A stretch of DNA of 64,000 nt from Limnochordia bacterium. Lineage in GTDB: Bacteria; Bacillota; Limnochordia; DTU080; RSA5. Both the position numbers and the translations under genes were made by a program. Within the stretch, counting starts at the first letter, position 1; every line of letters starts with the position of its first letter. The notes under the pieces were generated by a model, which had not been told where the DNA came from, made no database searches, and was given only the letters and a program-made list of their open reading frames with translations. Where the stretch lies: the NCBI GenBank assembly GCA_041686855.1, contig JAWLDA010000001.1, positions 111,700-175,699 of the forward strand. The letters run 5' to 3'. Positions 1 to 64,000 of this stretch are shown piece after piece.

Positions 1-189
1 GGGGTCGTCATTCAAAATAATGTGATCTTTGAGGGACCGACGGGCGGCGCCATGGAGGGTCCGCTTGGAGATCCCGGGCCACTGCGCCTACAGGATCACC
101 GGGATGCTGTCCAATACCGCAATATCTGGCTGGTCCACCTTCCCGAGAAGGGTTCGGACGAGTACGAGCCGCGCTAGGAGGGACGACAG

Positions 190-1275
190 ATGAGCGTACG
201 AATTGGTTTCATCGGATCGGGCGGCAACGCCCGTGGTCATATGAACCGCCTAAAGAGCATTGAGAACGCCCAGCTTGTCGCCTTCGCAGATGTCCAAGAG
301 GAGGCTGCCAAGAGCGCAGCCGACGAATTCGGTTGCCGGGCGTTCACCGACGTGCGGCGCATGCTCGACGAAGCCGAGCTGGACGCAGTCTACGTGTGTA
401 TTCCTCCGTTTGCTCACGGTGACGCGGAGCGGGCGTGTCTAGAGCGGAGACTCCCAATGTACGTCGAGAAGCCCGTCCACCTTGACATTGGGGTGGCCCG
501 CGAGATTGCCGCCGAGATCGACCGGTTAGGGATCGTGACAACGTCGGGGTATCAGGAGCGCTACCTCGACATTATCGAACGCCTCAAAGCATTCCTCGTC
601 GACCACCCGGTCGGGCTCTGTATGGGATACTGGATGGGCGGTGTGGCGCGCCCAGCGTGGTGGCGGCGCAAGGCGATGTCTGGGGGACAGGCCGTCGAGC
701 AGACGACACACGTCTTTGATATGGCTCGCTACTTACTCGGTGACGTTCGCCAGGTACAGGCGGTTGCGCGCAAGGGCCTTGTAACCGAGTTTGAAGGGTA
801 CGACATCGAAGACGCATCGGCCGCCAATCTCGTCTTTGAGAGTGGCGTAATCGGTACGATCTTCTCCGGCTGCTTCCTCAACGTCAAGCAGGAGATTCCG
901 GCGGGCCTCGACCTCTACTGTCCGGACGCTGTGCTCAAGTATCGGCGCCGCAAGTCCGTCCTTGTCGCGAGTGCGGACGGCACCCAGGAGTGGGTGAATG
1001 AGAATGACTACGCCACCGATGCGGACCGGGCGTTCGTCAATGCCGTCGCAGCCAAGGATCCCTCCAAAGTGCGCTGCTCGTACGCCGACGCCGTGCGATC
1101 GCTCGAGGTGAGCCTCGCCGTCAACCGCTCGCTTGAGACGGGTGAGACGGTCGAGCTACCCTTACCGGCAGGCAGGAGCGGCGAAGCGGCCTCGCAGTAC
1201 GTGATTGGTCGCGCCGACGCCGCGGCAATGACGCATTCCGTCGGAGTCGGCGCTCTCATGGTATGTGCCGCGTGA
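190..1275 (+). CDS. Gfo/Idh/MocA family NAD(P)-dependent oxidoreductase
   Basis: N-terminal Rossmann motif IGFIGSGGNARGH; the EKP motif (YVEKPV) is typical of the family. ATG is preceded by GGAGGGACGACAG. Confidence 0.9.
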   Translation: MSVRIGFIGSGGNARGHMNRLKSIENAQLVAFADVQEEAAKSAADEFGCRAFTDVRRMLDEAELDAVYVCIPPFAHGDAERACLERRLPMYVEKPVHLDIGVAREIAAEIDRLGIVTTSGYQERYLDIIERLKAFLVDHPVGLCMGYWMGGVARPAWWRRKAMSGGQAVEQTTHVFDMARYLLGDVRQVQAVARKGLVTEFEGYDIEDASAANLVFESGVIGTIFSGCFLNVKQEIPAGLDLYCPDAVLKYRRRKSVLVASADGTQEWVNENDYATDADRAFVNAVAAKDPSKVRCSYADAVRSLEVSLAVNRSLETGETVELPLPAGRSGEAASQYVIGRADAAAMTHSVGVGALMVCAA

Positions 1276-2340
1276 TCACGCGGAACGGGTCGCTCCGTTT
1301 TCGTGTGTTGCCGCCAGGGCCGTCTGTACAAAGGGCCAGACGTCTTTCTTGTAGTAGCGGTGCCCTCCTTCTCCGATACTGAGGCCGCACTGGTCCTGTG
1401 CGCCAAAGAGTTTGTAAACCTGTTGGAGGCGCTGGAAGGCGTACTGAGTGGCGTGCACGGGGAAGATGCGGTCCTCTCGACCGGTGACCGCGAGGAACGG
1501 CCTGGGAGCAATGAGACCGGCCACGTCCCACATCTCCGCGATGCGACCCAATCCCGGGACGTAGTTGCAGGCGCAGTGACGGATGGCGAGGATTGAGTCT
1601 TTGAACGTACAAAAGTAGCTACCCGGAACAGCGACCCGGATACGTTCGTCCATTGCGGCAGAGAAGAGGGTGACCGTACCGCCACCAGAGTTGCCGGTGA
1701 TGACGATCCGGTCGGGGTCGACGTCGTCTCGCTGTGTCGCCCAGTCGATCAAACGCTGGATGTCCCATACTCGATCACCGATCAACGTACGACCAAACAT
1801 GTAAGCCCGCAATTGGAGCGTCTGGCACGAATTGTTGGCGTCTTTCTCAATATCGTCTTGGAGCCTAAGCGACGCAAAGCCGCGCATGTCGGGTGCGATG
1901 GCGATGTAACCAGCGCGGACGGCCTGCAAGGCGATGTCACGCTCACCCTCTTCCATCTGTTGGCGGTCGCTCTCCGACTCGCTGATGCCTACGTAGGTCT
2001 TTTTGCCCAGCTTCCCGTGACCATGAGGGGTCAAGACAAGAGGGAGCCGGTGATTGGGGGCCTCTATGGGACGCAGTAGGTAAAAGGGGAGATGAAAGCC
2101 GGGCTCGGTCTCGAGGCGCCACTCCTCACGAATGTGATCGGTTTGCGGCTCCGTAGAGATCTTTGTCGCGGTTAGCGGTGGTGTTCCTCGGGACGCGATC
2201 ACCGGCAGTCCGAGGAGGCGGCCGAGCTCGCTGCGGAACGACTGTTGCCAGCGCTTAGCTTCGTCGACGTCTTGAGCACGAAAGGCGAAGTGCGGGTAGG
2301 TCTCGGCGCCGAGTTGCGCTGAGTAGGTATCGGAGTTCAT
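1276..2340 (-). CDS. alpha/beta hydrolase, acetyl-xylan-esterase (AXE1)-like serine esterase
   Basis: GNSGGG nucleophile elbow and HCACNYVPG...IAPRPFL segment. Start is taken at the internal Met (MNSDTYS) with GGAGG 8 bp upstream. The longer ORF start would overlap the AraC gene by 77 bp. Confidence 0.75.
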   Translation of the reverse strand: MNSDTYSAQLGAETYPHFAFRAQDVDEAKRWQQSFRSELGRLLGLPVIASRGTPPLTATKISTEPQTDHIREEWRLETEPGFHLPFYLLRPIEAPNHRLPLVLTPHGHGKLGKKTYVGISESESDRQQMEEGERDIALQAVRAGYIAIAPDMRGFASLRLQDDIEKDANNSCQTLQLRAYMFGRTLIGDRVWDIQRLIDWATQRDDVDPDRIVITGNSGGGTVTLFSAAMDERIRVAVPGSYFCTFKDSILAIRHCACNYVPGLGRIAEMWDVAGLIAPRPFLAVTGREDRIFPVHATQYAFQRLQQVYKLFGAQDQCGLSIGEGGHRYYKKDVWPFVQTALAATHENGATRSA

Positions 2341-2365
2341 CGTGAAATCCTCCAGTCTGTAGGCC

Positions 2366-3172
2366 TTATAAATTTGGAAATGACTCTCTGTACTCGCGGG
2401 GGGAGAATCCGACCACCCGCTGGAAGGCGCGCTCAAACCCACGTAGACTTGAGAAGCCTACCGCGTATCCCACCTCCTTAATGGCGAGTGATTCTTGCAA
2501 GAGTTTGCAGGCTGTGTCGATACGGAGCTTGAGCCAGTACTGATGGGGCCCGCAACCCACATGCTCTTGAAAGAGCCGGTGGAGTTGGCGCTTGCTGACG
2601 TAAAAGCGGCGAGAGAGTTGGTCGATGGAATCGGTCTGGTCCGGTCGGCTTTTCATATAGTCAATGATCTCACGGACGACGGGAGGATGCTGTGCCGGGT
2701 GATCGTGGTCCGCGCCGTAAATTTCGCTTAGGATCACCGTCAGGAGAGCCTTGGCCGTCTCTGTGCTCACACTCTCCGGCCTGCTCAACGTGCGCGCCGA
2801 CCATAAGATGCGCTCCACGGACTCGCTTGAGAGGTTTGGAATCCACCCGCCGCCACTCTCCTGTACTTTCCGTTCCACGCTGCTTGCCAGATCGTAGGCG
2901 ACGTGAGGCATAAAATGCACCGCTGTGCGCACCCACTCGCGTTGGTCGGGACGAGTGATGTGCGGCAACTCGGCAGCAATCACCGCGGCTTGACCCGGCG
3001 CAACGTGACCCTGCCAATCTCCTGAGTAAATCTCTACACTGCCAGAGTGGACTAAAAGAATCTCTATGCCTCCATGGCGGTGGCCGTATGGATAATTTCC
3101 CGGACTAGGCTGGGTGTTTACAATATATCCACGCTGGTCCAATTGACGCTGGGTCTTGGCGCAGTGTCTCAT
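2366..3172 (-). CDS. AraC family transcriptional regulator (N-terminal cupin sensor plus C-terminal HTH)
   Basis: Cupin-like HRHGGIEILLVHSGSVEI segment. C-terminal AraC HTH (IDQLSRRFYVSKRQLHRLFQEHVG...SPREYR). Confidence 0.85.
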   Translation of the reverse strand: MRHCAKTQRQLDQRGYIVNTQPSPGNYPYGHRHGGIEILLVHSGSVEIYSGDWQGHVAPGQAAVIAAELPHITRPDQREWVRTAVHFMPHVAYDLASSVERKVQESGGGWIPNLSSESVERILWSARTLSRPESVSTETAKALLTVILSEIYGADHDHPAQHPPVVREIIDYMKSRPDQTDSIDQLSRRFYVSKRQLHRLFQEHVGCGPHQYWLKLRIDTACKLLQESLAIKEVGYAVGFSSLRGFERAFQRVVGFSPREYRESFPNL

Positions 3173-3422
3173 CGGTCTGGGGCCCCCTTTACCATGTGCT
3201 GCAACTCCAATCCCGACGATTGACTGCCATTTACCTCACTTGAGATTAATCCGACGTCTTACAAAAAACTCCTTGGTAAATGCCTGGGGTCCAGCCTGAT
3301 TCTCTTGGCACGATCGGTCGCGCGCGTGGCATTTTTGTACCAATGAATGACCGCAAAGATAGGGAAAAATGCAGCAAGCGGCAATAAGTTTAGTATTCAA
3401 CATTAGAGTGGAGGCAAGAACG

Positions 3423-4724
3423 ATGAGGGGTAAAGCGCACCAATCGCTGAGAAAATCTATGGCGCTGACTGTCGTTGCGGTGGTAACGTTGCTGTGTGCT
3501 TCGTTCAGCTGGGCTGCTGAGCCAGTTACGTTGCAGGTCCTGGTGCACGGCAGCTCGGGCACCGACTACTGGAACCGCACCCGTACATTCTTTGACGGGT
3601 TCGAAGAGCTCAACCCGGACATCAAGATTGAGATGACGCCGAGCCCGGCCTCGAACCCGGCCGAAGGATTGGCGGTCCGTGTGGCTGGCGGAATCTCTCC
3701 GGACTTGGTCCGCCTCTGGGGGGTCCCCGAGGTCGCGAAGGCCGGATTAATTCAAGACATCACCGATCGGTTTGAGCGACTCCCAAGTGATGTGCGCTCC
3801 GACTTTTGGCCGGTGCTCATCGATGGCACCTTGAGCTGGAACGGGAAGCTCTACGCGCTCCCCTTGGGTACCGCGGTGAGCAGCTACTTCTACAACAAGC
3901 GGCTCTTCAACGAGAGTGGTGTCCCCTTCCCAACCGCTGATTGGAGTTGGGAACAGGAAGGGACGCAAGAGATTCCCCGTATGACCCGCGATCAAAACGG
4001 CGATGGGACGCCGGAGACATGGGGGATTGTCCGCATCGACGGCGGATTGGGACGTGAGACGTATCACTTTAGCTACGCCGCAGGCGGCGGCCCTCTGTTC
4101 AGTCAAGACGGGACCAAGTTTCTCGGCAACTCTGATGCCGTGAAGGACGCTCTACAGTTTATTCACGACCTGGCGCACGTCCATCAGGCGATGCCGGCAC
4201 AGGGCACCGGTTGGACCAACTTTGGCGAGCAGACTGCTGCATCGATGATGTGGGGCAGCTTCATGTTTGGATTCATGCAGCGTTTCCCGGATCTGGATTG
4301 GGATATCTCGTACACCCCCACGTTCCAGGGAGGTCGGGCGACCAACATCTGGCCCGAAACCCCGTACGCGATCCCCGTCGGCGCGAAACATCCAGATGAA
4401 GCCTGGAGAGTGCTCGAGTTCATCGCCAGTGTGGAAGGGCAAACCCTGGCCATGGAGCTGGGATGGGGTATTCCTCCGGCTAGGCGCAGTGTCGCACTCT
4501 CGGCCTTCCTCGATGCCAACGCTGACGTAAACATTCCGGCCATGATCGATATGATCAACACACCCGCGACACAGGTGTTGCCCGAACACGTTCCCCAGGA
4601 TATCCGGACGTACTACTATAACAATGTGATCAAGCCGGTGGCCACCGGGGAGAAGAGCGCAGTGCAGGCGCTCGACGAGGCGAGCCCAGTCATCCAGAGT
4701 ATGCTCGACGAGTGGAACGAGTAG
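3423..4724 (+). CDS. ABC transporter substrate-binding protein (carbohydrate, family 1), orphan
   Basis: Signal peptide MRGKAHQ...SFSWAAEP. Typical SBP segments (WNGKLYALP, YYNKRLF). Start chosen at Met19 with GGAGG 8 bp upstream. No permease genes adjacent. Confidence 0.85.
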   Translation: MRGKAHQSLRKSMALTVVAVVTLLCASFSWAAEPVTLQVLVHGSSGTDYWNRTRTFFDGFEELNPDIKIEMTPSPASNPAEGLAVRVAGGISPDLVRLWGVPEVAKAGLIQDITDRFERLPSDVRSDFWPVLIDGTLSWNGKLYALPLGTAVSSYFYNKRLFNESGVPFPTADWSWEQEGTQEIPRMTRDQNGDGTPETWGIVRIDGGLGRETYHFSYAAGGGPLFSQDGTKFLGNSDAVKDALQFIHDLAHVHQAMPAQGTGWTNFGEQTAASMMWGSFMFGFMQRFPDLDWDISYTPTFQGGRATNIWPETPYAIPVGAKHPDEAWRVLEFIASVEGQTLAMELGWGIPPARRSVALSAFLDANADVNIPAMIDMINTPATQVLPEHVPQDIRTYYYNNVIKPVATGEKSAVQALDEASPVIQSMLDEWNE

Positions 4725-4784
4725 GAACGAGTAGCGTTCACAGCCCGTTTGAGCGCGTCACGACAACAGGTGAGTTAGGAGCGC

Positions 4785-4811
4785 GGGGCGACCTCTCGTT
4801 TAGGTCGCCCC
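4785..4811 (+). terminator. GC-rich hairpin (GGGGCGACC-N10-GGTCGCCCC) after the SBP gene
   Basis: Perfect 9-bp inverted repeat seen in sequence. No U-tract, so rho-independent function is uncertain. Confidence 0.35.
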
Positions 4812-4832
4812 CGTCATTAGGAGGAGATTCAG

Positions 4833-6830
4833 ATGCCGAGGGAGCTAGGAACTGCAGCCGGTTACGCCTTTCAGCAATGGCTACGCAACCAGGTGCGTAG
4901 CGAGACGTGCGCACCCGCATTTCCTCAAACCAAGGACGAAGTCGCAGAGTACCGACGAAAGGTCCGCAGTATCTTGGAGGAAGCCGCCGGGCCCACGCCC
5001 GACTACGATCCCCTTGAGGCGGAGATTCACCAAGTGCATCAACGGGACGGGTACCGGATCGAAGCGGTCAGTTTCCCGACCTTCGGTGGACTGCGGATGA
5101 CGGCTACCGCATTTGTCCCTGAGACAGACGCGCCTGTACCCGGTGTCTTGGCCGTGCACGGACACTCCAAACATGGACGGCGCGACGCCCGCAACCAACA
5201 GCGGTGTGCCGCTTTGGCTAAAGCGGGGTATTTTACGCTTGCAGTCGATGCAGTGGGGAACGGCGAACGCAGTCTCGAGCTCCCTGGCTCCTACCACGGC
5301 GGTCATCTTGCGGGGGCTCTTTGGCTCACGGGATACTCCGTCTTTGGAATTCAAATTCACGAGAACTTCCGCGCTTGTGACTACCTCGCCTCGCGACCTG
5401 AAGTGGACGAGACGCGCCTTGCCATCTCAGGAGCCTCGGGCGGAGGCAACCAGAGCTTTTACTCGGGGGCGTGGGACGGGCGTTTCACCGCGGTTGTCCC
5501 TGTCTGTTCGATGGGGGCGTATCGCAAGTTTGTGGGATCGTTTAATTGCATGTGTGAGACTCCGTTTGGGATCGCCGGGAAGTTGGAACAGTTTGACGTG
5601 ATGGCGGCGATCGCGCCCCGAGCGCTGTTGGTTATGAGCGCGCGAGTGGATAACGTGAGCTTTCGGTACGAGGATGCCCAAGCCAACACCGAGCAGGCGA
5701 GCCGGCTTTGGGAGCTGTTTGGAGAGCGGGAGCGTGTGCGCTTTGAGTCGCTTCCTGTCTCGCACGGTTACCCCAAAGAGGCGCGTGAGGCGTGTTTAGG
5801 CTGGTTTAATCGGTGGTTAAAAGACGGAGAAGAGAGCGCCCCCATCCAAGAGATGGAGGTGCCGGTCGAAGATTACGCGACGCTGTCGTGCTATCCCACG
5901 GCAGCGACGGCGCAAGTGATGACGCTTCCGGCTTTCTTTGCCCGGAGACGGGACGAGGTTTCCCCCTCGGCTGTTGATCTCGGCATGGATGATGTACGCC
6001 GCGTCTTTGGACCGAGTCGCGAGATCTCCCTCGAGATGGAGACCATCGATCGCCTGCCCAACCTGGCAGAAGATCTCGCCGGGGCTCTGCGTGTCTACGA
6101 AAGTCCGGAAGGGGAATTGATCCCCGTCTCCGTGTACTGGCCGGATTTCACCAGCACGACCGAGCGGGTCCTTATGATGGTAGGCGATCGAAAGGAAGAT
6201 ATGGTGAAATCGCCTCTGGCAAAAGAGGCGTTGCGTACGGGGAGCACGCTCTGGGCGGTTGATCTGCCGGGTCTCGGCGAGGCGCGGTTACCGGGAGAGG
6301 TAACGGAGTACGTTGAGAATCTCCTCGGTTTGCACGGTTGCAGCAGCGCTGTGAGAGCGTGTCAACTCCTCGGGTTCCCCCTGGCCGGGTACTGGGTCTC
6401 GTTGTTGCAATCGTTGGCTCGCCACGTCCCCGAAGGGGTTGAGTCCGTGCGCCTCGCTGCCTCCGGCGGGCCTGCGACCACCGTTTTGACAGCAGCTTCT
6501 TTGCTCGATGGGTTTGAGACGATCACTGTCACACACCCATTGGTCACGTATCGGCGTGACGATCGATTCACGGGAATCCCGTTTGAAGCGTTGATTCCCA
6601 ACCTCCTAAAGGTGGGGGACATTCCCGATTTCGTGGCGGTGGCGGCGCCGAAACCTCTGACAGTTGTGGCGCCACTCGCCTCCGACGGGAGTCCTATTCC
6701 TGTGAACGAGGCGCATCGGATCCTGGAGCCGGTGGCTGCGCGGTACAAACAGCTTGGCCGGCCTCAGGCCTTTCACGTAGTCGGTGACGGAGAAGCGTCA
6801 GTGAGCCCGCTGCTCAACTTGGCTCACTAA
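4833..6830 (+). CDS. alpha/beta hydrolase, AXE1-like esterase with ~300-aa C-terminal extension
   Basis: GASGGG nucleophile motif. CMCETPFGIAG...IAPRALL is paralogous to the 1276-2340 protein. GGAGG 7 bp before ATG. The C-terminal 300 aa has no motif I recognise. Confidence 0.75.
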   Translation: MPRELGTAAGYAFQQWLRNQVRSETCAPAFPQTKDEVAEYRRKVRSILEEAAGPTPDYDPLEAEIHQVHQRDGYRIEAVSFPTFGGLRMTATAFVPETDAPVPGVLAVHGHSKHGRRDARNQQRCAALAKAGYFTLAVDAVGNGERSLELPGSYHGGHLAGALWLTGYSVFGIQIHENFRACDYLASRPEVDETRLAISGASGGGNQSFYSGAWDGRFTAVVPVCSMGAYRKFVGSFNCMCETPFGIAGKLEQFDVMAAIAPRALLVMSARVDNVSFRYEDAQANTEQASRLWELFGERERVRFESLPVSHGYPKEAREACLGWFNRWLKDGEESAPIQEMEVPVEDYATLSCYPTAATAQVMTLPAFFARRRDEVSPSAVDLGMDDVRRVFGPSREISLEMETIDRLPNLAEDLAGALRVYESPEGELIPVSVYWPDFTSTTERVLMMVGDRKEDMVKSPLAKEALRTGSTLWAVDLPGLGEARLPGEVTEYVENLLGLHGCSSAVRACQLLGFPLAGYWVSLLQSLARHVPEGVESVRLAASGGPATTVLTAASLLDGFETITVTHPLVTYRRDDRFTGIPFEALIPNLLKVGDIPDFVAVAAPKPLTVVAPLASDGSPIPVNEAHRILEPVAARYKQLGRPQAFHVVGDGEASVSPLLNLAH

Positions 6831-9195
6831 GGGCCCTAGTGCCTTTGGCATGGCGTTCGAGCCATGTGTGCATCTCCCAAAGCATGTGCTTGACGGATTC
6901 TCGGGCTCGGTAGTGGTGGCTCTCATGCGGTAGCATGACGAGTCGAGCGGTCACGCCGAGCCCTTTTAGCGCGTTGTAAAAGCGTTCACTTTGCATGGGA
7001 AAGGTGCCGGCGTTGTCGTCGGCGTCGCCATGGATCAAGAGGAGTGGCGCGGAAATTTTGTCGGCGTGAACAAACGCGGACATCGCAAAGTAGACGTCGG
7101 GCGCTTCCCACAAGGTGCGCTCCTCGGACTGAAAGCCAAATGGCGTCAGCGTCCGGTTATACGCCCCGCTACGAGCGATTCCCGCACAAAATAGGTCGGT
7201 GTGGGCGAGCAAATTGGCCGTCATGAAGCCACCGTAGGAGTGACCACCGACCGCAATCCGGTCCGGGTGGGCGACGCCACGTCGCACGACCTCGTCAACA
7301 GCGGCTTGCGCACTCGCCGCCAACTGCTGGACGTATGTATCATTCGCCTCTTGCTCTCCCACTCCGATGATCGGCATGGAGGGACCGTCGAGGACAGCGT
7401 ACCCGGCCATAAGCATGTACAGCGGCGAGGCCCATGAGAGGCGGACAAAGCGGTACGGAGACTCCCGCACTTGACCGGCGGCGTCGGCGTTTTTAAACTC
7501 GCGCGGATACGCCCACAAAAGCAGGGGGCGCGGTGGATCGCCTGGTTTCGCCCCTGGTGGGAGGTAGAGCGTAGCAGTCAACTCGACGCCGTCAGCACGC
7601 TGGTAGCGGAGTAACTCCTTGTGCACCTGGGCGAGTTGCGGTGTCGGATGCTCAAAACGCGTCAATCGTCGCTTGGCTCCGGTGGCCAACTCTCTAAGTA
7701 CGGCGTTGGGCGGCTCGGAGACGGACTCCTGTGACGTGAGCAAGATTCCCCGCGTCGGATCGATAAGTCGGATCGGACGTTCGTAGTGCGGTGGTTGGGA
7801 CTGCCACAGTCGTTGGGTACTTTGGGTTGCCGTGTCAAAGCGATCGAGGAACGGACGGTCACCCTCGGGCGAGGCCCCAGCGCCGACGAGGAACAAGCTT
7901 TGGCCACCGTCCGCAGAGAGGAGGACTCGTGTGCCGCGCTCGGTACGGCGCATGAGAAACGTGCCCGGATCGTTGTATCGGTCCTCGAACGAGCGATCAA
8001 ACCAGAGCGCGGCGCCACGCTCTGGCGCGCTCGGGTCGATGTGCCAGGTGCGAATCCGCCGCTCTCTCCACCACCGTTCGTGGACCACCATCAGCGAGTC
8101 GTCCCCGCATTGAATGCCTGCGAAGCGCAGTTCGAGGGAGGTGAGGAGCTGCGGTTCGCCCTCAAAGGGAGCACCCAGTGAAAAAAGCCGGTCCCGGATG
8201 GGCGCGTTGACGCGGGGATCGCCGCCGTCTTGCGCCTCTGTCCACAGTAACGTAGCGTCAGCGTCACTACGCCACATGACATGGCGCGGTCCCTGCGGCA
8301 CGGCGTCGACGCCTATAGGGATCTCTTCCGCCAAGGGCAGCTCCGCCAGTCGGCGTACCGGCCGGCCGGTGCGATCCAACACCTCGAGGGTGTGAGGAAA
8401 GCGGTACCAGGGAACCAGGTACGAGAACGGACGATTCACCCTGTCCACTAGGATGAAGCGACCATCAGGCGATGATTCCGTACGCCGTATGAGTCCCGTG
8501 CATCCCAATCTGTCGATTCCTCCGTCAAGGGCCACTCGAACCAACTCGGAGGTCGCGTAATACGCAAAGAGCTCTTCGTCGTATGGGTTCTTAAGGAGAT
8601 CCTGATAGGTGCGAGCCGGCGCGGCTCCCGCTCGTGTCTCCTGAATGATCGGTCCGGTGGGGATTTGGGGCGGGCGCGGCGGTTCACCACGACCTGGAGG
8701 AATTGCAAGAGCCAGCAAGGCTTGGCCATCTGGCTCCCATACAAACGGTGTGCCCAAAAGGGAGTTGAGTCGGGAGCAGCACTGCAGTGCCTCAGCGGTC
8801 TGCGTCTCGATAATCCAGAGCGAGAGCGATTCGTCGTGGAGAACGCCGCAAGCGAAGTGCTTGCCGTCCGGAGACCATCGGAGCCAATCGATTGAGGCGC
8901 CGGTGGGGAGAGCGCCGATAGGTCGAGCCTCTCCCGTAGGGATGTGAAGGAGCGTGAGGCGCGTGTATGGATGGGACCGTTCAACGCAGTTGGTGCCCGG
9001 ATCGAAGCGGATCCCAGCCAGCCTTAGTTGAGACCGAGCCTGTTCGGCAATCGAGACAAGCGCCTCGCGCTCTTTGAGCAACAGCCAAACGCCCGTGGGG
9101 TCTGCCTCAAATTCTGGTGGCGGCGGCGCGTCGACGACCTCGGCAATCTCTGCGGGCGGAACCCGATAGCATTGCTCATCTCCGGAAGATGTCAT
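6814..9195 (-). CDS. S9 family serine peptidase (prolyl-oligopeptidase/acylaminoacyl-peptidase-like) with N-terminal beta-propeller
   Basis: C-terminal catalytic domain GGHSYGGFM...LLIHGDADDN...HESHH (Ser-Asp-His). Long N-terminal WD/TolB-like region. The 3' end overlaps the convergent esterase by 17 bp. Confidence 0.85.
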   Translation of the reverse strand: MTSSGDEQCYRVPPAEIAEVVDAPPPPEFEADPTGVWLLLKEREALVSIAEQARSQLRLAGIRFDPGTNCVERSHPYTRLTLLHIPTGEARPIGALPTGASIDWLRWSPDGKHFACGVLHDESLSLWIIETQTAEALQCCSRLNSLLGTPFVWEPDGQALLALAIPPGRGEPPRPPQIPTGPIIQETRAGAAPARTYQDLLKNPYDEELFAYYATSELVRVALDGGIDRLGCTGLIRRTESSPDGRFILVDRVNRPFSYLVPWYRFPHTLEVLDRTGRPVRRLAELPLAEEIPIGVDAVPQGPRHVMWRSDADATLLWTEAQDGGDPRVNAPIRDRLFSLGAPFEGEPQLLTSLELRFAGIQCGDDSLMVVHERWWRERRIRTWHIDPSAPERGAALWFDRSFEDRYNDPGTFLMRRTERGTRVLLSADGGQSLFLVGAGASPEGDRPFLDRFDTATQSTQRLWQSQPPHYERPIRLIDPTRGILLTSQESVSEPPNAVLRELATGAKRRLTRFEHPTPQLAQVHKELLRYQRADGVELTATLYLPPGAKPGDPPRPLLLWAYPREFKNADAAGQVRESPYRFVRLSWASPLYMLMAGYAVLDGPSMPIIGVGEQEANDTYVQQLAASAQAAVDEVVRRGVAHPDRIAVGGHSYGGFMTANLLAHTDLFCAGIARSGAYNRTLTPFGFQSEERTLWEAPDVYFAMSAFVHADKISAPLLLIHGDADDNAGTFPMQSERFYNALKGLGVTARLVMLPHESHHYRARESVKHMLWEMHTWLERHAKGTRALSEPS

Positions 9196-9283
9196 CTCCT
9201 CGTCTCACCCTTCGTTAGTCTCTAGGTTTCGGTCGTTCACCTTTTTCTCTTAAAGGATCTCGGATTACTCCCTTGAGTGAACG

Positions 9284-9709
9284 TCATAATCCAGTAGCGT
9301 CGAAAAGGATCTGTGTGCTGGTGTAAACGATAAGCGTGAGACAAAACTGAGCCGTCTGGAGGGACGCGATTCGGTATTGCCAGTCGAGGCGATGTAGGTT
9401 GGGCGTGCCGTTGATGTAGGCTGCAACTCCCCAGATCAATGCTGCGGGGGCCAAACTCATTCTTGCGATGTCAATCGTCGAAGTGAATCGTGCCAACTGG
9501 AGATTTGCCCAGCTGAATTCGTTAACGGGAGAAATCACTAGTAATGTTGCTGCACAGGTGATGGTGTTCACGAGAATAAGGTCCAAGTTGATGGAGAGCC
9601 AGTCGAGGATTCCTCGACCAGAACGGCGGCCTGTCATGGCGACCATGGCACTGGCAACAATCAACCCTAACCTCAATGAAACTGCGAAGTGGTCGATATC
9701 GATCTCCAA
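9284..9709 (-). CDS. hypothetical 4-TM membrane protein (possible immunity/partner protein)
   Basis: Four hydrophobic segments. TTG start with GGAGGGGG 6 bp upstream. Lies 80 bp downstream of the glycine-zipper secreted protein on the same strand. Local GC is lower than the flanks. Confidence 0.5.
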   Translation of the reverse strand: MEIDIDHFAVSLRLGLIVASAMVAMTGRRSGRGILDWLSINLDLILVNTITCAATLLVISPVNEFSWANLQLARFTSTIDIARMSLAPAALIWGVAAYINGTPNLHRLDWQYRIASLQTAQFCLTLIVYTSTQILFDATGL

Positions 9710-9789
9710 TCGGCCCCCTCCAACCGTATGGCGGTACGTAACAAACGTACCGCCAGGGAATCATCTCGGCTGCCCCGAGGTGGGGGATG

Positions 9790-10230
9790 CTACCACACGT
9801 GATCCATCGCCCCGGAGAGTGCACCAACATTGCCGCTACCCCACGCACTCCACGCTGTGGCTGCCGCGCTGACCGCCACTTGTGCTCCCGTGGCCACTAA
9901 TGCGATGGTAGTAGCTGTCCCGGTGAGAGCGCCAGTTAGCGTTCCCTTTCCGACTGCCTCGGCGAAACCACCGAAACTCTTTTCGCCCGGTGAGGTTGCG
10001 TAATAAAACGCGCTGCCAACAGCGCCTGCGATCGCACCGGCGACAATCGGATGAACCTCACCGGTGATCTGGTCCATTTCGCTCTCCGACAGTATTTCCA
10101 CATGCTCGGGTAACGTGCCGGGATTCGACACCTTGGACAAATCGCTGGAGGCAAAGCTCTGACTTGTCATCAAAGCCATTGCAACCAGCACAACGACGAT
10201 TCGGGAAGTTAACCCACGGATCATGCCCAT
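9790..10230 (-). CDS. small secreted glycine-zipper (GxxxG-rich) protein, bacteriocin-like
   Basis: Sec signal MGMIRGLTSRIVVVLVAMALMTSQSFA. Mature part is Gly/Ala/Thr-rich with GAIAGAVGS, GALTGTATT and ALSGA motifs. Start set at the internal MGM. The long ORF N-terminus is GC-poor and has no RBS. Confidence 0.55.
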   Translation of the reverse strand: MGMIRGLTSRIVVVLVAMALMTSQSFASSDLSKVSNPGTLPEHVEILSESEMDQITGEVHPIVAGAIAGAVGSAFYYATSPGEKSFGGFAEAVGKGTLTGALTGTATTIALVATGAQVAVSAAATAWSAWGSGNVGALSGAMDHVW

Positions 10231-10526
10231 TGTATAAGCCCCTTTGTGTTTTCCCCTCATAGGCGTGTGTCCATTGTAGAGGCGTTCTGATTTGGTATCA
10301 AATGCGATAAAGGCAGCAAATAGTCGATTACGGAAACGTTTCAATAGAAGACACAACACCGTAATCGCCTCCGTTCTCTCATTATCTCCGTTTCTCGCGG
10401 GACCCAGGGGCACTCTGCCGCGCATGAGTTTCCAGGAGAGTGTGTCGTTTCCCCGAAAGGTGATGCCAAAGACTGACGGGCGCACATCGGCGCATTTAGC
10501 GCACTTCATGGAGGAGCTGATCTCTG

Positions 10527-11525
10527 GTGATAGGAGCAGCGGTCGTAGGTGTCGGTTACGCGGGTGGACAGCATGCAGCGGCCTATCGGAGGCACCCAAA
10601 GACCGAGTTGCGGGGAATTGTTACCCGAGACCCCGACAATGTTGTGGGGGCCGACGACGTAAGGCTCATTACGGCTGATCTTGACGAAATGCTGGCAGAT
10701 TCCGACATTCATATCGTCTCGATCTGTACACCTGATGCCCTCCACGCAGAGCAGGTCGAAAAAGCGTTGGCCGCCGGCAAACATGTCGTTTGTGAGAAAC
10801 CGCTGGCGCCTTCTGTCGAGGAGTGCCGACGCATCCTGGACGCCGCCAAGGCATCCGGACGCAAGGTGATGACGGGACAGATCCTGCGATTCTCGCCTCA
10901 ATTCGAATCAATTCACAAAATGGTGCACCAAGGAGAATTGGGCGCTCCCTTTTTTGTGGAAGCGGACTACCTACACAATCTAGAGCCCTTCCTGGGTGGC
11001 TGGCGATCTGATCCTGACCATAAGCCTAACCTGACGCTCGGAGGCGGATGCCACCCCGTTGACCTGCTACGTTGGTTGGTCGGCGAGGTGGTAGAAGTGC
11101 ACGCTTACGGCAATCGCAAAGTGCTGCACGAGTCGGCGTATCCCCACGACTGCATTCTTATGAGTCTCACGTTTGCCACCGGTTGTATTGGAAAGGTCTT
11201 GGTGAGCGGGGGATGTAGGAGGCCGTACGCCCTCAACCTGTCGGTGTACGGAGATCAAGGGACGATCGAGAATGACAAGCTCTTCTTGGCCAAGATCGAT
11301 CATCTACAGGACTGGATGAATCTTTCCCTTCCAGTCGAAGAGGAGTACCCCTACTACTACGAAGAGATTGACCACCTCTTGCAATGTATCGAGCAGGATA
11401 CGTTACCCCGGGTTGACGCGGCTGAAGGGGCCCGTTCGGTAGCCGTTTGTCTGGCTGCGCAGCGCTCGATTGACGAAGGAAGGACCGTTAAGGTCGCTGA
11501 GGTCGAGTCGGAGATGGGGCTATAA
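10527..11525 (+). CDS. Gfo/Idh/MocA family oxidoreductase
   Basis: VVGVGYAGGQHAAAY Rossmann motif. CEKPLA motif. GTG start with GGAGGAG 10 bp upstream. Confidence 0.85.
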   Translation: MIGAAVVGVGYAGGQHAAAYRRHPKTELRGIVTRDPDNVVGADDVRLITADLDEMLADSDIHIVSICTPDALHAEQVEKALAAGKHVVCEKPLAPSVEECRRILDAAKASGRKVMTGQILRFSPQFESIHKMVHQGELGAPFFVEADYLHNLEPFLGGWRSDPDHKPNLTLGGGCHPVDLLRWLVGEVVEVHAYGNRKVLHESAYPHDCILMSLTFATGCIGKVLVSGGCRRPYALNLSVYGDQGTIENDKLFLAKIDHLQDWMNLSLPVEEEYPYYYEEIDHLLQCIEQDTLPRVDAAEGARSVAVCLAAQRSIDEGRTVKVAEVESEMGL

Positions 11526-11719
11526 ATCCAACCCAATAAACTAAAACACGCTCCTTGGGCTCCCGGATGGTCGGGGTGGCCGCCGCTTCCATCGCCATCT
11601 GCACAGAATGTGCGACACGTGAGTATCATGAGTGACCACTCTCATTAACCACTGAATCCCTCGGATTTAGGACGAATTCTCAGGTCGCCAACACTTCCAT
11701 AAAGGAGCGTGTTTTCCGA

Positions 11720-12043
11720 GTGAAGTTTAACTGCCTTTGCGGACGAGTCATTGTTGACAGTGCCGATTGCAGCCCGGTTAAAGCGCACGTTATTCCTGAT
11801 CAAGAAGCGTTCAGCATTCTTGACGCTATCGACGCAGCCATCTCTCATTCCGGATCGAGCGCCCATGCCAAAGCGGTGGCGTGTATGAAGGTGCGGGCGC
11901 TCCTGAGTGATGTGGCCCGACGTATTTGGCAATGTCAAGAGTGCGGGCGACTGTGGATCGAGGACAAGGCGAAAGAGATAAAGCTAAAGGCGTTTCGCCC
12001 GGAGTCGGGGGAGAACCTGGTCGGAATCCTAGCCAAAGAGTGA
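11720..12043 (+). CDS. small Cys-rich (zinc-ribbon-like) hypothetical protein
   Basis: CLC...C and CQEC pairs. GTG start preceded by AAGGAG. Ends 12 bp before the ADH start. Confidence 0.45.
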   Translation: MKFNCLCGRVIVDSADCSPVKAHVIPDQEAFSILDAIDAAISHSGSSAHAKAVACMKVRALLSDVARRIWQCQECGRLWIEDKAKEIKLKAFRPESGENLVGILAKE

Positions 12044-12054
12044 GGGCAGATTTC

Positions 12055-13047
12055 ATGAGAGTAGTGCGCTACGAAGGGAGCCGCCGTGTCTCGGTCGTCG
12101 AGGCGCCGGAGCCGAGACCGAAACCGGGCGAGGTGGTTGTAGAGATTGCCGTCTCGGCTCTATGCGGCAGTGAGTTGGGGGCGTATCGACGGGATCAAGG
12201 TACGCCCGGTAACAGCGGTCACGAAGCGGCAGGCGTCGTCGTCGAACTCGGTCCGGGCGTGAGTGCGTTGGAGGTCGGACAGCGGGTCGGCTTGAGCGCC
12301 GTCGTCGGGTGTGGTGCATGTCGTCAGTGTGACGCCGGAGCGTACACGTGGTGTCCAGATTACCGGGTGTATTCAAACATGCATGCAGAGCGTGTCGCGA
12401 TACCGGCCAGAGCGTGTCATGTTCTCCCGGACGATGTGGACTGGGACGTAGGGGTGTTGATAACGGGCGACGCGTTGGGCGTGCCCTATCACACGTCGAG
12501 AAAAATGGGATCCGATGTGAGGAGCGTTGCAATCTTTGGCGTTGGACCAGTCGGACTAGGTAACACCCTCGTACAGAGTTACCAGGGGCGAGACGTGATC
12601 GCCGTCGATTTGTCGCCGAAGCGCCTCGAGCTGGCTCGGGGCCTCGGGGCCGTACATACGGTGAACGCTGCAGAAAAGGATCCCGTAGAGGCTGTTGTCG
12701 TCCTGACGTCCAGCGATGGGGCCGATGTCTGTATTGAAGCGGCCGGGCGACCGACAACGTTAAAGCAGTGTTTTAAAGCGGTGCGAACAGGCGGTCACGT
12801 CGTCATGAACGGCGAGCAAGGGAGTGTAGAGCTCTCACCCAGCAACGATTTTATTCGCCGGGATATCACGGCGACCGGGTCGTGGTTTTATCACTACGCG
12901 GAGTTCCATCAAATGCTTACACTCTATCGACAGGGGCTGCGCGTTCGCGACCTGGTGACGCATCGATTCGATCTTGAGCGGGCTGACGAGGCGTTCGCGC
13001 TCTTTGATGCTGGTGAGACTGGGAAGGTACTTTTGGAAATGAAATAG
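12055..13047 (+). CDS. zinc-dependent alcohol dehydrogenase (MDR superfamily, sorbitol/threonine-DH-like)
   Basis: GHEAAGVV catalytic-zinc motif. CGACRQCDAGAYTWC structural-zinc motif. GVGPVG NAD motif. Start at internal Met with GAGTGAGGG upstream. The upstream ORF extension is an Arg/Gly-rich artefact. Confidence 0.85.
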   Translation: MRVVRYEGSRRVSVVEAPEPRPKPGEVVVEIAVSALCGSELGAYRRDQGTPGNSGHEAAGVVVELGPGVSALEVGQRVGLSAVVGCGACRQCDAGAYTWCPDYRVYSNMHAERVAIPARACHVLPDDVDWDVGVLITGDALGVPYHTSRKMGSDVRSVAIFGVGPVGLGNTLVQSYQGRDVIAVDLSPKRLELARGLGAVHTVNAAEKDPVEAVVVLTSSDGADVCIEAAGRPTTLKQCFKAVRTGGHVVMNGEQGSVELSPSNDFIRRDITATGSWFYHYAEFHQMLTLYRQGLRVRDLVTHRFDLERADEAFALFDAGETGKVLLEMK

Positions 13048-13161
13048 TAATTCATTACAATTTGACCACTTCTCACCCCAAATTGGGAATTCTGTGGTAC
13101 AATTTTGTATTGGTGGTACGACCAGTAGACCGATGGACATTACAACAAAGGAGTGCGATCA

Positions 13162-14475
13162 ATGAGGTTGGCAAAAGGAATGCGCGTTGGACTTTTCACC
13201 ATCGTATTCTGCCTGCTCATCAGCGGGGCGCTGGCGGCCGCGCCGGTGAACATCACGATGTGGCACCCGTTCCCCGATCGGGAGGAGTTTGGCGCTTGGC
13301 AGACGCTGGTGGACAGGTTTAATGCCGAGAATCCGGATATTAGCGTAACGTTGGAGGGTAAAGCGGGCATGACCTCCAGCCCTGACGGGTTGATTGTACC
13401 GGTCGCCAGCGGCGCCGGTCCCGATCTTGCCTTTTTTAGTTACGCTTGGACCCCGATGCTCTCGGCTAACGAGGTCTTTCTCAATCTGCGGCCTATGATG
13501 GAAAGGGACGGCTTCCTTCCTGAGCTGGAAGAAGATTTCCTCCCCGGTACACACAGCGCCCTCGGATGGCAAGGCGGAATTTACGGGGTGCCGGCCGACG
13601 TATCGGTGATGGTGCCGATGTATCTCCCCGAGGTACTCGACGTCTCGGGTGTGGCCGCGCCCGCGCCAGGCTGGACCTGGGACGACATGATCGACCTCGT
13701 ACGATCGGTGCGGCGGATGGGCTCTAACGGTGAGTGGGACATCTATCCGGGGTTGGACGATCATCCCCTCCACACTTACCTTCCAATCGTGTTGCAGGCC
13801 GGCGCCCGTTTCTTTGACAACGACGCGCGCAGCTCCGCAGTCGACAGTGCTGAGATGCGAGAAGGGCTCGAGTTTCTGACTCGTCTCTTTGACGAGGAGT
13901 ACCTCGTCTGGACCCCCGACCGCCGCGATGTCTTTATGGCGGGCAAAGGTGCCATCCTCTTTGGTTCGGATGCTTCTATCGGAAACCTCTTCTTGGACCA
14001 ACGGCCAAATATGCGGGTCGCGCATCCACCGCGCCACCCCAATCGGGAGCCGGTCACGTCCATGGTCTTTCACTCGCTCTCGGTCGTACGGTCCGGTGAT
14101 TCCGAGCGCGAAGAGGCTGCGTGGAAACTCCTGCGTTACCTTACCACCACGGATTCCTTAGTACATGTTGCCCGCATTAGTGGTAAGATGCCTCCACGGA
14201 TCAGCGCGCTCCGAGATGCCGACTTCCAGTACGATCGACGGGAGTACCCGGCGCTGATGGACGTCCTCGAAGTGCTTCCGATGGGAACGACCGATGGTTG
14301 GGTGGGAGTTCCCGATGCAGGACCGTACTTGCGGGGTGTCCTCTCGGCAGGACTGGGCAAAGCACGACCCGGTCCCAATCGGGCCAGTGTCGAAGAGATT
14401 GTGGAAGAGATGCACGTCGGCACGCAAAACGTGCTCGATGATTTCTGGAACAATTACCAAGCCACGGATCGCTAG
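13162..14475 (+). CDS. ABC transporter substrate-binding protein (carbohydrate), orphan
   Basis: Signal peptide MRLAKGMRVGLFTIVFCLLISGALAAAP. AAGGAG 8 bp before ATG. SBP family-1 architecture. Confidence 0.85.
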   Translation: MRLAKGMRVGLFTIVFCLLISGALAAAPVNITMWHPFPDREEFGAWQTLVDRFNAENPDISVTLEGKAGMTSSPDGLIVPVASGAGPDLAFFSYAWTPMLSANEVFLNLRPMMERDGFLPELEEDFLPGTHSALGWQGGIYGVPADVSVMVPMYLPEVLDVSGVAAPAPGWTWDDMIDLVRSVRRMGSNGEWDIYPGLDDHPLHTYLPIVLQAGARFFDNDARSSAVDSAEMREGLEFLTRLFDEEYLVWTPDRRDVFMAGKGAILFGSDASIGNLFLDQRPNMRVAHPPRHPNREPVTSMVFHSLSVVRSGDSEREEAAWKLLRYLTTTDSLVHVARISGKMPPRISALRDADFQYDRREYPALMDVLEVLPMGTTDGWVGVPDAGPYLRGVLSAGLGKARPGPNRASVEEIVEEMHVGTQNVLDDFWNNYQATDR

Positions 14476-14521
14476 TAAGCGTTGAGGAAATCGGGGGAGA
14501 GCGCCGCGTGCGCTCTCCTCT

Positions 14522-15673
14522 TTGGATTTGTGTGTGAGAAAGGGTGCGAGCTCGTTGGAGATTGTTGACGGTGCGTTTCGGGTTGGCATAGTAGGGTTGG
14601 GTCGAAGGGCCGGGGGGTGGAACTCGACTAGCCCTGGCTGGTCTGACGAAGTGGTGCACGGCAAGTTTGACACGTTTTTGCCCCCGTATCCATGGACTCA
14701 TGCCAGCGCGTACAGTTATTTGCGTGAGACGAGGATTGTCGCAGGCGCTGACGTGGATGCAGAGGCACGGGAGATTTTCGGCCGTCGATGGCGGGTGGAC
14801 GACCTTTATGCATCGTACGAGGAGATGCTTGCGAACGAAGCCCTCGACATTGTGAGTGTCACCACTCAGGCTCCACTCCACGCTGAGGTTGTGGCCGCTT
14901 CCATCCGCGCCGGCGTTCGCGGCGTGTACGTGGAGAAACCCTTGGCGTGCACGTTGCGGGAAGTGGACGAGCTTGTTGAGATGTGCGAAACTTCCAAGAC
15001 CGCCCTTGCTTACGGAGCCCAACGGCGCTACGATAAGCCCTTTGAAGAGGCGACCGCCCATGCACGCTCGGGGTTGTTGGGAACCATTCAGCGAGCCTAT
15101 TCGATCTCGTTTGGCGGCGGTCTCTTCCATTCGCATTCGCACACGGTGGATACGCTCCTCTACCTCTTGGGCGATCCGGTACCTGTGGCCGTGAGGGCCC
15201 AACTAACTGGTGTCGAGCTCGAGGATGGCCATGAGGGTCGCAGGTTTGCCCGCGACCCCGGTGTCGCATGGATGAGCGTTGAATGTGAGGGCGGCGTTTC
15301 GTTTGACATTCTCACAGTCGCAGCGAAACGAGTGGAGTACGCTCTCTTGGGCACCCAGGGCGAGGCGCGGATTCGCAATAACGGGCGGAGCTTAGAACTG
15401 TCTCTCATGGATGATGAAGCCAGCGATAATTTGCTGGGCCAAGTGCTCCGCCGCGGTGAGGAAGAGACCTATCCCTATATGTCGACCGGCGGCGCAAATC
15501 TCGTTAAAGATCTCCTCGATTCTGTGCGGACGGGCCAATCTCCGCGAGGCGGTATGCACCAGGCGCGCTGGGGTATGGAAGTGCTCTTCGGCGCGGTGGA
15601 CTCACACCTTGCCGGTGGTAAGCCCATTGAGCTGCCGCTCGCACGCAGAGACGCGTACGTCCCTTCACGCTAA
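14522..15673 (+). CDS. Gfo/Idh/MocA-like oxidoreductase with atypical N-terminal insertion
   Basis: RVGIVGLGRRAG Rossmann motif, then a ~30-aa insertion, then YVEKPLA. The true start is possibly a downstream TTG/GTG (LEIVDG...). Confidence 0.7.
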   Translation: MDLCVRKGASSLEIVDGAFRVGIVGLGRRAGGWNSTSPGWSDEVVHGKFDTFLPPYPWTHASAYSYLRETRIVAGADVDAEAREIFGRRWRVDDLYASYEEMLANEALDIVSVTTQAPLHAEVVAASIRAGVRGVYVEKPLACTLREVDELVEMCETSKTALAYGAQRRYDKPFEEATAHARSGLLGTIQRAYSISFGGGLFHSHSHTVDTLLYLLGDPVPVAVRAQLTGVELEDGHEGRRFARDPGVAWMSVECEGGVSFDILTVAAKRVEYALLGTQGEARIRNNGRSLELSLMDDEASDNLLGQVLRRGEEETYPYMSTGGANLVKDLLDSVRTGQSPRGGMHQARWGMEVLFGAVDSHLAGGKPIELPLARRDAYVPSR

Positions 15674-15692
15674 AGTCCGGGAGGATCCATCT

Positions 15693-16889
15693 ATGCGAAC
15701 GGTTGAGAACTGGTCAGAGCTCGCCGCGTATTCGGGATTAAAAGCCGCTGAAGTCCTCGATCACGAACAAAGAGAGGCGTACCTGGCCAATTGGAATCAA
15801 TTGCAGGCCAACTACGGTGAAAACGTCGAGTTTCAATTGCGACGTGAACAGACGCTCTTGCGCCCGGAAACAGCCGACTTTCTCTACACAGAGTTCACTC
15901 CACTTGCGACTCGGTACAAATCGGGGATGCGACCTGAACTGGAGCAACTCGTCCATTCGCTGACGTCCCGCTGTGAGTCCGACCGTGACAAAGCGCTCTC
16001 CATCATGCGCTTCACCCGAGATTTGTATCAGCGCGTCGATGGGCGACAACTCTTCTTTGGCGGGACGGAGGAAGCGTTGATCCGAAAAGGCGAGCAGCTG
16101 TGCGAGTGCTTGGGACGCCTAATGGTGGCGCTTGCCGAAATAGCCGGAATACCCGGGCGGATCGTCATGCACGTGATCGGTGGTCACATCGTCTCTGAAC
16201 TCTATGTCGACGGATCGTGGGCTTACTTCGATCCTCGGTGCGGGGTGTACTTTGTGAAGCCCGATGGTCGCCTAGCTTCGACGTGGGAGCTTTGGCGCAA
16301 TCCTGAGCTCACACTGGACCAACCGGCCGAGGTAAAAGCAGATGTCTCGCCCCGATGGTCGTGGGAGGAACGGGCGCGTATTTGCAGGGAGCGATACTTT
16401 CATCCCCGCGAAGTGAATGGTTTTCAAAACTACTCATTGGCCGACGCTGCGAAGTATAACTACGAGTGGCTCACCCACCACGATTTGGCCCGAAATGGAA
16501 TGAATCGTGCTGCCCGCAGATACCGAGCCGCGATTGAGCGCGTGCTGGGTTCGTCGTTTCCCCCGCAAAGCCTCACACTTTCACTCCTTGAGAACCAAAT
16601 CGTAAGCGGTCGCGTCTTGGTCGCCGCGAAGCCGGAGGGATTTCCGGTTCCCCCTGTCGACTTGGCGTTTTATGTCGACGGTAATCCAGTACCGTTGACC
16701 CGATCGTTCGAGACGTTTCCTTCCTTTGACGGTACTCTTGCCTGGTGGTGGGAGACAAACGAGGTGCCAGACGGTCTCCGCGAGGTTCGAGTCCAAACCG
16801 AGGAAGGAGGGGAACGTCCGGTCGAAGCGAGGGTGCGGGTGCACGTTGCAAACGAGCGCGCTCATGGGGCGGAGGGAATGCGATGCTGA
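15693..16889 (+). CDS. transglutaminase-like (Cys-His-Asp) domain protein
   Basis: Core GEQLCECLGRLMVALAEIAGIPGRIV...GGHIVSELYVDGSWAYFDP. Start at internal Met with GGGAGG upstream. The first 94 codons of the raw ORF overlap the preceding gene. Confidence 0.7.
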   Translation: MRTVENWSELAAYSGLKAAEVLDHEQREAYLANWNQLQANYGENVEFQLRREQTLLRPETADFLYTEFTPLATRYKSGMRPELEQLVHSLTSRCESDRDKALSIMRFTRDLYQRVDGRQLFFGGTEEALIRKGEQLCECLGRLMVALAEIAGIPGRIVMHVIGGHIVSELYVDGSWAYFDPRCGVYFVKPDGRLASTWELWRNPELTLDQPAEVKADVSPRWSWEERARICRERYFHPREVNGFQNYSLADAAKYNYEWLTHHDLARNGMNRAARRYRAAIERVLGSSFPPQSLTLSLLENQIVSGRVLVAAKPEGFPVPPVDLAFYVDGNPVPLTRSFETFPSFDGTLAWWWETNEVPDGLREVRVQTEEGGERPVEARVRVHVANERAHGAEGMRC

Positions 16890-16972
16890 TTTTACTGTTC
16901 GCGGGTAGATCCTAATTCAAAGTGATCCGTCGAAGTCGACAACAATAAACATTCTTAGGGGGGGAAACAGAC

Positions 16973-18267
16973 ATGAAGAGACGCTCATGGTTTCGTACGT
17001 TCTTTTTCGTTGTGAGTATGGTCTTGGTTATAGGAGCGGGAATCACTCAAGCAAAGATTGTGGTGTTGGCATGGCCGAGTATTGCTCAAATCCACGATTT
17101 GGAGGGTGCTGTTGAGCGGTTTAACACGTTGCATCCCGAAATTGAAGTCGAGTTTCTGTTGGGTGCGTCAAACTCTCGCGGTTACATCGAGCAAGTGATG
17201 ATTATGCAAGCGTCTGGCCAACAGGTGGACGTTGTGACCGCCATGCCTCACTGGGGTCTTCCATTGGCTATTGGTGACGGGACGACTGATCTCATCCCGT
17301 ACCTCAACGCAGCCGGTTTAAATGACTCTGATTATGCCCCCGGGACTTTGGATGGTTTCCGATGGAACTCGGAAGTTTGGGGGTTGCCGCTGAGCGTCCT
17401 GCTTTATGGTTCAGCATACAACGAGCGTCTCTTGACCGAGAGTGGGTTTGCTGCGCCTCAAGACTCTGATTGGACTTGGGAGACGGTTGTAGAAATGGCT
17501 CGTAGAACCACGTTGGAGATCGTTCAGGTGATGGCGTGGCAGACCAATATGGCGTCGACGCAGGCGGAAGTCCGCGAACACTCTTCCTCTATCCGCTTGT
17601 TAACCAAGCCGGCGGGCTCGCGTATGACCGATATGTGGATCCGCAGCGCGCGTTATGGACGGAGTCCTATGTAACCAGGGCCCTGGAATATTACCTTGGG
17701 CTTTTTGAGAATGGGTACGCTCCGCGTTCGGGGCACATACCTGCAAACATTGGCTGGAACGAAGGGAACGTTGCATTTCGAATGATTGCGGGACCAACGT
17801 CCTATGCAACGCTTGCAGAGTCGCTTGGGCATCGGGAAGTGAAGTTCATCCAAGCACCTCGCGGACCTGTTCGAGGCGGAAATCAAATCGCCGCGTATGG
17901 GGTCAATATGACGGCGACGAGTCAACATAAAGACGAAGCCTGGATGTTCATGGAGTATGTCTCGACTTCCGCGGCTGAGCTCCTTGAGAGATATCGTGAG
18001 CCTTCAAGACAGCGTCCATCCTCGTATATACCGAACATCCAACACTTTATGGAGCTGGACGACATTGCCGATCTTCCGGTGTGGCAAGCGCTCGCAGTGA
18101 ATCCGGACAATACTCCTCGATATGCACTCAGGGGCGAGTCGAGAATTAATGATGCGATTCAGAATGCCCTGTTAGACGTCGTGAATCAGGAACAAGCGCT
18201 ACCAGCGGCAGTGGAGAATATCCAACGTGTCGTTCAATCGATTTTAGACGAAGAACACAGCAGGTAA
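16973..18267 (+). pseudogene. ABC sugar substrate-binding protein gene disrupted by a frameshift near 17500-17540
   Basis: Two overlapping ORFs (16973-17674 and 17536-18267) each carry half of an SBP: signal peptide plus N-lobe, then a FLYPLVNQAGG...YY..LF C-lobe. Local GC is ~50%. Confidence 0.6.
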
Positions 18268-18269
18268 TA

Positions 18270-19768
18270 GTGAACAATCGTCTTCGATTCGTGACGGTGG
18301 GGGAACAGGTTGTGGGAAACACAAGGCCCGAATTGCTTATTTTGCAACCGAGTGATCCGGAAGAACCAAGTTTCGTCTCGTTGGTTGAGCGATGCGTTGA
18401 ACGTGGGTTATACTTCACGTTTGATTCACATGAGCGGCTCCCTGTGAGCATAGGCACGGACCTTAGTTCGTATCGAGCGATTGTACTTGATCCAAGACTT
18501 CGGTGGAAAGACCGGGAACCGTACGCAACTCCACTCAAAGAGTATATAGCGCAGGGGGGAGTCGTCCGCGAGTTCTCCACAATCGATTCGTTTAGACGAG
18601 ATCTGGAGAATCCATATGACAACTTTCTTGACTTGCTGATCGACCAAGTCGGATTAACACCCCAGCACCCCGGGATTCGATCGGCATTGGCATCTAGAGA
18701 TGATCGACAACTGCTAGAGTCGCTTGTTGATAGTGCGCTGGAACCATCACGACACCGTCCGCACCTGGATCAAAGCCTTCACTCACTCTACACAAGTCTC
18801 GGTGACACGGGGAGTTATTGGGCCCGACGCCCGTTGATGCTTGCGGGTTTGTATTTTCAAGATCCCGAAATTCTCGAGAAAGTCGTGCACTGGGTCGACC
18901 TTACAATGGCATCCCGTGAGAACCCACCCCTTCATCTCGACGGAGTATCGGATGCCTGTACTTGGATTTGGGCTTTCAAATCAACGGGGAATGAACAATA
19001 CCTTCATTACATTAGGGAACGTGTGGATCGTGTCATCCGCACGTTCCCCCGGGTCCACGGAGTTGCGAGCCACAGCGTGTGGATGACTACTGAGTCGTGT
19101 GCGATGTTGGCGCCGACACTCGCCGCATTGGGAGCCTGCTTAGACGAACCGGAGTACACTGATCGCGCTATCGATCACTTGGAAAGGGTGTACCGCCACC
19201 ACTTCGATCGGAGCGACGGGTTGTGGCATCACGGGACGCGCCCGGGAAAAAAACCGCAGCAAAGTGGGGGCGAGGCCAGGGTTGGGCCCTCTATGGGATT
19301 GCTGGGACGCTCGAAGCCCTACCGCCGAATCACGCAAAGCGGGCTTGGTTGTGCCAACGAATCGAAGAAGCGGCTATCTCAATGGGGCGTCTCCAAGATC
19401 CAGAGACAGGGTGTTGGTACAACATCTTAACGGATCCTATGAGTGGATTGGAGAGCAGCATCACCTCAATGGCCGTCGAGGTGTTCTCTCAAGCCTGGAG
19501 CGCGGGATGGTGTAACAACGAGTTCTTGCCCGCAATGATTAGAAAGGCATGGGCTGGCCTTAAAGCTCGCACGTTTCGAGAACGCACGGTCGGATGGTGT
19601 CCGGGCACGGGGATGTCAACTGAGTATCGGTATTACCTGCGTCGCCCACGGGTGTCGCAACCCTCGTACATCATTTCGGCGAACGTTCGCTATCTAGAAG
19701 CATTTGATGCGCCAGCGGCGCACCGTGGGACTGCATCGCAACCAAGACCTCATCTTGAAGCACCGTAA
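18270..19768 (+). pseudogene. GH105/GH88-family unsaturated glucuronyl/rhamnogalacturonyl hydrolase gene split by a -1 frameshift at an A7 run (~19240)
   Basis: The downstream frame carries the family motif KWGRGQGWALYG...QDPETGCWYNILTDP. The frames meet at GGGAAAAAAACC (the A_AAA_AAA heptamer). Confidence 0.6.
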
Positions 19769-19778
19769 AAGATCCAGG

Positions 19779-19816
19779 GCCGAGGTCCACTCCCTTTAGG
19801 GAGTAAACCTCGGCCT
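19779..19816. terminator. bidirectional hairpin between convergent genes (GGCCGAGGT-N20-ACCTCGGCC)
   Basis: Perfect 9-bp stem with an internal sub-stem. Sits between the 19768 stop (+) and the 19831 stop (-). Confidence 0.5.
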
Positions 19817-19830
19817 CTGAAGTGTGTCCA

Positions 19831-20844
19831 TTACACGGCGATGCGCGTATTGCGTTCGGCCGACTCGTACATGGCTAGGACAACGCGCAGCGATTCGGTC
19901 CCATCTTCAGCGCTGATGGGGACAGGGGTGTCGTCTTGGATGCTCCCTAAGAACGCTCGGATCTCGTTGTCAAACGCGGTCGGAGGACGCTTGACGGCCT
20001 CGACGTTCCATTCGCCGTCCTCAGAGCACCAGCGCACCTCTTTCCACGTATCGACGACGAGACTCCCCTTCGTTCCCAGAAACTCCGCCACACACCGGCC
20101 GGTTGCCTTGGGAACGGTTCTATTCAAGTAGATCTGTGCTGTGGGAGCTGTACCATGAGGCGCACTTGCGTCGCCAAAGTGGACGTTTGCAACCGCAGCG
20201 TCTTCGACATCGGCTCCCGGCACAACGGTCCACATCCGGGCGTCGACGTCGGTCGCGTTCAATCCGAGCCAATATCGAAGCCGGTCGACGGCGTGGACGC
20301 CGTTATCCATCACCACACCTCCGCCGGCGACGGCCTTTTTGAATCGCCATGGCAAGGGGGCGTTGGGTTCGCGTTTTGCTGTCGAAAGGATTTCGTCGCG
20401 GGCCATCACGATCTCGCCAATCTCACCGGACGCGATGATCTCTCGGGCTCGTTGGTTTGTCGACCAAAACCGGTGGCTGTGGGCCACCATGGCTTTGAGT
20501 CCGCCAGACGTGGCAGTGGAACTCATGATCCGCTGCGCGTCCGCGAGCGTGGTGCAGACGGGTTTCTCGATAAGTACGTGCTTGCCCGCCTCGAGCACCT
20601 CGATCGCCAGATCGGCGTGACTGGTCGGAGGGGTACACACGCTCACGGCTTGGATGTTTGGGTCGTTTAGGAGCGACTCGACGTCCATGGCCTTTACGTT
20701 ATATCGGCCGGCGGCGCTCTCGGCGGCCGCCGGATTGAGATCTGCAAAGCCTACGATTTGAGCGAGGTCGCAATCGGCATACGCTTTTGCATGCGCCCCG
20801 GCAATGCCACCCGCGCCGATGATTCCAATTCCCAACTTAGCCAT
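19831..20844 (-). CDS. Gfo/Idh/MocA family oxidoreductase
   Basis: MAKLGIGIIGAGGIAGAHAKAY Rossmann motif. EKP motif. Start at Met16 with GGAGGG 8 bp upstream. Confidence 0.85.
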   Translation of the reverse strand: MAKLGIGIIGAGGIAGAHAKAYADCDLAQIVGFADLNPAAAESAAGRYNVKAMDVESLLNDPNIQAVSVCTPPTSHADLAIEVLEAGKHVLIEKPVCTTLADAQRIMSSTATSGGLKAMVAHSHRFWSTNQRAREIIASGEIGEIVMARDEILSTAKREPNAPLPWRFKKAVAGGGVVMDNGVHAVDRLRYWLGLNATDVDARMWTVVPGADVEDAAVANVHFGDASAPHGTAPTAQIYLNRTVPKATGRCVAEFLGTKGSLVVDTWKEVRWCSEDGEWNVEAVKRPPTAFDNEIRAFLGSIQDDTPVPISAEDGTESLRVVLAMYESAERNTRIAV

Positions 20845-20899
20845 TGCTAAACCCTCCATGCAGTAGTCGGTTTCAACGAACTCGGCCAATCACCCGCAA

Positions 20900-22153
20900 T
20901 TAATGCGGCAGGAGTGCCGAGGCCCGCCGTGCGGCTTCTTCGACCGCAGAGCGGACGGATGTCTCGCCGCGCCACACTTTGCTGATCTCCTGGTTCAACA
21001 CTGCATTTGCGTCGTTCCACCAGGTTGTGACAGGCAGATACCGTCCGGTTCCAAGCGCTGCGCCGATTTGTAGATTGTCTTCGCGGGAGAGGAAGGGCGC
21101 TCCGTTGTCGAGGAATTCGTCGAGCTGTGCTGCTCGGCGGTTAAGCGGCACTCCGGCCTGCTGCACCGCGTTGAGGCGTATGCGCCACCCCTCTTCGCCA
21201 AAGGCCCATGTGGCAAACTTAAACGCTTCCTCGGGATGCGCCGAGTTTTTGGGAATAGCGACAGCGTTGCCACCGAGCTGTCCAATAGAACCCGCCGGCC
21301 CATTTGGGAGCGGCGCCATGCCCCAGTCGAACGGGACTTCCCTCATGGTGAACCAAAAGGAGCGGTTGAGGCGTGTCATGACGGTCTGGCCGTTTTGAAA
21401 GCCTGGCGCAGGTCCTGGGCCGCCGGTGCCAGGTGCCGGTTCGACGCCTTCGGTGACAAACCGTTCGAGAAACTCCAGACCTTCGACGGACTCACTCGAG
21501 GTGAGCTCGATCGATCTGTAATCCTGCGAGACGATTTCTCCACCAAAACTCCATACGACGGAGGGCCAGATAGGAGTCATGCTGAGGACGCCCCAACGGT
21601 TGACCGAACCGTCGCCACCAGTTTTTACTCCCCGTTTGCCGATGTCGAGCATGTCGGTATACGTCCAGTCGGCAGTGGGCGCGGGAATGCCAATCTCGTC
21701 TAGAGCGTTTTTATTATAGAGGATTGAAGGCGCGCCGCCCTCTCGAGGGACGCCGAAGATTCCTTCGTCATGGCTCAGGGCTTCGATGGCAGGAGGGAAG
21801 AACTCGTCGGATTTGCCGGACCGTTCATAATAAGGTGAGAGGTCGACCAGGGCGCCCGTCTCGGCCATTGACACGATGGTCCAAAATGAAGTCTCGAAGA
21901 GATCGAGTTGTGTACCCGATGCCAACATCACTTGCGCAGCCGGAACCTCTGGCGTTTTGTGAATGTACTCAATCTCTACTTGGGGATTGAGTTTCATATA
22001 CTCTGCGGCAAGGGTCTTGTGGGCGTGCTCAACTGTTTCGTTTCCGTTTCCCATCCACACCAGCTTGATGTTTTGGGCGCCCGCAAGGGCCGAGAGGATT
22101 ACGACGATGCAGGAAACTAAGAGCAAGTCAAACCCTAAGTGACGCATCTTCAT
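20900..22153 (-). CDS. ABC transporter substrate-binding protein (carbohydrate), orphan
   Basis: Signal peptide MKMRHLGFDLLLVSCIVVILSALAGAQN. AAGGGAG 7 bp before ATG. 20 bp downstream of the ROK regulator gene. Confidence 0.85.
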   Translation of the reverse strand: MKMRHLGFDLLLVSCIVVILSALAGAQNIKLVWMGNGNETVEHAHKTLAAEYMKLNPQVEIEYIHKTPEVPAAQVMLASGTQLDLFETSFWTIVSMAETGALVDLSPYYERSGKSDEFFPPAIEALSHDEGIFGVPREGGAPSILYNKNALDEIGIPAPTADWTYTDMLDIGKRGVKTGGDGSVNRWGVLSMTPIWPSVVWSFGGEIVSQDYRSIELTSSESVEGLEFLERFVTEGVEPAPGTGGPGPAPGFQNGQTVMTRLNRSFWFTMREVPFDWGMAPLPNGPAGSIGQLGGNAVAIPKNSAHPEEAFKFATWAFGEEGWRIRLNAVQQAGVPLNRRAAQLDEFLDNGAPFLSREDNLQIGAALGTGRYLPVTTWWNDANAVLNQEISKVWRGETSVRSAVEEAARRASALLPH

Positions 22154-22173
22154 TGGAATCTCCCTTTCGTTGG

Positions 22174-23331
22174 TTAGGCTGCGTTTGGATTGTAAATCCA
22201 CGATTGTAGACATACGGCGCCAATGCCGGCGATGCTCTCCCAACCAACGAAGGAGGAGCGACTTACGTGCGGTCGCGCTCCCGTCGCAGTCGAAAGCCCG
22301 TTTGAGAGTATATGGAACGCTCGCTTGCTCTTGTCAATGAGAGGGCCGGTGAGAATGACACTCGATGGCGCTGTCAGACGCACAAGCGTCTCCAAAACGT
22401 CTCGAATGTACTGAATGCGCTCAATGAGGAGTTCTGAGACCTCGCTCTCTCCGTTATCGAAATTGCGCAAGAGTGCATTCCACGCTAGGGATCCAAAACG
22501 TCCAAAAGCAGCTTCTTGGATGGCCGGAATCGAAGCGAGCGACTCGAGGCAGCCGCGGCGGCCACACCGACAGAGATGGGTGGCGTGGGGAACACGAGTG
22601 TGTCCGATTTCGCCCGCTGCGCCTTGATGACCGGCCAGGACTTGGCCCCCTAGCACAAGGGCTGCGCCAATTCCCGTTGAGACTCTCAAGAGAAGGAGTA
22701 ACCCCGCTGCGCGTGGTTTGCCGAAGAGGTACTCACTGATGGCCATGGCGGGCACTTTGGAGCTGACCACCGTCGGAACGCCTAGCCTCTCCTCCAGTTG
22801 TTCTTTGAGGCGAATGTTTCTCCAACCGAGAATGTCGCTGGAGAGAAGTAACTCTTGGTTAGGATCGTAGATGCCGGGTAAGGCAACCCCGACCCCCAAC
22901 AGTCGACGTTGTTGGTTTGGGGTCAAGCGATCGAGGCATTCTCCAATAAAATCGGCCACGTCGACCGGTGCATACCCACGTGACGTAGGCGCACTCCATT
23001 GGGAGAGAAGCTCGTTTTTTAGGCCGAGCAGTCCGGCCTCTATGGTGTCATCGCTAAGGGAGACTCCGAGTGTTAGTCGGGCTTCTGGACGGATTTCGAG
23101 CAGGGTTGGCCTAGGTCCTGAAATTCCCGCCGGCACGGATTCACTCCCTCCTTCGTGTAGGAGGCCGTTGCGAATCAGCTCGGTGACGGCGACGCTTACC
23201 GTCGCTTTCGTCAGGCCGGTCACGGCCGCGAGATCTTTGCGTGTGACGGCTTCGCCCCTAAGGATGAGTCGCATGATGGCGGCTCGATTCTGTAACTTCA
23301 CGGTTTGACTATTGCTGCCGGACGCAACCAT
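22174..23331 (-). CDS. ROK family transcriptional regulator (NagC/XylR-like)
   Basis: N-terminal wHTH (RKDLAAVTGLTKATVSVAVTELI). ROK signature and zinc motif (GEIGHTRVPHATHLCRCGRRGCLE). Confidence 0.85.
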   Translation of the reverse strand: MVASGSNSQTVKLQNRAAIMRLILRGEAVTRKDLAAVTGLTKATVSVAVTELIRNGLLHEGGSESVPAGISGPRPTLLEIRPEARLTLGVSLSDDTIEAGLLGLKNELLSQWSAPTSRGYAPVDVADFIGECLDRLTPNQQRRLLGVGVALPGIYDPNQELLLSSDILGWRNIRLKEQLEERLGVPTVVSSKVPAMAISEYLFGKPRAAGLLLLLRVSTGIGAALVLGGQVLAGHQGAAGEIGHTRVPHATHLCRCGRRGCLESLASIPAIQEAAFGRFGSLAWNALLRNFDNGESEVSELLIERIQYIRDVLETLVRLTAPSSVILTGPLIDKSKRAFHILSNGLSTATGARPHVSRSSFVGWESIAGIGAVCLQSWIYNPNAA

Positions 23332-23343
23332 GTCTCCGGCTCC

Positions 23344-24228
23344 CTAGGAGGCCTCTGTGGCGTCGGTATTCCTATTGGTCGGTGAGAGGGGGGGAAACGA
23401 GCGCAAGAACCGGGCACCCTTCTTCACATCTTCGATCGGGTTGTCGGCCTTCTCACGCTCAATAGCCACGTCACCCACGAATCCCTGGGCGCGTAAAAGT
23501 TCAAAGAGACGCTGCCAGCGGACCCAACCTTCGCCCAGGGGTGTCTCTGTCGCCGTGCCCTCAGGAGCGACCCGAGCATCCTTCGCGTGCACGTGGACGA
23601 TGTGCGGACCCAAAATCTTTACCCCTTCGGTGGGCATGAACTCCTCAATCGCCTGCAATGTATCGTAGCCAGTGTTCTCTTTGGCGGCCATGAGGGCCGG
23701 CCACAGAATGAAATTGGCTGGGTCATAGTTTACCTTTAGGCCTGGAGAGCCAACTTGGTCGATGAAGTCAAGAAGAACCAATGGCGGCTCCGGACCGGTC
23801 TCAACAGCAAGGTAGACGCCGTGATCGTAGGCGATGTCAGCTGCCGCACCGACGGTGCGCAGCATCTCGAGGCGCTCGGTGTCCCGGGGGGATTCCGGAA
23901 TCTGGCCGATGTGCGATTGCCAGACGTGCGTGTCCAGATCTGCAGCCAGCTGAGCGACTTGGCGCACCCGTTGGAGCAGATCGGACCGCGCATCCGGATG
24001 GTGGTAGGGGAAGTTGCGACCGCCAGCCGCGACTCCAGAGACACGGAGGTTGTGACGTTTAACCTCGTCGAGCAACCTCTTACGCTGATCCTTGGTGAGG
24101 CTCGTGGCTTCCCAGGGCCCGGCGCCGACCGGGAGTTGCACGGCGTCGAAGCCTAGCTCCGCCGCCTTTGCAATGCTTTCATGTGGGGGAAGTTTAAGGT
24201 GAGACGACAAAAAGATCGAGAGTTTCAA
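23344..24228 (-). CDS. sugar phosphate isomerase/epimerase (xylose-isomerase-like TIM barrel)
   Basis: Family pattern AAELGFDAVQL...HVHAKD...E.E; typical length of 294 aa. Confidence 0.85.
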   Translation of the reverse strand: MKLSIFLSSHLKLPPHESIAKAAELGFDAVQLPVGAGPWEATSLTKDQRKRLLDEVKRHNLRVSGVAAGGRNFPYHHPDARSDLLQRVRQVAQLAADLDTHVWQSHIGQIPESPRDTERLEMLRTVGAAADIAYDHGVYLAVETGPEPPLVLLDFIDQVGSPGLKVNYDPANFILWPALMAAKENTGYDTLQAIEEFMPTEGVKILGPHIVHVHAKDARVAPEGTATETPLGEGWVRWQRLFELLRAQGFVGDVAIEREKADNPIEDVKKGARFLRSFPPLSPTNRNTDATEAS

Positions 24229-24311
24229 TAGCTGCGCCCCTTCGAACCTATTGCGGTTTAATAAATAGTTAAGTGATCTAACCGTTTCGAGCCAAATTCA
24301 TCGGTATTCGG

Positions 24312-24647
24312 CTAATTCCTTTGATTGCTGCTGAATTTAAAACGCGTCACCGGCTGACGAACGAAACTCGGTAGGTCCGTCTCAAACGGCGTCGTGGGTA
24401 CAGCGAACGTGTCGTCGCACTCGTTTAACTTACCCTGCCAAGCAGTGCTGGTCGCGACTTGCTCGCCGTTTACGTACATCGTGATCGTGGTGCCGTCAAA
24501 CGTCATCGCCACATGCGTCCACTCGTTGGCGTTCACCGTCGCGGCGCTATCAACCCATGACCAAGAATTGAAGGCGCACGAATGCGGATCCTTTCTGATT
24601 TGAGGGAACACTGTGACACCTCTGGGTTTCCTAGCTACAGCGTACAT
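24312..24647 (-). CDS. short LamG/concanavalin-like domain fragment (possible gene remnant)
   Basis: WTHVAMTFDGTTITMYVNGEQV motif. Sits in an AT-rich spacer. The long ORF N-terminus overlaps the Gfo gene on the opposite strand, so start is taken at the internal Met with GAGGAA upstream. Confidence 0.35.
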   Translation of the reverse strand: MYAVARKPRGVTVFPQIRKDPHSCAFNSWSWVDSAATVNANEWTHVAMTFDGTTITMYVNGEQVATSTAWQGKLNECDDTFAVPTTPFETDLPSFVRQPVTRFKFSSNQRN

Positions 24648-24824
24648 ACAAACGTTCCTCTGATTTTGACAGACTGATTTCTCCTGGGGCGTTACCTTGG
24701 CGCCAATCGATGCGGAGAAGAGAGGAGTGCAGGCAAAGCGTGACAAGACAGAGAATGGACCGCAAGTGAAATATTGATTATTATCTTGTAAATCTCTTTC
24801 TTTTGTGATTAGGAGGATTGGCAG

Positions 24825-25994
24825 ATGATTCGACTCGGAGTAATCGGATACGGGGGGCGTATTCGAGGAGTCTTGCGCGAGATTGCTGTGCATGGGCGTT
24901 CGGAGCTCGTGGCGATTGCGGATCTCAAAGCCGAGGAGATTCGCAAGCAAGAAGGCGAGGCACTCGAAGGTGTGCAGTTCTTCACGGACGCCGACGAGAT
25001 GTTGCACACTATGGAGCTCGACGGAGTACTGGTCGGCACGCGCTGTTCACTCCATTCGCAAATGGGCGCAAGAGTCGCCAAGCGGAATATCCCCCTCTTT
25101 CTGGAAAAACCGGTCGCCACGTGCTCGGAAGATGTCGAGCGCTTGTGCAACGCTTGGGCGGAATCGACGTCGCCGGTAGTGGTCTCATTCCCCCTGCGAG
25201 TGAGCCTCACCGTCGAACGCGTGAAGGAGATTATCGACTCGGGTGCGATCGGGAGCGTCGAGCAGGTACAGGCGGTGAACAACGTTCCCTACGGCGACGT
25301 CTATTTTCACAATTGGTATCGCGATCACAACGAGACAGGGGGCCTGTGGCTGCAGAAGGCTACTCACGATTTCGATTACATCTCATATTTGCTCGAAAGT
25401 CGGCCGAGGTGGGTCGCGGCAATGAAATCTCAGCGCGTTTACGGTGGCGAGATGCCGGCGGGGCTGCGTTGTGTGGACTGCGACAAACAAGAAGAGTGCA
25501 TCGAAAGTCCCCAAAACCTTTTCTACCGTCGTCATGCTCGTAAAAGTCCGTTTGACGATCAGCGCATGTGCCTCTTTGGCGAGGAGATTGAGAATGAGGA
25601 TAATGCGAGCGCCTTGCTTGAGTATGAGAGCGGTGTCCAAGTGTCGTACAGTCACAACTTCTTTGCTCGCAATACCGCCGCAGCTCGGGGGGCGCGCCTC
25701 CTCGGCTACGAGGGGACCATCGACTTCGACTGGTACCGAGGGGATATCATTGTTCACTACCACCACACGCCGCGTACTGAACGGATTGAGTTCGACACGT
25801 CCAAGGCAAGCCACTTCGGTGGTGATCGTGTCTTAGCCCGCAACTTCCTGGACGTGATCGAAGGTAAGGCCGAGTCGCTTACACCATTGCGCGCGGGAAT
25901 CGAAAGCGCCGTCTCGTGTATGGCAGCGCGGGAAGCCTCGGAGAACCGGCGTTTCACTGAGGTGGCATTCCCTGCGTCCATGCCGGCCGTGTAG
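24825..25994 (+). CDS. Gfo/Idh/MocA family oxidoreductase (with Cys-rich insertion CVDCDKQEEC)
   Basis: MIRLGVIGYGGRIRG Rossmann motif. LEKPVA motif. GGAGG 9 bp before ATG. Confidence 0.85.
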   Translation: MIRLGVIGYGGRIRGVLREIAVHGRSELVAIADLKAEEIRKQEGEALEGVQFFTDADEMLHTMELDGVLVGTRCSLHSQMGARVAKRNIPLFLEKPVATCSEDVERLCNAWAESTSPVVVSFPLRVSLTVERVKEIIDSGAIGSVEQVQAVNNVPYGDVYFHNWYRDHNETGGLWLQKATHDFDYISYLLESRPRWVAAMKSQRVYGGEMPAGLRCVDCDKQEECIESPQNLFYRRHARKSPFDDQRMCLFGEEIENEDNASALLEYESGVQVSYSHNFFARNTAAARGARLLGYEGTIDFDWYRGDIIVHYHHTPRTERIEFDTSKASHFGGDRVLARNFLDVIEGKAESLTPLRAGIESAVSCMAAREASENRRFTEVAFPASMPAV

Positions 25995-26152
25995 TGTTGG
26001 CCTGAACGTACTGGGTTGTCTCCTGCCCTTGCCCGAAACGTTGCCGGCGAAAGAGTGCGATATTTCTTTCTGCTATAGGAAGGATTATCTCTCTAAAGGA
26101 GCAATCAAGAAGAGTATTAACGTTCATATTTCTGCTGGAGCTTTATGACCTT

Positions 26153-27154
26153 ATGAAACAGGTTACCTTGCGTGATATTGCTAGTCAGGTAGGCGTCTCG
26201 ACGAACACGGTCTCGTTAGCGCTTAAGAATAGTGATCGGGTGGCGCTCGAAACGCGACAAAAGATACTGCTGTGCGCACGCGAATTGGGTTACGTACCGA
26301 ATGCCGCTGCTCAGACACTCGTTACTAAACGAAGTGGGTTGATTGGCGTCGCGTTGGGCAATCGGAGCGACTTCCGCGATGATATGTTCCTGGGGATGGT
26401 AGAGCGGGCTCGTCACTATTCGTACGACGTGGTGGTCAGTTCCGAGCCGGATGACCCAGCACAAATCGTCCATGCATTTCAAAGGAGACATACTGAAGGG
26501 GTTGTCCTGCTCCTGGGGGAGGATCGAGCGGCGATGTTGGGAGAGTATTTACAGGCGTCGGGCCATCCTCATGTTTTTGTTCTGGGAGAGAGACCGCGGC
26601 GCAGCGTGAGTGGCCCATCGGTCGCCGTCGACAATTACATGGGAGCGTATCAGGCGGTTGCCTATCTGATCACCAACGGGCATCGCAACATTGGTTACCT
26701 CTCAGGCTCTGCCGGCGTTTCTACGGGAAAAACCCAGGGCGTTCGTCAGGCGTTGGCAGACCATGGTCTCACTTTGCGGGAGGAGTGGATCTTTGGCAGT
26801 GAGCACTCAGTTTCCGGAGGCCGTGATGCTGCAAATGCGTTCTTGGCTTTACCGTTGACTCACAGACCGACCGCGGTATTTGCCCGAACGGACCACCTTG
26901 CGTTGGGGTTTATCGCGGTAATAGCCCGGAGCGGTATGCGAGTGCCCCAAGATCTCAGTGTAATTGGATATGACGGAATTGAAGCAGGCCAAGTTATGAC
27001 ACCCTCCTTAACGTCGATGGTTTACCCTGCACGTGAGATTGGGGCGCGAGCGATGGACACCCTTCACGGGATCATAGAAGGGGAACCGGAGTCGTCGAGT
27101 TTATTGATTGCACCTTCGTTGCGCAGAGGTGGAACGGTTTTGCCAAAATGTTGA
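26153..27154 (+). CDS. LacI family transcriptional regulator
   Basis: N-terminal HTH VTLRDIASQVGVSTNTVSLALKN. Periplasmic-binding-protein-like effector domain. Confidence 0.9.
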   Translation: MKQVTLRDIASQVGVSTNTVSLALKNSDRVALETRQKILLCARELGYVPNAAAQTLVTKRSGLIGVALGNRSDFRDDMFLGMVERARHYSYDVVVSSEPDDPAQIVHAFQRRHTEGVVLLLGEDRAAMLGEYLQASGHPHVFVLGERPRRSVSGPSVAVDNYMGAYQAVAYLITNGHRNIGYLSGSAGVSTGKTQGVRQALADHGLTLREEWIFGSEHSVSGGRDAANAFLALPLTHRPTAVFARTDHLALGFIAVIARSGMRVPQDLSVIGYDGIEAGQVMTPSLTSMVYPAREIGARAMDTLHGIIEGEPESSSLLIAPSLRRGGTVLPKC

Positions 27155-27317
27155 CCGAACTGGGTAGGAAGAACATAAAGGGGGACTGTCCTTGTTGTAT
27201 TAACGTTCATATTCGGGCGCGATGTATGCAGCTCTTACGAGAGTGGAGACCGCGTTCAAATGTCGGAAAATGATGTGTGTTGCGTAAGGTGAAAATCAAT
27301 TCGAGGAGGAACCACGT

Positions 27318-28556
27318 GTGAGAGGGATCCGCATTACCTTCCTAATGTTGTTGGTTTTCGCTGTCACCGGTTCAGTGGTGTTCGCCCAGGAGAATAACGT
27401 CACCCTAAAGTTCGCCTATTGGGGCGATCAAGAGTACCACGAAGCGATTGTCGGCGCGCTTGAGGCGTTTCAAGAAGAGTACCCGCGGATCAAGGTCGAT
27501 CCTCAGTATGTGACAGGGATGGCCTTCAGTGACGCAATCCTGACGATGATCGCGGGTGGGGTTGCCCCAGACGTGATGGACATGAGCGTAGATTTGTACC
27601 CTTTGCTCGTAGAGAATGAGTCGCTGTTAGACCTGGGTGCGTACATCGATCGCGATCCTGAACTCGACCGGACGACGTGGCTACCAGGAGTCCTTGAAAT
27701 GTTTAGCGAGGGTGATAGGGTGTATGCTCTGCCTCGTTCACCAAACATGCAGCTGCTTTGGTACAACGGGAACGCTTTTGATGAAGCAGGAATAGCACGT
27801 CCCGGAAGTGGTATGACATGGGACGAATACGTCGATGCAGGGCAGCGCCTCACTCTAAGGCGAGGGGAAGATGTCGTGCGTTGGGGCGCATCACCTTATT
27901 CGTGGACATCAGCCGTCTACGAAAATGGAGGAGAAGTGATTGGAGAGGAAGGACTCGCGCTTGGAAGCGCGGCTGCCCTCGAAGCGCTTCAGTGGACGGC
28001 CGGTCACGCTCTTGAGCGACAATTCGCTCCGACTCCTTCGATGAACGTTTCGGCGACCCGGTTTATGGATGGGCACTTCGCCATGAGTGTTCAAGGATCG
28101 TGGAGGCTCGCCGCACATCTCAATATCGAGGCATTTGAGTGGGGAGCGACCGGGTTGCCGTCGGGAAAAAGGTCGGCGGCCGAGGGCTCCATTGATATGG
28201 GCGTCGTCAGCGCCTCAACGCAGCATCCCGAAGAGGCGTGGTTGCTTCTTAAGTACCTGAATGTAAAGGGCGAGAAGGTCTCAACGCTCTTTGGCGAGGC
28301 GGGGAAATTGAAGCCACCACTGACACGAGATCCAGGCGTCCACGGCGAAATCTGGGCAGCGGAGCCGCGATCCGACGTAAAACAGGTGATCACGGCGCAG
28401 GCCCAGTACATTGTTGATCCGTTTCACGGACTTTCGCGGGCCGCTGAAATTCGCTCGGCGATCAACCCGGTGATTCGAGAGATTATGGATGGTATAGTCA
28501 GCGTCGAAGCGGGCGTTGAGCGGCTCGAGCCGGTTATCAACGCCATGGTGCCCTAA
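27318..28556 (+). CDS. ABC transporter substrate-binding protein (carbohydrate), orphan
   Basis: Signal peptide MRGIRITFLMLLVFAVTGSVVFAQE. GTG start with GAGGAGG 9 bp upstream. Confidence 0.85.
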   Translation: MRGIRITFLMLLVFAVTGSVVFAQENNVTLKFAYWGDQEYHEAIVGALEAFQEEYPRIKVDPQYVTGMAFSDAILTMIAGGVAPDVMDMSVDLYPLLVENESLLDLGAYIDRDPELDRTTWLPGVLEMFSEGDRVYALPRSPNMQLLWYNGNAFDEAGIARPGSGMTWDEYVDAGQRLTLRRGEDVVRWGASPYSWTSAVYENGGEVIGEEGLALGSAAALEALQWTAGHALERQFAPTPSMNVSATRFMDGHFAMSVQGSWRLAAHLNIEAFEWGATGLPSGKRSAAEGSIDMGVVSASTQHPEEAWLLLKYLNVKGEKVSTLFGEAGKLKPPLTRDPGVHGEIWAAEPRSDVKQVITAQAQYIVDPFHGLSRAAEIRSAINPVIREIMDGIVSVEAGVERLEPVINAMVP

Positions 28557-28579
28557 GCGGGTTAGTAAATGAAGTAGTG

Positions 28580-28610
28580 GTGCAAGCGGTGGAGAATACC
28601 GCTTGCACCA
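28580..28610 (+). terminator. hairpin GGTGCAAGCGGT-N7-ACCGCTTGCACC after the SBP gene
   Basis: Perfect 12-bp inverted repeat, 23 bp after the stop codon. Confidence 0.5.
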
Positions 28611-28653
28611 ACGTATTCAATGATGAAACCACCACGGGAGGCTAAATCTTCGC

Positions 28654-29496
28654 ATGAAGTTTGCTGGACACACGATGGGGACCCCAGGGAAGTCGCTAGA
28701 GGAAGCAATGCGTATTTTTCACGAGATCGGCTTTACGGGCATCGAGATCCGTTGTGCAACAGACGGTCAGCTCGATACGGAGAGATTCTCGTTAAGTCAG
28801 GCTCCCAGCGTTCGGAAGTTGGCCCAAGAGTTCAACTTGGATATTGTCTGTTTGACACCGTACTTTCGCGATTTCATCAGTGAAACGAAGCGTGCCCGAG
28901 AGCTTGCGGCGATGCGCCACGTAATTGATATTGCACAGGCGATTGACTGCCCCAACGTGCGTGTGTACGGAGGATTGCTACCCAAAGAGTCTCAGGATGG
29001 CGCCCGCTATTGGAGTCGCACCGTCTCCGGCCTTAAAGAGATTGGGCGGTACGCCGCGACGAAAGGGATTACGCTGTGCATCGAGACACATGGCGGCTCT
29101 TTGACGATGTCGGTTGCGGACACCGTTCGCATGGTCGAAGACGTGAACCTTCCCAACGTGGGCATTCTGTTCGATTATCCCTGGGTCTCTCTAGCCGGAT
29201 TGGAAGGGGCACGAGAGGCGGTCGAAATGGGGGCGCCCTACATAAAGCATGTTCATGTAAAAGACTGGACGGTTCCAACGGAAGGGAGTCCGCGCACCAC
29301 GTTGCTCGGTGAGGGTGAGCTCGATTGGCCCACCGTGATCGCCGCACTCAAGGACGCGGGGTATACGGGCTACCTCAGCGATGAATACGAGAAGTACTGG
29401 AAGGAGTACCTCCCCGAGCCTGAGGTTGGGATGAAGAGAGATTTAGAGGTGCTTCAAGACTGGGTCACTTCGCTCGAGCAGAGGAGACTAGCGTAA
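28654..29496 (+). CDS. sugar phosphate isomerase/epimerase (xylose-isomerase-like TIM barrel)
   Basis: IGFTGIEIRC...IETHGG...HVHVKD motifs; typical length of 280 aa. Confidence 0.85.
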   Translation: MKFAGHTMGTPGKSLEEAMRIFHEIGFTGIEIRCATDGQLDTERFSLSQAPSVRKLAQEFNLDIVCLTPYFRDFISETKRARELAAMRHVIDIAQAIDCPNVRVYGGLLPKESQDGARYWSRTVSGLKEIGRYAATKGITLCIETHGGSLTMSVADTVRMVEDVNLPNVGILFDYPWVSLAGLEGAREAVEMGAPYIKHVHVKDWTVPTEGSPRTTLLGEGELDWPTVIAALKDAGYTGYLSDEYEKYWKEYLPEPEVGMKRDLEVLQDWVTSLEQRRLA

Positions 29497-30527
29497 TGAA
29501 ATGCGTTGTAGTGGGCTGCGGAGGCATCGGGAGGGCGCATGCACGTGCTCTACAAAAACTGGGCGTGGAGATTGCGGCGGGGGTTGATCTGCACGCGCCC
29601 ACTCTGGACTCGTTCTGTGAGAGCTTTGGGACCAAGGGCTTTGGGAGTGTCGAAGCGTGTATAGCGAAGTTGGGAGGGAGCCTGGACTTCGCGACGATCG
29701 CGTCCACGCCGGCCGCTCATTACCCGTTGGCAAAGGAGCTCCTCTTGGCCGACGTCCCAGTGATGGTAGAGAAACCGTTAAGCATGAACGTCGCTGAAGC
29801 GAACGAGTTGGCACAGTTGGCGACGGAGCGTGGGTTGCACCTCGGCGTCGGATTCAAGATGCGTTTTGAGCCTATTTTCTTAAAGGCGCGAGAGCTCGTC
29901 GGGAGACTCGGGCCCCTGCGTGGCGTGACCAGCTTCAAGCTGCAGCCCCGTCCGAAGAAACCCGTGAATGATTGGATTCCCGACGTTGGCGCTATGTATG
30001 AACTCTCCGTGCACGAATTCGACTTGATTCATTGGATTTGTGGAATTAAGCCTCGGCGCGTCATCGCTAAACTCGAATACCCGTCCGGGTGGTTGCGTGA
30101 GTCCGCGTTTGCAGCAATCGTCGAGTATAACGGTGATGTGCTCGGGAATTTGGCCGGTCGTTTTACTGACGAGTCCACGTTTTTATATCGTGACCTAACC
30201 ATCATCATTTCAGGTGAACGCGGCTATATGCGGATTGAGCGGCCCGATCGCATCGACCTTCACGTAGACGGATACACCAGCATCAAGATTGAGAATACGG
30301 TCGACGCGTTTGTCGCAGAGTTTCGAGCGTTTACGGATTCCCTAAGAAGTCACCCCTCCGGGTTGCTGAGCGCCGACGGATACGCTGGTGTATGGACCAC
30401 AGCGTTGACTGAGGCAGCCGTTTTGTCTGATCGGCGAGCTGCGCCTGTAGAGATCGTCGAACGGGCAGACGGTGGCGCTGAATTGAGTGTAGGGAGAATT
30501 GACGATCACTTATCATCTATAGGATAA
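29496..30527 (+). CDS. Gfo/Idh/MocA family oxidoreductase
   Basis: MKCVVVGCGGIGRAHA Rossmann motif. VEKPLS motif. TAATGA stop/start overlap with the preceding TIM-barrel gene. Confidence 0.85.
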   Translation: MKCVVVGCGGIGRAHARALQKLGVEIAAGVDLHAPTLDSFCESFGTKGFGSVEACIAKLGGSLDFATIASTPAAHYPLAKELLLADVPVMVEKPLSMNVAEANELAQLATERGLHLGVGFKMRFEPIFLKARELVGRLGPLRGVTSFKLQPRPKKPVNDWIPDVGAMYELSVHEFDLIHWICGIKPRRVIAKLEYPSGWLRESAFAAIVEYNGDVLGNLAGRFTDESTFLYRDLTIIISGERGYMRIERPDRIDLHVDGYTSIKIENTVDAFVAEFRAFTDSLRSHPSGLLSADGYAGVWTTALTEAAVLSDRRAAPVEIVERADGGAELSVGRIDDHLSSIG

Positions 30528-31249
30528 TGTCCTATAATCCGTACGTCGTCGTCGAAACGAGGCCTTCGTTGAGAGAGAAACGCACGTCCTCAAGTCAAAC
30601 GTCCCTCAGCCAACCCGCCTATCTGCGTGTGCGCGATCAGATTCGCGCGGAGATCCTCAGAGGTGACCTTCAGCCCGGAACTCGTCTCCTCGTCAGTGAG
30701 TTGGCTCGGAGGTACGGTGTAAGCCAGATGCCGGTTCGAGACGCTCTGCAACTCTTGCAGGGCGAGGGGATCGTCACGAACGTCCCTCACCAGGGGGCGC
30801 GAGTTCGCGATATAAACGAGCAGTTCATCGCCAACATGTATGATGTGCTTCTCCTCATGACGGAGTATTTGGTGGAGCGAGCGGCTCGAGTGATTCAACC
30901 CCATGATATCGAGGAGCTCGAAGCGATCCAAAAAGAGATAGAGAGAGCGGCGACGAGCGCCGACATCGAACGGATCCTCGAGCTCAATCGAGAGTTCAAC
31001 GACAAGATTCACTCACTGGCGGGGAATCCCGAAGCCATGCGCATTGTGAGTCAGTATCGCGGGCTCAGAGATGCACTCCGTTACACGCTCGGATTCTCGC
31101 GCTCACGCCTTGAGGCGATGTGCCGAGACCATCGGCGGCTAATTGCGGCGCTCGCATCGCAAGACGCAGCGAAGGCGGTAGAAATCGCCCGGCAGCACTC
31201 CCAAGAAGCCCAACACGACCTCATGACCCATCTAAAAACGAAGCATTAA
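30527..31249 (+). CDS. GntR family transcriptional regulator (FadR/FCD subfamily)
   Basis: wHTH LVSELARRYGVSQMPVRDALQLLQGEGIV. C-terminal all-helical FCD-like domain. Confidence 0.85.
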   Translation: MSYNPYVVVETRPSLREKRTSSSQTSLSQPAYLRVRDQIRAEILRGDLQPGTRLLVSELARRYGVSQMPVRDALQLLQGEGIVTNVPHQGARVRDINEQFIANMYDVLLLMTEYLVERAARVIQPHDIEELEAIQKEIERAATSADIERILELNREFNDKIHSLAGNPEAMRIVSQYRGLRDALRYTLGFSRSRLEAMCRDHRRLIAALASQDAAKAVEIARQHSQEAQHDLMTHLKTKH

Positions 31250-31361
31250 CGTCGTCGAACTCTGAAAGTTTGCAGGAATGTCGGCTCGGGCTTCAAAGAT
31301 TATAAAATATAAATCCGTCGATACATGATGGACCGCAACTCGACTGAAAAGGGGAACACAA

Positions 31362-32750
31362 ATGAGCGATCGATACTCACAGTTGCTCGCAAACTACGCC
31401 GCCAATGTACAGAACGTTCCGGAAAATAGCCGTCACGAAGCGAAACGACGCTTGCTCGACACGCTCGGGGTGATGTACGCCGCTTCGGGCGAGGAGACTG
31501 TTGCCAAGTTTGCCGGATACGCGAAGCAGTTTCGATTTGATAACGGCGCCCGCGTGCTGGGCCTCCCGCACCGCGTGGCGCCCGAGATCGCGGCCTTCGT
31601 CAACGGTATGATGGCTCGTTACCTAGATTACAACGATACATACCTCTCGCTCGAACCGCTGCATCCCAGCGATATGATCCCTGGGCTCCTGGCGCTCGCG
31701 GAATGGAGGCAGGTCGACGGTAGGAGCTTGTTGGACGCCATAGCCGTCGCGTACGAGGTGAGCGTCACGTTGTGCGACGCTGCCAGCCTTCGCAAGCACG
31801 GCTGGGATCACGTCAACTATATCGGCATCGGTACGGCGTGCGGCGCGTCTCGCCTGCTCCACTTGAGCGCGGAGCAGACCGAGCACGCGATCTCGATCGC
31901 TGCACTCCCGCATGCGTCGGCCCGTCAAACCCGTGCAGGAGAACTCTCCAATTGGAAGGGAGCGGCCGCTGCCAACTCCGTGCGCAACGGTGTATTTGCC
32001 ACCTTGCTAGCGGAGCAGGGAGTCACCGGTCCGTTTCAACCGTTCGAAGGTGAGATGGCCTTTTTCAAGCAGCTGCTCAATGGCGAGCGTTTTGACGACA
32101 CAGTCCTTGAGCCTCTGGAGGCGCTGCAGCCACCGACCCGGATTCTCGACACGTACATCAAGTTGTACCCGGTGGAGTACCACGCGCAAAGCGCGGTGGA
32201 CATTGCGTTGGACCTCCGCAATGAACTCGGCGCCGAGGGGCTGAAGCACATCGAACATATCGCGATCGACACGTTTCGTGTGGCCTACGAGATCATCGCT
32301 AAAGATCCCGAAAAGTGGCGCCCAACGACTCGCGAAACCGCCGACCACAGCCTCCCTTACATCACGGCAGTCGCTCTGCTTGACGGGACGGTGACGCAGC
32401 GATCGTTCGATTCGGATCGTCTCTCGCACCCCATGATTCGGGAGTGGTTGGGAGAGAGAATGAGTCTCGAGGAGAAAGCGGAGCTCTCTGCGGGGTATCC
32501 GGAGGGGATTCCCAACCGAATTGCAATTCGAACCTCCGACGGGAAATGTATCGAGCGCACCGTCGCGTACCCAAGGGGGCACGCCAAAAACCCCATGACC
32601 GACGATGAAGTGACCGCCAAGTTTCGACAAAACGTCGAGGGTCGATTGCAACCGGAGGAGGCGGAGGCTCTTATTGCCGCCGTCTTGCAGTTTGACACGA
32701 GGACAGATATGGGGGCCTTCACGGATTTGTGGAAAGGAGTCAACCATTGA
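31362..32750 (+). CDS. prpD: MmgE/PrpD family protein (2-methylcitrate dehydratase-like)
   Basis: 462 aa. Family-typical segments (LDTLGVMYAA, HPSD, AALPHASARQTR). Context with a citrate synthase and a methylisocitrate lyase. Confidence 0.85.
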   Translation: MSDRYSQLLANYAANVQNVPENSRHEAKRRLLDTLGVMYAASGEETVAKFAGYAKQFRFDNGARVLGLPHRVAPEIAAFVNGMMARYLDYNDTYLSLEPLHPSDMIPGLLALAEWRQVDGRSLLDAIAVAYEVSVTLCDAASLRKHGWDHVNYIGIGTACGASRLLHLSAEQTEHAISIAALPHASARQTRAGELSNWKGAAAANSVRNGVFATLLAEQGVTGPFQPFEGEMAFFKQLLNGERFDDTVLEPLEALQPPTRILDTYIKLYPVEYHAQSAVDIALDLRNELGAEGLKHIEHIAIDTFRVAYEIIAKDPEKWRPTTRETADHSLPYITAVALLDGTVTQRSFDSDRLSHPMIREWLGERMSLEEKAELSAGYPEGIPNRIAIRTSDGKCIERTVAYPRGHAKNPMTDDEVTAKFRQNVEGRLQPEEAEALIAAVLQFDTRTDMGAFTDLWKGVNH

Positions 32751-33892
32751 AACCCGAGGAGACCGTCAACACAGGCTTAGATGGCGTTGTCGCGACGAGT
32801 ACCTCCGTCTCCTGTCTTGATACCGTCGCTGAGCAGATCGTGGTCCGTGGCTACGATCTGATTGACCTAGCCACACACGCTCAATACCTCGACGTAGCTC
32901 ACTTGTTACTGTTTGGTTCGCTACCGACGGCTCACGAACGAAACGGGTTTGCCGAACAGATTTGGAACGAGATGTCGCTGCCTGAAGAGGTCGAAACGCT
33001 CCTGGGATTGGTGCCGCCCCCAATGGCGCCGATGGATGTGTTGCGCACGGCGCTCTCGTTCTTGGCCGGATTCGATCCTGTTTTGCGTGAGAATACTGAG
33101 CCTGCCAATCGGGAGAAAGCCGTACGGTTGCTGGCCAAACTGCCCCTCGTGGTCGCGCACGGATACCGTTTGCAGCACGGGCTGCCGACGGTGGCGCTCG
33201 ACCGCGGCATCGGTTACGCCGCCAACTTCCTGAGGTTGATGACAGGCGAGACACCTTCGTCCGAGGCTGCCGCGCTCTTTGATATGACGCTCTCGTGCTA
33301 CAGTGAGCACGAGTTGCCCAACTCGACATTCACCGCCCGGGTGATCGCCTCGACGTTGAGCGACCTCTACGGTGCGATGGTCGGAGCGGTGGCGTCTCTC
33401 AAGGGTCCATTACATGGCGGCGCCAATGAGGCGGCGGCCGACATGCTCGTTGCAATTGGGGACCCGAGCAAGGCGCGGGCGTACGTCCTTGATAAGCTCG
33501 GTCGCAAAGAGCGGATCATGGGATTTGGTCATCGGGTGTACATGCGTCGAATCGATCCACGGGCGGCCCTGCTGGAAGGGCACATCGAACCGCTGGCCCA
33601 GTCGGTCCCCGGAGGCGTGGAGCTCCTCGAGACGTATCGCATCGTGGCGCAGACGATGCGCGATGAAAAGGGGTTGCACCCTAACGCCGACTTCCCAATC
33701 GGACTCATCTACCATCTCCTAGGGATCCCGCGACCGCTCTACACGCCAATCTTCTTTGTCGCACGTGCCGCCGGGCTTGGCGCTCACGTGATCGAGCAAC
33801 ACGCACAAAACCGGCTCTACCGTCCTCGGGCCCAATACGAGGGTCCCCGAGGTCTCTCGGTGGTGCCTGCGTCGGAGGGGAACGCCCAGTGA
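32747..33892 (+). CDS. prpC: citrate synthase family protein (2-methylcitrate synthase)
   Basis: GFGHRVY motif and HPNADFPIGLIY segment. TTG start with AAGGAG 8 bp upstream, overlapping the prpD stop. Confidence 0.8.
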   Translation: MKPEETVNTGLDGVVATSTSVSCLDTVAEQIVVRGYDLIDLATHAQYLDVAHLLLFGSLPTAHERNGFAEQIWNEMSLPEEVETLLGLVPPPMAPMDVLRTALSFLAGFDPVLRENTEPANREKAVRLLAKLPLVVAHGYRLQHGLPTVALDRGIGYAANFLRLMTGETPSSEAAALFDMTLSCYSEHELPNSTFTARVIASTLSDLYGAMVGAVASLKGPLHGGANEAAADMLVAIGDPSKARAYVLDKLGRKERIMGFGHRVYMRRIDPRAALLEGHIEPLAQSVPGGVELLETYRIVAQTMRDEKGLHPNADFPIGLIYHLLGIPRPLYTPIFFVARAAGLGAHVIEQHAQNRLYRPRAQYEGPRGLSVVPASEGNAQ

Positions 33893-34782
33893 GCACCACA
33901 TCCGGACGTCTACGTGAACTACTCTTAGGCTCCAAAACACTTCTCGTACCGGGGTGTTACGACGCGCTGGGCGCCCGCATTCTGGAGAAAGCGGGCTTTC
34001 AGGCGATCTACATGAGCGGCTCTGCGGTGACGGCAAGCCTCCTGGGCTACCCCGACCTTGGACTCCTGAGTTTCCAGGAGATGGTGGATCAAGCCCGTCG
34101 CATCGCACTGGCTGTCGATGTTCCTGTTATCTCAGACGCCGACACCGGGTATGGGAACGCCGTCAATGTATGGCGCACGGTGCGAGAATTCGAGGCGGCC
34201 GGAGTCGCCGGGATTCACCTTGAGGATCAGGAGCTGCCCAAGCGGTGTGGTCACTTTGAAGGGAAACGACTCGTCGATGAGGCGGAGATGGCTAAAAAGC
34301 TGGAAGCGGCTTTGGCTGCTCGAAGGAGTGACGACTTCGTCGTCATCGCACGCACGGATGCCCGAGCCGTCGAGGGAATGGAGGGAGCGCTTCGACGGGC
34401 GAAACTCTACAGGTCGGTGGGAGTCGACATGCTCTTTGTCGAAGCGCTTGTCAGCGTCGATGAGATGAAGCAGCTCAACGAAGCCTTTGAGGGATTCCCA
34501 CTTCTGGTGAACGTGGTGGAAGGAGGGAAGACCCCGCAACTCCCGTTTGAGACGTACGAGCGTCTCGGTTACCGGGTGGTCTTGTATCCGACCGCGAGCG
34601 TGCGCGCCGTGATGAAGAGCTTTCAGGAGCTGGCCAGGGAGCTCGCGACCCATCGGACGACGGCGGGCTCGCTGGAGCGCTTGGTCGCATTCGACGAACG
34701 GAATCAGATCACGGGGCTCGCTGCCTTCGAGGCGTGGGAGCGCCGATTTGCTGTTGAGGAGACCGGAGATGGAACGCAGTGA
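33889..34782 (+). CDS. prpB: isocitrate lyase/PEP mutase family (2-methylisocitrate lyase)
   Basis: KRCGH motif and ISDADTGYG motif. ATGA-type overlap with prpC. Confidence 0.8.
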   Translation: MSTTSGRLRELLLGSKTLLVPGCYDALGARILEKAGFQAIYMSGSAVTASLLGYPDLGLLSFQEMVDQARRIALAVDVPVISDADTGYGNAVNVWRTVREFEAAGVAGIHLEDQELPKRCGHFEGKRLVDEAEMAKKLEAALAARRSDDFVVIARTDARAVEGMEGALRRAKLYRSVGVDMLFVEALVSVDEMKQLNEAFEGFPLLVNVVEGGKTPQLPFETYERLGYRVVLYPTASVRAVMKSFQELARELATHRTTAGSLERLVAFDERNQITGLAAFEAWERRFAVEETGDGTQ

Positions 34783-35578
34783 AGAGGGGCACATTGGCCT
34801 CCAACAGGAAGCGCACGTAGCGACGATTACGATTCACCGTCCCCACGTGCGCAATGCGATGAATCGCGCCATGTGGGTCGAGATACGTCGGGCGTTTGAG
34901 TCGGTGAGTCGGGAAGAGAGCGATGTTCGGGTCTTGGTAGTAAAGGGAGCTGCCGGGAATTTCTGCGCTGGGTCGGATATCAAAGAGATGCAGGGGCGAA
35001 CGACCCAGGATGCAGAAAGCACGTTTCGCCTCGTCGAAGAGGCGCTCGAAGCGCTCGAAAAGGTACCGGTGCCCGTGATTGGGGCGCTCTCGGGGGTCGC
35101 AGCGGGGGGAGGCTGTGAGTTGCTGCTCGCCAGTGACCTCCGTGTCGCCGCTGCCTCGGCTAGGATCGGTATGCCCGTAGCACGGTTGGGAATCACGGTG
35201 AGCCCGGCCTTTATTCGCAGATTGGTGCGTGCAGTCGGGGAGTCGAGGGCTGGGGACCTCCTCATGAGCGGGCGCCTTATCGGCGCGGAAGAGGCGTACA
35301 CGTGGGGATTGGCCCACTACCTTGTCGCTGATGGTGCGGCCGAGGAGACGGCGAATGAGCTCGCTCTCCGGATTGCAACGTACTCACCCGCCTCGCTGAG
35401 ACATAGCAAGCGCTTGTTGCGCGGTCTTGCCCAACTCGGCGATGGAACCGAGTCGCATCCAGTCGGCTCCCCCCCAAACGAAGCACATGCGTTGGACGCC
35501 CACCGCTTTCTCGGCAACCCCGAGGAGTTTTGGGAAGGAGTCTCTGCGTTTATAGAAAAACGTGAGCCCAACTTCTAA
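34769..35578 (+). CDS. enoyl-CoA hydratase/isomerase (crotonase) family protein
   Basis: VVKGAAGNFCAGSDI and GGGCELLLASD motifs. GAGGAG 7 bp before internal Met. Overlaps the prpB end. Confidence 0.8.
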   Translation: MERSEEGHIGLQQEAHVATITIHRPHVRNAMNRAMWVEIRRAFESVSREESDVRVLVVKGAAGNFCAGSDIKEMQGRTTQDAESTFRLVEEALEALEKVPVPVIGALSGVAAGGGCELLLASDLRVAAASARIGMPVARLGITVSPAFIRRLVRAVGESRAGDLLMSGRLIGAEEAYTWGLAHYLVADGAAEETANELALRIATYSPASLRHSKRLLRGLAQLGDGTESHPVGSPPNEAHALDAHRFLGNPEEFWEGVSAFIEKREPNF

Positions 35579-35700
35579 TCCTGTAACCCGTTGTCGCCAC
35601 CTTGGAAACCACCTGAGTCAACATACGGCTCAGCAGACGGGTCAACACATGGGTCAACACGCTGATTTCGCCCACTCACCAAAAGGAGCGTCGACCGCCA

Positions 35701-37644
35701 ATGAGCGTGCCCTACGATGAAAGGCTCTGGACCAAGCACGAGGATCCCATTGCCGATTCCCTCGAAAGACTACCCCACCTGCAGCTAAGGGAGTACCCGG
35801 AGCGGCTTGAAGCGTTTTGGGCGCTCTTCGAAGATGTGCAACTTGACGGCGTGGCCGTCTGCCCGAACCTGCGGATGCCGGCCCGCGATGGCGTCGGCCT
35901 TGGGTGTGACATCTACGTGCCGGCCCGCAGCGGTCTACCTCTACCGGGACCGTGGCCGGTCGTCTTGGAGCGTACACCCTATGGGAAAGACCGAGCCGGA
36001 CAGGTGATGACGGCTCGGCATCTCGTCAAGTCGGGATACGCCGTCATCATTCAAGACGTGCGCGGTCGATACGCCTCGGAAGGTCAATTTTACGCCTTCG
36101 GTGACGAGGGGCTTGATGGTTACGACACCATCGCGTGGATTCAGTCCCAACCGTGGTGCAACGGCAAAGTCGGCACAATGGGAATATCGTATGCCGGAGC
36201 GACACAGACGGCCGCCGCTGCAACGAATCCCCCCGGACTCGCCGCTCAGATTGTGACGCAAGGACCGTTTAACTATCACACGGGCTCGATGCGTCAAGGC
36301 GGGTGCCTGGAGCAGCGCTTTTACGCGTATGCGTTTCGCATGGCCAAAGAGAGTCGGGAGGCTATGGCGGACGCTGGATTGCGCAGCGCACTGGAGGCGA
36401 GTTTTGAGGACGTGGAGAGTTGGTTGCTGAGGGCGCCGATCCGCCCGGGAGCGACGCCGCTGGCCCGCATTCCTTCATATGAGGCGTGGGTGAAGGATCT
36501 GTACACACATGGGAGCTTCGACGAGTACTGGCAACGCCCGGGTTACACCGTCGAGCCGTTCCTCGACAACCATGCAGACGCACCGACCATCTTCTTGGGT
36601 AGCTGGTACGACAGTTATGCACGCAATACGTGCGATAGTTTTGTTGAGCTCTCCAAGCGAAAGAAAGGGCCGTTTAAGCTCATCATGGGTCCGTGGCTGC
36701 ACGGGAAGGTGAACACGGAGGTGAGCGGCGACGTCGGCTTTGGTTCTCACGCCGTCCTTGGATACGACACCCTTCACAAACGGTGGTACGATGCGGTGCT
36801 GAAAGGCGACGATGACGGAATCCTTTCGGAGCCGCCCGTGAAAATCTTTGTGATGGGCGGCGGGAGCGGTCGCAAACGCCTCGACGGCCACCTCGATCAC
36901 GGGGGACGCTGGCGATTTGAGAATGAATGGCCGCCGGCTCGGTCGGTGAACACGCCTTTTTACATCCACGCAGGCGGAAGGTTGAGCGTTGATCCACCGG
37001 CGATAGACCCGGAAGCGGTTGAAGCGAAGACGGTCTACGCGTTTGACCCTGAGCGTCCGGTCCCCACCATTGGGGGGTGTTTGTCGGCAGCGGACGATAT
37101 CATGCCGCCGGGAGGCTTTGATCAGACGGCGCATCTCGGGATGTTGGGCGCCGAGGACGAGCTCCCTCTTGCCGCTCGAGCAGACGTGCTCGTCTTCCAA
37201 ACCGACGTGTTGGAGCGAGACGTGGAAGTGACCGGTCCAATCCACGTTAAACTCTACGTTTCATCGGACGCGGTGGATACGGACTTCACGGCGAAGCTAA
37301 TCGACGTGTACCCGCCCAACCCCGACTACCCGCTGGGGTACGCGCTGAACATACAGGACGGCATTCAACGAATGCGCTATCGAGAGGATCGCAGCCGTGA
37401 GGTGTTCATGACACCGGGAGACGTTTACGAAGTGACAATCTCGTTGTATCCGACAAGCAACCTCTTTGTGGCCGGCCACAAGATTCGCCTCGACATCTCG
37501 AGCAGCAACTTTCCACGTTTTGACGTCAACCCCAACACCGGTGATCCGTTGGGCCAACATCGACGGTACCGAGTGGCGGAGAACACCGTGTGGCACGCAC
37601 AGGGAAGGGCGTCTCACGTGGTCCTGCCCATCGTACCTGCATAG
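35701..37644 (+). CDS. CocE/NonD family hydrolase (S15 X-Pro dipeptidyl-peptidase-like alpha/beta hydrolase)
   Basis: LERTPYGK...GYAVIIQDVRGRYASEG...GYDTIAWI...GKVGTMGISYAG motifs. C-terminal beta-sandwich domain. Confidence 0.8.
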   Translation: MSVPYDERLWTKHEDPIADSLERLPHLQLREYPERLEAFWALFEDVQLDGVAVCPNLRMPARDGVGLGCDIYVPARSGLPLPGPWPVVLERTPYGKDRAGQVMTARHLVKSGYAVIIQDVRGRYASEGQFYAFGDEGLDGYDTIAWIQSQPWCNGKVGTMGISYAGATQTAAAATNPPGLAAQIVTQGPFNYHTGSMRQGGCLEQRFYAYAFRMAKESREAMADAGLRSALEASFEDVESWLLRAPIRPGATPLARIPSYEAWVKDLYTHGSFDEYWQRPGYTVEPFLDNHADAPTIFLGSWYDSYARNTCDSFVELSKRKKGPFKLIMGPWLHGKVNTEVSGDVGFGSHAVLGYDTLHKRWYDAVLKGDDDGILSEPPVKIFVMGGGSGRKRLDGHLDHGGRWRFENEWPPARSVNTPFYIHAGGRLSVDPPAIDPEAVEAKTVYAFDPERPVPTIGGCLSAADDIMPPGGFDQTAHLGMLGAEDELPLAARADVLVFQTDVLERDVEVTGPIHVKLYVSSDAVDTDFTAKLIDVYPPNPDYPLGYALNIQDGIQRMRYREDRSREVFMTPGDVYEVTISLYPTSNLFVAGHKIRLDISSSNFPRFDVNPNTGDPLGQHRRYRVAENTVWHAQGRASHVVLPIVPA

Positions 37645-37679
37645 ATTGTGTCGTTGCGCGTTACGGTCAAGAGTCATAT

Positions 37680-37985
37680 CACCTGCAGGCCGACGTCCGG
37701 CCGCCAGCTGACGTCCGGCTGTAGGCGGACCTCTGGCCATAGACGGGACTCACGACGGCTGCAGACCGACTTTCGGCTGCAGGCGGGACTCACGACGGCT
37801 GCAGACTGACTTTCGGCCGCAGGCGGGACTCAGGGCGCCCGAAGACCATCTTTAGGCTACAGGCGGGACTCACGACGCCCGAAGACCATCTTGTGGCGGT
37901 AAGCTGTCAACTGGCTGCAGGCTGACGTCCATTCTTAGACGGGAGTCACGACGACTGCGAGCTGATTCGGTGGCAAGCGGCCTCC
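37680..37985. repeat. degenerate ~38-40 bp tandem repeat, ~5 copies, core RGRCGGGACTCACGACG
   Basis: Cores at ~37742, 37780, 37820, 37860 and 37938. The variable halves are pairwise similar. Not CRISPR-like: no uniform spacers. Confidence 0.7.
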
Positions 37986-37990
37986 GGCCA

Positions 37991-38760
37991 AGCAAGGTGC
38001 CGAAATGGCGACTGATGCCCTTCTTGCGGGGAGTGATTGCACAAGGACGAGGAATCGCCCCCCACCAGAAAGGCAACAACGCCGTGTTTGCCCCGATTTT
38101 CGCCGGATTGTCGTGTCTGGGCGCGACGTCAAACGGATGGCGTGCAGGTGTACGTGTAGGGCATGATCCAAACGGCCAGCTAGGAGCGCTGACCGTTTTC
38201 CACGGATGCGCGCCAATTTCAAGCAAGGTGCCGAAATGGCGGCTGATGCCCTTCTTACGGGGAGTGATTACACAAGGGCGAGGAATCGCCCCCCACCAGA
38301 AAGGCAACAACGCCGTTTTCGTCCCGATTTTCGTCGGATCTAACGTCTGGTCGCTACGTCAAACGGATGGCGTGCAGGTGGACGTACAGGGCATGATCCA
38401 AACGGCCAGCTAGGAGCGCTGACCGTTTTCCACGGATGCGCGCCAATTTCAAGCAAGGTGCCGAAATGGCGGCTGATACCCTTCTTGCGGGGAGTGATTG
38501 CACACGGACGAGGAATCGCCCCCCACCAGAAAGGCAACAACGCCGTTTTCGTCCCGATTTTCGCCGGATCGTGGCGTCCGGGCGCGACGTCAAACGGATG
38601 GCGTGCAGGTGGATGTGCAGGTGGACGTGTAGGGTATGATCCAAACGGCCAGCTAGGAGCGTTGGCCGATTTCCACGGATGTGCGTCGATTTTAAGCAAG
38701 GTGCCGAAATGGCGGCTGATGCCCTTCATGCAGGGAGTCATTGCTCATGAACGAGGAATC
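37991..38760. repeat. ~230-243 bp tandem repeat, 3.3 copies, ~95% identical, last copy degenerate
   Basis: Copies start at ~37991, 38222, 38452 and 38695 with AAGCAAGGTGCCGAAATGGCG. Each copy contains AAGGTG-N6-ATG plus a 35-57 codon Arg-rich ORF. Periods 231/230/243 are not all multiples of 3. Confidence 0.8.
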
Positions 38761-38843
38761 TTCTAATAGACCCAAAAGCACTGAGAGCGTGGATACTGGT
38801 TCAACTGTGAGTTCAAAGTCTTTACCTAGTGACCAGACGGAAC

Positions 38844-39020
38844 CTCGGAGTCTGGAAACCTGGGAGTCTCGGAACCCCGGAGTCTGGAAACCTGGGAGTC
38901 TCGGAACCTCGGAGTCTCGGAACCCCGGAATCTCGGAACCCCGGAATCTCCGAACCCTGGAATCTCCGAACCCCGGAATTCCGGAATCTCCGAACCCCGA
39001 AACCTCGAAGCCTCGAAGCA
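38844..39020. repeat. ~16-bp microsatellite (GGAATCTCSGAACCCY / GGAGTCTCGGAACCYC), ~11 copies
   Basis: Direct head-to-tail 16-bp periodicity seen in sequence. Low-complexity ORFs on both strands are considered artefacts. Confidence 0.75.
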
Positions 39021-39181
39021 GCGATTTTCGCCTCCATGTTTCGACCAGTCCCGGTAAATACCCAAAAGCTTTTAGAAAGACAAGGAAGAACTGGTCCGTA
39101 GGAGAAAAGTGACAAACAAGTGTATTGGGGGAAATTGCAACAAATCGACACCTACACTTCACAAAGGAGCGAGTCACTAAT

Positions 39182-40216
39182 ATGAAGGCCGGTATCGTTG
39201 GAACTGGTTGGGTTGCTGGCGAGCACGTAGCTGCCTATCAGGAGAATCCGCACATCGAAGTGAAGGGGATCGCCAGTCGCACCCGTGAAGGCGCCGAGGC
39301 TAAAGCTGCTGAATGGGGCTTCGACGGCAAGGTTTACGACACGGTCGACCAACTCATCGAAGATGACGAGATTAAGGTCGTCTCCATCTGTTCGCCACCG
39401 GATGTTCACGCCGAACAGGTCATCAAGTGTGCCCAGGCCGGCAAGCATGTTGTCATTGAGAAGCCTGTCGCCCTCACCCGTGAGGATGTATGGGCCATGG
39501 AAGAGGCCGTCGCCAAAGCGGGCGTCAAGAGCGTCGTCAGCTTCGTGCTACGGTGGAATCCACTCTTTGAAACGATCAAGGCTTTGTTGGCGGACGGTGC
39601 GCTCGGCAATGTCTTTTACTCCGAGTCTGACTATTGGCACTGGGTAGGGCCGCACTACAAACAGTATCACTGGGCCAAGACCAAGAAGGCCGGCGGGAGC
39701 AGCTTGCTCTCTGCGGGTGTTCACGCTGTCGATGCGCTCCGGTGGTTCTCCGGTGAGATTGTCGAAGTGAGTGGATACTCCGCGCCCAAGTGGGAGGGCT
39801 CCGACTACGAATTTGATCCTAATATCGTAGCTGCTCTCAAGTTCGAAAACGGTGCGATCGGCAAAGTCTCGTCGTCGCTGGAGTGCCAAACGCCTTACAT
39901 CTTCAACATTCAACTCATGGGTGACCAAGGCACGTTGCGCAACAACAAGCTCTTTAGTAAGTCCAAGCTGCCGGGGCAGACGGATTACGCCGAGATTCCG
40001 ACGATCCTGCCTGACAGCGGTGACGTGACACATCACCCGTTCAAGGGCCAGATCAACCACTTTGTTGAGTGCATCCTGGAGAATAAGGAGTCGCACTGCA
40101 ACTTAGCCGATGCTGCCAAGAGCATGGATGTCTGCTTCGCAATTGACGAATCCATTGCCACCGGCCGACCGGTGAAGCTTCCGCTGGACCGTTCGAGTGA
40201 GAGGGTTGGAGCGTGA
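39182..40216 (+). CDS. Gfo/Idh/MocA family oxidoreductase
   Basis: MKAGIVGTGWVAGEHVAAY Rossmann motif. IEKPVA motif. AAGGAG 13 bp upstream of Met20. Confidence 0.85.
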   Translation: MKAGIVGTGWVAGEHVAAYQENPHIEVKGIASRTREGAEAKAAEWGFDGKVYDTVDQLIEDDEIKVVSICSPPDVHAEQVIKCAQAGKHVVIEKPVALTREDVWAMEEAVAKAGVKSVVSFVLRWNPLFETIKALLADGALGNVFYSESDYWHWVGPHYKQYHWAKTKKAGGSSLLSAGVHAVDALRWFSGEIVEVSGYSAPKWEGSDYEFDPNIVAALKFENGAIGKVSSSLECQTPYIFNIQLMGDQGTLRNNKLFSKSKLPGQTDYAEIPTILPDSGDVTHHPFKGQINHFVECILENKESHCNLADAAKSMDVCFAIDESIATGRPVKLPLDRSSERVGA

Positions 40217-41502
40217 GTTCGGCCGTGCCGCAACGCGGAGACCAATCGCAGACCGCTGCGGCTATTGACGCGTGGGTCGACTCACACCGGGACGAGTTGC
40301 TGCGCGTCATGGGCGATCTGATTCAGATTCCGACGGAGAATCGACCGCCTGTCGGCGAGGAGCTCGAAGGGCAGCTATACTTCAAGAAGCTCCTTGAGCA
40401 GCACGGGGCCGAAACCGACCTCTTTTACCTGCACGATGTAGAAGGACTGGAGGAGCATCCGGTCTACTGGCCGGGGCGCGAGTACGCCAATAGACCCAAC
40501 GTTGTTGGACGGTTCCCGGGCAGCGGCGGCGGTCGGTCGCTTGGATTCTCGAGCCACATGGATACGGCGGCCCGTGATCCGTTGCCGTGGGAAGAGTCTG
40601 AACCGTTCTCAGGTGAAGTCAAAGGCGAGCGACTCTACGGCCGGGGTTCGTATGACATGAAAGCGGCCATGGTCTCGTCCCTCTTTGCAGTGAGGGCCGT
40701 GCGGGACCTGGGACTTCCGCAGCGCGGAGACGTCATCGTTGAGAGTGTAGTCGACGAGGAGTGGGGCGGCTCCAATGGAACACTAGCTGCCCGCCTGCGT
40801 GGGTACAACGCTGACGCCTTTGTGATCCCCGAGCCGAGTCACATGGTGATCTGCCCGGCACACCTTGGCGTCCGCCTCTTTCGGATCACGGTCCGTGGAC
40901 AGGACGGGATGCGCTTTGGTGGCGAGGGACTGGCCAATCCGGTCTTGGCAATCTCTCGTGTGATTCGCGCTTTTGAGGAGTTTGCGGCCACGCGTCAGTC
41001 GGCGCCGTTACCGCCAATCTACGCCGGCGGCAATCCGGCTCCCATCGACATTCAGGGCGTACATGCCGAAGGGTACGGTGTGCCGCGGGAGTGTACGCTC
41101 GACTTCAATGTGCACTGCATGTTGGGTGAGACGGAAGAGTCGTTGAACCGCTCCGTACAGCAGTTTGTGGAGTCGGTCAAGAGCCACCCTGACCTGCAGG
41201 GGGTCGAGATCAAACTCGAACCGACGTCTCGATTCATTGAGCCGACGTCGATTGGCGCCGATCACCCCATCGTCGCTTGCGCATCAGACGCGATGAGCGA
41301 GGTCCCAGGTCGGGAGGTCGTGGTTAGGGGCGCCCCCTTCGCCTGTGACGGGTTCGTCTTTAACAGGCACTCGCCGAGCCCCGCGCTCATACTGGGACCG
41401 GGCGGCGCACGTGCGCATGCGGCCGACGAGTTCGCTCTCGTTGAGGATCTCGTCGATTTGGGGCGGGTGTACGCGCGGATGATCACATCGTGGTGTGGCT
41501 AA
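40213..41502 (+). CDS. M20 family metallopeptidase (ArgE/DapE/acetylornithine-deacetylase-like)
   Basis: SHMDTA and GRGSYDMKAA motifs, DEEWGGSNG segment. GTGA overlap with the preceding Gfo gene. Confidence 0.8.
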   Translation: MSSAVPQRGDQSQTAAAIDAWVDSHRDELLRVMGDLIQIPTENRPPVGEELEGQLYFKKLLEQHGAETDLFYLHDVEGLEEHPVYWPGREYANRPNVVGRFPGSGGGRSLGFSSHMDTAARDPLPWEESEPFSGEVKGERLYGRGSYDMKAAMVSSLFAVRAVRDLGLPQRGDVIVESVVDEEWGGSNGTLAARLRGYNADAFVIPEPSHMVICPAHLGVRLFRITVRGQDGMRFGGEGLANPVLAISRVIRAFEEFAATRQSAPLPPIYAGGNPAPIDIQGVHAEGYGVPRECTLDFNVHCMLGETEESLNRSVQQFVESVKSHPDLQGVEIKLEPTSRFIEPTSIGADHPIVACASDAMSEVPGREVVVRGAPFACDGFVFNRHSPSPALILGPGGARAHAADEFALVEDLVDLGRVYARMITSWCG

Positions 41503-41525
41503 ATGAAGAGCGCGGATAATTGAAG

Positions 41526-41578
41526 GGCGCTGACGTGGAATGGCACTGACGAGGGCGCTGACGTGGAATGGCGCTGAT
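41526..41578 (+). promoter_or_regulatory. 24-bp direct repeat x2 (GGGCGCTGACGTGGAATGGCRCTGA) upstream of hypothetical gene
   Basis: Two near-identical copies separated by 4 bp, 20-70 bp upstream of the 41596 start. Candidate regulator binding site. Confidence 0.35.
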
Positions 41579-41595
41579 GAAGAAGGGCTCGTGAG

Positions 41596-42762
41596 ATGAC
41601 GATCAATGCGTGTATTCCTATCGCCGTTCAGGTGGTGATCGACGACGTCGGCTGGTGGTCGGGCGCGAACGATAGTGAGCGGGGCGGTCCCTACCGCACG
41701 GGTATCGATCGGGATCACGTACCCGCAGATTACGAAGCGATCGTTGAGTTAGGCAGGCGGCTCGGGGTGCGTCCCCAGGCCGCCCTCATCCTGTGTGAAT
41801 GGGACCGGACAAACATATTGCGCAATCTCCCGACAGCAACGTGGATGGGCGCAGCATGGGATAATCGCAAGTGGGTCGGACCGTGGCTCGAGGAAGCGGC
41901 TCGCATCATGGGCGAGAACTCCGAGTACATAGAGTTGACGCTTCACGGCATCGGACACGAGTACTGGCAGGACGGCGCCTTTACCCGGGCGGAATGGTAC
42001 GATTCCGAGTATCGCATGCGTCCGGAGTCCGATGTACGAGCGCGACTCGAGCTCTTTGCCGAAATCATGCGGCAGAATGAGTTGGGACCTCTCCCGACCT
42101 CAATGGTGCCCCCTGCCTACAAATACCGCTTTCGTGATCCGAGCGGGTTTGCCTCGATGATGCGTGAGAACGGCATCCAAAGCGTTACGACGGTGACCCC
42201 GCACATGCTGAAGCACACCGGGCAAACGATGGAATCGCCCTGGTTTGGCATCGACGCCGGCCTCCTCATCGTTGAGTGGGGAGCGTCGGTGACGGGGCGG
42301 GGAGGCACCCTTCCCTGGTACGTGATCGAGCCCGACCTGTCGGAGACACGTGAAGTGGAAGGGCCGACCCTGGGACTTCACTGGCCCAACCTTCTTCACA
42401 CGGATCCGGCGCGCAACTCCGAGGTGATCGACCGGTGGGTGGCGTATCTTGGAGGGTATCGTGACCGCTTTGATCGGATGCTCGCCCGGGACTCAGTCCA
42501 ATGCCACACGCAGCTTTTGTATCAGTGGGGAACGGACGTAAGGGTCGACGACGAGCGCACGGTCCATTGCGATTTCACCCGTCTAGACCAGCTTGGCTAC
42601 CAAGGGCTAGGCGATGAGTTTGTCTTGCGCGTCGAGACGCCGCGTACAGCCTCTCGTACACTGCGATTTGCAGCAGATCTGAGCGCGACGCCTGTGGGAG
42701 ACGGAGCCGCAGGCGGGTTTGCATCCTTTAGAGTCCGGCGGCGCCAAGGCGCGGGAGCGTGA
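41596..42762 (+). CDS. hypothetical protein (Trp-rich, HGIGHEYW motif); no family recognised
   Basis: 388-aa ORF with good codon usage, sitting between the M20 and Gfo genes. I could not assign a family from sequence alone. Confidence 0.6.
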   Translation: MTINACIPIAVQVVIDDVGWWSGANDSERGGPYRTGIDRDHVPADYEAIVELGRRLGVRPQAALILCEWDRTNILRNLPTATWMGAAWDNRKWVGPWLEEAARIMGENSEYIELTLHGIGHEYWQDGAFTRAEWYDSEYRMRPESDVRARLELFAEIMRQNELGPLPTSMVPPAYKYRFRDPSGFASMMRENGIQSVTTVTPHMLKHTGQTMESPWFGIDAGLLIVEWGASVTGRGGTLPWYVIEPDLSETREVEGPTLGLHWPNLLHTDPARNSEVIDRWVAYLGGYRDRFDRMLARDSVQCHTQLLYQWGTDVRVDDERTVHCDFTRLDQLGYQGLGDEFVLRVETPRTASRTLRFAADLSATPVGDGAAGGFASFRVRRRQGAGA

Positions 42763-42837
42763 CGTAGACGAGGAGTACGAAAGGCGTCCGCCGGATGTTT
42801 GTCCGATGTGTGGTCAATGAGTTGAAGGAGGAGAAGT

Positions 42838-43845
42838 GTGGTGAGCTTACGGATTGGATTGGTTGGCGCGGGGGGCATCGGCGCCCACCATGCGGCGCGG
42901 TATTCCGAGGTCGAGAACGCCCAACTTACCGCTGTCGTGGACATCGATACGGAGAGGGCGAACGCCCTCGCTAAAGAGTACGGTATTGAGAATGTCTACG
43001 CTTCGGTCGACGAGGCGGTGGCGTCGGGCACCTTTGACGCCGTCGATATTTGTCTGCCGACCTGGTTGCACGCGGACGCCGCGGTGGCCGCTGCGAAAGC
43101 CGGGAAGCATGTCCTCTGCGAGAAACCGATGGCGACGACGCTTGAAGAAGGGGACCAGATGATCCAAGCGGCCCGGCAAGCCGGCGTCGTCCTTATGATT
43201 GCGCAGTGCCGGCGTTACGACAACTTTTGGGGCGCAGTGCGGGATGCATTGGCGGACGGCGCCATCGGCGGGCCCGTCGTGTGGCGGGATGTGAGCGGCA
43301 GTAACGGTCCTGGACCCGCGTGGTTCTACGATCGCCACAAAGGGCTGGGTCCGCTCGTCGACGGCGCCATTCACAACTACGACTTCGCCCGGACCATGTT
43401 TGGCGAAGCGACCTCGGTGTACGCTACCGGCCGCTCCTTTAAGGATGTGACCGCTGTGGATACAGGGATTGCGGTCATTCGGTTCGAACGGGGCGACGAG
43501 CTTCAGTTGACGTGGTCGTGGGGCCTACCCAAAGGGGTGCGGGCCAACGGGGGTCACGATATCTTGGGTCCCAAGGGCGTGCTCTTTTTTGCGCCACCCG
43601 CTTTTGTCAAGGCGCCGGAGTGCCCGGAAGGGCACCGTCAAGTGGTCGCGGTGCGCGAGGGCGGGGAAGTGGTTCCGTACCAGTATAAGGTGAACGACAT
43701 GTATCGCGAAGAGATTCAAGCGTTTGTCGACAGCGTCGCCGGCAAGCGCGAGGCTTACCCCGACGGCGAGGACGCCAAGAGAAGTCTGGCGATTGGCATG
43801 GCCGTCTTGGAGTCTGCAGAGAGTGGTAAGTTGGTTCACCTCTAG
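42838..43845 (+). CDS. Gfo/Idh/MocA family oxidoreductase
   Basis: LRIGLVGAGGIGAHHAARY Rossmann motif. CEKPMA motif. GTG start with GAAGGAGGAG upstream. Confidence 0.85.
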   Translation: MVSLRIGLVGAGGIGAHHAARYSEVENAQLTAVVDIDTERANALAKEYGIENVYASVDEAVASGTFDAVDICLPTWLHADAAVAAAKAGKHVLCEKPMATTLEEGDQMIQAARQAGVVLMIAQCRRYDNFWGAVRDALADGAIGGPVVWRDVSGSNGPGPAWFYDRHKGLGPLVDGAIHNYDFARTMFGEATSVYATGRSFKDVTAVDTGIAVIRFERGDELQLTWSWGLPKGVRANGGHDILGPKGVLFFAPPAFVKAPECPEGHRQVVAVREGGEVVPYQYKVNDMYREEIQAFVDSVAGKREAYPDGEDAKRSLAIGMAVLESAESGKLVHL

Positions 43846-43905
43846 ACAGGATTGCGGTTACACGCGAGTAGCGTTCAATGAGTAAGTAATAAGTAAGCGA
43901 TGAGC

Positions 43906-43934
43906 AGAGGCGCCCCGCCAAAGGGCGCCTCTGT
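43906..43934 (+). terminator. rho-independent-type terminator (CAGAGGCGCCC-N7-GGGCGCCTCTG followed by T-rich tract)
   Basis: Perfect 11-bp stem 60 bp after the Gfo stop, followed by TTACTACTTGTTCTCTTTCG. Confidence 0.6.
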
Positions 43935-44056
43935 TACTACTTGTTCTCTTTCGTGTTTCCGGCTTTACTCTTCTTTCTCGCTCTCTTCTTACTCTGCACT
44001 GCCATTAGGTTTGCCGGTCCGCCGGTCCGCCGGTTGTCTGTCGCAGGCCTCTGTGA

Positions 44057-45601
44057 TCAAGACTCTTGAAACGCTTGTAAAGGGCCGGCGTAGGGAGCGT
44101 GTTCGAAACGGCAGGGCGTTTCGAACACCCGCGGGTCGTCTTGCCCAGTGAGCACTTCCATGAGCTGGGCTGAGAGCTCGGCCTTCACGTTTTGGTACTC
44201 CGCATGATCCGCCACATTCACCATGTAGTGGCGGTCGGTGCGCAAATCGTACAACTCTTCTTTGGGCCGCTTACCAAAGGCCAAATCAAAGAGGGGTTTC
44301 ACCTCCTCGTCGCTTCGATGGTAAATCATCCAAGCCTTGGTAGGGCTGGCGTCCAAGTCTTTGTAGACGATCCTCGTATCCGACTTGAGCTGTTCGTAAG
44401 GGGGAGGCTCGGTATCGGGGCGATCTAAGCCGCCCGGATCCCCCATGGGCCAACGGTCCGGCTCGAAGTTGATAATGTAAAGATACTCTCCGGTGCGAAT
44501 CGCCCGCTGAGGGTAAGGGAGGCCACCCTCACGGGCGACGTGAACGTGGCGTTCCCGTCCGGTCACGACAAAGGTGCGATCCTGCTCGATGTGTCCACTT
44601 TCCCGGCTGGTGAGGATCGGCATCAGGCTGTGGGCGGTCATTGACTTGGGTACTTCTACACCTGCTGCCTCCAAAAAGGTGGGCGCAAGATCCATAATGT
44701 TGACGAAATCCTCGACCACACGCCCCGCAGCGACCTGCCCAGGCCAGCGCATCGCTAAGGCGACTTCACAGCCGATATCGTACAAGTTGCATTTAGCCCG
44801 CGGCATCCCCGGGATCCCGTGGTCTCCACTCACGACGACGAGGGTGTTCTCCAATTCACCCATCTCTTCGAGACGCTGTAAAATGACCCCGAGACCGGCG
44901 TCAAAGGCCAGCGCTTCGCCGAGGTAATCGCAGAAGTCTTCGCGCACCTCATGGACGTCAGGCAGAAACGCCGGCATTCGACCCCCCAGATCGTCAGGCT
45001 CCAGTCCCCACAGCGCTTTACCAGAGCCCTGCTCCCACGTGCGGTGTGTGTTGGTCGGTCCCCACCAGTAGCAAAAGGGTTTGCCCTTAGGCCTCGCAGC
45101 GAGAAAGTCGTCGAAGTTGGCGAGCACCTCGTCCAGGAGCTCCTGTTTTGCAGCATCGATGCCAATCTCTTGAGCCCGGTTTGTCGCATGATGGGAGAAG
45201 CGGTTGAAATGCGTACCCGCCTTGTTATACGCGGTGCGACTCCCTCCATGAGGGGCGTTCGCGGGTTTGCCGGGGCCCCAGACTTTGTACGTGTGACCGA
45301 TGTGGTATCCCGCCCGCTCCAGTTCCAGTGGATAGGAGGGGATCGTCTCGTCCCAGACTGCCCCTCGGAGAATCGCTCCCAGCCCGGTCTGCCAAAAGTA
45401 CCGTCCTGATAAGACCGAACTGCGGCACGGCGTACAGCTCGGCGCGGGCACATACGCGTTGGTAAAGAGGGCTCCTTCGCCGGCCACTCGATCAAAGTGG
45501 GGCGTGGAGATGAGATGGTTGACGGAATTGGGGGCTTCGTGCGCCGCATACGCACTGGCGTAGCGCCCCCAGTCATCGGCAAACGCAAAAAGGATGTTCA
45601 T
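44057..45601 (-). CDS. sulfatase (Cys-type formylglycine sulfatase), apparently cytoplasmic
   Basis: CTPCRSSVLSGRY sulfatase signature. No signal peptide. Start at Met19 (MNILFAF) with GGGAG upstream. Confidence 0.85.
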   Translation of the reverse strand: MNILFAFADDWGRYASAYAAHEAPNSVNHLISTPHFDRVAGEGALFTNAYVPAPSCTPCRSSVLSGRYFWQTGLGAILRGAVWDETIPSYPLELERAGYHIGHTYKVWGPGKPANAPHGGSRTAYNKAGTHFNRFSHHATNRAQEIGIDAAKQELLDEVLANFDDFLAARPKGKPFCYWWGPTNTHRTWEQGSGKALWGLEPDDLGGRMPAFLPDVHEVREDFCDYLGEALAFDAGLGVILQRLEEMGELENTLVVVSGDHGIPGMPRAKCNLYDIGCEVALAMRWPGQVAAGRVVEDFVNIMDLAPTFLEAAGVEVPKSMTAHSLMPILTSRESGHIEQDRTFVVTGRERHVHVAREGGLPYPQRAIRTGEYLYIINFEPDRWPMGDPGGLDRPDTEPPPYEQLKSDTRIVYKDLDASPTKAWMIYHRSDEEVKPLFDLAFGKRPKEELYDLRTDRHYMVNVADHAEYQNVKAELSAQLMEVLTGQDDPRVFETPCRFEHAPYAGPLQAFQES

Positions 45602-45792
45602 GCGTCCATCACTCCCAAAGATAGATGGGCATGCATTCCCGACCCGCTTTTTCAATCCCTTCGGCGCCTCGACTCCCGCTCGCGTCTCTTAGGCGCCTCG
45701 GGAAATGGGTCTTATTGCAGGGCTATAGAGGGATTGCGTAGATTGTTAAAGAAGCGGGAACGATCACACTCTTTGAAAAGGGAGAGAGGAAT

Positions 45793-46965
45793 GTGAGCTC
45801 CTCTGCGCGGCCGGTAACCGATCCCAATGCTCGCCGAGCAAAGAAGTCTGAGTATTACATTGTAGACTGTGATGTTCACCACACGTTTAAATCGATCAAG
45901 GAGTTGTACCCCTACTTTCCGTCAGTCTACAGGGAACGACTTGAGGAGTTTGGCGTCTCTCAAGGTGGTGGCCCTGGGTACCTTAACGGCGGCTATCGGG
46001 GACGGCGGGACGACTCCTTCCCCAAAGAGGGCCCCTCAGGCTCTGACTACGATCTACTGCGAGAGCAACTTCTAGATGAATTTGACATCGACTACGCCGT
46101 GCTCACAGGGGATAACATCGCCGGGCTGATGGCCGGACCGGACCCGGATTTTGCGGCTGCAACGGCCAGGGCATTCAATGAATGGACGTATGAGACGTGG
46201 ATGTCTAGAGACGATCGCTTCCTTGGTTCCATCTATGTCGCACCGCAAGATCCGCACCTGGCGGCGCAGGAGATTGACCGCTGGAGCGAGCATCCGCGCA
46301 TGGTCCAGGCGTACGCCATCGCAGGAGCCCGCTTCCTTTACGGCCAGCGCTACTATTACCCGATCTACGAAGCGTGTTGTCGCAACGGTATTCCCTTTGC
46401 CGTTCACGTCACGGGCGAAGGCTCCGGGATCAACCCACCACCGACGGCCGCCGGTTACCCCACCTACTACATCGAGATGCGGATGCTCCGCTCGTCGATT
46501 TTTCAAGCGCACATCGTCAGCATGGTGACGGAAGGGGTGTTTGAGCGCTTTCCCGATCTCAAGGTGAATATGATCGAGGGTGGGACTGCATGGGTGCCCG
46601 CCATGATGTGGAAGTTCGATCAGGATTGGAAAGCTCTGCGTGACCAGACGCCTTGGATTAAGCGGCGACCCAGTGAGTATATCAAGGAGCACGTGCGCTT
46701 CACAACCCAGCCGTTGGAGGAGCCGGAGAACCCCAAGGATATCTTGACGATCTTTGATTGGATGGATGGAGCAAGCACCTTGATGTTCTCCAGCGACTAC
46801 CCTCACTGGGATTTCGACTCCCCTGAGCGCACTTTCCCCAAGATGCCCAAGGATCAACTTCAGCGCATCTTGGCAGTCAACGCCGCCGAACTATACGGAT
46901 TGAAGCTCGAAGGGAAAGGGGCCTCCGAGACTGCCAGATCCCCTCGTTCTCCCCAGACCGCATAA
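45793..46965 (+). CDS. amidohydrolase-2 family metal-dependent hydrolase
   Basis: VDCDVHH N-terminal metal motif. HVTGEG, DYPHWD and TIM-barrel hydrolase pattern. GTG start. Confidence 0.75.
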   Translation: MSSSARPVTDPNARRAKKSEYYIVDCDVHHTFKSIKELYPYFPSVYRERLEEFGVSQGGGPGYLNGGYRGRRDDSFPKEGPSGSDYDLLREQLLDEFDIDYAVLTGDNIAGLMAGPDPDFAAATARAFNEWTYETWMSRDDRFLGSIYVAPQDPHLAAQEIDRWSEHPRMVQAYAIAGARFLYGQRYYYPIYEACCRNGIPFAVHVTGEGSGINPPPTAAGYPTYYIEMRMLRSSIFQAHIVSMVTEGVFERFPDLKVNMIEGGTAWVPAMMWKFDQDWKALRDQTPWIKRRPSEYIKEHVRFTTQPLEEPENPKDILTIFDWMDGASTLMFSSDYPHWDFDSPERTFPKMPKDQLQRILAVNAAELYGLKLEGKGASETARSPRSPQTA

Positions 46966-46988
46966 TCGAACAAATAACGTGACGGGGA

Positions 46989-47399
46989 GTGAATGAAGTG
47001 GCCACGCATACTCGACAAAAGCACGTGGTCTGTCGCACGGACGAGCTCCCTCCCGGGGAGCGGAAGATTGTGGAGGTGGCCGGTCGGTCGATCGGTGTGT
47101 TCAACATCGGTGGGACGTATTACGCCCTGCGCAACCTTTGTCCGCACAAGGGCGCTGAGCTGTGCAGAGGGAGGCTCACCGGTCTCATGTTGGGTGAGAA
47201 CCCGCAGGAGTTGCGGTACGAACGGGTGGGAGAGGTGCTCCGTTGTCCCTGGCACGGCTGGGAGTTTGACGTCAAGACAGGGAAGATGGTGATCCAGCCT
47301 GGGATGAGAGTGAAGACCTACGACGTCTCGGTGGAAGAGGTCTCCGTCGAACAATTCCATGTCTCCGTGGAAGGTGAAGCTGTCGTGCTCCATGTATAA
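46989..47399 (+). CDS. Rieske [2Fe-2S] domain protein (stand-alone)
   Basis: CPHKGAEL and CPWHGWEF Rieske boxes. 136 aa. Confidence 0.8.
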   Translation: MNEVATHTRQKHVVCRTDELPPGERKIVEVAGRSIGVFNIGGTYYALRNLCPHKGAELCRGRLTGLMLGENPQELRYERVGEVLRCPWHGWEFDVKTGKMVIQPGMRVKTYDVSVEEVSVEQFHVSVEGEAVVLHV

Positions 47400-47439
47400 A
47401 TGGAAGAGTATTCAAACTCCGACTCCTAGAGGAGAGATA

Positions 47440-48303
47440 GTGTTGAAGATCGTGGGTATCACCTTGCCCTACAGCCATCTGTCGTTTGAGCGGGCGCTGG
47501 AGGGGATTGCCAAGGCTGGGTATACGCACGTCGGCTTCGGACTTAAGCATTCCGGGGAGCTTGTGCCGCCCTTGGATGCCCCGGCGGCCGAGTGGAAGCA
47601 GGTTGCAGACCTGTGTGCCCGCTACGGTTTGACTCCGGCGTCTATCTTTGGTCGAGCGGGCGTCAAGGACGCAACCCAGACCGATCAAATCGACGTTTAC
47701 AAGCGGGAGATCGACGCGGCAGCCGGTGTCGGGATCAGGTACATAACCAGCGCGGGTATTTGGGGTTACAAGTCGTTTCCGGACGTACCGCTCACCGAAG
47801 AGGAGATGGCTGCGCCCCACGAGTCGTTTGTGCGGGCGATGCGGATACTCGGTGAGCACGCGCACCGCCAGGGTGTGACGATCGTCCTCAAGCCCCACAC
47901 GGGCGATACGGCGACGGCAGAGATTTTGCTCAAGACCTTGTCGGAGATCGGGAGCCCGGCCGTCAAGGCGTTTTACGATCCCGGGAACGTCCGTTTCTAC
48001 GAGGGGATCGATCCGGCGGAGGACGTGAAGCTCATCGAGGGTGATATGCCTCTGATCTGCGCAAAAGACCATCGTGGACCGCGCGCGGTAGGAGATTTTC
48101 CGATTCCTGGTGAGGGCGACGTGGATTTTCCCGCGATCTTTAGACACCTGCATGCGATTGGCTTTGATGGAATGGTGACGGTCGAGCGGGTCGACGGCAG
48201 CGACAAAGCCGCTGACCTCACCGCCGACGAGATTGATGCACGGATGCGGCGGGCCCGCGAGAATCTGGAGCGGATCGCGCGGGAAGCGGGGTATGCGCTG
48301 TGA
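47440..48303 (+). CDS. sugar phosphate isomerase/epimerase (xylose-isomerase-like TIM barrel)
   Basis: ITLPYSHLSFERALEGIAKAGYTHVGFGLKHSG is paralogous to the 54279-55124 protein. Start at GTG/TTG after AGGAGAG. The antisense ORF 47272-48153 is rejected. Confidence 0.8.
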   Translation: MLKIVGITLPYSHLSFERALEGIAKAGYTHVGFGLKHSGELVPPLDAPAAEWKQVADLCARYGLTPASIFGRAGVKDATQTDQIDVYKREIDAAAGVGIRYITSAGIWGYKSFPDVPLTEEEMAAPHESFVRAMRILGEHAHRQGVTIVLKPHTGDTATAEILLKTLSEIGSPAVKAFYDPGNVRFYEGIDPAEDVKLIEGDMPLICAKDHRGPRAVGDFPIPGEGDVDFPAIFRHLHAIGFDGMVTVERVDGSDKAADLTADEIDARMRRARENLERIAREAGYAL

Positions 48304-49484
48304 GGCTGCCCGAGTCGCCTGCGGACGTCCTCAACATCGCTGTCGTCGGCACGGGGGGGCGGGCGGCAAGTCATCTCGAGACGATTCAGACCTTGAAGGA
48401 TCTTTACCGCCTCTCGGCCGTTTGCGACGTGATGCCGGGACGAGCCGATGAGGTTGGTGGGCGTCTGGGGGTTCCGGGATATACAATCCTCGATGAGATG
48501 CTCGAGCAGGAGCGTCCCGACGTTGTGCTGATCACCGTTCCACCCGAGTATCACCACACGGTCGCCTACAAAGCGATGGAGTACGGCGCCCATGTCATCT
48601 GTGAGACGCCCATAGCGATTGCGCTTCCATACGCCGATGCGATGATCAATTTGGCCAAGGAGAAGGGCGTCGCAATCGAAGTGGCGGAGAACGTGTGGCG
48701 GCATCCCGAAGAGCGCTTTAAGAGAATGATTGTAGACTCCGGAATGCTTGGGGACGTGCGAGTGATGCACATGCACTACTCAGCTGGTTCCTACCACGGC
48801 ATGAGTGCTGTCCGAAACCTCATCACCTCCAATCCGGTTCGGGCGATCGGGATGGCACGCCTGATGAAGGCACCGAAGCGGCGCAAATACGTCGACCCGT
48901 TCCACTTCCGCACCTTTGGTCCGCCGGGGGATCAGCCACCTGCCCACCTTTCGGAGTCCGACCTCGCGAGTTGGGAAGCGGGGATGATCGAGTTTGACGA
49001 CGGTGCGGTGGTCAGTTACGAGTTTCCCATGGCCAGCCCATCGGGTCGTGGATGGGATCTACAGGCGACCGAAGGATGGATGTCCCTCACCGAGGTCGTG
49101 CTGATGAACGAGCCCCAACGGCGCTACCGGATCGTGACCGAGTATGACGGGGAGGGCGAGAGTCGTGTACTCACCTCCGTGCGCCTCTACGATGGGGATC
49201 GACCGCTCTCAGATGTCGTGTGGGAGAATCCATTTCTGCGCTACAAGACGAAAGGCCCTGACGACGTAGCCCGAATCGACCAACTGGTGAGCGTCTATCG
49301 CTCGCGAACCGAAGGGATCCAACCGGAGTACGACGGTCATGAAGGTCGCAAGGATATGGAACTCTTGATCGCGGTGCGGGAGTCTGCCCGACTGGGTAGC
49401 CAACCTGTTGCACTCCCCCTGAACGAAGTGACGGGGTATGAAAGGCGGCTCTTTCCCGTTTACGGAGAGCCTCCAGGGAGGTGA
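48300..49484 (+). CDS. Gfo/Idh/MocA family oxidoreductase
   Basis: LNIAVVGTGGRAASH Rossmann motif. GTGA overlap with the upstream gene. Confidence 0.8.
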   Translation: MRLPESPADVLNIAVVGTGGRAASHLETIQTLKDLYRLSAVCDVMPGRADEVGGRLGVPGYTILDEMLEQERPDVVLITVPPEYHHTVAYKAMEYGAHVICETPIAIALPYADAMINLAKEKGVAIEVAENVWRHPEERFKRMIVDSGMLGDVRVMHMHYSAGSYHGMSAVRNLITSNPVRAIGMARLMKAPKRRKYVDPFHFRTFGPPGDQPPAHLSESDLASWEAGMIEFDDGAVVSYEFPMASPSGRGWDLQATEGWMSLTEVVLMNEPQRRYRIVTEYDGEGESRVLTSVRLYDGDRPLSDVVWENPFLRYKTKGPDDVARIDQLVSVYRSRTEGIQPEYDGHEGRKDMELLIAVRESARLGSQPVALPLNEVTGYERRLFPVYGEPPGR

Positions 49485-50050
49485 CGGCGGTGCCGGCACG
49501 ATTTTTGATGGTTCGTCCAGACTTGGAGGCTCTTCCGCAATTAAATCTGCCCGAAGGGTACACCCTCCGCACGTATGTCGATGGGGACGAAGAGGCCTGG
49601 TGCGCCCTGATGGAAGGCGAGATCGGAACGGGGTGGACGTTGAAGAAGTGGCGTACGGATATGGCCGGGCAACCGCAGTTCGATCCCCAAGGGCTTTATT
49701 TTATTGAGATAGAGGGGCGTCCCGTCGCTTCGGCATGTGCCTGGTCTCTCCCGGACAAATACGGGCCCCAGACCGGGGTGCTGCACATGGTGGCCGTACA
49801 TCCCGACCACAGGGGCAAGCGATTGGGCAAAGAGGTGAGCCTGGCCGTGCTGCACTTCTTCCGGGAGCACGGCTACAGCGACGCAGCGCTACATACCGAT
49901 GAGGAACGACCGGCGGCAATTCGGACGTACTTCAACCTCGGTTTTCGGCCCAGTTTTCGTTCGGACGACGAGAAGGCCGGCTGGGAGCGGGTGACCCAGC
50001 ATTGGCCGGAATTGGGCCAAGAACGACCCAAAGAGGGGACAAGCGCGTGA
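49481..50050 (+). CDS. GNAT family N-acetyltransferase
   Basis: HMVAVHPDHRGKRLGK acetyl-CoA-binding motif. GTGA overlaps on both sides. Confidence 0.75.
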   Translation: MTAVPARFLMVRPDLEALPQLNLPEGYTLRTYVDGDEEAWCALMEGEIGTGWTLKKWRTDMAGQPQFDPQGLYFIEIEGRPVASACAWSLPDKYGPQTGVLHMVAVHPDHRGKRLGKEVSLAVLHFFREHGYSDAALHTDEERPAAIRTYFNLGFRPSFRSDDEKAGWERVTQHWPELGQERPKEGTSA

Positions 50051-51015
50051 AAGACGAGATTCGAATCGGGTTGATAGGATGCGGGGTGCGCAGTCGCGTC
50101 CACATCGCTGGGTTTGGTGGAACGGCGAATGCTCGGATCGCGGCCGTCTGCGACGTGGATGACCAGAAGGCACTGGAGGTCGGGAACACGCTGGGCGTCC
50201 CGGCCTATCAGGATGCAGCCGCCATGCTCGAGAATGAGCAGATCGACGCAGCGTGCATCGTGGCGCCGGCGTTTGTTCGAGGCGTCATCGAAGACGTCTG
50301 CATTGACGCAGGCGTGCCGTTTCTGCTTGAGAAGCCGGTCGCCGTCGAGGTCGAGATTGCAGCGCGCATCTCGGAGCGGTTGAGAGCCTCGGGCCTTATG
50401 GCCTGTATCGGCTATCAATTGCGCTACGGGGCGGAGGCGCGGGCGATTCGCCGCTGGAGTGAGGGGCGGCAGATCGGGCTCACTGAGGGCAGGTACTGGA
50501 GTGGCTCCGCTCGCCGGCGGCCCGAAGTTGCGGAGAATCCTCGCATCGGGGGCCAATTGATTGAGCAGGTGACGCATACGTTTGATCTCATGCGCTATTG
50601 GATGGGAGACGTCGAAGAGGTCTTCTCGTACCAGACGCGCAGCTTGGTCGAGCGCGCCGGAACGGCCAACGACTCGTCGGCCGTGGCACTTAAGTTCGCC
50701 GATGGCGCCGTTGGATCGACTCTAGCGACTTGGGGCTCCTCCGCCAAGTATGGTGAAGCCAACGTCGTCACACTCTTCGCCGGAGAGAATCGGGTTGAGT
50801 ATCGCACCGGCAAGGCGCCCATGACGCCACAAGGGCCTCTTGAGACTGTCGATGGGCCGACGCTGCACGAAGCGTTTGTGGAGGCAGTTCGTACAGGTGA
50901 TCCTGCGGGCATCCTCTCTCCGTACGACGATGCGCTGCAGACGCTTTTGGTTTCGGTGGCAGCCAACGAGTCGGCCCGCACGGGGAAACCAGTGCGCATT
51001 GATCGTTTGATCTAA
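50047..51015 (+). CDS. Gfo/Idh/MocA family oxidoreductase
   Basis: IRIGLIGCGVRSRVH Rossmann motif. LEKPVA motif. GTG start with AGAGGGG upstream. Confidence 0.85.
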   Translation: MKDEIRIGLIGCGVRSRVHIAGFGGTANARIAAVCDVDDQKALEVGNTLGVPAYQDAAAMLENEQIDAACIVAPAFVRGVIEDVCIDAGVPFLLEKPVAVEVEIAARISERLRASGLMACIGYQLRYGAEARAIRRWSEGRQIGLTEGRYWSGSARRRPEVAENPRIGGQLIEQVTHTFDLMRYWMGDVEEVFSYQTRSLVERAGTANDSSAVALKFADGAVGSTLATWGSSAKYGEANVVTLFAGENRVEYRTGKAPMTPQGPLETVDGPTLHEAFVEAVRTGDPAGILSPYDDALQTLLVSVAANESARTGKPVRIDRLI

Positions 51016-51040
51016 GGCGAGTATACGAGGAGGCTCGGAG

Positions 51041-52888
51041 ATGTCGGGACTCTTTTTGGTGAAAGACGGGCAACCGACCAGCGTGATCGTGCGCGAAGTG
51101 GCAGCGGGGCTCAATGCGCCTTTGGACGATGCAATCGAGGAGTTGCAGGAGGCGGTACGACGGGCGAGTGGGGCGACGCTTGATCTCGTCTCGCCGCTCC
51201 AATTCGCCGATCTCCCCAAAGAGGTTGTACGCATCTCCGTGGGTCCGACCCGTCTGACGCGCGCACTCGGAATCGACCCCGAGAGTTTGCCACCAGAGAC
51301 GTTTCGAGTCGTGGCTCGGGAGAATTCACTCGCCCTTGTCGGTAGCGCCCTCACGCCCGATGCTACGCTTTGGGCCGTTGTCCACTTTCTCGATCGATGC
51401 TTGGGAGTGCGCTGGCTATGGCCGGGAGAGACCGGCACTTACGTCCCAAAGCACTCGACCATCTCCCTGCCCTCAATCGATGTGACAGCGCGCCCTGGCC
51501 TCGAGAAGCGTAACTTGCGCGTCTCGGCATTGGCTCCCAAGGAAGGGACACGGTGGCTACGGGTCCACCAGATGGGGAGTCGCAGTCAATACTCGTTTGG
51601 GCACGCGTTTATGCATTGGTGGGACGCGTACCATGTGGAGCATCCAAAGCTTTTCGCGGTGCCCCCGCCAGGAAAAGAGCAAGTACGGGGAGACCGGGTC
51701 AAGCTCAACATTGCCAATCCGTCGATCGATGACGTCATCCTCCGGGAGTGGCAGGCAGCCGGTACGCCGGATAACTGGAATGTCTCTCCCAACGACGGGA
51801 CTGGCTTTTGCACGTGCGATGCGTGTCGGGCGATGGATGTTCCCACAGACCAGCCGCCTGAGGAGATTTGGGCGGGCAAGGCGAAACTGGCCGCACGGTA
51901 CGTGCGCTTTTGGAATCGACTCCTTGCAAAGATGCGGGCGATCAATCCGCGGGCGACACTCTCCGCGTATGCGTACAGTGCCTATCGGGACCTGCCCCCG
52001 GAAGTGCGACTACAAGACGGCATTGTGTTAGGTTTTGTGCACACCTACTGGGCCCAGGAGCGTTGGCAGGCATGGTCGGCTGCCGGAGCCAAGCTGCTCC
52101 TCCGTCCCAACTGGTGGTACTCCGGCGGTATCGCTCCCCACCTTCCCCTGCACTCACAAGGGGAGTTCTTTCAGTTTGCTCAGGAGAACGGCATGATTGG
52201 GTTTGACTTTGACACTCTGCACGGACACTGGGCGACGCAAGGCGTGCTCTATTACCTCATTGCACGATTAGCTGAACGCCCGGAACTCTCCATCGACGAC
52301 GTAATCCGGGAGTATGCGTCCGCCTTTGGCCGTGCGGCGCCCGCGATCGTCGAGTACATCTCGTACTGGGAGCGTTTCTCGGAGGAAGCCGCCGTCCCCG
52401 CCGCCGCGGGCGGCGTCGTCACCCAGGAGAGGCGAGGGCGGTATGAGGAGATTGCCGAAGCGTACGGCGTGCCCCTCCATCCTATCACGGGGAGTTACCC
52501 CGCTTTGCAATACCTGTACACCGACGACGTTATCCATGACGCGCGCTCGATTCTTGACAGGGCGGAGGCGTTGGCACAGGACGACGAGGACATCGTCCAC
52601 GAGCGGATTGCTTTCTTGCGAGATGGGTTGCGTCACGTGGAGCTGACTCGGGACCTGGTGAGCATCGGGTACGAGGGGGCGCCGGACGATGACGCTTCTG
52701 CCGCGTTTGGGAAGATGCGTGAAGAGTTGGAGCGTTTCCGTGCGGACGCCTCTGAGCGACATGTCGTCTGGGCGCCCGTTCTGGCCGCGTACGAGGCGCG
52801 TCGTCAGATTCCCACTCACGAGAGTCGGATCGTGCGTCGTAAGGAGGAGCTCGCGCAAATCAATCAGAGTGAGCGTCACTTCGGGTGA
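51041..52888 (+). CDS. DUF4838-like domain protein (glycoside-hydrolase-related fold, function unknown)
   Basis: N-terminal segment LFLVKDGQPTSVIV..A.EELQE and the CTCDACRAMD cysteine motif resemble DUF4838 proteins. GAGGAGG 8 bp before ATG. Assignment made from memory, not by search. Confidence 0.5.
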   Translation: MSGLFLVKDGQPTSVIVREVAAGLNAPLDDAIEELQEAVRRASGATLDLVSPLQFADLPKEVVRISVGPTRLTRALGIDPESLPPETFRVVARENSLALVGSALTPDATLWAVVHFLDRCLGVRWLWPGETGTYVPKHSTISLPSIDVTARPGLEKRNLRVSALAPKEGTRWLRVHQMGSRSQYSFGHAFMHWWDAYHVEHPKLFAVPPPGKEQVRGDRVKLNIANPSIDDVILREWQAAGTPDNWNVSPNDGTGFCTCDACRAMDVPTDQPPEEIWAGKAKLAARYVRFWNRLLAKMRAINPRATLSAYAYSAYRDLPPEVRLQDGIVLGFVHTYWAQERWQAWSAAGAKLLLRPNWWYSGGIAPHLPLHSQGEFFQFAQENGMIGFDFDTLHGHWATQGVLYYLIARLAERPELSIDDVIREYASAFGRAAPAIVEYISYWERFSEEAAVPAAAGGVVTQERRGRYEEIAEAYGVPLHPITGSYPALQYLYTDDVIHDARSILDRAEALAQDDEDIVHERIAFLRDGLRHVELTRDLVSIGYEGAPDDDASAAFGKMREELERFRADASERHVVWAPVLAAYEARRQIPTHESRIVRRKEELAQINQSERHFG

Positions 52889-52918
52889 GTGCGGTAGACG
52901 ATGACGTGGAGGCAGGGT

Positions 52919-54217
52919 CTACTCTTCGGCGAGGATCGCGTTGATTTGGCGAGAAGCCTCCGCCAATGCTTCGCCGGCACCGATCCGGCCAGCCAAGATG
53001 TTGAGGCTCACCTGTGTCAACGTGCGGCGAATCTCGGGCTTGGGGTAGCGAGGCAGGGGCGTGAATGTGTTCATGGTCTCATTCCAGACGGCTTCCACCG
53101 CGGTGCGAAACTGCCCGTAGCTCATCTGGAGATCGATATGAGGCCTCACGAGGCTTCGTTGATTGGGTATGTTCCCGAGTTGTGTCATCTGGTACTCGGC
53201 TTGGTGTGGAACAATAAACTTGAGGACTTCCCAGGCTGCGTCTGTTCGTGGAGACGCAGCGTTAATCATCCATGGCTGGAACGAGGCCATGGTATGCCGT
53301 CCAGCCGGCCCTGACGGGTATGGGACGTAGTCGGGCAGATACGGGAAGAGACCGATGTGAAAGGCGGTAGGCGTGCCCTGGTCAAAGACGACGTCCCCGC
53401 TCTCGCGCCGCTCGTACGTACCGGGCGCCTCCAGATCAGCAATGACGATCGCGTCTCTTACGACTTGGTCGGCCATCCACTCGTACGCCGTCACCGTTTC
53501 GAGCGAGTTGATCGCCGTCTGATTGCTGTCGACCGACATCACGTTGCCGCCGAAGTTCCAAATAAACGGCCATTCGTTGAACGCGGAACTCGCCGTACCC
53601 AGGAGACCGATCTGGACGAGATGCCCTTCGCCTTCACGTTCGGTCACTTTCGTCGCGTAAAGGGCGAAGGTCTCCTGATCCCACCGACCCGCATCGAAGA
53701 GAGCGTTGGGGTCTTCGAGGCCGGCCGCGTTGAGCGCGGCGGCGTGGTACGCCATGGGCTTGACGTAAACGGATCCGGGGATGCCGACGGTCTTCCCGTT
53801 GTACCGATCGAAAAAGAGGAGCTCTTGCGCGAAGTCACGCTCCTGCGCTAAAAAGCCGTCGAGCGGGAGGGCAGAGTTGGTCAAGTAAACACTGTTCGCG
53901 TCCTCCGGCTCCATAATAAAGAGATCCGGCGCCTCGTCTCCAAGGGTTGCGAGCATGACAAGGACTTTCTCTGCGTACTCGGAGGCGCGCCCGGGGACGA
54001 CCATCAAATTGATGTCGATGTTGGGGTGGTCAAACTCCTGAAGTAGCCGTTGTAAATTGGGTTGGGGGCCGGCCTCTTCGACGAACTGTCCCCACACGGC
54101 CACATTGACGGTCGTTGCCGCGGCGCTTTGCGCTGAAACAGGGCGCACAGCGGCTCCAAACGCCCCAACCAGCGCTATGAGGACTCCAATGAGAAACGGG
54201 TTCGCCATTCGATGCAC
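52919..54217 (-). CDS. ABC transporter substrate-binding protein (carbohydrate), orphan
   Basis: Signal peptide MANPFLIGVLIALVGAFGAAVRPVSAQS. SBP family-1 pattern. GAGGGA upstream of GTG. Confidence 0.85.
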   Translation of the reverse strand: MHRMANPFLIGVLIALVGAFGAAVRPVSAQSAAATTVNVAVWGQFVEEAGPQPNLQRLLQEFDHPNIDINLMVVPGRASEYAEKVLVMLATLGDEAPDLFIMEPEDANSVYLTNSALPLDGFLAQERDFAQELLFFDRYNGKTVGIPGSVYVKPMAYHAAALNAAGLEDPNALFDAGRWDQETFALYATKVTEREGEGHLVQIGLLGTASSAFNEWPFIWNFGGNVMSVDSNQTAINSLETVTAYEWMADQVVRDAIVIADLEAPGTYERRESGDVVFDQGTPTAFHIGLFPYLPDYVPYPSGPAGRHTMASFQPWMINAASPRTDAAWEVLKFIVPHQAEYQMTQLGNIPNQRSLVRPHIDLQMSYGQFRTAVEAVWNETMNTFTPLPRYPKPEIRRTLTQVSLNILAGRIGAGEALAEASRQINAILAEE

Positions 54218-54278
54218 GGTCGCATCCCTCCCCTCAAAACAATATCAGAAAACCTCTATGCGAGCCATGGTCTCGCCG

Positions 54279-55124
54279 TTACGCTTGCGCCATGGCTCGC
54301 TCAATGTTCTCGCGGGCCACGAGAATGCGACGGTCCAACTCCTGCGCTGACGCCGGTTCACGATCGGTGCCATCAAGTCGTTCAATCACGACAGGGCCGT
54401 CGAAGCCTCTCTGCTTAAGCACCCGAAAGATGCGCACCCAATCAATATCACCCTCACACGGGATCGGGAAGTTCACTTCGGCTCGAGCGCCCTTGTGGTC
54501 CTTGGCGATCAAGCAGTGAATCTCGTCTGCGATATACTCGAGATCCTCTTCGGGCGAGATCCCCTCGTAAAAGCGGACGTTGCCTGGATCGTAACATCCC
54601 CGCACACTCGGATGACCCACATCGGCGAGGGTCTTGGCGAGCACGCGCGCCGTTGCGGTGTTCCCTGTGTGCGGCTTAAATGTGATGGTGATGCCTCGGG
54701 TTGCCGCGTGCTCGGCGACCGGCTTCACTCGCTCTAGGAAGATTTGGTGCTCACGTTTTTGTTCGGCGGCGGGCTTTGGCTCTTCGGGGGCCTGGGTGTA
54801 CCCAAACACCCGGTAGCCAAAGGGTCCGAGCCAGACGACCATTTTAGCGCCGACGTCCGCGGCGAAGTCAATGCGGCGTTGCATCTCTTCGACCTCGAGG
54901 TTCATCACTTGGACTCCGTAAAGGACAGAGGGCTGGAGTCGATACGCTTCGCACATACGCGCGACTCGGGAAGCTTCGGACGGCGTGTGCTCTTGGGGTA
55001 CACCGACGCCGGCATGGCGCAGGCCAAATCCGACGAAGCGGTAGCCGGCCCCGGCGACACCTTCGAGCGCGCGTTCAAAGGGGTAACGGGCGTACGGCAA
55101 GGTGAAACAGACGAGCTCAGACAT
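54279..55124 (-). CDS. sugar phosphate isomerase/epimerase (xylose-isomerase-like TIM barrel)
   Basis: FTLPYARYPFERALEGVAGAGYRFVGFGLRHAG. Paralogous to the 47440-48303 protein. Confidence 0.85.
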   Translation of the reverse strand: MSELVCFTLPYARYPFERALEGVAGAGYRFVGFGLRHAGVGVPQEHTPSEASRVARMCEAYRLQPSVLYGVQVMNLEVEEMQRRIDFAADVGAKMVVWLGPFGYRVFGYTQAPEEPKPAAEQKREHQIFLERVKPVAEHAATRGITITFKPHTGNTATARVLAKTLADVGHPSVRGCYDPGNVRFYEGISPEEDLEYIADEIHCLIAKDHKGARAEVNFPIPCEGDIDWVRIFRVLKQRGFDGPVVIERLDGTDREPASAQELDRRILVARENIERAMAQA

Positions 55125-55242
55125 TAAAGGTCACCTCAAAATGAGCATGGAGTGGGTCAAGAGATGCACGGTTGTATCGCGTTGGAATTCATCGAAGGGG
55201 AGCACGCTCCTGCGGAGTGTCCTGGCTCGCTTTGGGAGGTGT

Positions 55243-55926
55243 CTAGCGATGGTCGCGCAAAGCGATGGCGATGTCGGGACGATCGGTGGTGATACCGTCT
55301 GGCTGTAACGCCATCGTAGAACGGATCGCCTCCTCGGTAATTGGATTCCACGCGCGCACAAAGAGTCCAAGCTCGCGGCAGAGGCGTAGGTGCTCTCGCG
55401 TCAGCGCGGTGTAGTGAATCCCCACACCCTGAGCACCTAGACGTGCAGCGCTGTGTAAGTCCGAGTCCGCAGGAGTGTGGAAGGGCAGTCCGACTGAGAG
55501 ACGGGGCTCGAGCTGCTTAGCTTGCGAGACTGTGATGATGCTACCGGTAACGATGACGAGTTCGAGAAGGTTGTGAGCGCACACGGCAGCCAACGTCCCG
55601 TCGACGGCTTCGGGCGCTTTGATCTCCAAGAGCGCGGGGATTTGGCGACCGGCGATCAGTGCCAACATCTCGTCTAGGAGTGGGACACGCTCCCCGTTGC
55701 CGGCGTCGAGAGAGCGGATTTCGCTCAAGGAGAGCGAAGAGACGGGGCCGCTTCCGTTGGTCGTGCGATCGACTGTGGCGTCGTGCATCAACACGAGATG
55801 CCCGTCGGCGGTGGCGCGGATATCGCACTCAAGCATGTCGACTCCGAGACGGATCGCTTCCTCAAATCCGAGTAATGTATTCTCCGGTTTGAGACCGGCG
55901 GCACCGCGGTGACCGATGACGATCAT
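55243..55926 (-). CDS. glycerophosphodiester phosphodiesterase (GDPD family)
   Basis: IGHRGA...ENT...ECD and LMHD motifs characteristic of GDPD. Confidence 0.85.
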   Translation of the reverse strand: MIVIGHRGAAGLKPENTLLGFEEAIRLGVDMLECDIRATADGHLVLMHDATVDRTTNGSGPVSSLSLSEIRSLDAGNGERVPLLDEMLALIAGRQIPALLEIKAPEAVDGTLAAVCAHNLLELVIVTGSIITVSQAKQLEPRLSVGLPFHTPADSDLHSAARLGAQGVGIHYTALTREHLRLCRELGLFVRAWNPITEEAIRSTMALQPDGITTDRPDIAIALRDHR

Positions 55927-55938
55927 CGGCAGCGACCC

Positions 55939-56196
55939 CTAAACATGCTCTGTGGTCGACAAAGCGCGTTGGTGGTTGGTGCGCTCCACCGACTTGTAGG
56001 CGTCGTACATCCCCCACAACCACAAGATTGGCGTGGTCATAAACCCGACGGCTCCGCTCATTAGCAAGAGTGAAATGATGTAGGCAATGACCAACGTAAT
56101 TCCTTTGCCTTTCTCACCACTGTAAATATGGCCGAGACCGCAGAAAAGGAACGACAACAAGACAGCGGTACTGGTCTTTTTCTCCAATGCTGTCAC
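55939..56196 (-). CDS. TM2-domain small membrane protein
   Basis: 85 aa with two TM helices. LSFLFCGLGHIYSGEKGKG resembles the TM2 domain. 12 bp upstream of the GDPD gene. Confidence 0.5.
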   Translation of the reverse strand: MTALEKKTSTAVLLSFLFCGLGHIYSGEKGKGITLVIAYIISLLLMSGAVGFMTTPILWLWGMYDAYKSVERTNHQRALSTTEHV

Positions 56197-56346
56197 ACCC
56201 CTATCGCGTGTGTCATCGTTGGGTCTTTTAGTTGGATCTTAATCATAATGCATGGCCTTACTCTTTGACGGAACCTGTGGGTCACCTCCTAAAAATTCAA
56301 AAATAAACACCGAATGTGATGTCGAAGATTGTCGTAACGTTGTGTT

Positions 56347-56375
56347 TGACACCGCCAACACAATTAGGTAAAATC
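56347..56375 (+). promoter_or_regulatory. near-consensus sigma70 promoter TTGACA-N17-TAAAAT upstream of cysD
   Basis: Perfect -35 hexamer and TAAAAT -10 hexamer with 17-bp spacing, ~55 bp upstream of the cysD ATG. Confidence 0.5.
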
Positions 56376-56393
56376 GGACCACGAAATCGGACT

Positions 56394-56409
56394 AAAACGC
56401 GCGTTTTAC
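56394..56409 (+). promoter_or_regulatory. 16-bp perfect palindrome TAAAACGCGCGTTTTA between promoter and cysD start (candidate operator)
   Basis: Perfect dyad ~+12 to +27 relative to the predicted TSS. Flanked by AATCGGAC direct repeats. Confidence 0.4.
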
Positions 56410-56427
56410 TCGGAATTGGTGGTGTGA

Positions 56428-57309
56428 ATGGATTATCTCCAACGACTCGAGAATCGCAGTATTCACATCCTGCGCGAGGCCTACAGCGGCTTTCGCCAAT
56501 TGGGCATGCTCTGGTCCATCGGCAAGGATAGCACCGTCTTGCTGTGGCTGGCTCGCAAAGCCTTCTTTGGGCACGTTCCTTTCCCGCTCATTCACGTCGA
56601 CACCAGTTACAAGATCCCCGAAATGATCGAGTACCGTGACCGCTTGGCCCGCGAGTGGCGCCTCGATATGATCTACGGCCAAAACCAGGCTGCGCTCGAG
56701 GCCAAGCAGACCTTCCCCGAAGGCAACGCAACGCGCCTCGAGTGCTGCAAAGCGCTTAAGACACAAGCGTTGATCAACACGCTCAACGGCGAGTGGCCCC
56801 GCTTTCGACTCAACCACGAGATGGGCGAGTACGAGCCCGACGCCAATACGGAGGCGTACACCGGAGTGATTGTCGGGGTCCGCTCAGACGAAGAAGGGAC
56901 TCGCTCTAAGGAGCGTTACTTCTCGGCCCGCGGCGCCAACAGCGAGTGGGATTTCGGCGATCAGCCCCCTGAGTTTTGGAACCAGTACAAAACCGACTTC
57001 GCACCGGGGACACATGTGCGGATTCACCCCTTACTCGACTGGACGGAGTTGAACATTTGGGAGTACATCGACCGGGAGAAGATTCCCGTGGTCTCCCTCT
57101 ACTTTGACCAAGGCACCGGGACGCGCTACCGCTCGCTTGGGTGCGCTCCGTGTACCAAACCCGTGGAGTCGACTGCTCGCAACGTGAAGGAGATCATCGC
57201 AGAGTTGGCGACGGGGAAGTTTGCAAATGTCGCCGAGCGATCTGGAAGGGAGCAGGACAAAGAAGATGGCGGTGGACTTGAAGCGCTTCGCAGAGAAGGG
57301 TACATGTAA
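56428..57309 (+). CDS. cysD: sulfate adenylyltransferase subunit 2
   Basis: PP-loop motif SIGKDS. Full-length similarity to the CysD pattern. Start of the sulfate-assimilation operon. Confidence 0.9.
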
Positions 57310-59161
57310 CGAGTCGCACTCCGTTCCGGAAGATATGAACATCGTGATCGTGGGTCACGTCGACCACGGCAAGAGCACGATCATTGGCCGACTCCTCGCC
57401 GACACCGATGCCCTGCCTGAGGGAAAATTGGAGCAGGTGCGTGAGAGGTGCCGACGCAACAGTAGGCCTTTTGAGTACGCCTTTTTGTTGGATGCGCTCA
57501 AAGATGAGCAGGATCAAGGGATCACCATCGACGCCGCGCGGTGTTTCTTTAAAAGCTCCAAACGCAGGTACATCATCATCGACGCTCCGGGCCATATCGA
57601 GTTCCTCAAGAACATGGTGACCGGCGCCGCTCGTGCCGAGGCGGCACTCCTCGTCATTGACGCGACGGAGGGCGTTCAGGAGAATTCGAAGCGGCATGGT
57701 ACGCTCCTCTCCATGCTCGGCATCTCACAGATCTCCGTCCTGATCAACAAGATGGATCTTGTCGGCTACGATCAGGGTGTCTTTGATCGGGTCGTGGAGG
57801 AGTATCGGACGTTTCTCCACTCCATCAACGTGGAGGCATCCTCGTTTGTGCCTGTCAGCGGTATGGCCGGCGACAATATAGCGATCCGTTCCTCCTCCAT
57901 GCCATGGTACAGCGGAGCTCCCCTCCTTGAGGTCCTGGACGACTTCATGAATCCACCTTTACCGATCGACAAGCCATTGCGGATGCCGGTCCAAGGGGTC
58001 TACCGCTTCACGAATGACGGCGATCAACGAAGGATTGTCGCGGGAACGGTGGAGAGTGGCCGCCTCAGAGTAGGCGACACGATTCGCTTCTCGCCCTCGG
58101 GCAAGCAGAGTCAAGTGAAGTCGATCGAAGCGTTTAACGCACCCCAACCGCCGACAGAGGCAGTAACTGGGTGGGCGACGGGTTTTACACTCTCGGAGCA
58201 AATCTATATCACCCGCGGCGAGATCGCATCGCGGGTCGATGAAGAGCCGCCCGCGGTCGCCTCGGCGTTGCGGGTGAATCTCTTTTGGCTAGGCAAAAAG
58301 CCGTTGCAGATAGGCAAGGTGTACCACCTAAAGCTCGGAGCGGCCAAAGTTGCCGCTCGGCTTGCCGAGGTTCGCGAAGTGCTCGACGCCTCCAACCTTA
58401 CGCGCGACTCCAAGCGCGAGCGGGTCGACCGCCACGAAGTCGCAGAGTGTGTGCTGCGGCTCAGTGCCCCGGTCGCCTTCGATACCGTCGACACAAATGA
58501 GCACACGTCTCGTTTTGTGATCGTCGATGACTACGAGATCGCAGGTGGCGGTATCATCCTTGAACCCTACCAGGAGAGTGTGGTGTGGCATCAGGGGCTG
58601 GTTACGTACGAGGACCGCTGTAGAGTCCTTGGCCACGAAGGTCTTGTCCTTTGGTTCACTGGGCTCTCCGGTTCCGGAAAGTCGACGATTTCGGCCGCCG
58701 TCGAGCGCCATCTGAACGCGGCCGGCCGGGCGACTTATCGGTTGGACGGCGACAACATCCGTCACGGTCTCTCAAGTGATCTGGGATTTAGCGGAGCGGA
58801 CCGGGACGAGAATATTCGCCGGATCGCAGAGGTTGCAGCGCTCTTCGCCGACGCAGGGTTGATCACGCTCGTCTCGTTTATATCACCGACCGCGGCGATG
58901 CGGCAGTTTGCCCGTGAACGAGTTGGCGCGGCTCGATTTGTCGAGATCCACGTGAAAGCTGACATCGAGACGTGCGCCAAGCGGGACCCCAAGGGAATGT
59001 ATCAGCGAGCCCGCCGCGGTGAGATCAAGGAGTTCACCGGTGTCTCGGCGCCCTACGAAGCGCCGAATTCTCCGGATCTGGTTGTCGAAACCGATGCTCG
59101 CTCAGTGGAAGTGTGTGTGGCTGACGTGTTGGAACTCGTACGAGCAAGGGAAGGAGCTTAA
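57266..59161 (+). CDS. cysNC: bifunctional sulfate adenylyltransferase subunit 1 / adenylylsulfate kinase (CysN-CysC fusion)
   Basis: GTPase P-loop [10 protein letters not shown]-terminal APS kinase domain with P-loop GLSGSGKST. Start (Met16 of the ORF) is chosen by analogy to the CysN N-terminus length. It overlaps the cysD 3' end, so translational coupling is likely. Confidence 0.8.
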
Positions 59162-60804
59162 TGATGGCCAAACGAGAGCGAACGAGAGCGGTGCGACGAG
59201 AGAAGCCGTTGACGTGGGAAGAGGTACGCTCCCGAAACTCGGTCGAACGGATCAAGCACGAGAAGCAACCGTTCGACCTGATCGACGAGCTACCCCGATT
59301 GGCCGAGACGCCTTACGAGGCCATTGATGAAAACGACATCCTGCGCCTACAGTGGTGGGGACTCTACCACGACAAGCCCAAGATCGGGCACTTTATGATG
59401 CGAGTGAAGATCCCCGGGGGCGTCCTGACGGCTGAGCAGCTGCGCGTGATTGGTCGCCTCTCGGTCGAATTCGGTCAAAATAAAGGCGAGCTCACCACCA
59501 GACAGTGCATTCAACTGCACAACATCGAACTCCCCAACTTGCCGGAGATCTTCCAGATCATGAAAGAGGCGGAGCTCACGACAGCCGGGGCGTGCGGAGA
59601 TATCCTGCGTAACATCACGAGCTGCCCCGTAGCCGGAATCGATCCTCATGAACTCTTTGACACCCGCCCCGTGATCGACGAATTGGCCGCTTTCTTCTAC
59701 GGCAATCGGGAGTACAGCGATCTCCCGCGCAAGCACAAGTGGACCCTAGCGGCCTGCCCACACCACTGCAATGTACCGGAGATTCACGATATCGGCTTGA
59801 TCGGTACGGTACAGGACGGGGAGGTCGGCTTTGCCATCACAGTCGGCGGTGGACTCTCTACAGCGCCGCGCATCGCTCAGTCCTTTGGCGTCTTTGTCCG
59901 ACCCGAAGAGGCGCGGGAGGTGCTTCAGGGCCTCCTCGACATTTGGAGTAACGATCTGACCTACCGCCGATCCCGCGGTAAGGCTCGGTTTAAGTTTATG
60001 GTCGACGATCACGGTCCCGACGGTGTGCGCGAGCGCCTCGAATCACACCTGGGACGTGCGCTCACCCCTCTCAAGGAGGCGCCAACGCCGATCGGACGCA
60101 CCGATCACATGGGAGTGCACGCCCAAAAGCAACAAGGACTGCACTACATCGGCTTCCCCGTCTTCCCCGGACTCATCACCGGTGAGCAAATGATGGCGGT
60201 AGCGGAGATTCTCGCGGAGTACGGCAACGATTTTCGCATCACCCGCGAGCAAAACTTCATCCTCACCGGAATTGCCACGGCCGACGTGGAGCAGGTAATC
60301 GCCCGGATGGCTGCGCTCGGCTTCTCGCTTGACGTCAACCCCGTGCGCGGTCACAGCATCGGCTGCACCGGCAATCCCTACTGCAACTTTGCCGTGGGCG
60401 AGACCAAGCCGCGCCTCGTCCGCCTCATTGATCACTTGGAGGCGCGATTTGGCGAGGCCATCGCCGACTTGCGCTTTCATCTCGACGGCTGCCCCCATGC
60501 CTGCGGTCAGCATTTCATCGGAGACATCGGTTTTCAAGGGACCACCAAGCGCACTGACGATGGCAAGATTCAGGCGTATGACATTTTCCTTCGGGGCGGT
60601 ATGGGCAAAGAGGCTGCGATCGGCAAACCGATTTTGCGCCGGGTCGCTACCGATGACTTGGAGCTTTACGTGGAGCGGCTCCTCTCACTTTACCTGAGTG
60701 AGCGGCGTTCTGAGGAGACGCTTCAGCAGTTTTGCGCCGCCAAGAGTGACGAGGAGATCGTCGCTGTCATGGAAGGCGCGCTCTCCGAAAGGAGCGTAGG
60801 CTGA
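59161..60804 (+). CDS. sir: ferredoxin-dependent sulfite reductase (siroheme hemoprotein, NirA/Sir family)
   Basis: Nitrite/sulfite reductase ferredoxin-like half-domains and siroheme-Fe4S4 Cys cluster (CPHAC...C motifs). GGAAGGAG 6 bp before ATG. Confidence 0.85.
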   Translation: MMAKRERTRAVRREKPLTWEEVRSRNSVERIKHEKQPFDLIDELPRLAETPYEAIDENDILRLQWWGLYHDKPKIGHFMMRVKIPGGVLTAEQLRVIGRLSVEFGQNKGELTTRQCIQLHNIELPNLPEIFQIMKEAELTTAGACGDILRNITSCPVAGIDPHELFDTRPVIDELAAFFYGNREYSDLPRKHKWTLAACPHHCNVPEIHDIGLIGTVQDGEVGFAITVGGGLSTAPRIAQSFGVFVRPEEAREVLQGLLDIWSNDLTYRRSRGKARFKFMVDDHGPDGVRERLESHLGRALTPLKEAPTPIGRTDHMGVHAQKQQGLHYIGFPVFPGLITGEQMMAVAEILAEYGNDFRITREQNFILTGIATADVEQVIARMAALGFSLDVNPVRGHSIGCTGNPYCNFAVGETKPRLVRLIDHLEARFGEAIADLRFHLDGCPHACGQHFIGDIGFQGTTKRTDDGKIQAYDIFLRGGMGKEAAIGKPILRRVATDDLELYVERLLSLYLSERRSEETLQQFCAAKSDEEIVAVMEGALSERSVG

Positions 60805-61634
60805 TGGCGCAACCAGAGGTGTCTCGGCAGGGGGAAGCCGAGCGTGAATTGCTTATGGATGACTACGAAGCGGGTGAGCTCTCGGTCTTTTTCGAAGACA
60901 AGGAGCCAGAGGACGTCCTCGAATGGGCGTTTGAGCGCTTTGGGCCGGAGCGGTTCGCTCTGGTCTCCAGCTTTCAGGCTGAGGCCGTAGTCCTCATCGA
61001 CATGGCGTGGCGGATCAACGACCAGGTGCGCGTGGTAACCGTCGACACCGGACGCCTGCCCCAAGAGACGTACGAACTGATTGACAGGGTCCGTGATGAG
61101 TACGGTATTCCAATCGAAGTGGTCGTGCCTGATTCGCGCATGACACAAAAGATGGTCTCACGCAACGGCGTCAACCTTTTTTACAAGAGTGTCGAGATGC
61201 GGCTCCTCTGCTGTCACGTGCGCAAAGTGCTCCCGTTGACGGGGATCTTGGAGGAGCTCGATGGTTGGGCGACGGGGTTGAGGCGCGGTCAGTGGGCCAC
61301 CCGCGGTAACATTCGCAAGGTGGATATCGATCACGATCACGGTGGGCTGGTGAAGGTGAGTCCTCTGGCGGACTGGAGCGACGACGCGGTCTGGGAGTAC
61401 ATCCGGGACAATGACGTGCCGTACCATGCGCTCTACGACAAGGGGTTCACCAGCATTGGGTGTGCGCCGTGCACGCGTCCGGTTGAGCCCGGCCAAGATG
61501 CCCGCAGTGGCCGGTGGTGGTGGGAGAACGGCGCACCGAAGGAGTGCGGCATGCACTGCCCGATCGAGACGGGTGGTTTTGAGCATGAGGTTGAGGCGAT
61601 CCTTGGGGAACGAGCGGAAATGAGGGGCGAGTGA
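60804..61634 (+). CDS. cysH: adenylyl-sulfate (APS) reductase, thioredoxin-dependent, [4Fe-4S] type
   Basis: PAPS/APS reductase fold. The CC (LLCCHVRK) plus KECGMH motifs are diagnostic of the APS-reductase subtype. Confidence 0.85.
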   Translation: MAQPEVSRQGEAERELLMDDYEAGELSVFFEDKEPEDVLEWAFERFGPERFALVSSFQAEAVVLIDMAWRINDQVRVVTVDTGRLPQETYELIDRVRDEYGIPIEVVVPDSRMTQKMVSRNGVNLFYKSVEMRLLCCHVRKVLPLTGILEELDGWATGLRRGQWATRGNIRKVDIDHDHGGLVKVSPLADWSDDAVWEYIRDNDVPYHALYDKGFTSIGCAPCTRPVEPGQDARSGRWWWENGAPKECGMHCPIETGGFEHEVEAILGERAEMRGE

Positions 61635-61635
61635 G

Positions 61636-62094
61636 ATGGCACTGGAGTTAAGTGAAGGTCAACAGGCGTTGATAGTTGACGAGGCGGCGGCCTTTGCCGA
61701 GCGTGTAGAGAATCCGGCGATCAAAGAAGCGTACCACCGCCTGCGCGACGAAGCGTCAGCCGGGGCGCTCTCTGATGAGTTGGACGAGGCGTGCGCGAAC
61801 ATGCTCGAACTCGGACTCAGCAGCGGGCGCATCCGCGCCTTGCACGGCGCCCATGCAGAGATGGAGGCGACCAAACTCTTCCGTAAGACGGCTAAAGGTC
61901 GTGAGCTCGACTCACAATTTGAGGCGGCCAACCGGATGTTTTCGGCGCTTGCGGGCCATACGGTCCGCAAAGTGACTCTCTCTGCTCGAGGTCCAGGGAT
62001 GTACACCCTTGTCGTGGAGACTGAGGAATCCCGAGTGGTCACCAACGTGGGCCAAAACGGTGTCGATGTGCGCAGCGTCGAAGTCGCGTTGTGA
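61636..62094 (+). CDS. hypothetical acidic 152-aa protein embedded in the sulfate-assimilation/siroheme operon
   Basis: Tightly packed: 2 bp after the cysH stop, GTGA overlap with the next gene. No recognisable motif. Confidence 0.5.
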   Translation: MALELSEGQQALIVDEAAAFAERVENPAIKEAYHRLRDEASAGALSDELDEACANMLELGLSSGRIRALHGAHAEMEATKLFRKTAKGRELDSQFEAANRMFSALAGHTVRKVTLSARGPGMYTLVVETEESRVVTNVGQNGVDVRSVEVAL

Positions 62095-62828
62095 TAGGGG
62101 AGAAGAACGTGAGCAAAAGCCAAAGCGAGTATGTACAACGGATCGGATGGGACGGGCCGATGACCACCTATCCGGTCTTCCTCGTCGGCCTCGCCCGGCG
62201 TCGGTGCGTCGTTGTTGGGGGAGGAACGATTGCCACGGAGAAGGTGCATGGACTCCTCAATGGTGGAGCAACGTGTGTCGATGTCGTCAGTACTGAGCTC
62301 TCTCCCCAGCTCCGATCCCTCCTCGAGGCGGGTCGCGTCCGTCATGTAGGGGAGCGCTTCGTTCCAGAGCACGTCGACGGCGCCTTTTTGGTGATTGCTG
62401 CGACCGACGACTCTCACGTGAACGGCGCAGTCTTTGAGGCCGCCGAAGCGCGTGGGGTATTGGCCCAAGTTGTGGACGATCCGCCTCGCTGTGCATTCAT
62501 CATGCCGTCGATTGTGCGTCGGGGTGATCTCACGGTGGCGATTTCGACGGGAGGGGCGAGCCCGGCGCTCGCCTCTCGCCTGAAGGAGCGGCTGCAGGAG
62601 GAGCTCGGTGTGGAGTATCAACGATTCGTGGCCTTGGCCGGTCGCATTCGCCCGATGGTGATGGATCGCATCAAGGACCCCCAGGTGCGTAAGTCGCTGT
62701 GGTACCAAATCGTCGACTCGGAGATATTGACGCTCCTGCGCGAGGGGCGTGAAGCCGATGCCATGGCGGTTGCCGAGCGGCTGATCGACGCAGCGGTGAA
62801 CGAGAGCCGTCAGGCGGTGGGATCGTGA
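62091..62828 (+). CDS. precorrin-2 dehydrogenase / sirohydrochlorin ferrochelatase (SirC/Met8, CysG N-terminal-domain-like)
   Basis: YPVFLVGLARRRCVVVGGGTIATEK aligns with the CysG N-terminus (LPIFCQLRDRDCLIVGGG). Alternative start at Met24 (62160). Confidence 0.75.
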   Translation: MIGEKNVSKSQSEYVQRIGWDGPMTTYPVFLVGLARRRCVVVGGGTIATEKVHGLLNGGATCVDVVSTELSPQLRSLLEAGRVRHVGERFVPEHVDGAFLVIAATDDSHVNGAVFEAAEARGVLAQVVDDPPRCAFIMPSIVRRGDLTVAISTGGASPALASRLKERLQEELGVEYQRFVALAGRIRPMVMDRIKDPQVRKSLWYQIVDSEILTLLREGREADAMAVAERLIDAAVNESRQAVGS

Positions 62829-63946
62829 GCGCGGAGATCGTAAGTGAAGGCATCGTCTACCTCGTTGGGGCGGGTCCAGGGGATCCGGAATTGATCACGC
62901 GCCGGGGGTACGCCTATCTACAGCAGGCGAATGTGGTGGTGTTCGATCGGCTGATACCGCCCGCACTCTTGTGCGATGCGCCATTGGCGGCGGAACGCTA
63001 CTGCGTCGCAAAGTCACCGGGGCGACACCGGCTGAGTCAGCGTGAGATCGAGCGGCTCTTAGTCGCCAAAGCGCGGGAAGGAAAGGTGGTCGTCCGCCTT
63101 AAAGGCGGCGACCCTTTCTTGTTTGGACGTGGCGGCGAAGAGGTGCACGCGCTCAAGCAAGCGGGCGTCCGGGTTGAGGTTGTACCCGGAGTGAGCAGCG
63201 CCTTAGCAGTGCCGGCGGCGGTTGGTATACCGGTGACTCACCGTGGCATTTCGGACGGTGTTGCGGTATGGACCGGTCACCGCTCCGACAGTCGAAGGTG
63301 TCACGAACTCGACGCTCCGACACAAGTGGTTCTGATGGGCGTAGAGAGCTTGTCTGATACGGTGGCGGGGCTGATCGATGCGGGGCGGAGTCCTCAAACG
63401 CCGGTAGCCGTCATCTCTTGGGGAACCACGGCGCGCCAACGTTGGGTGATCGCGACGTTGGAGAGCATCGTCCGTCGGGTTGAGTTGGCGGGGTTGACCG
63501 CGCCGGCGACAGTGGTCGTGGGTGAGGTCGTCGCGTTGGCGCAGGCGGGCGAGGAGCGTGAGGAAGACGGCAGCCTGGCGGGCAAGCGGGTCGCCTACGT
63601 CTGTGCTGTCCGTCCCGGGGCAGAGGCGCATTCACTGGCTCGGCGACTCGCAGCGCAAGGCGTCGACTGTCGGGGAGCTGAGGTGTTTGCGCTCCCTATC
63701 GGTACGATTGCCAGAGTCGGTGCGGCTCCGCTGCCGGAGCCGGAGATGGTCGGCCTGCTCGACGACCTGATTCGTGAAGGAATGATCGACGTCATCCTCC
63801 TGGAGTCCTTACAGTGCCTAGAGACCATTGTGAGCGTGCAACCGGATCATGCTCTCTCGGTCGGTTTGCCTCGATGCATCGACGTCCGGCTCGTACCCGA
63901 AACGCGTGCCGCCGAAGTGAGAGGTGTTGTCGCCGAGTTTAGATAA
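62825..63946 (+). CDS. cobA: uroporphyrinogen-III C-methyltransferase (SUMT) with ~130-aa C-terminal extension
   Basis: VYLVGAGPGDPELIT and VVRLKGGDPFLFGRGGEE SUMT signatures. C-terminal extension could be a partial HemD-like domain. GTGA overlap with the upstream gene. Confidence 0.85.
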   Translation: MSAEIVSEGIVYLVGAGPGDPELITRRGYAYLQQANVVVFDRLIPPALLCDAPLAAERYCVAKSPGRHRLSQREIERLLVAKAREGKVVVRLKGGDPFLFGRGGEEVHALKQAGVRVEVVPGVSSALAVPAAVGIPVTHRGISDGVAVWTGHRSDSRRCHELDAPTQVVLMGVESLSDTVAGLIDAGRSPQTPVAVISWGTTARQRWVIATLESIVRRVELAGLTAPATVVVGEVVALAQAGEEREEDGSLAGKRVAYVCAVRPGAEAHSLARRLAAQGVDCRGAEVFALPIGTIARVGAAPLPEPEMVGLLDDLIREGMIDVILLESLQCLETIVSVQPDHALSVGLPRCIDVRLVPETRAAEVRGVVAEFR

Positions 63947-64000
63947 GTATCTCTTTAGCTTGCGACCTTAGGAGGCGCGCCGTTTAATGGGGACCACGTC

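What the first reader, a model, noticed from the sequence alone, without database searches (positions are those of the whole stretch)
190..55124. Extreme local enrichment of Gfo/Idh/MocA oxidoreductases (11) paired with xylose-isomerase-like TIM-barrel proteins (5)
Gfo-family genes: 190, 10527, 14522, 19831, 24825, 29496, 39182, 42838, 48300, 50047 (plus the divergent N-terminal variant at 14522).
TIM-barrel sugar phosphate isomerase/epimerase genes: 23344, 28654, 47440, 54279.
Also present are a GH105 hydrolase remnant and a DUF4838 protein.

Pairing a Gfo oxidoreductase with a TIM-barrel partner is the architecture of 3-keto-glycoside pathways. In those, C3 oxidation of the sugar is followed by a TIM-barrel lyase or deglycosidase (ThuAB-type and C-glycoside DgpA/DgpBC-type systems), rather than classical glycoside hydrolysis. 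The gene pairs 28654+29496 and 47440+48300 have overlapping stop/start codons, arguing for functional coupling. The window may represent a multi-locus oxidative, non-hydrolytic glycoside-cleavage repertoire.
Basis: inference. Interest (0 to 1): 0.55.

Follow-up and report, generated by a model that had tools for sequence, protein, structure and literature searches.

The report
Sugar-oxidoreductase and TIM-barrel gene island

Summary
The enrichment is real, but the counts are 10 Gfo/Idh/MocA genes and 4 PF01261 TIM-barrel genes, not 11 and 5. That is 10 of about 52 genes (P about 7.5e-8 even at a 2% background).

Only the six CUT1-type solute-binding proteins look secreted; every enzyme looks cytoplasmic. 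The stop/start overlaps are correct.

Both directly adjacent TIM+Gfo pairs recur elsewhere:
- The 28654 family has a Gfo29496-type ortholog in 29 of 80 genome loci, always on the same strand.
- The 47440/54279 family has a Gfo gene within about 2 kb in 24 of 40 metagenome loci.

No protein reaches the cut-off of any characterised family tested (IolG, IolE, LGDH, BT_2158/2159). Profile matches to DgpC, C-glycoside deglycosidases, AtOGE, AtHYD and YcjR are weaker than those to ketose epimerases, Art22 and IolI/IolE. There is no DUF1080 gene above threshold, no ThuA, no DgpB-like subunit and no TAT-exported Gfo.

Best reading: a multi-operon cytoplasmic "oxidise, then enolise" island for imported glycosides or modified sugars. 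It is analogous to, but not a member of, the known 3-keto-glycoside systems. Glycosidic cleavage is plausible but unproven.

The 47440/54279 family lacks two of the four canonical metal ligands.

Moderate-to-low interest.

The parts
190..1275 (+). Gfo/Idh/MocA oxidoreductase, cytoplasmic
   Evidence: PF01408 3.7e-21 plus C-domains. IolG model 113 bits against a cut-off of 355. No signal peptide.
1276..6830 (.). Module A accessories: esterase (1276-2442 -), AraC regulator (2366-3172 -), secreted CUT1 solute-binding protein (3369-4724 +), second esterase (4833-6830 +)
   Evidence: Abhydrolase_7/AXE1/glucuronyl-esterase-like, HTH_18/AraC_binding and SBP_bac_1 hits. Only the SBP has a hydrophobic N-terminus.
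10527..15673 (+). Module B: Gfo (10527-11525), Zn-dependent alcohol dehydrogenase (11926-13047), secreted SBP (13153-14475), atypical Gfo (14522-15673, Rossmann domain only)
   Evidence: No TIM barrel lies in this module.
16973..19768 (+). Two frameshifted genes: an SBP_bac_1 gene (16973-17674 + 17536-18267) and a GH88/105 gene (18270-19430 + 19223-19768)
   Evidence: The halves of each Pfam profile lie in different frames.
19831..24228 (-). Module C, a tightly packed minus-strand string: TIM barrel (23344-24228), ROK/NagC-like regulator (22174-23331), secreted SBP (20900-22243), Gfo (19831-20889)
   Evidence: PF01261 3.8e-35, ROK 4.7e-42, SBP_bac_1 and PF01408 7.5e-29. The TIM keeps the canonical Glu/Asp/His/Glu positions. 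Gaps are 10-12 nt or the genes overlap.
24825..25994 (+). Gfo oxidoreductase, divergent from module C
   Evidence: Three Gfo Pfam domains.
26153..31249 (+). Module D: LacI regulator (26153-27154), secreted SBP (27318-28556), TIM barrel (28654-29496), Gfo (29496-30527), GntR/FCD regulator (30527-31249)
   Evidence: TAATG overlaps at both junctions. The TIM+Gfo pair is conserved in 29 of 80 genome loci, all on the same strand. AF2 model pLDDT 97. Canonical E144/D174/H201/E244 are invariant.
39182..43845 (+). Module E1: Gfo (39182-40216), M20 ArgE/DapE-type deacylase (40213-41502), unknown 388-aa protein (41596-42762), Gfo (42838-43845)
   Evidence: GTGA overlap between Gfo and M20, and an AAGGAG ribosome-binding site before ATG 39182. 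Orthologs of these two Gfo types and of M20 flank 47440-family TIM genes elsewhere.
44057..45655 (-). Sulfatase without a signal peptide
   Evidence: PF00884 3.8e-26; N-terminus.
45793..52888 (+). Module E2: amidohydrolase_2 (45793-46965), TIM barrel (47440-48303), Gfo (48300-49484), GNAT (49481-50050), Gfo (50047-51015), DUF4838 (51041-52888)
   Evidence: Three consecutive GTGA overlaps. The true TIM start is GTG 47440, giving P0123 of 287 aa. The TIM carries non-canonical KPH / DPGN / AKDH motifs.
52919..55926 (-). Module F: GDPD phosphodiesterase (55243-55926), TIM barrel (54279-55124, 45% identical to 47440), secreted SBP (52919-54217)
   Evidence: It has the same non-canonical motifs as 47440.

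Best explanation
The window carries a catabolic island of at least six small, separately regulated modules in an uncultured, probably Limnochordia-like Bacillota bacterium. The regulators are of AraC, ROK, LacI and GntR type.

**Shown**
- Each module combines a secreted CUT1-type ABC solute-binding protein with one or two cytoplasmic Gfo/Idh/MocA dehydrogenases.
- Four modules also hold a PF01261 TIM-barrel enzyme.
- Cytoplasmic esterases, a sulfatase, an M20 deacylase, an amidohydrolase and a GNAT sit alongside.
- The two directly adjacent TIM+Gfo pairs are translationally coupled and recur across phyla.

**Inferred mechanism**
1. Small glycosides, oligosaccharides or decorated sugars are imported, using permeases encoded elsewhere.
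2. They are de-esterified or desulfated in the cytoplasm.
3. A Gfo enzyme oxidises a ring hydroxyl to a ketone with NAD(P)+.
4. The TIM-barrel enzyme uses that carbonyl to abstract the alpha-proton. The enolate then undergoes beta-elimination of the aglycone or leaving group, hydration, or epimerisation.
5. A second Gfo enzyme reduces the keto product.

I favour, at roughly 45-50%, that at least one module performs a 3-keto-type elimination/hydration analogous to the levoglucosan, AtOGE/HYD or P2B11 pathways. These proteins are not members of those characterised families, and their substrates are unknown.
For: - Gene inventory and exact counts.
- Only the SBPs have signal-peptide-like N-termini, and no Gfo has a TAT motif.
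- All binding proteins are SBP_bac_1/SBP_bac_8. By established knowledge this CUT1 class mainly takes di/oligosaccharides and glycosides.
- The only classical GH is a frameshifted GH88/105 gene.
- Stop/start overlaps link TIM-Gfo-GntR, TIM-Gfo-GNAT-Gfo and Gfo-M20.
- 28654 family: 29 of 80 genome loci from Lentisphaerota, Oscillospiraceae, Spirochaetales, Armatimonadota and Gemmatimonadaceae carry a Gfo29496-type ortholog, all on the same strand, 25 of them within 4.3 kb.
- 47440 family: 24 of 40 loci have a Gfo gene within about 2 kb. Gfo density is 2.19 per 10 kb near the TIM gene against 0.19 per 10 kb further away.
- A Cohnella operon reads AraC, permease, permease, Gfo, Gfo, TIM, Gfo, with an SBP gene just upstream of AraC.
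- T23344 and T28654 keep the Glu/Asp/His/Glu metal site used for enolisation in this superfamily.
- Published precedents show this same three-part architecture doing oxidation-elimination-hydration-reduction (PMC7676230; PMC10066097; PMC10628242; 10.1101/2024.03.25.586180).
- Characterised lyases within PF01261 are mutually dissimilar; AtOGE is described as 'unrelated in sequence' to the C-glycoside enzymes. Lack of similarity is therefore weak evidence against lyase function.
Against: - No protein meets any curated family cut-off.
- TIM profiles rank epimerases, isomerases and IolE/IolI above all 3-keto-glycoside enzymes.
- Foldseek gives only generic superfamily matches.
- There is no DUF1080 gene above threshold, no ThuA and no DgpB-like subunit.
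- Neighbours of the conserved pairs in other genomes vary and include no glycoside-specific marker.
- Six of the ten Gfo genes have no TIM partner.
- No permease, ATPase or sugar kinase gene lies in the window, so the flow from uptake to central metabolism cannot be traced.
- Two invariant Arg residues in the 28654 family and the FCD-type GntR could point to an anionic non-glycoside substrate. This is inference only.
Confidence: 0.5

Rival explanations
1. Cyclitol or monosaccharide interconversion without glycosidic cleavage. The Gfo enzymes would be inositol-, aldose- or keto-sugar-type dehydrogenases. The TIM barrels would be inosose-dehydratase/isomerase-like (IolE, IolI, IolO, MocC) or keto-sugar epimerases (YcjR-like), feeding unusual free sugars or cyclitols into central metabolism.
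For: - The best NCBIfam model for nine of the ten Gfo proteins is IolG; Gfo48300 scores highest on the archaeal UDP-GlcNAc 3-dehydrogenase model. IolE is the best model for the 47440/54279 TIMs. All are sub-threshold.
- The best PDB profile hits are epimerases, isomerases, IolI and IolE.
- The Gfo + SBP + TIM + GntR layout recalls rhizopine mocABC(R). This comes from my own knowledge and was not tested.
- Zn-ADH next to Gfo10527 recalls ycjQ/ycjS.
Against: - All scores are far below the equivalog cut-offs: IolG at most 178 against 355, IolE at most 49 against 290.
- No iolB/C/D/J/A genes are present.
- Every binding protein is CUT1-type rather than the CUT2 type usual for monosaccharides and inositols (established knowledge).
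- Esterases, a sulfatase and a GH88/105 gene point to decorated glycans.
Confidence: 0.33
2. One reading: the whole window is a dedicated, multi-locus, non-hydrolytic glycoside-cleavage repertoire, with every TIM barrel a keto-glycoside lyase or deglycosidase of the DgpBC, ThuAB or BT type.
For: Architecture, coupling and scarcity of GH genes, as for the best explanation.
Against: - The family membership tests fail.
- There is no DgpB-like small subunit, ThuA, DUF1080 or TAT-exported Gfo.
- Six Gfo genes have no TIM partner.
- The 47440/54279 family lacks two canonical metal ligands, whereas the characterised lyases are Mn2+/Co2+ enzymes.
Confidence: 0.12
3. No common function. The region would be a loose accumulation of unrelated oxidoreductase paralogs in a variable genomic area, and the apparent pairing would be incidental.
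For: - The paralogs are only 19-36% identical.
- The island is not syntenic in relatives whose sulfite reductase is 76% identical.
- Two frameshifted genes suggest decay.
Against: - Both adjacent TIM+Gfo pairs recur across phyla on the same strand.
- 1- and 4-nt overlaps indicate co-translation.
- Each module has its own binding protein and regulator.
Confidence: 0.05

Closest known systems
Levoglucosan pathway LgdA/LgdB1/LgdB2/LgdC (Bacillus smithii, Paenarthrobacter)
   Same: A cytoplasmic cluster of an ABC solute-binding protein, Gfo dehydrogenases and PF01261 TIM barrels of about 275-325 aa. Its logic is oxidation, beta-elimination, hydration and reduction (PMC7676230, PMC10066097).
   Different: No window Gfo is an LgdA: the best LGDH model score is 138 bits against a cut-off of 650. 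Similarity to LgdB1/B2 could not be tested because no sequence was available. No permease genes lie in the window.
P2B11 Iso1-Oxido1-Oxido2-Iso2 glucuronide-cleaving cluster and BT2156-2160 / AL1-5 clusters (Nasseri et al.)
   Same: Gfo dehydrogenase(s) plus 'sugar phosphate isomerase' TIM barrel(s) act together on glycosides via 3-keto intermediates. P2B11 comes from a Gram-positive bacterium and lacks DUF1080.
   Different: - BT/AL use a TAT-exported Gfo, a DUF1080 lyase and a His/Asp/His Co2+ site in the TIM lyase. Here all enzymes are cytoplasmic, and BT_2158/2159 model scores are at most 58 bits against cut-offs of 650-750.
- The TIM sites here are Glu/Asp/His/Glu or the non-canonical Lys variant.
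- No solved Gfo structure is close to Gfo29496 or Gfo48300; the best hits are at 1e-14 to 1e-15.
A. tumefaciens GlycDH / AtOGE / AtHYD operon
   Same: A Gfo oxidoreductase with two PF01261 proteins, one a beta-eliminase and one a hydratase (PMC10628242).
   Different: The 28654-family profile hits AtOGE (8bvk) only at 2e-3 and AtHYD (8ro4) at 9e-6. The 47440-family profile hits neither.
C-glycoside deglycosidase DgpA / DgpB-DgpC (CarBC)
   Same: A Gfo dehydrogenase plus a PF01261 TIM barrel.
   Different: No small second-subunit gene lies beside any TIM. DgpC1 scores 9e-8 and the 7bvr/7exz chain 1.5e-6 for the 28654 family, and neither is hit by the 47440 family. The DgpA match of Gfo48300 covers the Rossmann domain only.
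myo-Inositol catabolism IolG / IolE / IolI and rhizopine MocABC
   Same: Gfo dehydrogenase plus PF01261 dehydratase/isomerase, with a binding protein and a GntR-type regulator. IolG is the top (sub-threshold) model for nine of the ten Gfo proteins, and IolE for the 47440/54279 TIMs.
   Different: Scores are far below the equivalog cut-offs. No other iol genes are present. The binding proteins are CUT1-type.
E. coli YcjQ/YcjR/YcjS (3-keto-glycoside epimerisation)
   Same: [quoted passage not shown] YcjR is PDB 6wn6.
   Different: YcjR is hit only at 6e-8 by the 28654 family and 3e-5 by the 47440 family. The window's Zn-ADH module has no TIM barrel.

Membership tests
BT2156-2160 / AL1-5 alternative glycan-breakdown system | Glycoside 3-dehydrogenase of the BT_2158 or BT_2159 family | tested here: not met
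   NCBIfam NF058561 scores at most 42 bits (cut-off 750) and NF058563 at most 58 bits (cut-off 650) for all ten Gfo proteins.
BT2156-2160 / AL1-5 alternative glycan-breakdown system | DUF1080 (PF06439) lyase/hydratase in the cluster | tested here: not met
   No called gene hits PF06439. The only trace is a 21-bit sub-threshold hit (cut-off 26.8) in a roughly 110-aa ConA-like fragment at 24312-24646(-), which matches Laminin_G_3 better.
BT2156-2160 / AL1-5 alternative glycan-breakdown system | Periplasmic location, with a TAT or Sec signal on the Gfo and lyase | tested here: not met
   No hydrophobic or twin-arginine N-terminus on any Gfo or TIM.
BT2156-2160 / AL1-5 alternative glycan-breakdown system | TIM lyase with a His/Asp/His metal site plus a catalytic Glu | tested here: not met
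   The first metal-ligand position is Glu in T28654 and T23344 and Lys in T47440 and T54279.
Levoglucosan (LGDH) pathway | LgdA equivalog | tested here: not met
   NF052479 scores at most 138 bits against a cut-off of 650.
Levoglucosan (LGDH) pathway | LgdB1-type beta-eliminase next to LgdA | not testable with these tools
   No LgdB1 sequence or model was available. Only the shared Pfam family PF01261 and a similar length could be noted.
C-glycoside deglycosidase DgpBC / CarBC | Two-subunit enzyme: a TIM subunit plus a small partner encoded alongside | tested here: not met
   The genes flanking the four TIMs are SBP, Gfo, ROK, amidohydrolase and GDPD. No small unassigned ORF is conserved beside them.
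C-glycoside deglycosidase DgpBC / CarBC | Specific sequence similarity to DgpC or C-glycoside deglycosidase chains | tested here: not met
   A1 profile: 9m3b 9e-8, 7bvr/7exz 1.5e-6, 7bvs 4e-10, all weaker than the epimerase and IolI hits. A2 profile: none at E <= 0.01.
AtOGE / AtHYD (A. tumefaciens) | Specific similarity to 8BVK or 8RO4 | tested here: not met
   A1: 2e-3 and 9e-6. A2: none. Foldseek places 8ro4 at rank 11 with TM 0.81, which is generic for the fold.
ThuAB 3-keto-trehalose system | ThuA (PF06283) partner of the Gfo enzyme ThuB | tested here: not met
   No ThuA domain appears in any of about 52 scanned proteins.
myo-Inositol catabolism (IolG/IolE) | IolG and IolE equivalog scores | tested here: not met
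   TIGR04380 scores at most 178 bits (cut-off 355). TIGR04379 scores at most 49 bits (cut-off 290).
myo-Inositol catabolism (IolG/IolE) | Accompanying iolB/C/D/J/A genes | tested here: not met
   None appears in the Pfam inventory of the window.
Xylose-isomerase-like TIM barrel superfamily (PF01261) | Pfam gathering score and an (alpha/beta)8 fold | tested here: met
   88-160 bits against a cut-off of 31 for all four proteins. AF2 models have pLDDT 97 and 95.6, with TM 0.75-0.85 to solved members.
Xylose-isomerase-like TIM barrel superfamily (PF01261) | Canonical Glu/Asp/His/Glu metal tetrad | tested here: inconclusive
   Met in T28654 and T23344. In T47440 and T54279, Glu is replaced by Lys (KPH) and the His two residues before K-D is replaced by Cys/Ile/Val, while Asp and Glu are kept.
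Gfo/Idh/MocA oxidoreductases (PF01408) | N-terminal Rossmann domain above the gathering score | tested here: met
   54-115 bits against a cut-off of 24 for all ten. Eight also match the C-terminal domains; 14522 and 48300 do not.

The most novel reading that the evidence does not exclude
The 47440/54279 TIM-barrel subfamily has invariant KPH[TG]G[ND], DPGN, AKDH and VER motifs. It lacks the canonical metal-binding Glu and His, and it lies next to Gfo dehydrogenases in Paenibacillaceae and many metagenome contigs. It could be a mechanistically distinct, so far uncharacterised class of keto-sugar-processing enzyme, for example a Lys-assisted or differently metallated beta-eliminase/hydratase. 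The island would then encode new non-hydrolytic glycoside-cleaving chemistries.
Probability: 0.15. Interest if true: 0.6.

Novelty: new member of a known kind. Interest (0 to 1): 0.32.

Why it matters
Oxidative, elimination-based glycoside breakdown has recently been recognised as a widespread alternative to Koshland glycosidases. Its sequence space is still poorly mapped, because the lyases arose several times inside PF01261.

This window offers two TIM+Gfo pairs that are conserved across phyla, translationally coupled, and outside every characterised clade. One of them has an altered active site. Both are concrete candidates for assay.

If they prove to be glycoside-cleaving, annotation of thousands of 'sugar phosphate isomerase/epimerase' and 'Gfo/Idh/MocA oxidoreductase' genes in Bacillota, Lentisphaerota and Armatimonadota would improve. 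If they prove to be epimerases or dehydratases, the region is an ordinary sugar-scavenging island.

Tried and rejected
- **Exact look-ups.** The window proteins are found only in a MAG (GCA_041685055.1, a 4.9 kb contig) and in a 580 kb contig that could not be retrieved, so a genome-wide Gfo count was not possible.
- **Taxonomy.** The window's own genome was not among the loci returned by the genome-contig scan. The nearest named sulfite-reductase hits are Limnochordia MAGs (70% and 62%), Acidobacteriota (68%) and Armatimonadota (60%), so the taxon is only tentative.
- **Neighbourhoods of 28654-family homologs.** They gave no consistent substrate marker; LacI, DUF1961, URO-D and prepilin-like genes appear.
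- **Foldseek of both AF2 models against PDB.** It returned only generic superfamily neighbours and does not separate lyase from epimerase.
- **NCBIfam on binding proteins, esterases, sulfatase, M20 and ROK.** It gave no substrate-specific model.
- **The 388-aa protein at 41596.** It has no Pfam, NCBIfam or PDB sequence match.
- **Art22, the best PDB hit of the 28654 family.** No paper on it was found in the library.
- **A possible DUF1080 gene upstream of TIM23344.** I rejected it as a sub-threshold ConA-like fragment.
- **Recent duplication as the cause of the enrichment.** Rejected, because the paralogs are 19-36% identical.
- **RNA genes.** Rfam and tRNA scans found nothing.

Full report
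**Observation**

I called ORFs and scanned about 52 gene products against Pfam. All ten listed Gfo/Idh/MocA genes and all four listed PF01261 'xylose-isomerase-like' TIM-barrel genes are present at the stated coordinates.

The title figures of 11 and 5 each over-count by one. A tblastn of all 14 proteins against the window finds no further copy or fragment.

Ten Gfo genes among about 52 genes is far more than chance. The binomial P is 1e-10 at a 1% background and 7.5e-8 at a generous 2%. About 57 kb from contigs of relatives contains none. The paralogs share only 19-36% identity, and only TIM47440 and TIM54279 are closer, at 45%. The cluster is therefore an old assemblage, not a recent amplification.

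The claimed overlaps are correct and more extensive than stated:
- TAATG joins TIM28654-Gfo29496-GntR.
- GTGA joins TIM47440-Gfo48300-GNAT-Gfo50047.
- GTGA joins Gfo39182-M20.

'Pairing' holds strictly for two TIM genes. TIM23344 shares a tight minus-strand string with a ROK regulator, an SBP and Gfo19831. TIM54279 has only an SBP and a GDPD gene beside it. Six Gfo genes have no TIM neighbour.

**Anatomy**

The region falls into modules. Each has its own regulator (AraC, ROK/NagC-like, LacI, GntR/FCD) and its own SBP_bac_1/SBP_bac_8 binding protein. There are six binding-protein genes, one of them frameshifted.

Only these binding proteins have signal-peptide-like N-termini. Every other product looks cytoplasmic, and no Gfo has a twin-arginine leader. 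That covers the Gfo and TIM proteins, two Abhydrolase_7/AXE1/glucuronyl-esterase-like esterases, a sulfatase, an ArgE/DapE-type M20 deacylase, an amidohydrolase_2, a GNAT and DUF4838.

No ABC permease, ATPase or sugar kinase gene lies in the 64 kb. The only classical glycoside hydrolase is a GH88/105 gene split by a frameshift.

The window matches a MAG (GCA_041685055.1). Its nearest named relatives, judged by sulfite reductase, are Limnochordia MAGs. YheCD-type genes in related contigs are consistent with Bacillota. The island is not syntenic in those relatives.

**Are the TIM+Gfo pairs functional units?**

Yes, for both adjacent pairs.

*28654 family (alignment A1).* A scan of species-representative genomes returned 80 loci from Lentisphaerota, Oscillospiraceae, Spirochaetales, Armatimonadota, WS1, 'Zipacnadia', Planctomycetota and others. 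In 29 of them a Gfo29496-type ortholog (at least 35% identity) is present. All 29 are on the same strand as the TIM gene, 25 lie within 4.3 kb, and nine are directly adjacent. LacI-type regulators also recur.

*47440/54279 family (alignment A2).* In 24 of 40 usable metagenome loci a Gfo gene lies within about 2 kb, 23 of them on the same strand. Gfo density is 2.19 per 10 kb near the TIM gene against 0.19 per 10 kb more than 5 kb away.
- The partners are orthologs of the window's Gfo39182, Gfo42838 and Gfo10527 types.
- M20, GNAT and amidohydrolase_2 orthologs also recur.
- Window region 39182-51015 is therefore a spread-out version of a conserved module.
- In Cohnella the family sits in an operon reading AraC, permease, permease, Gfo, Gfo, TIM, Gfo, with an SBP gene just upstream of AraC.

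**Do they belong to known oxidative glycoside-cleavage families?**

No.
- None of the ten Gfo proteins approaches an NCBIfam equivalog cut-off: IolG at most 178 against 355, LGDH at most 138 against 650, BT_2158 at most 42 against 750, BT_2159 at most 58 against 650.
- None of the TIM proteins reaches any cut-off; IolE scores at most 49 against 290.
- The A1 profile searched against PDB ranks Art22 isomerase (4e-22), MJ1311, 3tva, AsbF, ketose 3-epimerases and IolI first.
- The 3-keto-glycoside enzymes come well below these for A1: 7bvs/7exb 4e-10, YcjR 6e-8, DgpC1 9e-8, 7bvr/7exz 1.5e-6, AtHYD 9e-6, AtOGE 2e-3.
- The A2 profile is remote from everything solved. Its best hits are 3tva at 4e-8 and IolE at 1.5e-7. 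It does not reach DgpC, AtOGE or AtHYD at all.
- AlphaFold models are confident, with pLDDT 97 and 95.6. Foldseek gives only generic superfamily neighbours at TM 0.75-0.85.
- The window has no DUF1080 gene above threshold, no ThuA, no DgpB-like small subunit and no exported Gfo. A roughly 110-aa ConA-like fragment upstream of TIM23344 gives a 21-bit sub-threshold DUF1080 hit but matches Laminin_G_3 better, and I do not count it.

**Active sites**

T28654 and T23344 keep the canonical Glu/Asp/His/Glu tetrad.

The A2 family, including both window members, invariably has K-P-H where the first metal-binding Glu sits. This is supported by hhalign to A1 and by HMM alignments to 3tva and UlaE. IolE has His at this position. 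The family also has Cys/Ile/Val where the canonical His lies two residues before the K-D motif, followed by an invariant His after K-D. Asp (DPGN) and Glu (VER) are retained.

The family is modest in size: 130 clusters (50% identity) at E <= 1e-30 among 1.84 billion proteins. KPH/DPGN motifs are seen in many, though not all, of the more distant hits.

**Interpretation**

The published systems share one logic: levoglucosan LgdA/B1/B2/C, A. tumefaciens GlycDH/OGE/HYD, BT/AL1-4, the Gram-positive P2B11 cluster, and DgpA/BC. A Gfo enzyme makes a 3-ketone. A PF01261 (or DUF1080) enzyme then abstracts the now-acidic C2 proton and eliminates the leaving group. A related enzyme hydrates the glycal, and a Gfo enzyme reduces the product.

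The same oxidise-then-enolise logic underlies IolG/IolE and YcjS/YcjR, where the outcome is dehydration or epimerisation. The window fits that general logic well.

Several features tilt me toward imported glycosides or decorated sugars as substrates. By established knowledge, CUT1-type binding proteins mainly take di/oligosaccharides and glycosides. Classical GHs are nearly absent, and the accessory enzymes deacylate or desulfate and are cytoplasmic.

Because PF01261 lyases are polyphyletic, failing the membership tests lowers the claim 'is a DgpC/OGE/BT1' more than the claim 'works like one'.

My estimates are:
- about 0.5 for the best explanation, which covers the general logic plus at least one module doing a 3-keto-type elimination/hydration;
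- about 0.33 for cyclitol or monosaccharide interconversion only;
- about 0.05 for incidental clustering.

**Novelty and interest**

Gfo+PF01261+SBP clusters and the oxidative cleavage route are already described. This is a dense new instance with members of uncharacterised subfamilies, so I file it as a new member of a known kind.

The most interesting element is the A2 subfamily's altered metal site next to conserved Gfo partners. I score overall interest at about 0.3. It yields good assay candidates, but the computational result is not surprising.

Noticed in passing
window 37744-38977: A 1.5 kb intergenic stretch between the S15 peptidase gene and Gfo39182 consists of three tandem arrays: 40 bp x3.7, 230 bp x3.3 (89% matches) and 16 bp x8.8. 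The 230-nt unit folds on the minus strand into long hairpins, with z = -2.7. There is no Rfam hit and no copy in any fetched locus.
   Followed up: partly
window 16973-18267: An SBP_bac_1 gene is split into N- and C-terminal halves in different frames (16973-17674 and 17536-18267). It is either a pseudogene or an assembly error.
   Followed up: partly
window 18270-19768: The GH88/105 gene is likewise split: profile positions 44-188 lie in ORF 18270-19430 and positions 196-336 in ORF 19223-19768. Two adjacent frameshifted genes suggest a decaying operon or a poor assembly stretch.
   Followed up: partly
window 1-64000; L086: The window has six CUT1 solute-binding protein genes but no ABC permease or ATPase gene. 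A contig whose TIM protein is 72% identical (L086) has SBP genes at several points without adjacent permeases (one upstream, then two side by side), and elsewhere a full SBP-permease-permease set.
   Followed up: partly
window 24312-24646 (-): A short ConA-like/Laminin_G_3 fragment (49 bits) lies between TIM23344 and Gfo24825. It also gives a sub-threshold DUF1080 '3-keto-disaccharide hydrolase' hit of 21 bits against a cut-off of 26.8. Only about 110 aa are codable, so it is probably a remnant. In L084 a ConA-like DUF1961 gene lies between a 28654-family TIM gene and a Gfo gene.
   Followed up: partly
window 47440-48303 and 54279-55124; alignment A2: This TIM subfamily has invariant KPH, DPGN, AKDH and VER motifs. 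It lacks the canonical metal-binding Glu and His of PF01261 enzymes.
   Followed up: yes
window 30527-35578: A GntR/FCD regulator is translationally coupled to the TIM28654-Gfo29496 pair. It is followed 112 nt later by prpD-prpC-prpB (methylcitrate cycle) and an enoyl-CoA hydratase. Which operon it regulates is unclear, and GntR is not a neighbour of the pair in other genomes.
   Followed up: no
window 41596-42762: A 388-aa protein lies between the M20 deacylase and Gfo42838. It has no Pfam, NCBIfam or PDB sequence match.
   Followed up: partly
window 44057-45655 (-): A sulfatase (PF00884) has no signal peptide and so appears cytoplasmic. No formylglycine-generating enzyme or anaerobic sulfatase-maturase gene showed up in the Pfam inventory of the window.
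   Followed up: no
window 56428-63946; L144, L145: The sulfate-assimilation genes run cysD, cysNC, sulfite reductase, cysH, a small ORF, sirC, cobA. Relatives whose sulfite reductase is 76% identical share the central block (sulfite reductase, cysH, small ORF, sirC, cobA), but cysD and cysNC are placed differently. The upstream genes are entirely different, so the Gfo/TIM island borders a conserved block.
   Followed up: partly

What the first reader, a model, noticed from the sequence alone, without database searches (positions are those of the whole stretch)
3423..54217. Six ABC-type sugar substrate-binding proteins with no ABC permease or ATPase anywhere in 64 kb
SBP genes at 3423-4724, 13162-14475, 16973-18267 (frameshifted), 20900-22153, 27318-28556 and 52919-54217 all carry Sec/SPI-type signal peptides. 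Each is embedded next to a regulator and/or Gfo and TIM-barrel enzymes. None is followed by MalF/MalG-type permease genes or an ATPase, which family-1 sugar SBPs normally have adjacent. So either one distant permease/ATPase set is shared by many SBPs, or these SBPs serve as sensors or binding partners for something else (chemotaxis, two-component or regulator ligands).
Basis: partly seen in the sequence, partly recalled or inferred. Interest (0 to 1): 0.6.

Follow-up and report, generated by a model that had tools for sequence, protein, structure and literature searches.

The report
Sugar-binding proteins without local ABC permeases
Six genes for secreted sugar-capturing proteins sit inside sugar-breakdown gene clusters with no membrane transporter anywhere in 64 kb, and related uncultured bacteria show the same layout, so these binding proteins probably all feed transporter channels encoded elsewhere, possibly a few shared ones.

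Summary
Six SBP_bac_1 (CUT1-type) substrate-binding protein genes lie at the stated coordinates. Each has an SPI-type signal peptide; one (SBP3) is frameshifted. The window has no BPD_transp_1 permease, no ABC ATPase and no polytopic membrane protein in any of the six frames.

This is not chance. In 34 comparator loci from other phyla I found 62 permease ORFs against 39 SBP ORFs. In the window plus 18 non-redundant loci found through SBP1 and SBP5 homologues (mostly digester metagenome contigs) the counts are 1 against 50.

The SBPs are functional:
- dN/dS is 0.05-0.10.
- The predicted SBP1 fold is a canonical oligosaccharide binder.
- Pairings with partner genes are conserved (LacI-SBP5-TIM-Gfo; SBP1-esterase).
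- A conserved LacI operator lies upstream of SBP5.

All neighbouring enzymes look cytoplasmic and all regulators are soluble.

Best reading: the SBPs are ligand-specific modules placed in catabolic operons. They deliver substrate to MalFG/MalK-type translocators encoded elsewhere, probably fewer translocators than SBPs. The SBP-to-permease ratio for the whole genome could not be obtained. Orphan SBPs are a known idea; the scale and the lineage-wide consistency are what is unusual here.

The parts
2366..3172 (-). AraC-family regulator, divergent from SBP1
   Evidence: Pfam HTH_18, HTH_AraC and AraC_binding. No TM segment.
3423..4724 (+). SBP1, a secreted CUT1-type substrate-binding protein
   Evidence: Pfam SBP_bac_1 94.5 bits. 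AF2 model pLDDT 84; Foldseek TM 0.78-0.86 to AbnE and Lmo0181. dN/dS 0.10 against the 74% orthologue.
4833..6830 (+). 665-aa esterase (AXE1 / glucuronoyl-esterase-like); conserved partner of SBP1
   Evidence: Pfam Abhydrolase_7 and AXE1. The same 667-aa esterase lies next to the 80% SBP1 orthologue in L057/L058. No signal peptide.
11926..13047 (+). Zn-dependent alcohol/polyol dehydrogenase, upstream of SBP2 on the same strand
   Evidence: Pfam ADH_N and ADH_zinc_N.
13162..14475 (+). SBP2, a secreted CUT1-type substrate-binding protein
   Evidence: Pfam SBP_bac_8 77.2 bits and SBP_bac_1 67.6 bits. Nearest PDB sequences are sugar SBPs.
14522..15673 (+). Gfo/Idh/MocA oxidoreductase, 47 nt downstream of SBP2
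   Evidence: Pfam GFO_IDH_MocA. No signal or Tat motif.
16973..18267 (+). SBP3, a substrate-binding protein gene interrupted by a one-base frameshift near 17512
   Evidence: Two ORFs. Three-frame reading and a 431-aa reconstruction. Aligns full length with the other SBPs.
18270..19768 (+). GH88 unsaturated glucuronyl hydrolase, 3 nt after SBP3; frameshifted at an A8 run (19246-19253)
   Evidence: Pfam Glyco_hydro_88 on both halves. Sequence read.
19831..20889 (-). Gfo/Idh/MocA oxidoreductase, 10 nt downstream of SBP4
   Evidence: Pfam. NCBIfam gives only sub-threshold resemblance to IolG and levoglucosan dehydrogenase.
20900..22153 (-). SBP4, a secreted CUT1-type substrate-binding protein
   Evidence: Pfam SBP_bac_1 98.7 bits. 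Nearest PDB sequence is Lmo0181, E = 2e-29.
22174..23331 (-). ROK-family regulator with an N-terminal wHTH, immediately upstream of SBP4
   Evidence: Pfam ROK and MarR_2.
23344..24228 (-). Xylose-isomerase-like TIM barrel, first gene of the TIM-ROK-SBP4-Gfo string
   Evidence: Pfam AP_endonuc_2.
26115..26128 (.). LacI-type palindromic operator TATTAACGTTCATA, upstream of lacI
   Evidence: Only two sites in the window, against 0.14 expected.
26153..27154 (+). LacI-family regulator of the SBP5 cassette
   Evidence: Pfam LacI and Peripla_BP_3. Conserved upstream of the SBP5 orthologues in L001 and L002.
27198..27211 (.). Second copy of the operator, upstream of SBP5; conserved in relatives as TATGAACGTTCATA
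   Evidence: Alignment with L001 and L002.
27318..28556 (+). SBP5, a secreted CUT1-type substrate-binding protein
   Evidence: Pfam SBP_bac_1 97.3 bits. dN/dS 0.05-0.09. Homologous to translocator-docking SBPs including LpqY, 7cae_E.
28654..29496 (+). Xylose-isomerase-like TIM barrel of the SBP5 cassette
   Evidence: Pfam AP_endonuc_2, 160 bits. Position conserved in L002.
29496..30527 (+). Gfo/Idh/MocA oxidoreductase of the SBP5 cassette
   Evidence: Pfam. Position conserved in L002.
30527..31249 (+). GntR/FCD regulator at the end of the SBP5 cassette
   Evidence: Pfam GntR and FCD.
52919..54217 (-). SBP6, the most divergent secreted substrate-binding protein
   Evidence: Pfam SBP_bac_1 37.6 bits against a cut-off of 26. 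Nearest PDB sequence is the cycloisomaltooligosaccharide-binding protein 9xf5, E = 4e-13.
54279..55124 (-). Xylose-isomerase-like TIM barrel, upstream of SBP6
   Evidence: Pfam AP_endonuc_2.
55243..55926 (-). Cytoplasmic glycerophosphodiester phosphodiesterase, first gene of the GDPD-TIM-SBP6 string
   Evidence: Pfam GDPD.

Best explanation
The six genes encode functional, exported CUT1-type oligosaccharide-binding proteins. Each has been separated from its membrane components and placed as a ligand-specific module in its own catabolic cassette. A cassette holds a soluble one-component regulator, the SBP, and cytoplasmic enzymes: Gfo/Idh/MocA oxidoreductases, xylose-isomerase-like TIM barrels, esterases or GH88.

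Proposed mechanism:
1. The local regulator induces the SBP together with its enzymes.
2. The SBP is secreted by Sec and signal peptidase I and binds its sugar outside the cytoplasmic membrane.
3. It docks on a MalF/MalG-type translocator, powered by a MalK/MsiK-type ATPase, that is encoded elsewhere in the genome.
4. The imported sugar is processed by the cytoplasmic enzymes of the same cassette.

Related genomes show the same total absence of linked permeases over dozens of SBP genes. The translocators are therefore most likely few and shared by many SBPs, a 'many receptors, few channels' organisation.

Shown here: SBP identity, export signal, fold, purifying selection, co-localisation with cytoplasmic enzymes, probable co-regulation with them (a conserved operator), and the absence of any local membrane partner in this genome and its relatives.

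Inferred: docking to a distant ABC translocator, and sharing of that translocator.
For: 1. All six are SBP_bac_1 or SBP_bac_8 proteins. Their nearest solved relatives are ABC-linked oligosaccharide binders: AbnE, Lmo0181, MalE, CbpB and LpqY. The SBP1 model has pLDDT 84 and TM 0.78-0.86 to AbnE and Lmo0181.

2. They are the only proteins in the 64 kb with export signals. The sulfatase, GH88, esterases, peptidases, Gfo and TIM proteins all lack them, so their substrates must be imported.

3. There is no permease, ATPase or other transporter in any frame.

4. dN/dS is 0.05-0.10 for SBP5 and SBP1, as low as for the neighbouring enzymes.

5. Pairings are conserved. LacI-SBP5-TIM-Gfo recurs in L002 and LacI-SBP5 in L001. 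SBP1 and the esterase recur together in L057/L058. A palindromic LacI operator upstream of SBP5 and of lacI is conserved in relatives.

6. The pattern is lineage-wide. The window plus 18 non-redundant loci found through SBP1 and SBP5 homologues (269 kb) hold 50 SBP-like ORF segments and one BPD_transp_1 ORF. That one is a 504-aa protein next to an SBP_bac_11/6-type SBP, which I take to be an iron-type system. The 34 comparator loci hold 39 SBP-like and 62 permease ORFs (Fisher p = 3e-14). L050 alone has six Pfam-confirmed SBPs in 21 kb.

7. More distant homologues (25% identity or less) are canonical LacI/ROK-SBP-MalF-MalG operons.

8. Precedent exists for several SBPs using one translocator: MppA with OppBCDF (PMC3173086), CaiX and BetX with CbcWV (PMC8938411), DppA1-5 with DppBCDF (PMC4206461) and Bifidobacterium LT-SBP (PMC8110962).
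Against: - No translocator from this genome was seen. The rest of the 580-kb contig and the assembly could not be reached, so neither the existence of MalFG/MalK genes nor the SBP-to-translocator ratio is known.
- The six SBPs are only 22-27% identical to each other. Sharing one translocator would need unusually tolerant docking.
- The related loci were found through SBP homologues and are mostly short metagenome contigs, so permeases could lie just beyond their ends.
- One locus counted with the lineage set (L040, 39% GC; its SBP is only 28% identical to SBP5) clearly comes from another organism.
- The ligands are unknown. NCBIfam gave only sub-threshold matches.
Confidence: 0.6

Rival explanations
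1. The genes are unlinked but each SBP has a dedicated partner. Every SBP has its own MalFG-type translocator encoded elsewhere, for example in permease-only clusters. The genome-wide ratio is then near 1:1 and only the gene order is unusual.
For: CUT1 ATPases are often unlinked from their transporters (my own knowledge of MsiK/MsmK-type shared ATPases). The SBPs are very divergent from each other (22-27% identity), which normally goes with distinct translocators.
Against: 269 kb from the window and 18 other loci contain 50 SBP-like ORFs and not one MalFG-type permease. With a 1:1 ratio and random placement, some should have been sampled. Permease-only clusters of this kind are not a known arrangement.
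Confidence: 0.2
2. The SBPs act as extracytoplasmic ligand sensors. They would dock on membrane histidine kinases, chemoreceptors or other signalling proteins rather than on transporters.
For: SBPs are known co-receptors for sensor kinases and chemoreceptors (PMC11113362 abstract; PMC8938411 introduction). Absence of a linked permease is compatible with this role.
Against: The 64 kb holds no membrane protein, kinase or MCP. Every adjacent regulator is a soluble one-component protein with its own ligand-binding domain. The SBPs are co-oriented with cytoplasmic catabolic enzymes, 3-108 nt apart, and those enzymes need imported substrate. The nearest structural relatives are all transport SBPs.
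Confidence: 0.07
3. The SBPs work with a non-canonical membrane partner, such as a secondary transporter or an exporter-fold ABC protein. Alternatively they only retain or concentrate oligosaccharides in the periplasm.
For: ABC_membrane+ABC_tran half-transporter genes occur a few kb from SBP1-family genes in three relatives: L035, L043 and L057. The local partner is completely absent.
Against: The window itself has no such gene. Such half-transporters are common in Bacillota genomes (my own knowledge) and are not adjacent to the SBPs. No SBP_bac_1 protein is known to use such a partner.
Confidence: 0.08
4. The SBP genes are decaying remnants of former ABC operons that lost their permeases.
For: SBP3 and the adjacent GH88 both carry frameshifts.
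Against: The other five are intact with intact signal peptides. dN/dS is 0.05-0.10. Orthologues and their cassette partners are conserved across assemblies. No permease fragments occur in any frame.
Confidence: 0.03

Closest known systems
CUT1 (TCDB 3.A.1.1) oligosaccharide ABC importers, e.g. MalEFGK2, AbnEFJ of Geobacillus, LpqY-SugABC
   Same: Same SBP family (Pfam SBP_bac_1/8) and the same two-lobe fold, with TM 0.78-0.86 to AbnE and Lmo0181. The SBPs are exported and are controlled by LacI- or ROK-type regulators next to catabolic genes.
   Different: The canonical systems have malF/malG-type genes directly beside the SBP gene: 30 of 34 comparator loci, plus L055 and L056. Here none of the six does, and none of about 44 further SBP-like ORFs in related loci does either.
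Orphan SBPs that borrow a translocator: MppA with OppBCDF, CaiX and BetX with CbcWV, DppA1-5 with DppBCDF, HisJ and ArgT with HisQMP (reviewed by Thomas 2010, 'Homes for the orphans')
   Same: The SBP genes lie in operons without membrane components, often beside catabolic genes, and are presumed to dock on a translocator encoded elsewhere (PMC3173086, PMC8938411, PMC4206461).
   Different: The known cases involve one to five extra SBPs, usually close paralogues of the cognate SBP, in peptide, amino-acid or quaternary-amine systems. Here the orphan state is the rule for a whole set of mutually distant (22-27% identity) sugar SBPs across a lineage. No cognate, complete operon has been seen.
Bug/TctC expansion of the tripartite tricarboxylate transporter family in Bordetella and Cupriavidus
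   Same: A large excess of orphan periplasmic binding proteins over membrane components: 76 Bug genes against two tctAB sets in B. pertussis (PMC5812351). The binding-protein genes are scattered next to catabolic genes.
   Different: It is a different protein family (TctC, not SBP_bac_1), a different energy coupling (secondary transport rather than ABC) and a different phylum. An excess over translocators has not been shown here.
Synechococcus MsBP, an orphan CUT1-like sugar SBP
   Same: A cluster-D sugar-type SBP encoded without ABC membrane or ATPase genes, predicted to use LacF/LacG-type components elsewhere (PMC8938411).
   Different: It is a single gene in a non-catabolic (mreBCD) context, not a series of SBP-plus-enzyme cassettes.

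Membership tests
ABC-importer substrate-binding protein, Pfam SBP_bac_1 (PF01547) / cluster D / CUT1 | Sequence match to the family model above the curated cut-off | tested here: met
   All six pass. Scores run from 34.1 to 98.7 bits against cut-offs of 26-27.
ABC-importer substrate-binding protein, Pfam SBP_bac_1 (PF01547) / cluster D / CUT1 | Two-lobe alpha/beta periplasmic-binding-protein fold | tested here: met
   Tested for SBP1 only. The AF2 model has pLDDT 84 and pTM 0.82. The top Foldseek PDB hits are AbnE, Lmo0181, MalE and CbpB, with probability 1.00 and TM 0.7-0.86.
ABC-importer substrate-binding protein, Pfam SBP_bac_1 (PF01547) / cluster D / CUT1 | N-terminal export signal (SPI or lipoprotein) | tested here: met
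   All six have a charged n-region, a hydrophobic core and an AXA-like site; none has a convincing lipobox. This rests on inspection and a hydropathy scan, not on a dedicated predictor.
ABC-importer substrate-binding protein, Pfam SBP_bac_1 (PF01547) / cluster D / CUT1 | Gene adjacent to two BPD_transp_1 (MalF/MalG-type) permease genes | tested here: not met
   No BPD_transp_1 in 64 kb by Pfam, by TM scan, by six-frame phmmer or by a custom HMM.
ABC-importer substrate-binding protein, Pfam SBP_bac_1 (PF01547) / cluster D / CUT1 | Delivers its ligand to an ABC translocator and stimulates its ATPase | not testable with these tools
   This needs biochemistry or genetics.
Orphan SBPs sharing a translocator (MppA, CaiX and BetX type) | SBP gene not linked to membrane or ATPase genes | tested here: met
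   The same holds in relatives.
Orphan SBPs sharing a translocator (MppA, CaiX and BetX type) | A compatible translocator elsewhere in the same genome, serving more than one SBP | not testable with these tools
   The source genome (the NCBI 580,060-bp contig carrying P0001, P0147 and P0027) is not in the genome collection or the position index.
Bug/TctC-type SBP over-representation (TTT family) | TctC-family (PF03401) binding protein | tested here: not met
   Pfam gives only SBP_bac_1 and SBP_bac_8. The resemblance is an analogy of genome organisation.
SBP co-receptors of signalling proteins (ChvE-VirA, LuxP-LuxQ, MBP-Tar type) | A membrane sensor kinase or chemoreceptor partner, typically encoded adjacent | tested here: not met
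   The window contains no HisKA, HATPase_c, MCPsignal or any TM protein. Distant partners cannot be excluded.

The most novel reading that the evidence does not exclude
In this uncultured Bacillota lineage (probably Limnochordia-related), CUT1 sugar uptake may be organised as a hub. One or a very few MalFG/MalK-type translocators would accept dozens of mutually distant SBPs (22-27% identity), each encoded as a plug-in module within its own catabolic cassette. This would be an ABC counterpart of the Bordetella Bug/TTT expansion. It would also imply far more permissive SBP-translocator docking than any characterised CUT1 system shows.
Probability: 0.35. Interest if true: 0.7.

Novelty: new variant of a known kind. 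Interest (0 to 1): 0.5.

Why it matters
If the SBP-to-translocator ratio really is high, three things follow.
- The lineage would be a natural test bed for what determines SBP-translocator docking specificity in type I ABC importers.
- Automated 'SBP means one transporter' annotation would miscount the transport capacity of such genomes.
- Substrate range could evolve by adding only an SBP plus enzymes, a cheap route to catabolic breadth in polysaccharide-rich habitats such as digesters.

If the ratio turns out to be near 1:1, the finding reduces to an unusual gene order.

Tried and rejected
- **Reaching the rest of the source genome.** Exact look-ups of the first and last window proteins and of the identical database protein P0001 found nothing. 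The cluster look-up gave no accession or name. The single genome-contig scan did not contain the genome; its best hits were 35% identity or less. The genome-wide SBP-to-permease count was therefore not possible.
- **Taxonomy.** The citrate synthase search gave only 59% identity to named Firmicutes and Armatimonadota MAGs. The Limnochordia assignment rests on one 66% SBP1 homologue labelled 'Limnochordia bacterium' and on 'Firmicutes bacterium' digester MAGs.
- **Homologues of SBP2, SBP3, SBP4 and SBP6.** The profile search of all six SBPs returned close homologues only for SBP1 and SBP5. Orthologue context for the other four is untested.
- **Ligand assignment.** NCBIfam gave only far-sub-threshold matches to IolG, IolE, epimerases and levoglucosan dehydrogenase. 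I considered a UgpB-like role for SBP6, because it lies next to GDPD, but its nearest solved relatives are sugar binders.
- **Signal-peptide-bearing or Tat-dependent periplasmic Gfo enzymes.** None were found.
- **Other searches.** Rfam and tRNA scans of the window were empty. Literature searches found no report on SBP expansion or orphan SBPs in Limnochordia.
- **Pseudogene explanation.** Rejected for five of the six SBPs.
Full report
**1. Observation**

ORF listing and Pfam scans confirm six SBP_bac_1/SBP_bac_8 genes at the stated coordinates.
- SBP3 is split into two ORFs. A one-base shift near 17512 restores a 431-aa protein that aligns end to end with the other five.
- Each SBP starts with a charged n-region, a strongly hydrophobic core and an AXA-like cleavage site, without a convincing lipobox.
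- I scanned about 53 further ORFs with Pfam. They comprise:
  - ten Gfo/Idh/MocA oxidoreductases and five xylose-isomerase-like TIM barrels;
  - AraC, ROK, LacI and GntR regulators;
  - esterases, S9, S15 and M20 peptidases, GH88, a sulfatase and DUF4838;
  - a methylcitrate-cycle cluster and a sulfate-assimilation cluster.
- There is no BPD_transp_1, no genuine ABC ATPase, and no MFS or SSS transporter.
- No ORF of 100 aa or more has three or more predicted TM segments.
- phmmer with 29 MalF/MalG-type permeases against every six-frame segment of 40 aa or more gave nothing better than E = 0.03.
- No ABC-type Walker A or EAA motif occurs. One LSGGE regex hit lies in an antisense frame inside the sulfite reductase gene (59350-59745), with no Walker A.

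**2. Is it more than chance?**

The genome scan with the SBP5 family returned distant relatives (23-35% identity) in Actinomycetota, Clostridia, Anaerolineae and others.
- Of 17 such loci inspected, at least 15 have a pair of 5-6-TM ORFs of about 300 and 280 aa next to the SBP. The L013 pair is BPD_transp_1 by Pfam.
- Two further distant homologues sit in textbook LacI/ROK-SBP-permease-permease operons.
- With uniform HMMs, the 34 comparator loci (583 kb) hold 39 SBP-like and 62 permease-like ORFs.
- The window plus 18 non-redundant loci found through SBP1 and SBP5 homologues (269 kb) hold 50 SBP-like ORF segments and a single permease-like ORF. That one is a 504-aa BPD_transp_1 protein beside an SBP_bac_11/6-type SBP in L035, which I take to be an iron-type system.
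- Fisher's exact test gives p = 3e-14.

**3. The pattern is lineage-wide**

SBP5 has only three close homologues (70-81% identity). Beyond those, identity falls to 31% or less.
- Their contigs keep LacI-SBP (L001) and LacI-SBP-TIM-Gfo (L002), with no permease.
- SBP1 has a deeper family, 46-80% identity. One member is labelled 'Limnochordia bacterium' and others 'Firmicutes bacterium' from anaerobic digesters.

Contigs carrying SBP1-family members show the following, with no MalFG-type gene in any of them:

| Locus | Content |
|---|---|
| L057 | SBP1 next to the same 667-aa esterase, plus a second SBP |
| L035 | two SBPs among large glycoside-hydrolase-like genes |
| L037 | three SBPs with heparinase II/III and pectate-lyase-like genes |
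| L039 | three SBPs with fucosidase |
| L046 | four SBPs in a row |
| L050 | six Pfam-confirmed SBPs in 21 kb |

The other membrane proteins seen in these loci are MFS, AgrB, MatE, COX1 and exporter-type ABC proteins. Most relatives have 56-58% GC, like the window. A few are at 64-70%, and L040 (39%) comes from a different organism.

**4. The SBPs are functional**
- dN/dS (NG86; dS saturated above 2, so approximate) is 0.05-0.09 for SBP5 and 0.10 for SBP1. The neighbouring TIM, Gfo and LacI genes give 0.06-0.13.
- The AF2 model of SBP1 (pLDDT 84) superposes on AbnE, Lmo0181, MalE and CbpB with TM 0.7-0.86.
- By sequence, all six are nearest to ABC-linked oligosaccharide binders. SBP5 also matches LpqY, which has been solved in complex with its translocator.
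- The six are only 22-27% identical to each other. They are old paralogues and presumably bind different ligands.

**5. Cassette anatomy**

Each SBP is co-oriented with enzyme genes, 3-108 nt away from them:
- AraC, divergently transcribed from SBP1-esterase
- ADH-SBP2-Gfo-transglutaminase-like-SBP3-GH88
- TIM-ROK-SBP4-Gfo
- LacI-SBP5-TIM-Gfo-GntR
- GDPD-TIM-SBP6

A palindrome, TATTAACGTTCATA, occurs exactly twice in the window, upstream of lacI and upstream of SBP5, against 0.14 sites expected. It is conserved in L001 and L002 as TATGAACGTTCATA. SBP5 therefore probably belongs to the LacI regulon together with the enzymes.

The SBPs are the only exported proteins. Every enzyme, including the sulfatase and GH88, lacks a Sec or Tat signal.

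**6. Mechanism**

What is shown:
- exported, selected, canonical CUT1 binders;
- co-localisation, and probable co-regulation, with cytoplasmic catabolic enzymes;
- no local membrane partner.

What is inferred: ligand-loaded SBPs dock on a MalFG/MalK-type translocator encoded elsewhere. About 50 SBP-like ORFs in 269 kb of this genome and related loci have no linked permease, so translocators are probably fewer than SBPs and shared. I give this 0.6.

Rivals:
- dedicated but unlinked translocators (0.2);
- a non-canonical partner, or periplasmic retention only (0.08);
- a signalling co-receptor role (0.07; no membrane sensor anywhere, and all regulators are soluble);
- gene decay (0.03, and only SBP3-GH88 looks affected).

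**7. Comparison with what is known**

As proteins these are members of the CUT1 / cluster-D SBP family. As an operon architecture they fail the family's usual linkage feature. The concept of orphan SBPs borrowing a translocator is established:
- MppA with Opp (PMC3173086);
- CaiX and BetX with CbcWV, and Thomas 2010 (both cited in PMC8938411);
- DppA1-5 (PMC4206461);
- Bifidobacterium LT-SBP (PMC8110962).

The nearest analogue in scale is the Bug/TctC expansion: 76 binding proteins against two tctAB sets in B. pertussis (PMC5812351). That is a different family and a different type of transporter. I found no report of this organisation for CUT1 SBPs or for Limnochordia.

From my own knowledge, Limnochordia are reported to be diderm Firmicutes. 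That would fit soluble, SPI-cleaved SBPs rather than lipoprotein SBPs.

**8. Limits**
- The source genome beyond the window was unreachable, so the decisive genome-wide ratio is missing.
- The related loci were found through SBP homologues and are short.
- Orthologue context was obtained only for SBP1 and SBP5.
- Taxonomy rests on a few labelled homologues.
- The ligands are unknown.

**9. Verdict**

This is a real and statistically clear feature. It is conserved across a lineage and is explained most simply by a known principle, orphan SBPs using distant translocators, applied at an unusual scale. I rate it as a new variant of a known kind, with interest 0.5.

Noticed in passing
window 37744-38977: A non-coding stretch of about 1.4 kb between the S15 peptidase and a Gfo gene consists of tandem repeats. 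They are a 40-bp unit x3.7 (37744-37892), a 230-bp unit x3.3 at 89% match (37989-38760) and a 16-bp unit x8.8 (38838-38977). There is no Rfam hit and no tRNA.
   Followed up: partly
window 17512 and 19246-19253: Two adjacent genes, SBP3 and GH88, are the only frameshifted genes noticed in the window. The GH88 shift is at an A8 homopolymer, so it may be a sequencing error. The SBP3 shift is not at a homopolymer. Either this one cassette is decaying or local assembly quality is low.
   Followed up: partly
window 1-64000: The 64 kb (about 53 genes) contain no predicted polytopic membrane protein at all. They do contain ten Gfo/Idh/MocA paralogues and five xylose-isomerase-like TIM barrels, all apparently cytoplasmic. 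This fits oxidoreductive sugar or glycoside catabolism, but NCBIfam gave no equivalog-level match.
   Followed up: partly
window 44057-45655 (-): A sulfatase (Sulfatase plus SGSH_C domains) has no signal peptide, and no formylglycine-generating or anaerobic sulfatase-maturing enzyme gene was seen in the window. It appears to be a cytoplasmic sulfatase, which again implies import of sulfated substrates.
   Followed up: no
window 31362-35578 (+): A methylcitrate-cycle-like cluster (PrpD, citrate/2-methylcitrate synthase, PEP-mutase/ICL-family lyase, enoyl-CoA hydratase) lies directly after the GntR gene of the SBP5 cassette. The citrate synthase is at most 59% identical to any named homologue (Firmicutes and Armatimonadota MAGs).
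   Followed up: partly
window 56428-63946 (+): A complete assimilatory sulfate-reduction string: CysD, a CysN-CysC fusion, sulfite reductase, PAPS/APS reductase, a 152-aa ORF with no Pfam match, siroheme synthase SirC and uroporphyrinogen methyltransferase. No sulfate transporter gene lies beside it.
   Followed up: no
L035 2539-6275; L057 826-2613; L043 18648-20597: Exporter-fold ABC half-transporter genes (ABC_membrane plus ABC_tran, about 600-650 aa) occur a few kb from SBP1-family genes in three related loci, though not in the window. This is probably coincidental, but they are the only ABC membrane proteins seen near these SBPs.
   Followed up: no
window 41596-42762 (+), 9790-10599 (-), 61636-62094 (+): Three sizeable ORFs (388, 269 and 152 aa) have no Pfam match. 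The 388-aa ORF also has no NCBIfam match and sits between an M20 peptidase and a Gfo gene.
   Followed up: partly
window 24312-25007 (-): A short ORF has a Laminin_G_3 / 3-keto-disaccharide-hydrolase-like segment and no signal peptide. It overlaps the divergent Gfo gene by about 180 nt as called, so its true start is uncertain. It hints at a 3-keto-glycoside pathway next to the SBP4 cassette.
   Followed up: no

What the first reader, a model, noticed from the sequence alone, without database searches (positions are those of the whole stretch)
9284..10230. Lower-GC islet encoding a secreted glycine-zipper (bacteriocin-like) protein followed by a 4-TM membrane protein
The pair 9790-10230 and 9284-9709 lies on the minus strand, 80 bp apart. 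Local GC drops to ~50% versus ~63% in the flanks. The first product has a Sec signal and a mature region dominated by GxxxG/AxxxA repeats (GAIAGAVGS...GALTGTATTIALVATGAQ), typical of membrane-inserting class II bacteriocin-like peptides or glycine-zipper pore formers. The second is a small polytopic membrane protein, the classic immunity-partner layout. It is sandwiched between a peptidase gene and a Gfo gene, with no obvious functional relation to the neighbours. It is a candidate horizontally acquired toxin/immunity or envelope-stress module.
Basis: partly seen in the sequence, partly recalled or inferred. Interest (0 to 1): 0.55.

Follow-up and report, generated by a model that had tools for sequence, protein, structure and literature searches.

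The report
Sec-exported glycine-zipper bacteriocin-like gene pair
Two small adjacent genes encode a secreted glycine-rich helical peptide, built like a bacteriocin precursor but placed behind an ordinary secretion signal, and a small membrane protein that may protect the producer; the family is very rare and unstudied.

Summary
Both ORFs are real and lie 80 nt apart on the minus strand. The "low-GC islet" is overstated: the region is 55.5% GC against a window mean of 58.5±2.8%, and the core of gene A is 61%.

Gene A (146 aa) belongs to a very rare family, with 28 representatives among 1.84 billion proteins. Every aligned member has a Sec signal peptide, then an internal motif L-S-x-x-E-[LM]-x-x-[VI]-x-G-[E/G], then an 85-95 aa GxxxG-rich helical core. 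The motif is the canonical double-glycine bacteriocin leader. Ten of 26 members hit TIGR03949 (class IIb bacteriocin, one above the curated cut-off) and 8 hit Pfam Bacteriocin_IIc. The window protein itself hits neither.

In all eight lineages with downstream sequence, a small hydrophobic ORF follows A directly. The window's 141-aa B' is an orphan that resembles this partner only marginally. One lineage adds a Sec-exported FapD-like C39 peptidase. No such peptidase lies in these 64 kb.

Best reading: a bacteriocin-like membrane-active peptide exported by Sec and matured outside the cytoplasm, plus an immunity-like partner. Toxicity, cleavage and immunity are all untested. There is no evidence of horizontal transfer. 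I rate it a new variant of a known kind, of moderate interest.

The parts
10273..10301 (-). Promoter-like site TTGATA-17 nt-TACAAT, upstream of gene A
   Evidence: 10 of 12 matches. One such site is expected by chance in this stretch, so the only support is its position 43 nt upstream of the ATG.
10239..10245 (-). Ribosome-binding site AAAGGGG, 8 nt before the ATG of A
   Evidence: Read from the sequence.
9790..10230 (-). Gene A: 146-aa pre-pro-peptide (Sec signal + double-glycine-type leader + glycine-zipper core)
   Evidence: The start at 10230 aligns with the N-termini of homologues. An in-frame ATG at 10260 cannot be excluded. The longer 189-aa and 239-aa versions in the protein collection have no counterpart in the family.
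10150..10230 (-). Sec signal peptide, residues 1-27 (MGMIRGLTSRIVVVLVAMALMTSQSFA|SS)
   Evidence: All 26 aligned family members share the n-h-c layout and small residues at -3/-1. The AF2 model has a helix at residues 3-27. No dedicated signal-peptide predictor was available.
10057..10092 (-). Internal double-glycine-type leader motif LSESEMDQITGE (residues 47-58). G57 is the only invariant column of the family.
   Evidence: It is the only match to the motif in the six-frame translation of the 64 kb. The same segment in relatives maps to positions ~4-20 of TIGR03949.
9793..10056 (-). Core of 88 aa (residues 59-146): three predicted helices with conserved GxxxG motifs (G65xxxG69, G96xxxG100xxxG104, G136xxxG140). 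Net charge is -1.
   Evidence: pLDDT is 80-91 over residues 61-100.
9730..9754 (-). Stem-loop in the A-B' spacer (GGCGGUACGU-UUGUU-ACGUACCGCC, 10-11 bp) with no U-tract. Candidate partial terminator or mRNA stabiliser.
   Evidence: A strong GC-rich hairpin occupies the same spacer in L001, L007, L019 and L016 (z = -2.2 to -3.2). The window's own z-score is only -1.6.
9714..9721 (-). Ribosome-binding site GGAGGGGG, 7 nt before the TTG start of B'
   Evidence: Read from the sequence.
9284..9709 (-). Gene B': 141-aa hydrophobic, all-helical protein with 3-4 membrane segments. Putative immunity or accessory partner.
   Evidence: It holds the position of the conserved small partner. Similarity is marginal: to the L016 partner, gapless over residues 10-67, p=0.0035; to the partner HMM, p=0.003-0.009 with the narrow model and 0.13 with the broad one.
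10306..10386 (.). Imperfect inverted repeat (28-nt arms, 71% complementary; perfect core CGATTACGG/CCGTAATCG) just upstream of the -35 hexamer. Possible operator.
   Evidence: Function not tested.

Best explanation
Genes A and B' form a self-contained two-gene module of a very rare, uncharacterised family. In this family a class-II(b)-type bacteriocin precursor (acidic double-glycine-type leader plus GxxxG-rich helical core) sits behind a Sec signal peptide.

Proposed mechanism:
1. A is transcribed from its own promoter. A stem-loop after A lowers read-through into B'.
2. Pre-pro-A is exported by Sec and cut by signal peptidase I after SFA27.
3. The exported pro-peptide keeps a 31-residue acidic pro-region that ends in LSESEMDQITG57-E58.
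4. This leader is removed outside the cytoplasm at or next to the invariant Gly. The enzyme would be a Sec-exported stand-alone C39 cysteine peptidase of the FapD type. It is encoded beside the pair in one related lineage and, if present here, lies elsewhere in this genome.
5. The ~88-aa three-helix glycine-zipper core inserts into or aggregates on membranes of competing cells.
6. The membrane protein B' protects the producer.

Shown: the gene structure, the signal/leader/core architecture, remote homology to class IIb bacteriocin precursors, conserved pairing with a small membrane protein, and the peptidase neighbour in one lineage.

Inferred: export, both cleavages, toxicity and immunity.
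For: Rarity and architecture:
- 28 representatives at E<=1e-3 among 1.84e9 proteins.
- All 26 aligned members share the signal peptide and the motif L(-12)S(-11)xxE(-8)[LM](-7)xx[VI](-4)xG(-2). The Gly is the only invariant column.

Homology to bacteriocin precursors:
- 10 of 26 members hit TIGR03949. P0024 scores 27.5 bits against a cut-off of 21.5 (E 1.9e-6). P0010, 48% identical to the window protein, hits at E 0.014.
- 8 of 26 hit Pfam PF10439. The best is 25 bits against a gathering score of 27.1.
- All hits fall on the leader plus first zipper helix.

Neighbourhood:
- The L007 operon reads A, a 72-aa protein, a signal-bearing C39 peptidase, then a 273-aa secreted protein. The peptidase hits Pfam C39 at 6.5e-14; its best NCBIfam hit is FapD at 1e-7.
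- A periplasmic, Sec-exported, active C39 peptidase has a precedent in FapD (PMC5557850).
- A small hydrophobic ORF lies directly downstream of A in 8 of 8 lineages.
- The pair sits in a different genomic neighbourhood in each lineage with enough flanking sequence.
- A hairpin occupies the A-B spacer in 5 of 5 lineages of the closer clade.

Core and analogy:
- The core is helical with conserved GxxxG motifs.
- Glycine-zipper bacteriocin-like proteins of 84-86 aa with a small transmembrane immunity protein are known (Cdz, PMC5380434).
Against: - The window protein itself hits no bacteriocin model.
- Position -1 of the leader is Glu, not Gly/Ala/Ser.
- There is no C39 peptidase and no homologue of the 273-aa protein in the 64 kb. 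There is no second leader-bearing peptide either.
- Only one of the lineages examined has the peptidase next to the pair. It is absent within 10 kb in L020.
- The core is slightly acidic (-1), whereas class II bacteriocins are usually cationic.
- B' has no detectable relative in a search of 5.8 billion proteins, and its link to the conserved partner is marginal (p from 0.003 to 0.13, depending on the model).
- In the RSA8-type lineage the pair keeps the same neighbours on all six contigs examined (the partner is listed on 123 contigs). It behaves there like a stable chromosomal gene.
- There are no expression or activity data.
Confidence: 0.5

Rival explanations
1. A is a subunit of a surface structure or matrix, not a toxin. 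It would be a self-assembling glycine-zipper or amyloid-like protein, exported by Sec, trimmed by a FapD-like peptidase and passed through a dedicated outer-membrane protein. The small membrane protein would act as an assembly or anchoring factor.
For: - The best named match of the neighbouring peptidase in L007 is FapD, the amyloid-maturation peptidase.
- That peptidase is followed by a 273-aa signal-bearing protein with no long hydrophobic segment, reminiscent of FapD plus FapF.
- Glycine zippers drive aggregation in CdzC and in amyloids.
- The core is not cationic.
Against: - The core has none of the Asn/Gln-rich repeats of Fap or curli subunits.
- AF2 predicts helices, not beta structure.
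- The FapD match (31 bits) is far below the cut-off of 330.
- The peptidase and the 273-aa gene are absent from the window and from most lineages.
- The beta-barrel nature of the 273-aa protein was not tested.
- The leader and first helix match bacteriocin precursor models, not fibre subunits.
Confidence: 0.2
2. A and B' are small components of the producer's own envelope, for example a glycine-zipper membrane or stress protein with a partner. They would have no role in competition between cells, and the leader-like motif would serve folding or partner binding.
For: - A few family members hit glycine-zipper envelope families weakly: Gly-zipper_YMGG, Gly-zipper_Omp, YiaD and TagQ, at E 0.004-0.25.
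- The top Foldseek matches, none significant, include SlyB (E 6.6).
- The genomic position is stable in the RSA8-type lineage.
- There is no exporter or peptidase nearby in most lineages.
Against: - The family is extremely rare and patchy, unlike housekeeping envelope proteins.
- There is no lipobox Cys.
- The most conserved feature is the processing-type leader motif, not the zipper.
- The glycine-zipper hits are weaker and less frequent than the bacteriocin-precursor hits.
Confidence: 0.15
3. A is a secreted signalling peptide precursor. Double-glycine leaders also mark ComC/BlpC-type pheromones. B' would be an unrelated or spurious ORF.
For: - The leader motif is shared with pheromone precursors (TIGR01847 hit in one member at E 0.16).
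- B' has no detectable relative and weak coding statistics.
Against: - The core is 85-95 aa, hydrophobic and conserved in three helices, far larger than known pheromones.
- No sensor kinase or regulator lies beside the pair in any locus seen.
- A small membrane ORF follows A in 8 of 8 lineages.
- B' has a strong ribosome-binding site and its coding score is the best of the six frames.
Confidence: 0.05
4. The pair is a recently acquired foreign islet, as the first reader proposed from the GC dip.
For: - B' and the non-coding flanks are 48-51% GC.
- The family is patchy, and the pair has different neighbours in different lineages.
- In L026 a Tn5-type transposase gene lies 1 kb away.
Against: - The region is at the 19th GC percentile of the window, and the A core is 61% GC.
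- The low GC of B' falls at codon positions 1 and 2, which reflects its hydrophobic composition. Position 3 is 61%.
- There are no flanking repeats, tRNA or integrase.
- There are no relatives in plasmids, phages or viral contigs.
- No sister genome lacking the pair could be examined.
Confidence: 0.1

Closest known systems
Class IIb (two-peptide) bacteriocin precursors, lactobin A/cerein 7B family (NCBIfam TIGR03949; Pfam PF10439 Bacteriocin_IIc)
   Same: - The leader consensus LSxxELxx[IV]xG is followed immediately by a GxxxG-rich helix.
- Ten of 26 family members hit TIGR03949 and 8 of 26 hit PF10439, all over this same segment.
- A small membrane-protein gene lies next to the structural gene.
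   Different: - The leader is internal, preceded by a Sec signal peptide and a ~20-residue linker.
- Position -1 is Glu in 17 of 26 members.
- The core is 85-95 aa with three helices, against 30-50 aa.
- There is a single peptide gene, not two.
- No ABC transporter with a peptidase domain was seen.
- The window protein is below detection for both models.
Cdz system of Caulobacter crescentus (CdzC/CdzD glycine-zipper bacteriocin-like proteins with CdzI immunity; PMC5380434)
   Same: - Mature proteins of about 85 aa, rich in small and hydrophobic residues, with extended glycine zippers.
- A small transmembrane protein confers immunity.
- The producer is not a Gram-positive lactic acid bacterium.
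   Different: [quoted passage not shown]
- Cdz has two toxin proteins.
- No sequence homology was tested here.
- Aggregation and contact-dependence are unknown for this family.
FapD, the periplasmic C39 peptidase of the Pseudomonas Fap amyloid system (NCBIfam NF058616; PMC5557850)
   Same: - The peptidase beside the pair in locus L007 is about 222 aa and has its own signal peptide.
- It aligns with FapD over nearly its full length (E 1e-7).
- Its likely substrates are also Sec-exported.
   Different: - The match scores 31 bits against a cut-off of 330, so it is FapD-like in layout only.
- The candidate substrate here carries a canonical double-glycine-type leader, which Fap proteins lack.
- No such peptidase lies in the window.
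Sec-dependent class II bacteriocins (enterocin P type; from general knowledge, not tested here)
   Same: They are exported by an ordinary Sec signal peptide rather than by a dedicated ABC transporter, and an immunity gene lies adjacent.
   Different: They have no second, double-glycine-type pro-region. Signal peptidase alone yields the mature peptide.
Glycine-zipper envelope lipoproteins (SlyB / Rick_17kDa_Anti PF05433, Gly-zipper_Omp PF13488, YMGG PF13441)
   Same: They share a signal peptide followed by a glycine-zipper helical hairpin.
   Different: - The family has no lipobox Cys.
- The window protein hits none of these models.
- The lipoproteins are widespread housekeeping proteins, whereas this family is very rare.

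Membership tests
Class IIb bacteriocin, lactobin A/cerein 7B family (TIGR03949) / Pfam PF10439 Bacteriocin_IIc | Match to the family HMM at or above the curated cut-off | tested here: not met
   The window protein gets no hit, either whole or truncated. One relative, P0024, passes TIGR03949 (27.5 bits against 21.5). Nine others hit the same model below the cut-off. The best PF10439 score is 25 bits against 27.1. Membership therefore holds only by a transitive chain.
Class IIb bacteriocin, lactobin A/cerein 7B family (TIGR03949) / Pfam PF10439 Bacteriocin_IIc | Double-glycine leader consensus: hydrophobic at -12, -7 and -4, Glu at -8, Gly at -2 | tested here: met
   The window has L(-12) S(-11) E(-8) M(-7) I(-4) G(-2). 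The family counts are L 20/26, E 20/26, L/M 26/26, V/I 21/26 and G 26/26.
Class IIb bacteriocin, lactobin A/cerein 7B family (TIGR03949) / Pfam PF10439 Bacteriocin_IIc | Gly, Ala or Ser at position -1 (GG/GA/GS cleavage site) | tested here: not met
   The window has Glu. In the family, E occurs in 17 of 26, G in 3 and A in 1.
Class IIb bacteriocin, lactobin A/cerein 7B family (TIGR03949) / Pfam PF10439 Bacteriocin_IIc | Leader at the very N-terminus, with no Sec signal | tested here: not met
   A Sec-type n-h-c signal with an AxA-like site precedes the leader in all 26 members.
Class IIb bacteriocin, lactobin A/cerein 7B family (TIGR03949) / Pfam PF10439 Bacteriocin_IIc | Two adjacent structural peptide genes | tested here: not met
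   The six-frame translation of the 64 kb holds only one leader-motif ORF. The related loci also show a single A gene.
Class IIb bacteriocin, lactobin A/cerein 7B family (TIGR03949) / Pfam PF10439 Bacteriocin_IIc | Dedicated ABC exporter with an N-terminal C39 peptidase domain in the locus | tested here: not met
   tblastn of the L007 C39 peptidase against the window finds nothing better than E 0.34. This is a limited test: one query, 64 kb only.
Class IIb bacteriocin, lactobin A/cerein 7B family (TIGR03949) / Pfam PF10439 Bacteriocin_IIc | GxxxG motifs in the mature peptide | tested here: met
   The core has four GxxxG motifs. G69, G96 and G100 are nearly invariant in the family.
Class IIb bacteriocin, lactobin A/cerein 7B family (TIGR03949) / Pfam PF10439 Bacteriocin_IIc | Antibacterial activity, and immunity conferred by the adjacent gene | not testable with these tools
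   Needs expression and killing assays.
Cdz-like contact-dependent glycine-zipper bacteriocins | Type I secretion genes (cdzA/cdzB) next to the toxin genes | tested here: not met
   No C39-domain match lies in the window. The proteins carry Sec signals instead.
Cdz-like contact-dependent glycine-zipper bacteriocins | Mature protein of about 85 aa dominated by small and hydrophobic residues, with an extended glycine zipper | tested here: met
   The core is 88 aa, 77% G/A/S/T/V/L/I, and contains GTLTGALTG. For comparison.
Cdz-like contact-dependent glycine-zipper bacteriocins | Sequence homology to CdzC/CdzD | not tested
Fap-type amyloid secretion (FapD peptidase + FapF barrel + Asn/Gln-repeat subunits) | Sec-exported stand-alone C39 peptidase in the locus | tested here: not met
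   Absent from the window. Present only in the related locus L007.
Fap-type amyloid secretion (FapD peptidase + FapF barrel + Asn/Gln-repeat subunits) | Asn/Gln-rich imperfect repeats in the secreted subunit | tested here: not met
   The 88-aa core has 1 Asn and 1 Gln, and the model is helical.
Glycine-zipper outer-membrane lipoproteins (SlyB / PF05433, PF13488) | Lipoprotein signal with a lipobox Cys, and a match to the HMM | tested here: not met
   The signal peptide ends SFA|SS with no Cys. The window protein gets no Pfam hit. The Foldseek match to SlyB has E 6.6.

The most novel reading that the evidence does not exclude
The family could represent a previously undescribed maturation route for class II bacteriocin-like toxins. 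Export would be by Sec rather than by a peptidase-containing ABC transporter. The double-glycine-type leader, here with an unusual Gly-Glu site, would then be removed outside the cytoplasm by a secreted FapD-like C39 peptidase. In at least one lineage the peptidase is coupled to a dedicated secreted or outer-membrane protein. If so, the family would supply the clear leader-bearing substrate class that is still missing for periplasmic C39 peptidases.
Probability: 0.3. Interest if true: 0.7.

Novelty: new variant of a known kind. Interest (0 to 1): 0.5.

Why it matters
Double-glycine leaders are normally read in the cytoplasm by the peptidase domain of dedicated ABC exporters. This family places the same leader after a Sec signal. 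In one lineage it also places it beside a secreted stand-alone C39 peptidase.

If that pairing is functional, it would show that the leader/C39 recognition module can be moved to the outside of the cytoplasmic membrane. It would also offer a defined candidate substrate for FapD-like periplasmic peptidases. The FapD target was still unclear in the paper read here (PMC5557850).

Bacteriocin-mining tools that expect an N-terminal leader and an ABC exporter would miss this class of membrane-active peptides. Pfam and NCBIfam report nothing for the window protein.

If the proteins turn out to be ordinary envelope components, the finding is of minor interest.

Tried and rejected
- Pfam, NCBIfam, PADLOC and PHROGs scans of A and B' gave nothing usable.
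- Profile search of the A family against PDB sequences, and Foldseek of the AF2 model against PDB, gave nothing significant. The afdb50 library was unavailable.
- The GTDB species-representative genomes yielded one relative only, the unclassified MAG RSA8. The JGI metagenome scan yielded two short contigs.
- Plasmid, phage and viral-contig searches found no relatives.
- A broad HMM of the partner proteins did not separate B' from shuffles (p=0.13). Only the narrow HMM and the L016 partner gave marginal signals. I therefore do not claim homology of B' as settled.
It has no Pfam, NCBIfam or PDB-sequence match.
- AF2 on B' as a single sequence gave low confidence (pLDDT 52).
- The organism could not be identified. 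Look-ups of the window proteins failed, accession searches in the literature found nothing, and the window holds no rRNA, tRNA or Rfam hit.
- A functional link to the downstream S9 peptidase was rejected. It has no signal peptide and is not a neighbour in any other lineage.
- Literature leads on HxsA, FilB and WGxxGxxG-CTERM proved irrelevant.
Full report
**1. What is there**

On the minus strand, ORF A (9790-10230, 146 aa) is followed after an 80-nt spacer by ORF B' (9284-9709, 141 aa, TTG start).
- A has the ribosome-binding site AAAGGGG 8 nt before its ATG.
- A promoter-like TTGATA-17-TACAAT lies 43 nt upstream. One such site is expected by chance in this stretch, so only its position counts.
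- B' has GGAGGGGG 7 nt before its TTG.
- The flanking genes are an S9-family peptidase (same strand, downstream) and a divergent Gfo/Idh/MocA oxidoreductase.
- The longer versions of A in the protein collection (189 and 239 aa) extend upstream into sequence with no counterpart in homologues. The family alignment supports the start at 10230. An in-frame ATG at 10260 cannot be excluded.

**2. The GC claim**

The region is 55.5% GC. The window mean is 58.5% (sd 2.8 for windows of equal size), so the region sits at the 19th percentile.

| Part | GC |
|---|---|
| A core | 61.4% |
| A-B' spacer | 63.7% |
| A signal/leader part | 52.9% |
| B' | 51.4% |
| Two non-coding flanks | 48-51% |

- In B' the deficit lies at codon positions 1 and 2 (0.49, 0.45). 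Position 3 is 0.61, as expected for a hydrophobic protein.
- Codon-usage log-odds are low for both ORFs (0.08-0.09, against 0.25±0.07 for neighbouring genes), but each is the best of its six frames.
- There are no flanking repeats and no tRNA. No relatives turned up in plasmid, phage or viral collections.
- The 'horizontally acquired islet' is therefore not supported.

**3. Protein A and its family**

Neither Pfam nor NCBIfam reports anything for A. A word-indexed search of 5.8 billion proteins found A itself and three relatives. An exhaustive HMMER search of 1.84 billion cluster representatives, using a three-sequence profile, found only 28 proteins at E<=1e-3. The family is therefore real but very rare.

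In the 26-sequence alignment every member has three parts:
- **Signal peptide.** An N-terminal Sec-type signal with 1-5 Lys/Arg, a hydrophobic stretch, and small residues at -3/-1. In the window this reads SFA|SS.
- **Linker and motif.** A variable linker of about 20 residues, then L-S-[DE]-x-E-[LM]-x-x-[VI]-x-G-[E/G/D...].
- **Core.** Usually 85-95 residues, with 45-62% Gly/Ala/Ser/Thr in most members.

The Gly of the motif is the only invariant column of the alignment. Numbered from that Gly as -2, the motif gives L(-12), S(-11), E(-8), L/M(-7), V/I(-4), G(-2). This is the canonical double-glycine leader of class II bacteriocins and related peptides. The one difference is position -1, which is Glu in 17 of 26 members (Gly in 3).

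The motif occurs once in the six-frame translation of the whole window. The pro-region in the window (residues 28-58) is acidic, with 7 Asp/Glu against 1 Lys/Arg.

**4. Link to known bacteriocin precursors**

Each family member was scanned on its own.
- Ten of 26 hit NCBIfam TIGR03949 (class IIb bacteriocin, lactobin A/cerein 7B family).
- Eight of 26 hit Pfam PF10439 (bacteriocin class II with double-glycine leader).
- P0024 passes the curated TIGR03949 cut-off (27.5 bits against 21.5, E 1.9e-6).
- P0028 reaches 25 bits on PF10439, whose gathering score is 27.1.
- P0010, 48% identical to the window protein, hits TIGR03949 at E 0.014.
- In every TIGR03949 hit the matched stretch is the internal leader motif plus the first glycine-zipper helix, mapped to profile positions ~4-36 of 45. 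The PF10439 hits begin at the same motif (profile positions 4-7 onward).

The window protein itself stays below detection, even when truncated. Its relationship to these families therefore rests on a transitive chain, not on a direct match.

**5. The core**

AF2 on the family alignment gives mean pLDDT 72, rising to 80-91 over residues 61-100. It predicts these helices:
- 3-27, the signal peptide
- 49-56, the leader
- 61-79, 86-114 and 117-145, the core

G69, Y77, G96 and G100 are nearly invariant. The core has four GxxxG motifs, including GTLTGALTG. [GA]xxx[GA] spacing is enriched over composition-matched shuffles (20 against 13.8±2.3, p=0.007). Net charge is -1. No solved structure matches significantly, by sequence or by fold.

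**6. The partner gene**

Downstream sequence is available for eight lineages. In each, a small hydrophobic ORF follows A directly on the same strand.

| Locus | Partner length |
|---|---|
| window | 141 aa |
| L001 | 70 aa |
| L007 | 72 aa |
| L016 | at least 87 aa (cut by the contig end) |
| L019/L020 | 74 aa |
| L026 | 73 aa |
| L028 | 74 aa |
| L030 | 68 aa |

- The ~70-aa partners of the closer clade share a motif around A-T-x-M-Q-[LV]-I-[YF]. They also form a tiny family: a profile search returned 6 proteins.
- B' has no detectable relative.
- Its residues 10-67 align without gaps and in register with the L016 partner (score 47, p=0.0035 against shuffles).
- A narrow partner HMM scores B' at p=0.003-0.009.
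- A reciprocal HMM built from B' and the L016 partner scores the L001, L007 and L019 partners at p=0.002-0.008.
- A broad HMM that includes the most divergent partners does not separate B' from shuffles (p=0.13).

I treat B' as a probable but unproven divergent, C-terminally extended member of the partner family. Hydropathy gives three clear segments and one weaker one. Single-sequence AF2 gives an all-helical, low-confidence model.

**7. The spacer**

A 10-11 bp GC-rich stem-loop with no U-tract sits between A and B' (9730-9754). Stem-loops also occupy this spacer in L001, L007, L019 and L016, and fold more strongly than shuffles there (z = -2.2 to -3.2). The window's own z-score is only -1.6. 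The more distant lineages have spacers too short for a hairpin. The element is consistent with an attenuator or stabiliser that favours the A transcript. That role is an inference.

**8. Neighbourhoods**

Each lineage with enough flanking sequence places the pair among different genes:
- window: S9 peptidase / Gfo
- L001: folB / HtrA-like gene
- L020: rhamnose-type catabolic genes / msrA
- L026: a sugar-binding protein gene / SIR2 plus a Tn5-type transposase

Only L007 adds further genes in a tight operon: A, the partner, a 222-aa C39 peptidase, and a 273-aa protein.
- The peptidase has its own signal peptide and apparent Cys/His/Asp catalytic motifs (read from the translation; no alignment to a C39 reference was made). 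It hits Pfam Peptidase_C39 at E 6.5e-14.
- Its best NCBIfam match is FapD, at E 1e-7 over nearly full length but far below the cut-off.
- The 273-aa protein also carries a signal and has no database match.
- FapD is the published precedent for a Sec-exported, periplasmic, catalytically active C39 peptidase, and its substrate was still unclear in that paper (PMC5557850).
- No C39 peptidase and no homologue of the 273-aa protein lie in the window. None lies within 10 kb in L020 either.

**9. Interpretation**

The best-supported reading is a bacteriocin-like module in which a class II-type precursor has been placed behind a Sec signal. The proposed steps are:
1. Sec export and signal-peptidase cleavage.
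2. Removal of the acidic leader outside the cytoplasm by a secreted C39 peptidase.
3. Membrane insertion or aggregation of the glycine-zipper core.
4. Protection of the producer by the small membrane partner.

The closest functional analogue is the Caulobacter Cdz system. It has glycine-zipper proteins of 84-86 aa and a small transmembrane immunity protein, but it is exported by type I secretion (PMC5380434).

Points against:
- The window protein has no direct model hit.
- Position -1 of the leader is Glu.
- There is only a single peptide gene.
- The core is not cationic.
- The peptidase lies beside the pair in only one lineage.
- B' has no detectable relative.
- There are no functional data.

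Rivals are a surface fibre or matrix subunit matured by a Fap-like route, an envelope protein of the producer itself, and a signalling peptide. I put the toxin/immunity reading at about 0.5. The architectural description (family membership, signal plus leader plus core, conserved pairing) I put at about 0.85.

**10. Novelty**

Neither protein is covered by Pfam or NCBIfam. My literature searches found no description of a Sec signal followed by a double-glycine leader. Within known biology this is a new variant of a known kind (class II bacteriocin-like peptide plus small membrane partner), not a new category. Interest is moderate. It would rise if extracytoplasmic C39 processing of these leaders were demonstrated.

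Noticed in passing
window 10231-10509: The protein collection holds gene A as 189-aa and 239-aa products with N-terminal extensions. The extensions have no counterpart in any homologue, so they look like start-codon miscalls. An in-frame ATG at 10260 (MRGKHKGAYT-MGMIRG...) resembles the called start of P0009, but it overlaps two Shine-Dalgarno-like purine runs.
   Followed up: partly
window 10306-10386: An imperfect inverted repeat lies immediately upstream of the promoter-like site of gene A. Its arms are 28 nt, its perfect core is CGATTACGG/CCGTAATCG, and the arms are 25 nt apart. It could be a regulator binding site.
   Followed up: no
L007 1356-2850 (also L008, L009): In one related lineage the pair is followed in a tight operon by a signal-bearing, FapD-like C39 peptidase (222 aa) and a 273-aa signal-bearing protein with no database match. 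The latter has no long hydrophobic segment and ends ...LTVSLQTKI. It could be an outer-membrane or secreted accessory protein.
   Followed up: partly
L026 2865-6064: In a distant family member's locus the pair is followed by a SIR2-domain gene. Next comes a 773-aa protein that combines DruA with Tn5-type transposase domains. This is the only hint of a mobile or defence-type neighbourhood among the loci seen.
   Followed up: no
L029 (GCA_041685055.1, JAWLGM010000319.1) = window 9682-12998: A second assembly of the same organism is 99.9% identical to the window over 3.3 kb. Its contig ends 27 nt into B'. This could reflect low coverage or strain variation at B'.
   Followed up: partly
window 16973-18267: Two overlapping same-strand ORFs (233 aa and 243 aa) together look like one sugar-binding protein gene split by a frameshift. 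They lie in the lowest-GC stretch of the window (about 50-53%).
   Followed up: no
window: 3447-4310, 13183-13878, 16973-17512, 21296-22126, 27315-28142, 53462-54172: At least six paralogous ABC-type sugar-binding protein genes match the L007 binding protein by tblastn. Those inspected have AxA-type rather than lipobox signal peptides. That may indicate an organism with a periplasm, though the phylum could not be determined.
   Followed up: partly
L015 1580-2600: The contig carrying relative P0004 appears riddled with frameshifts. The A homologue loses frame after ...SPGEKS, and the neighbouring genes are fragmented. P0004 is therefore an artefactually garbled family member, and I left it out of the alignments used for inference.
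   Followed up: partly
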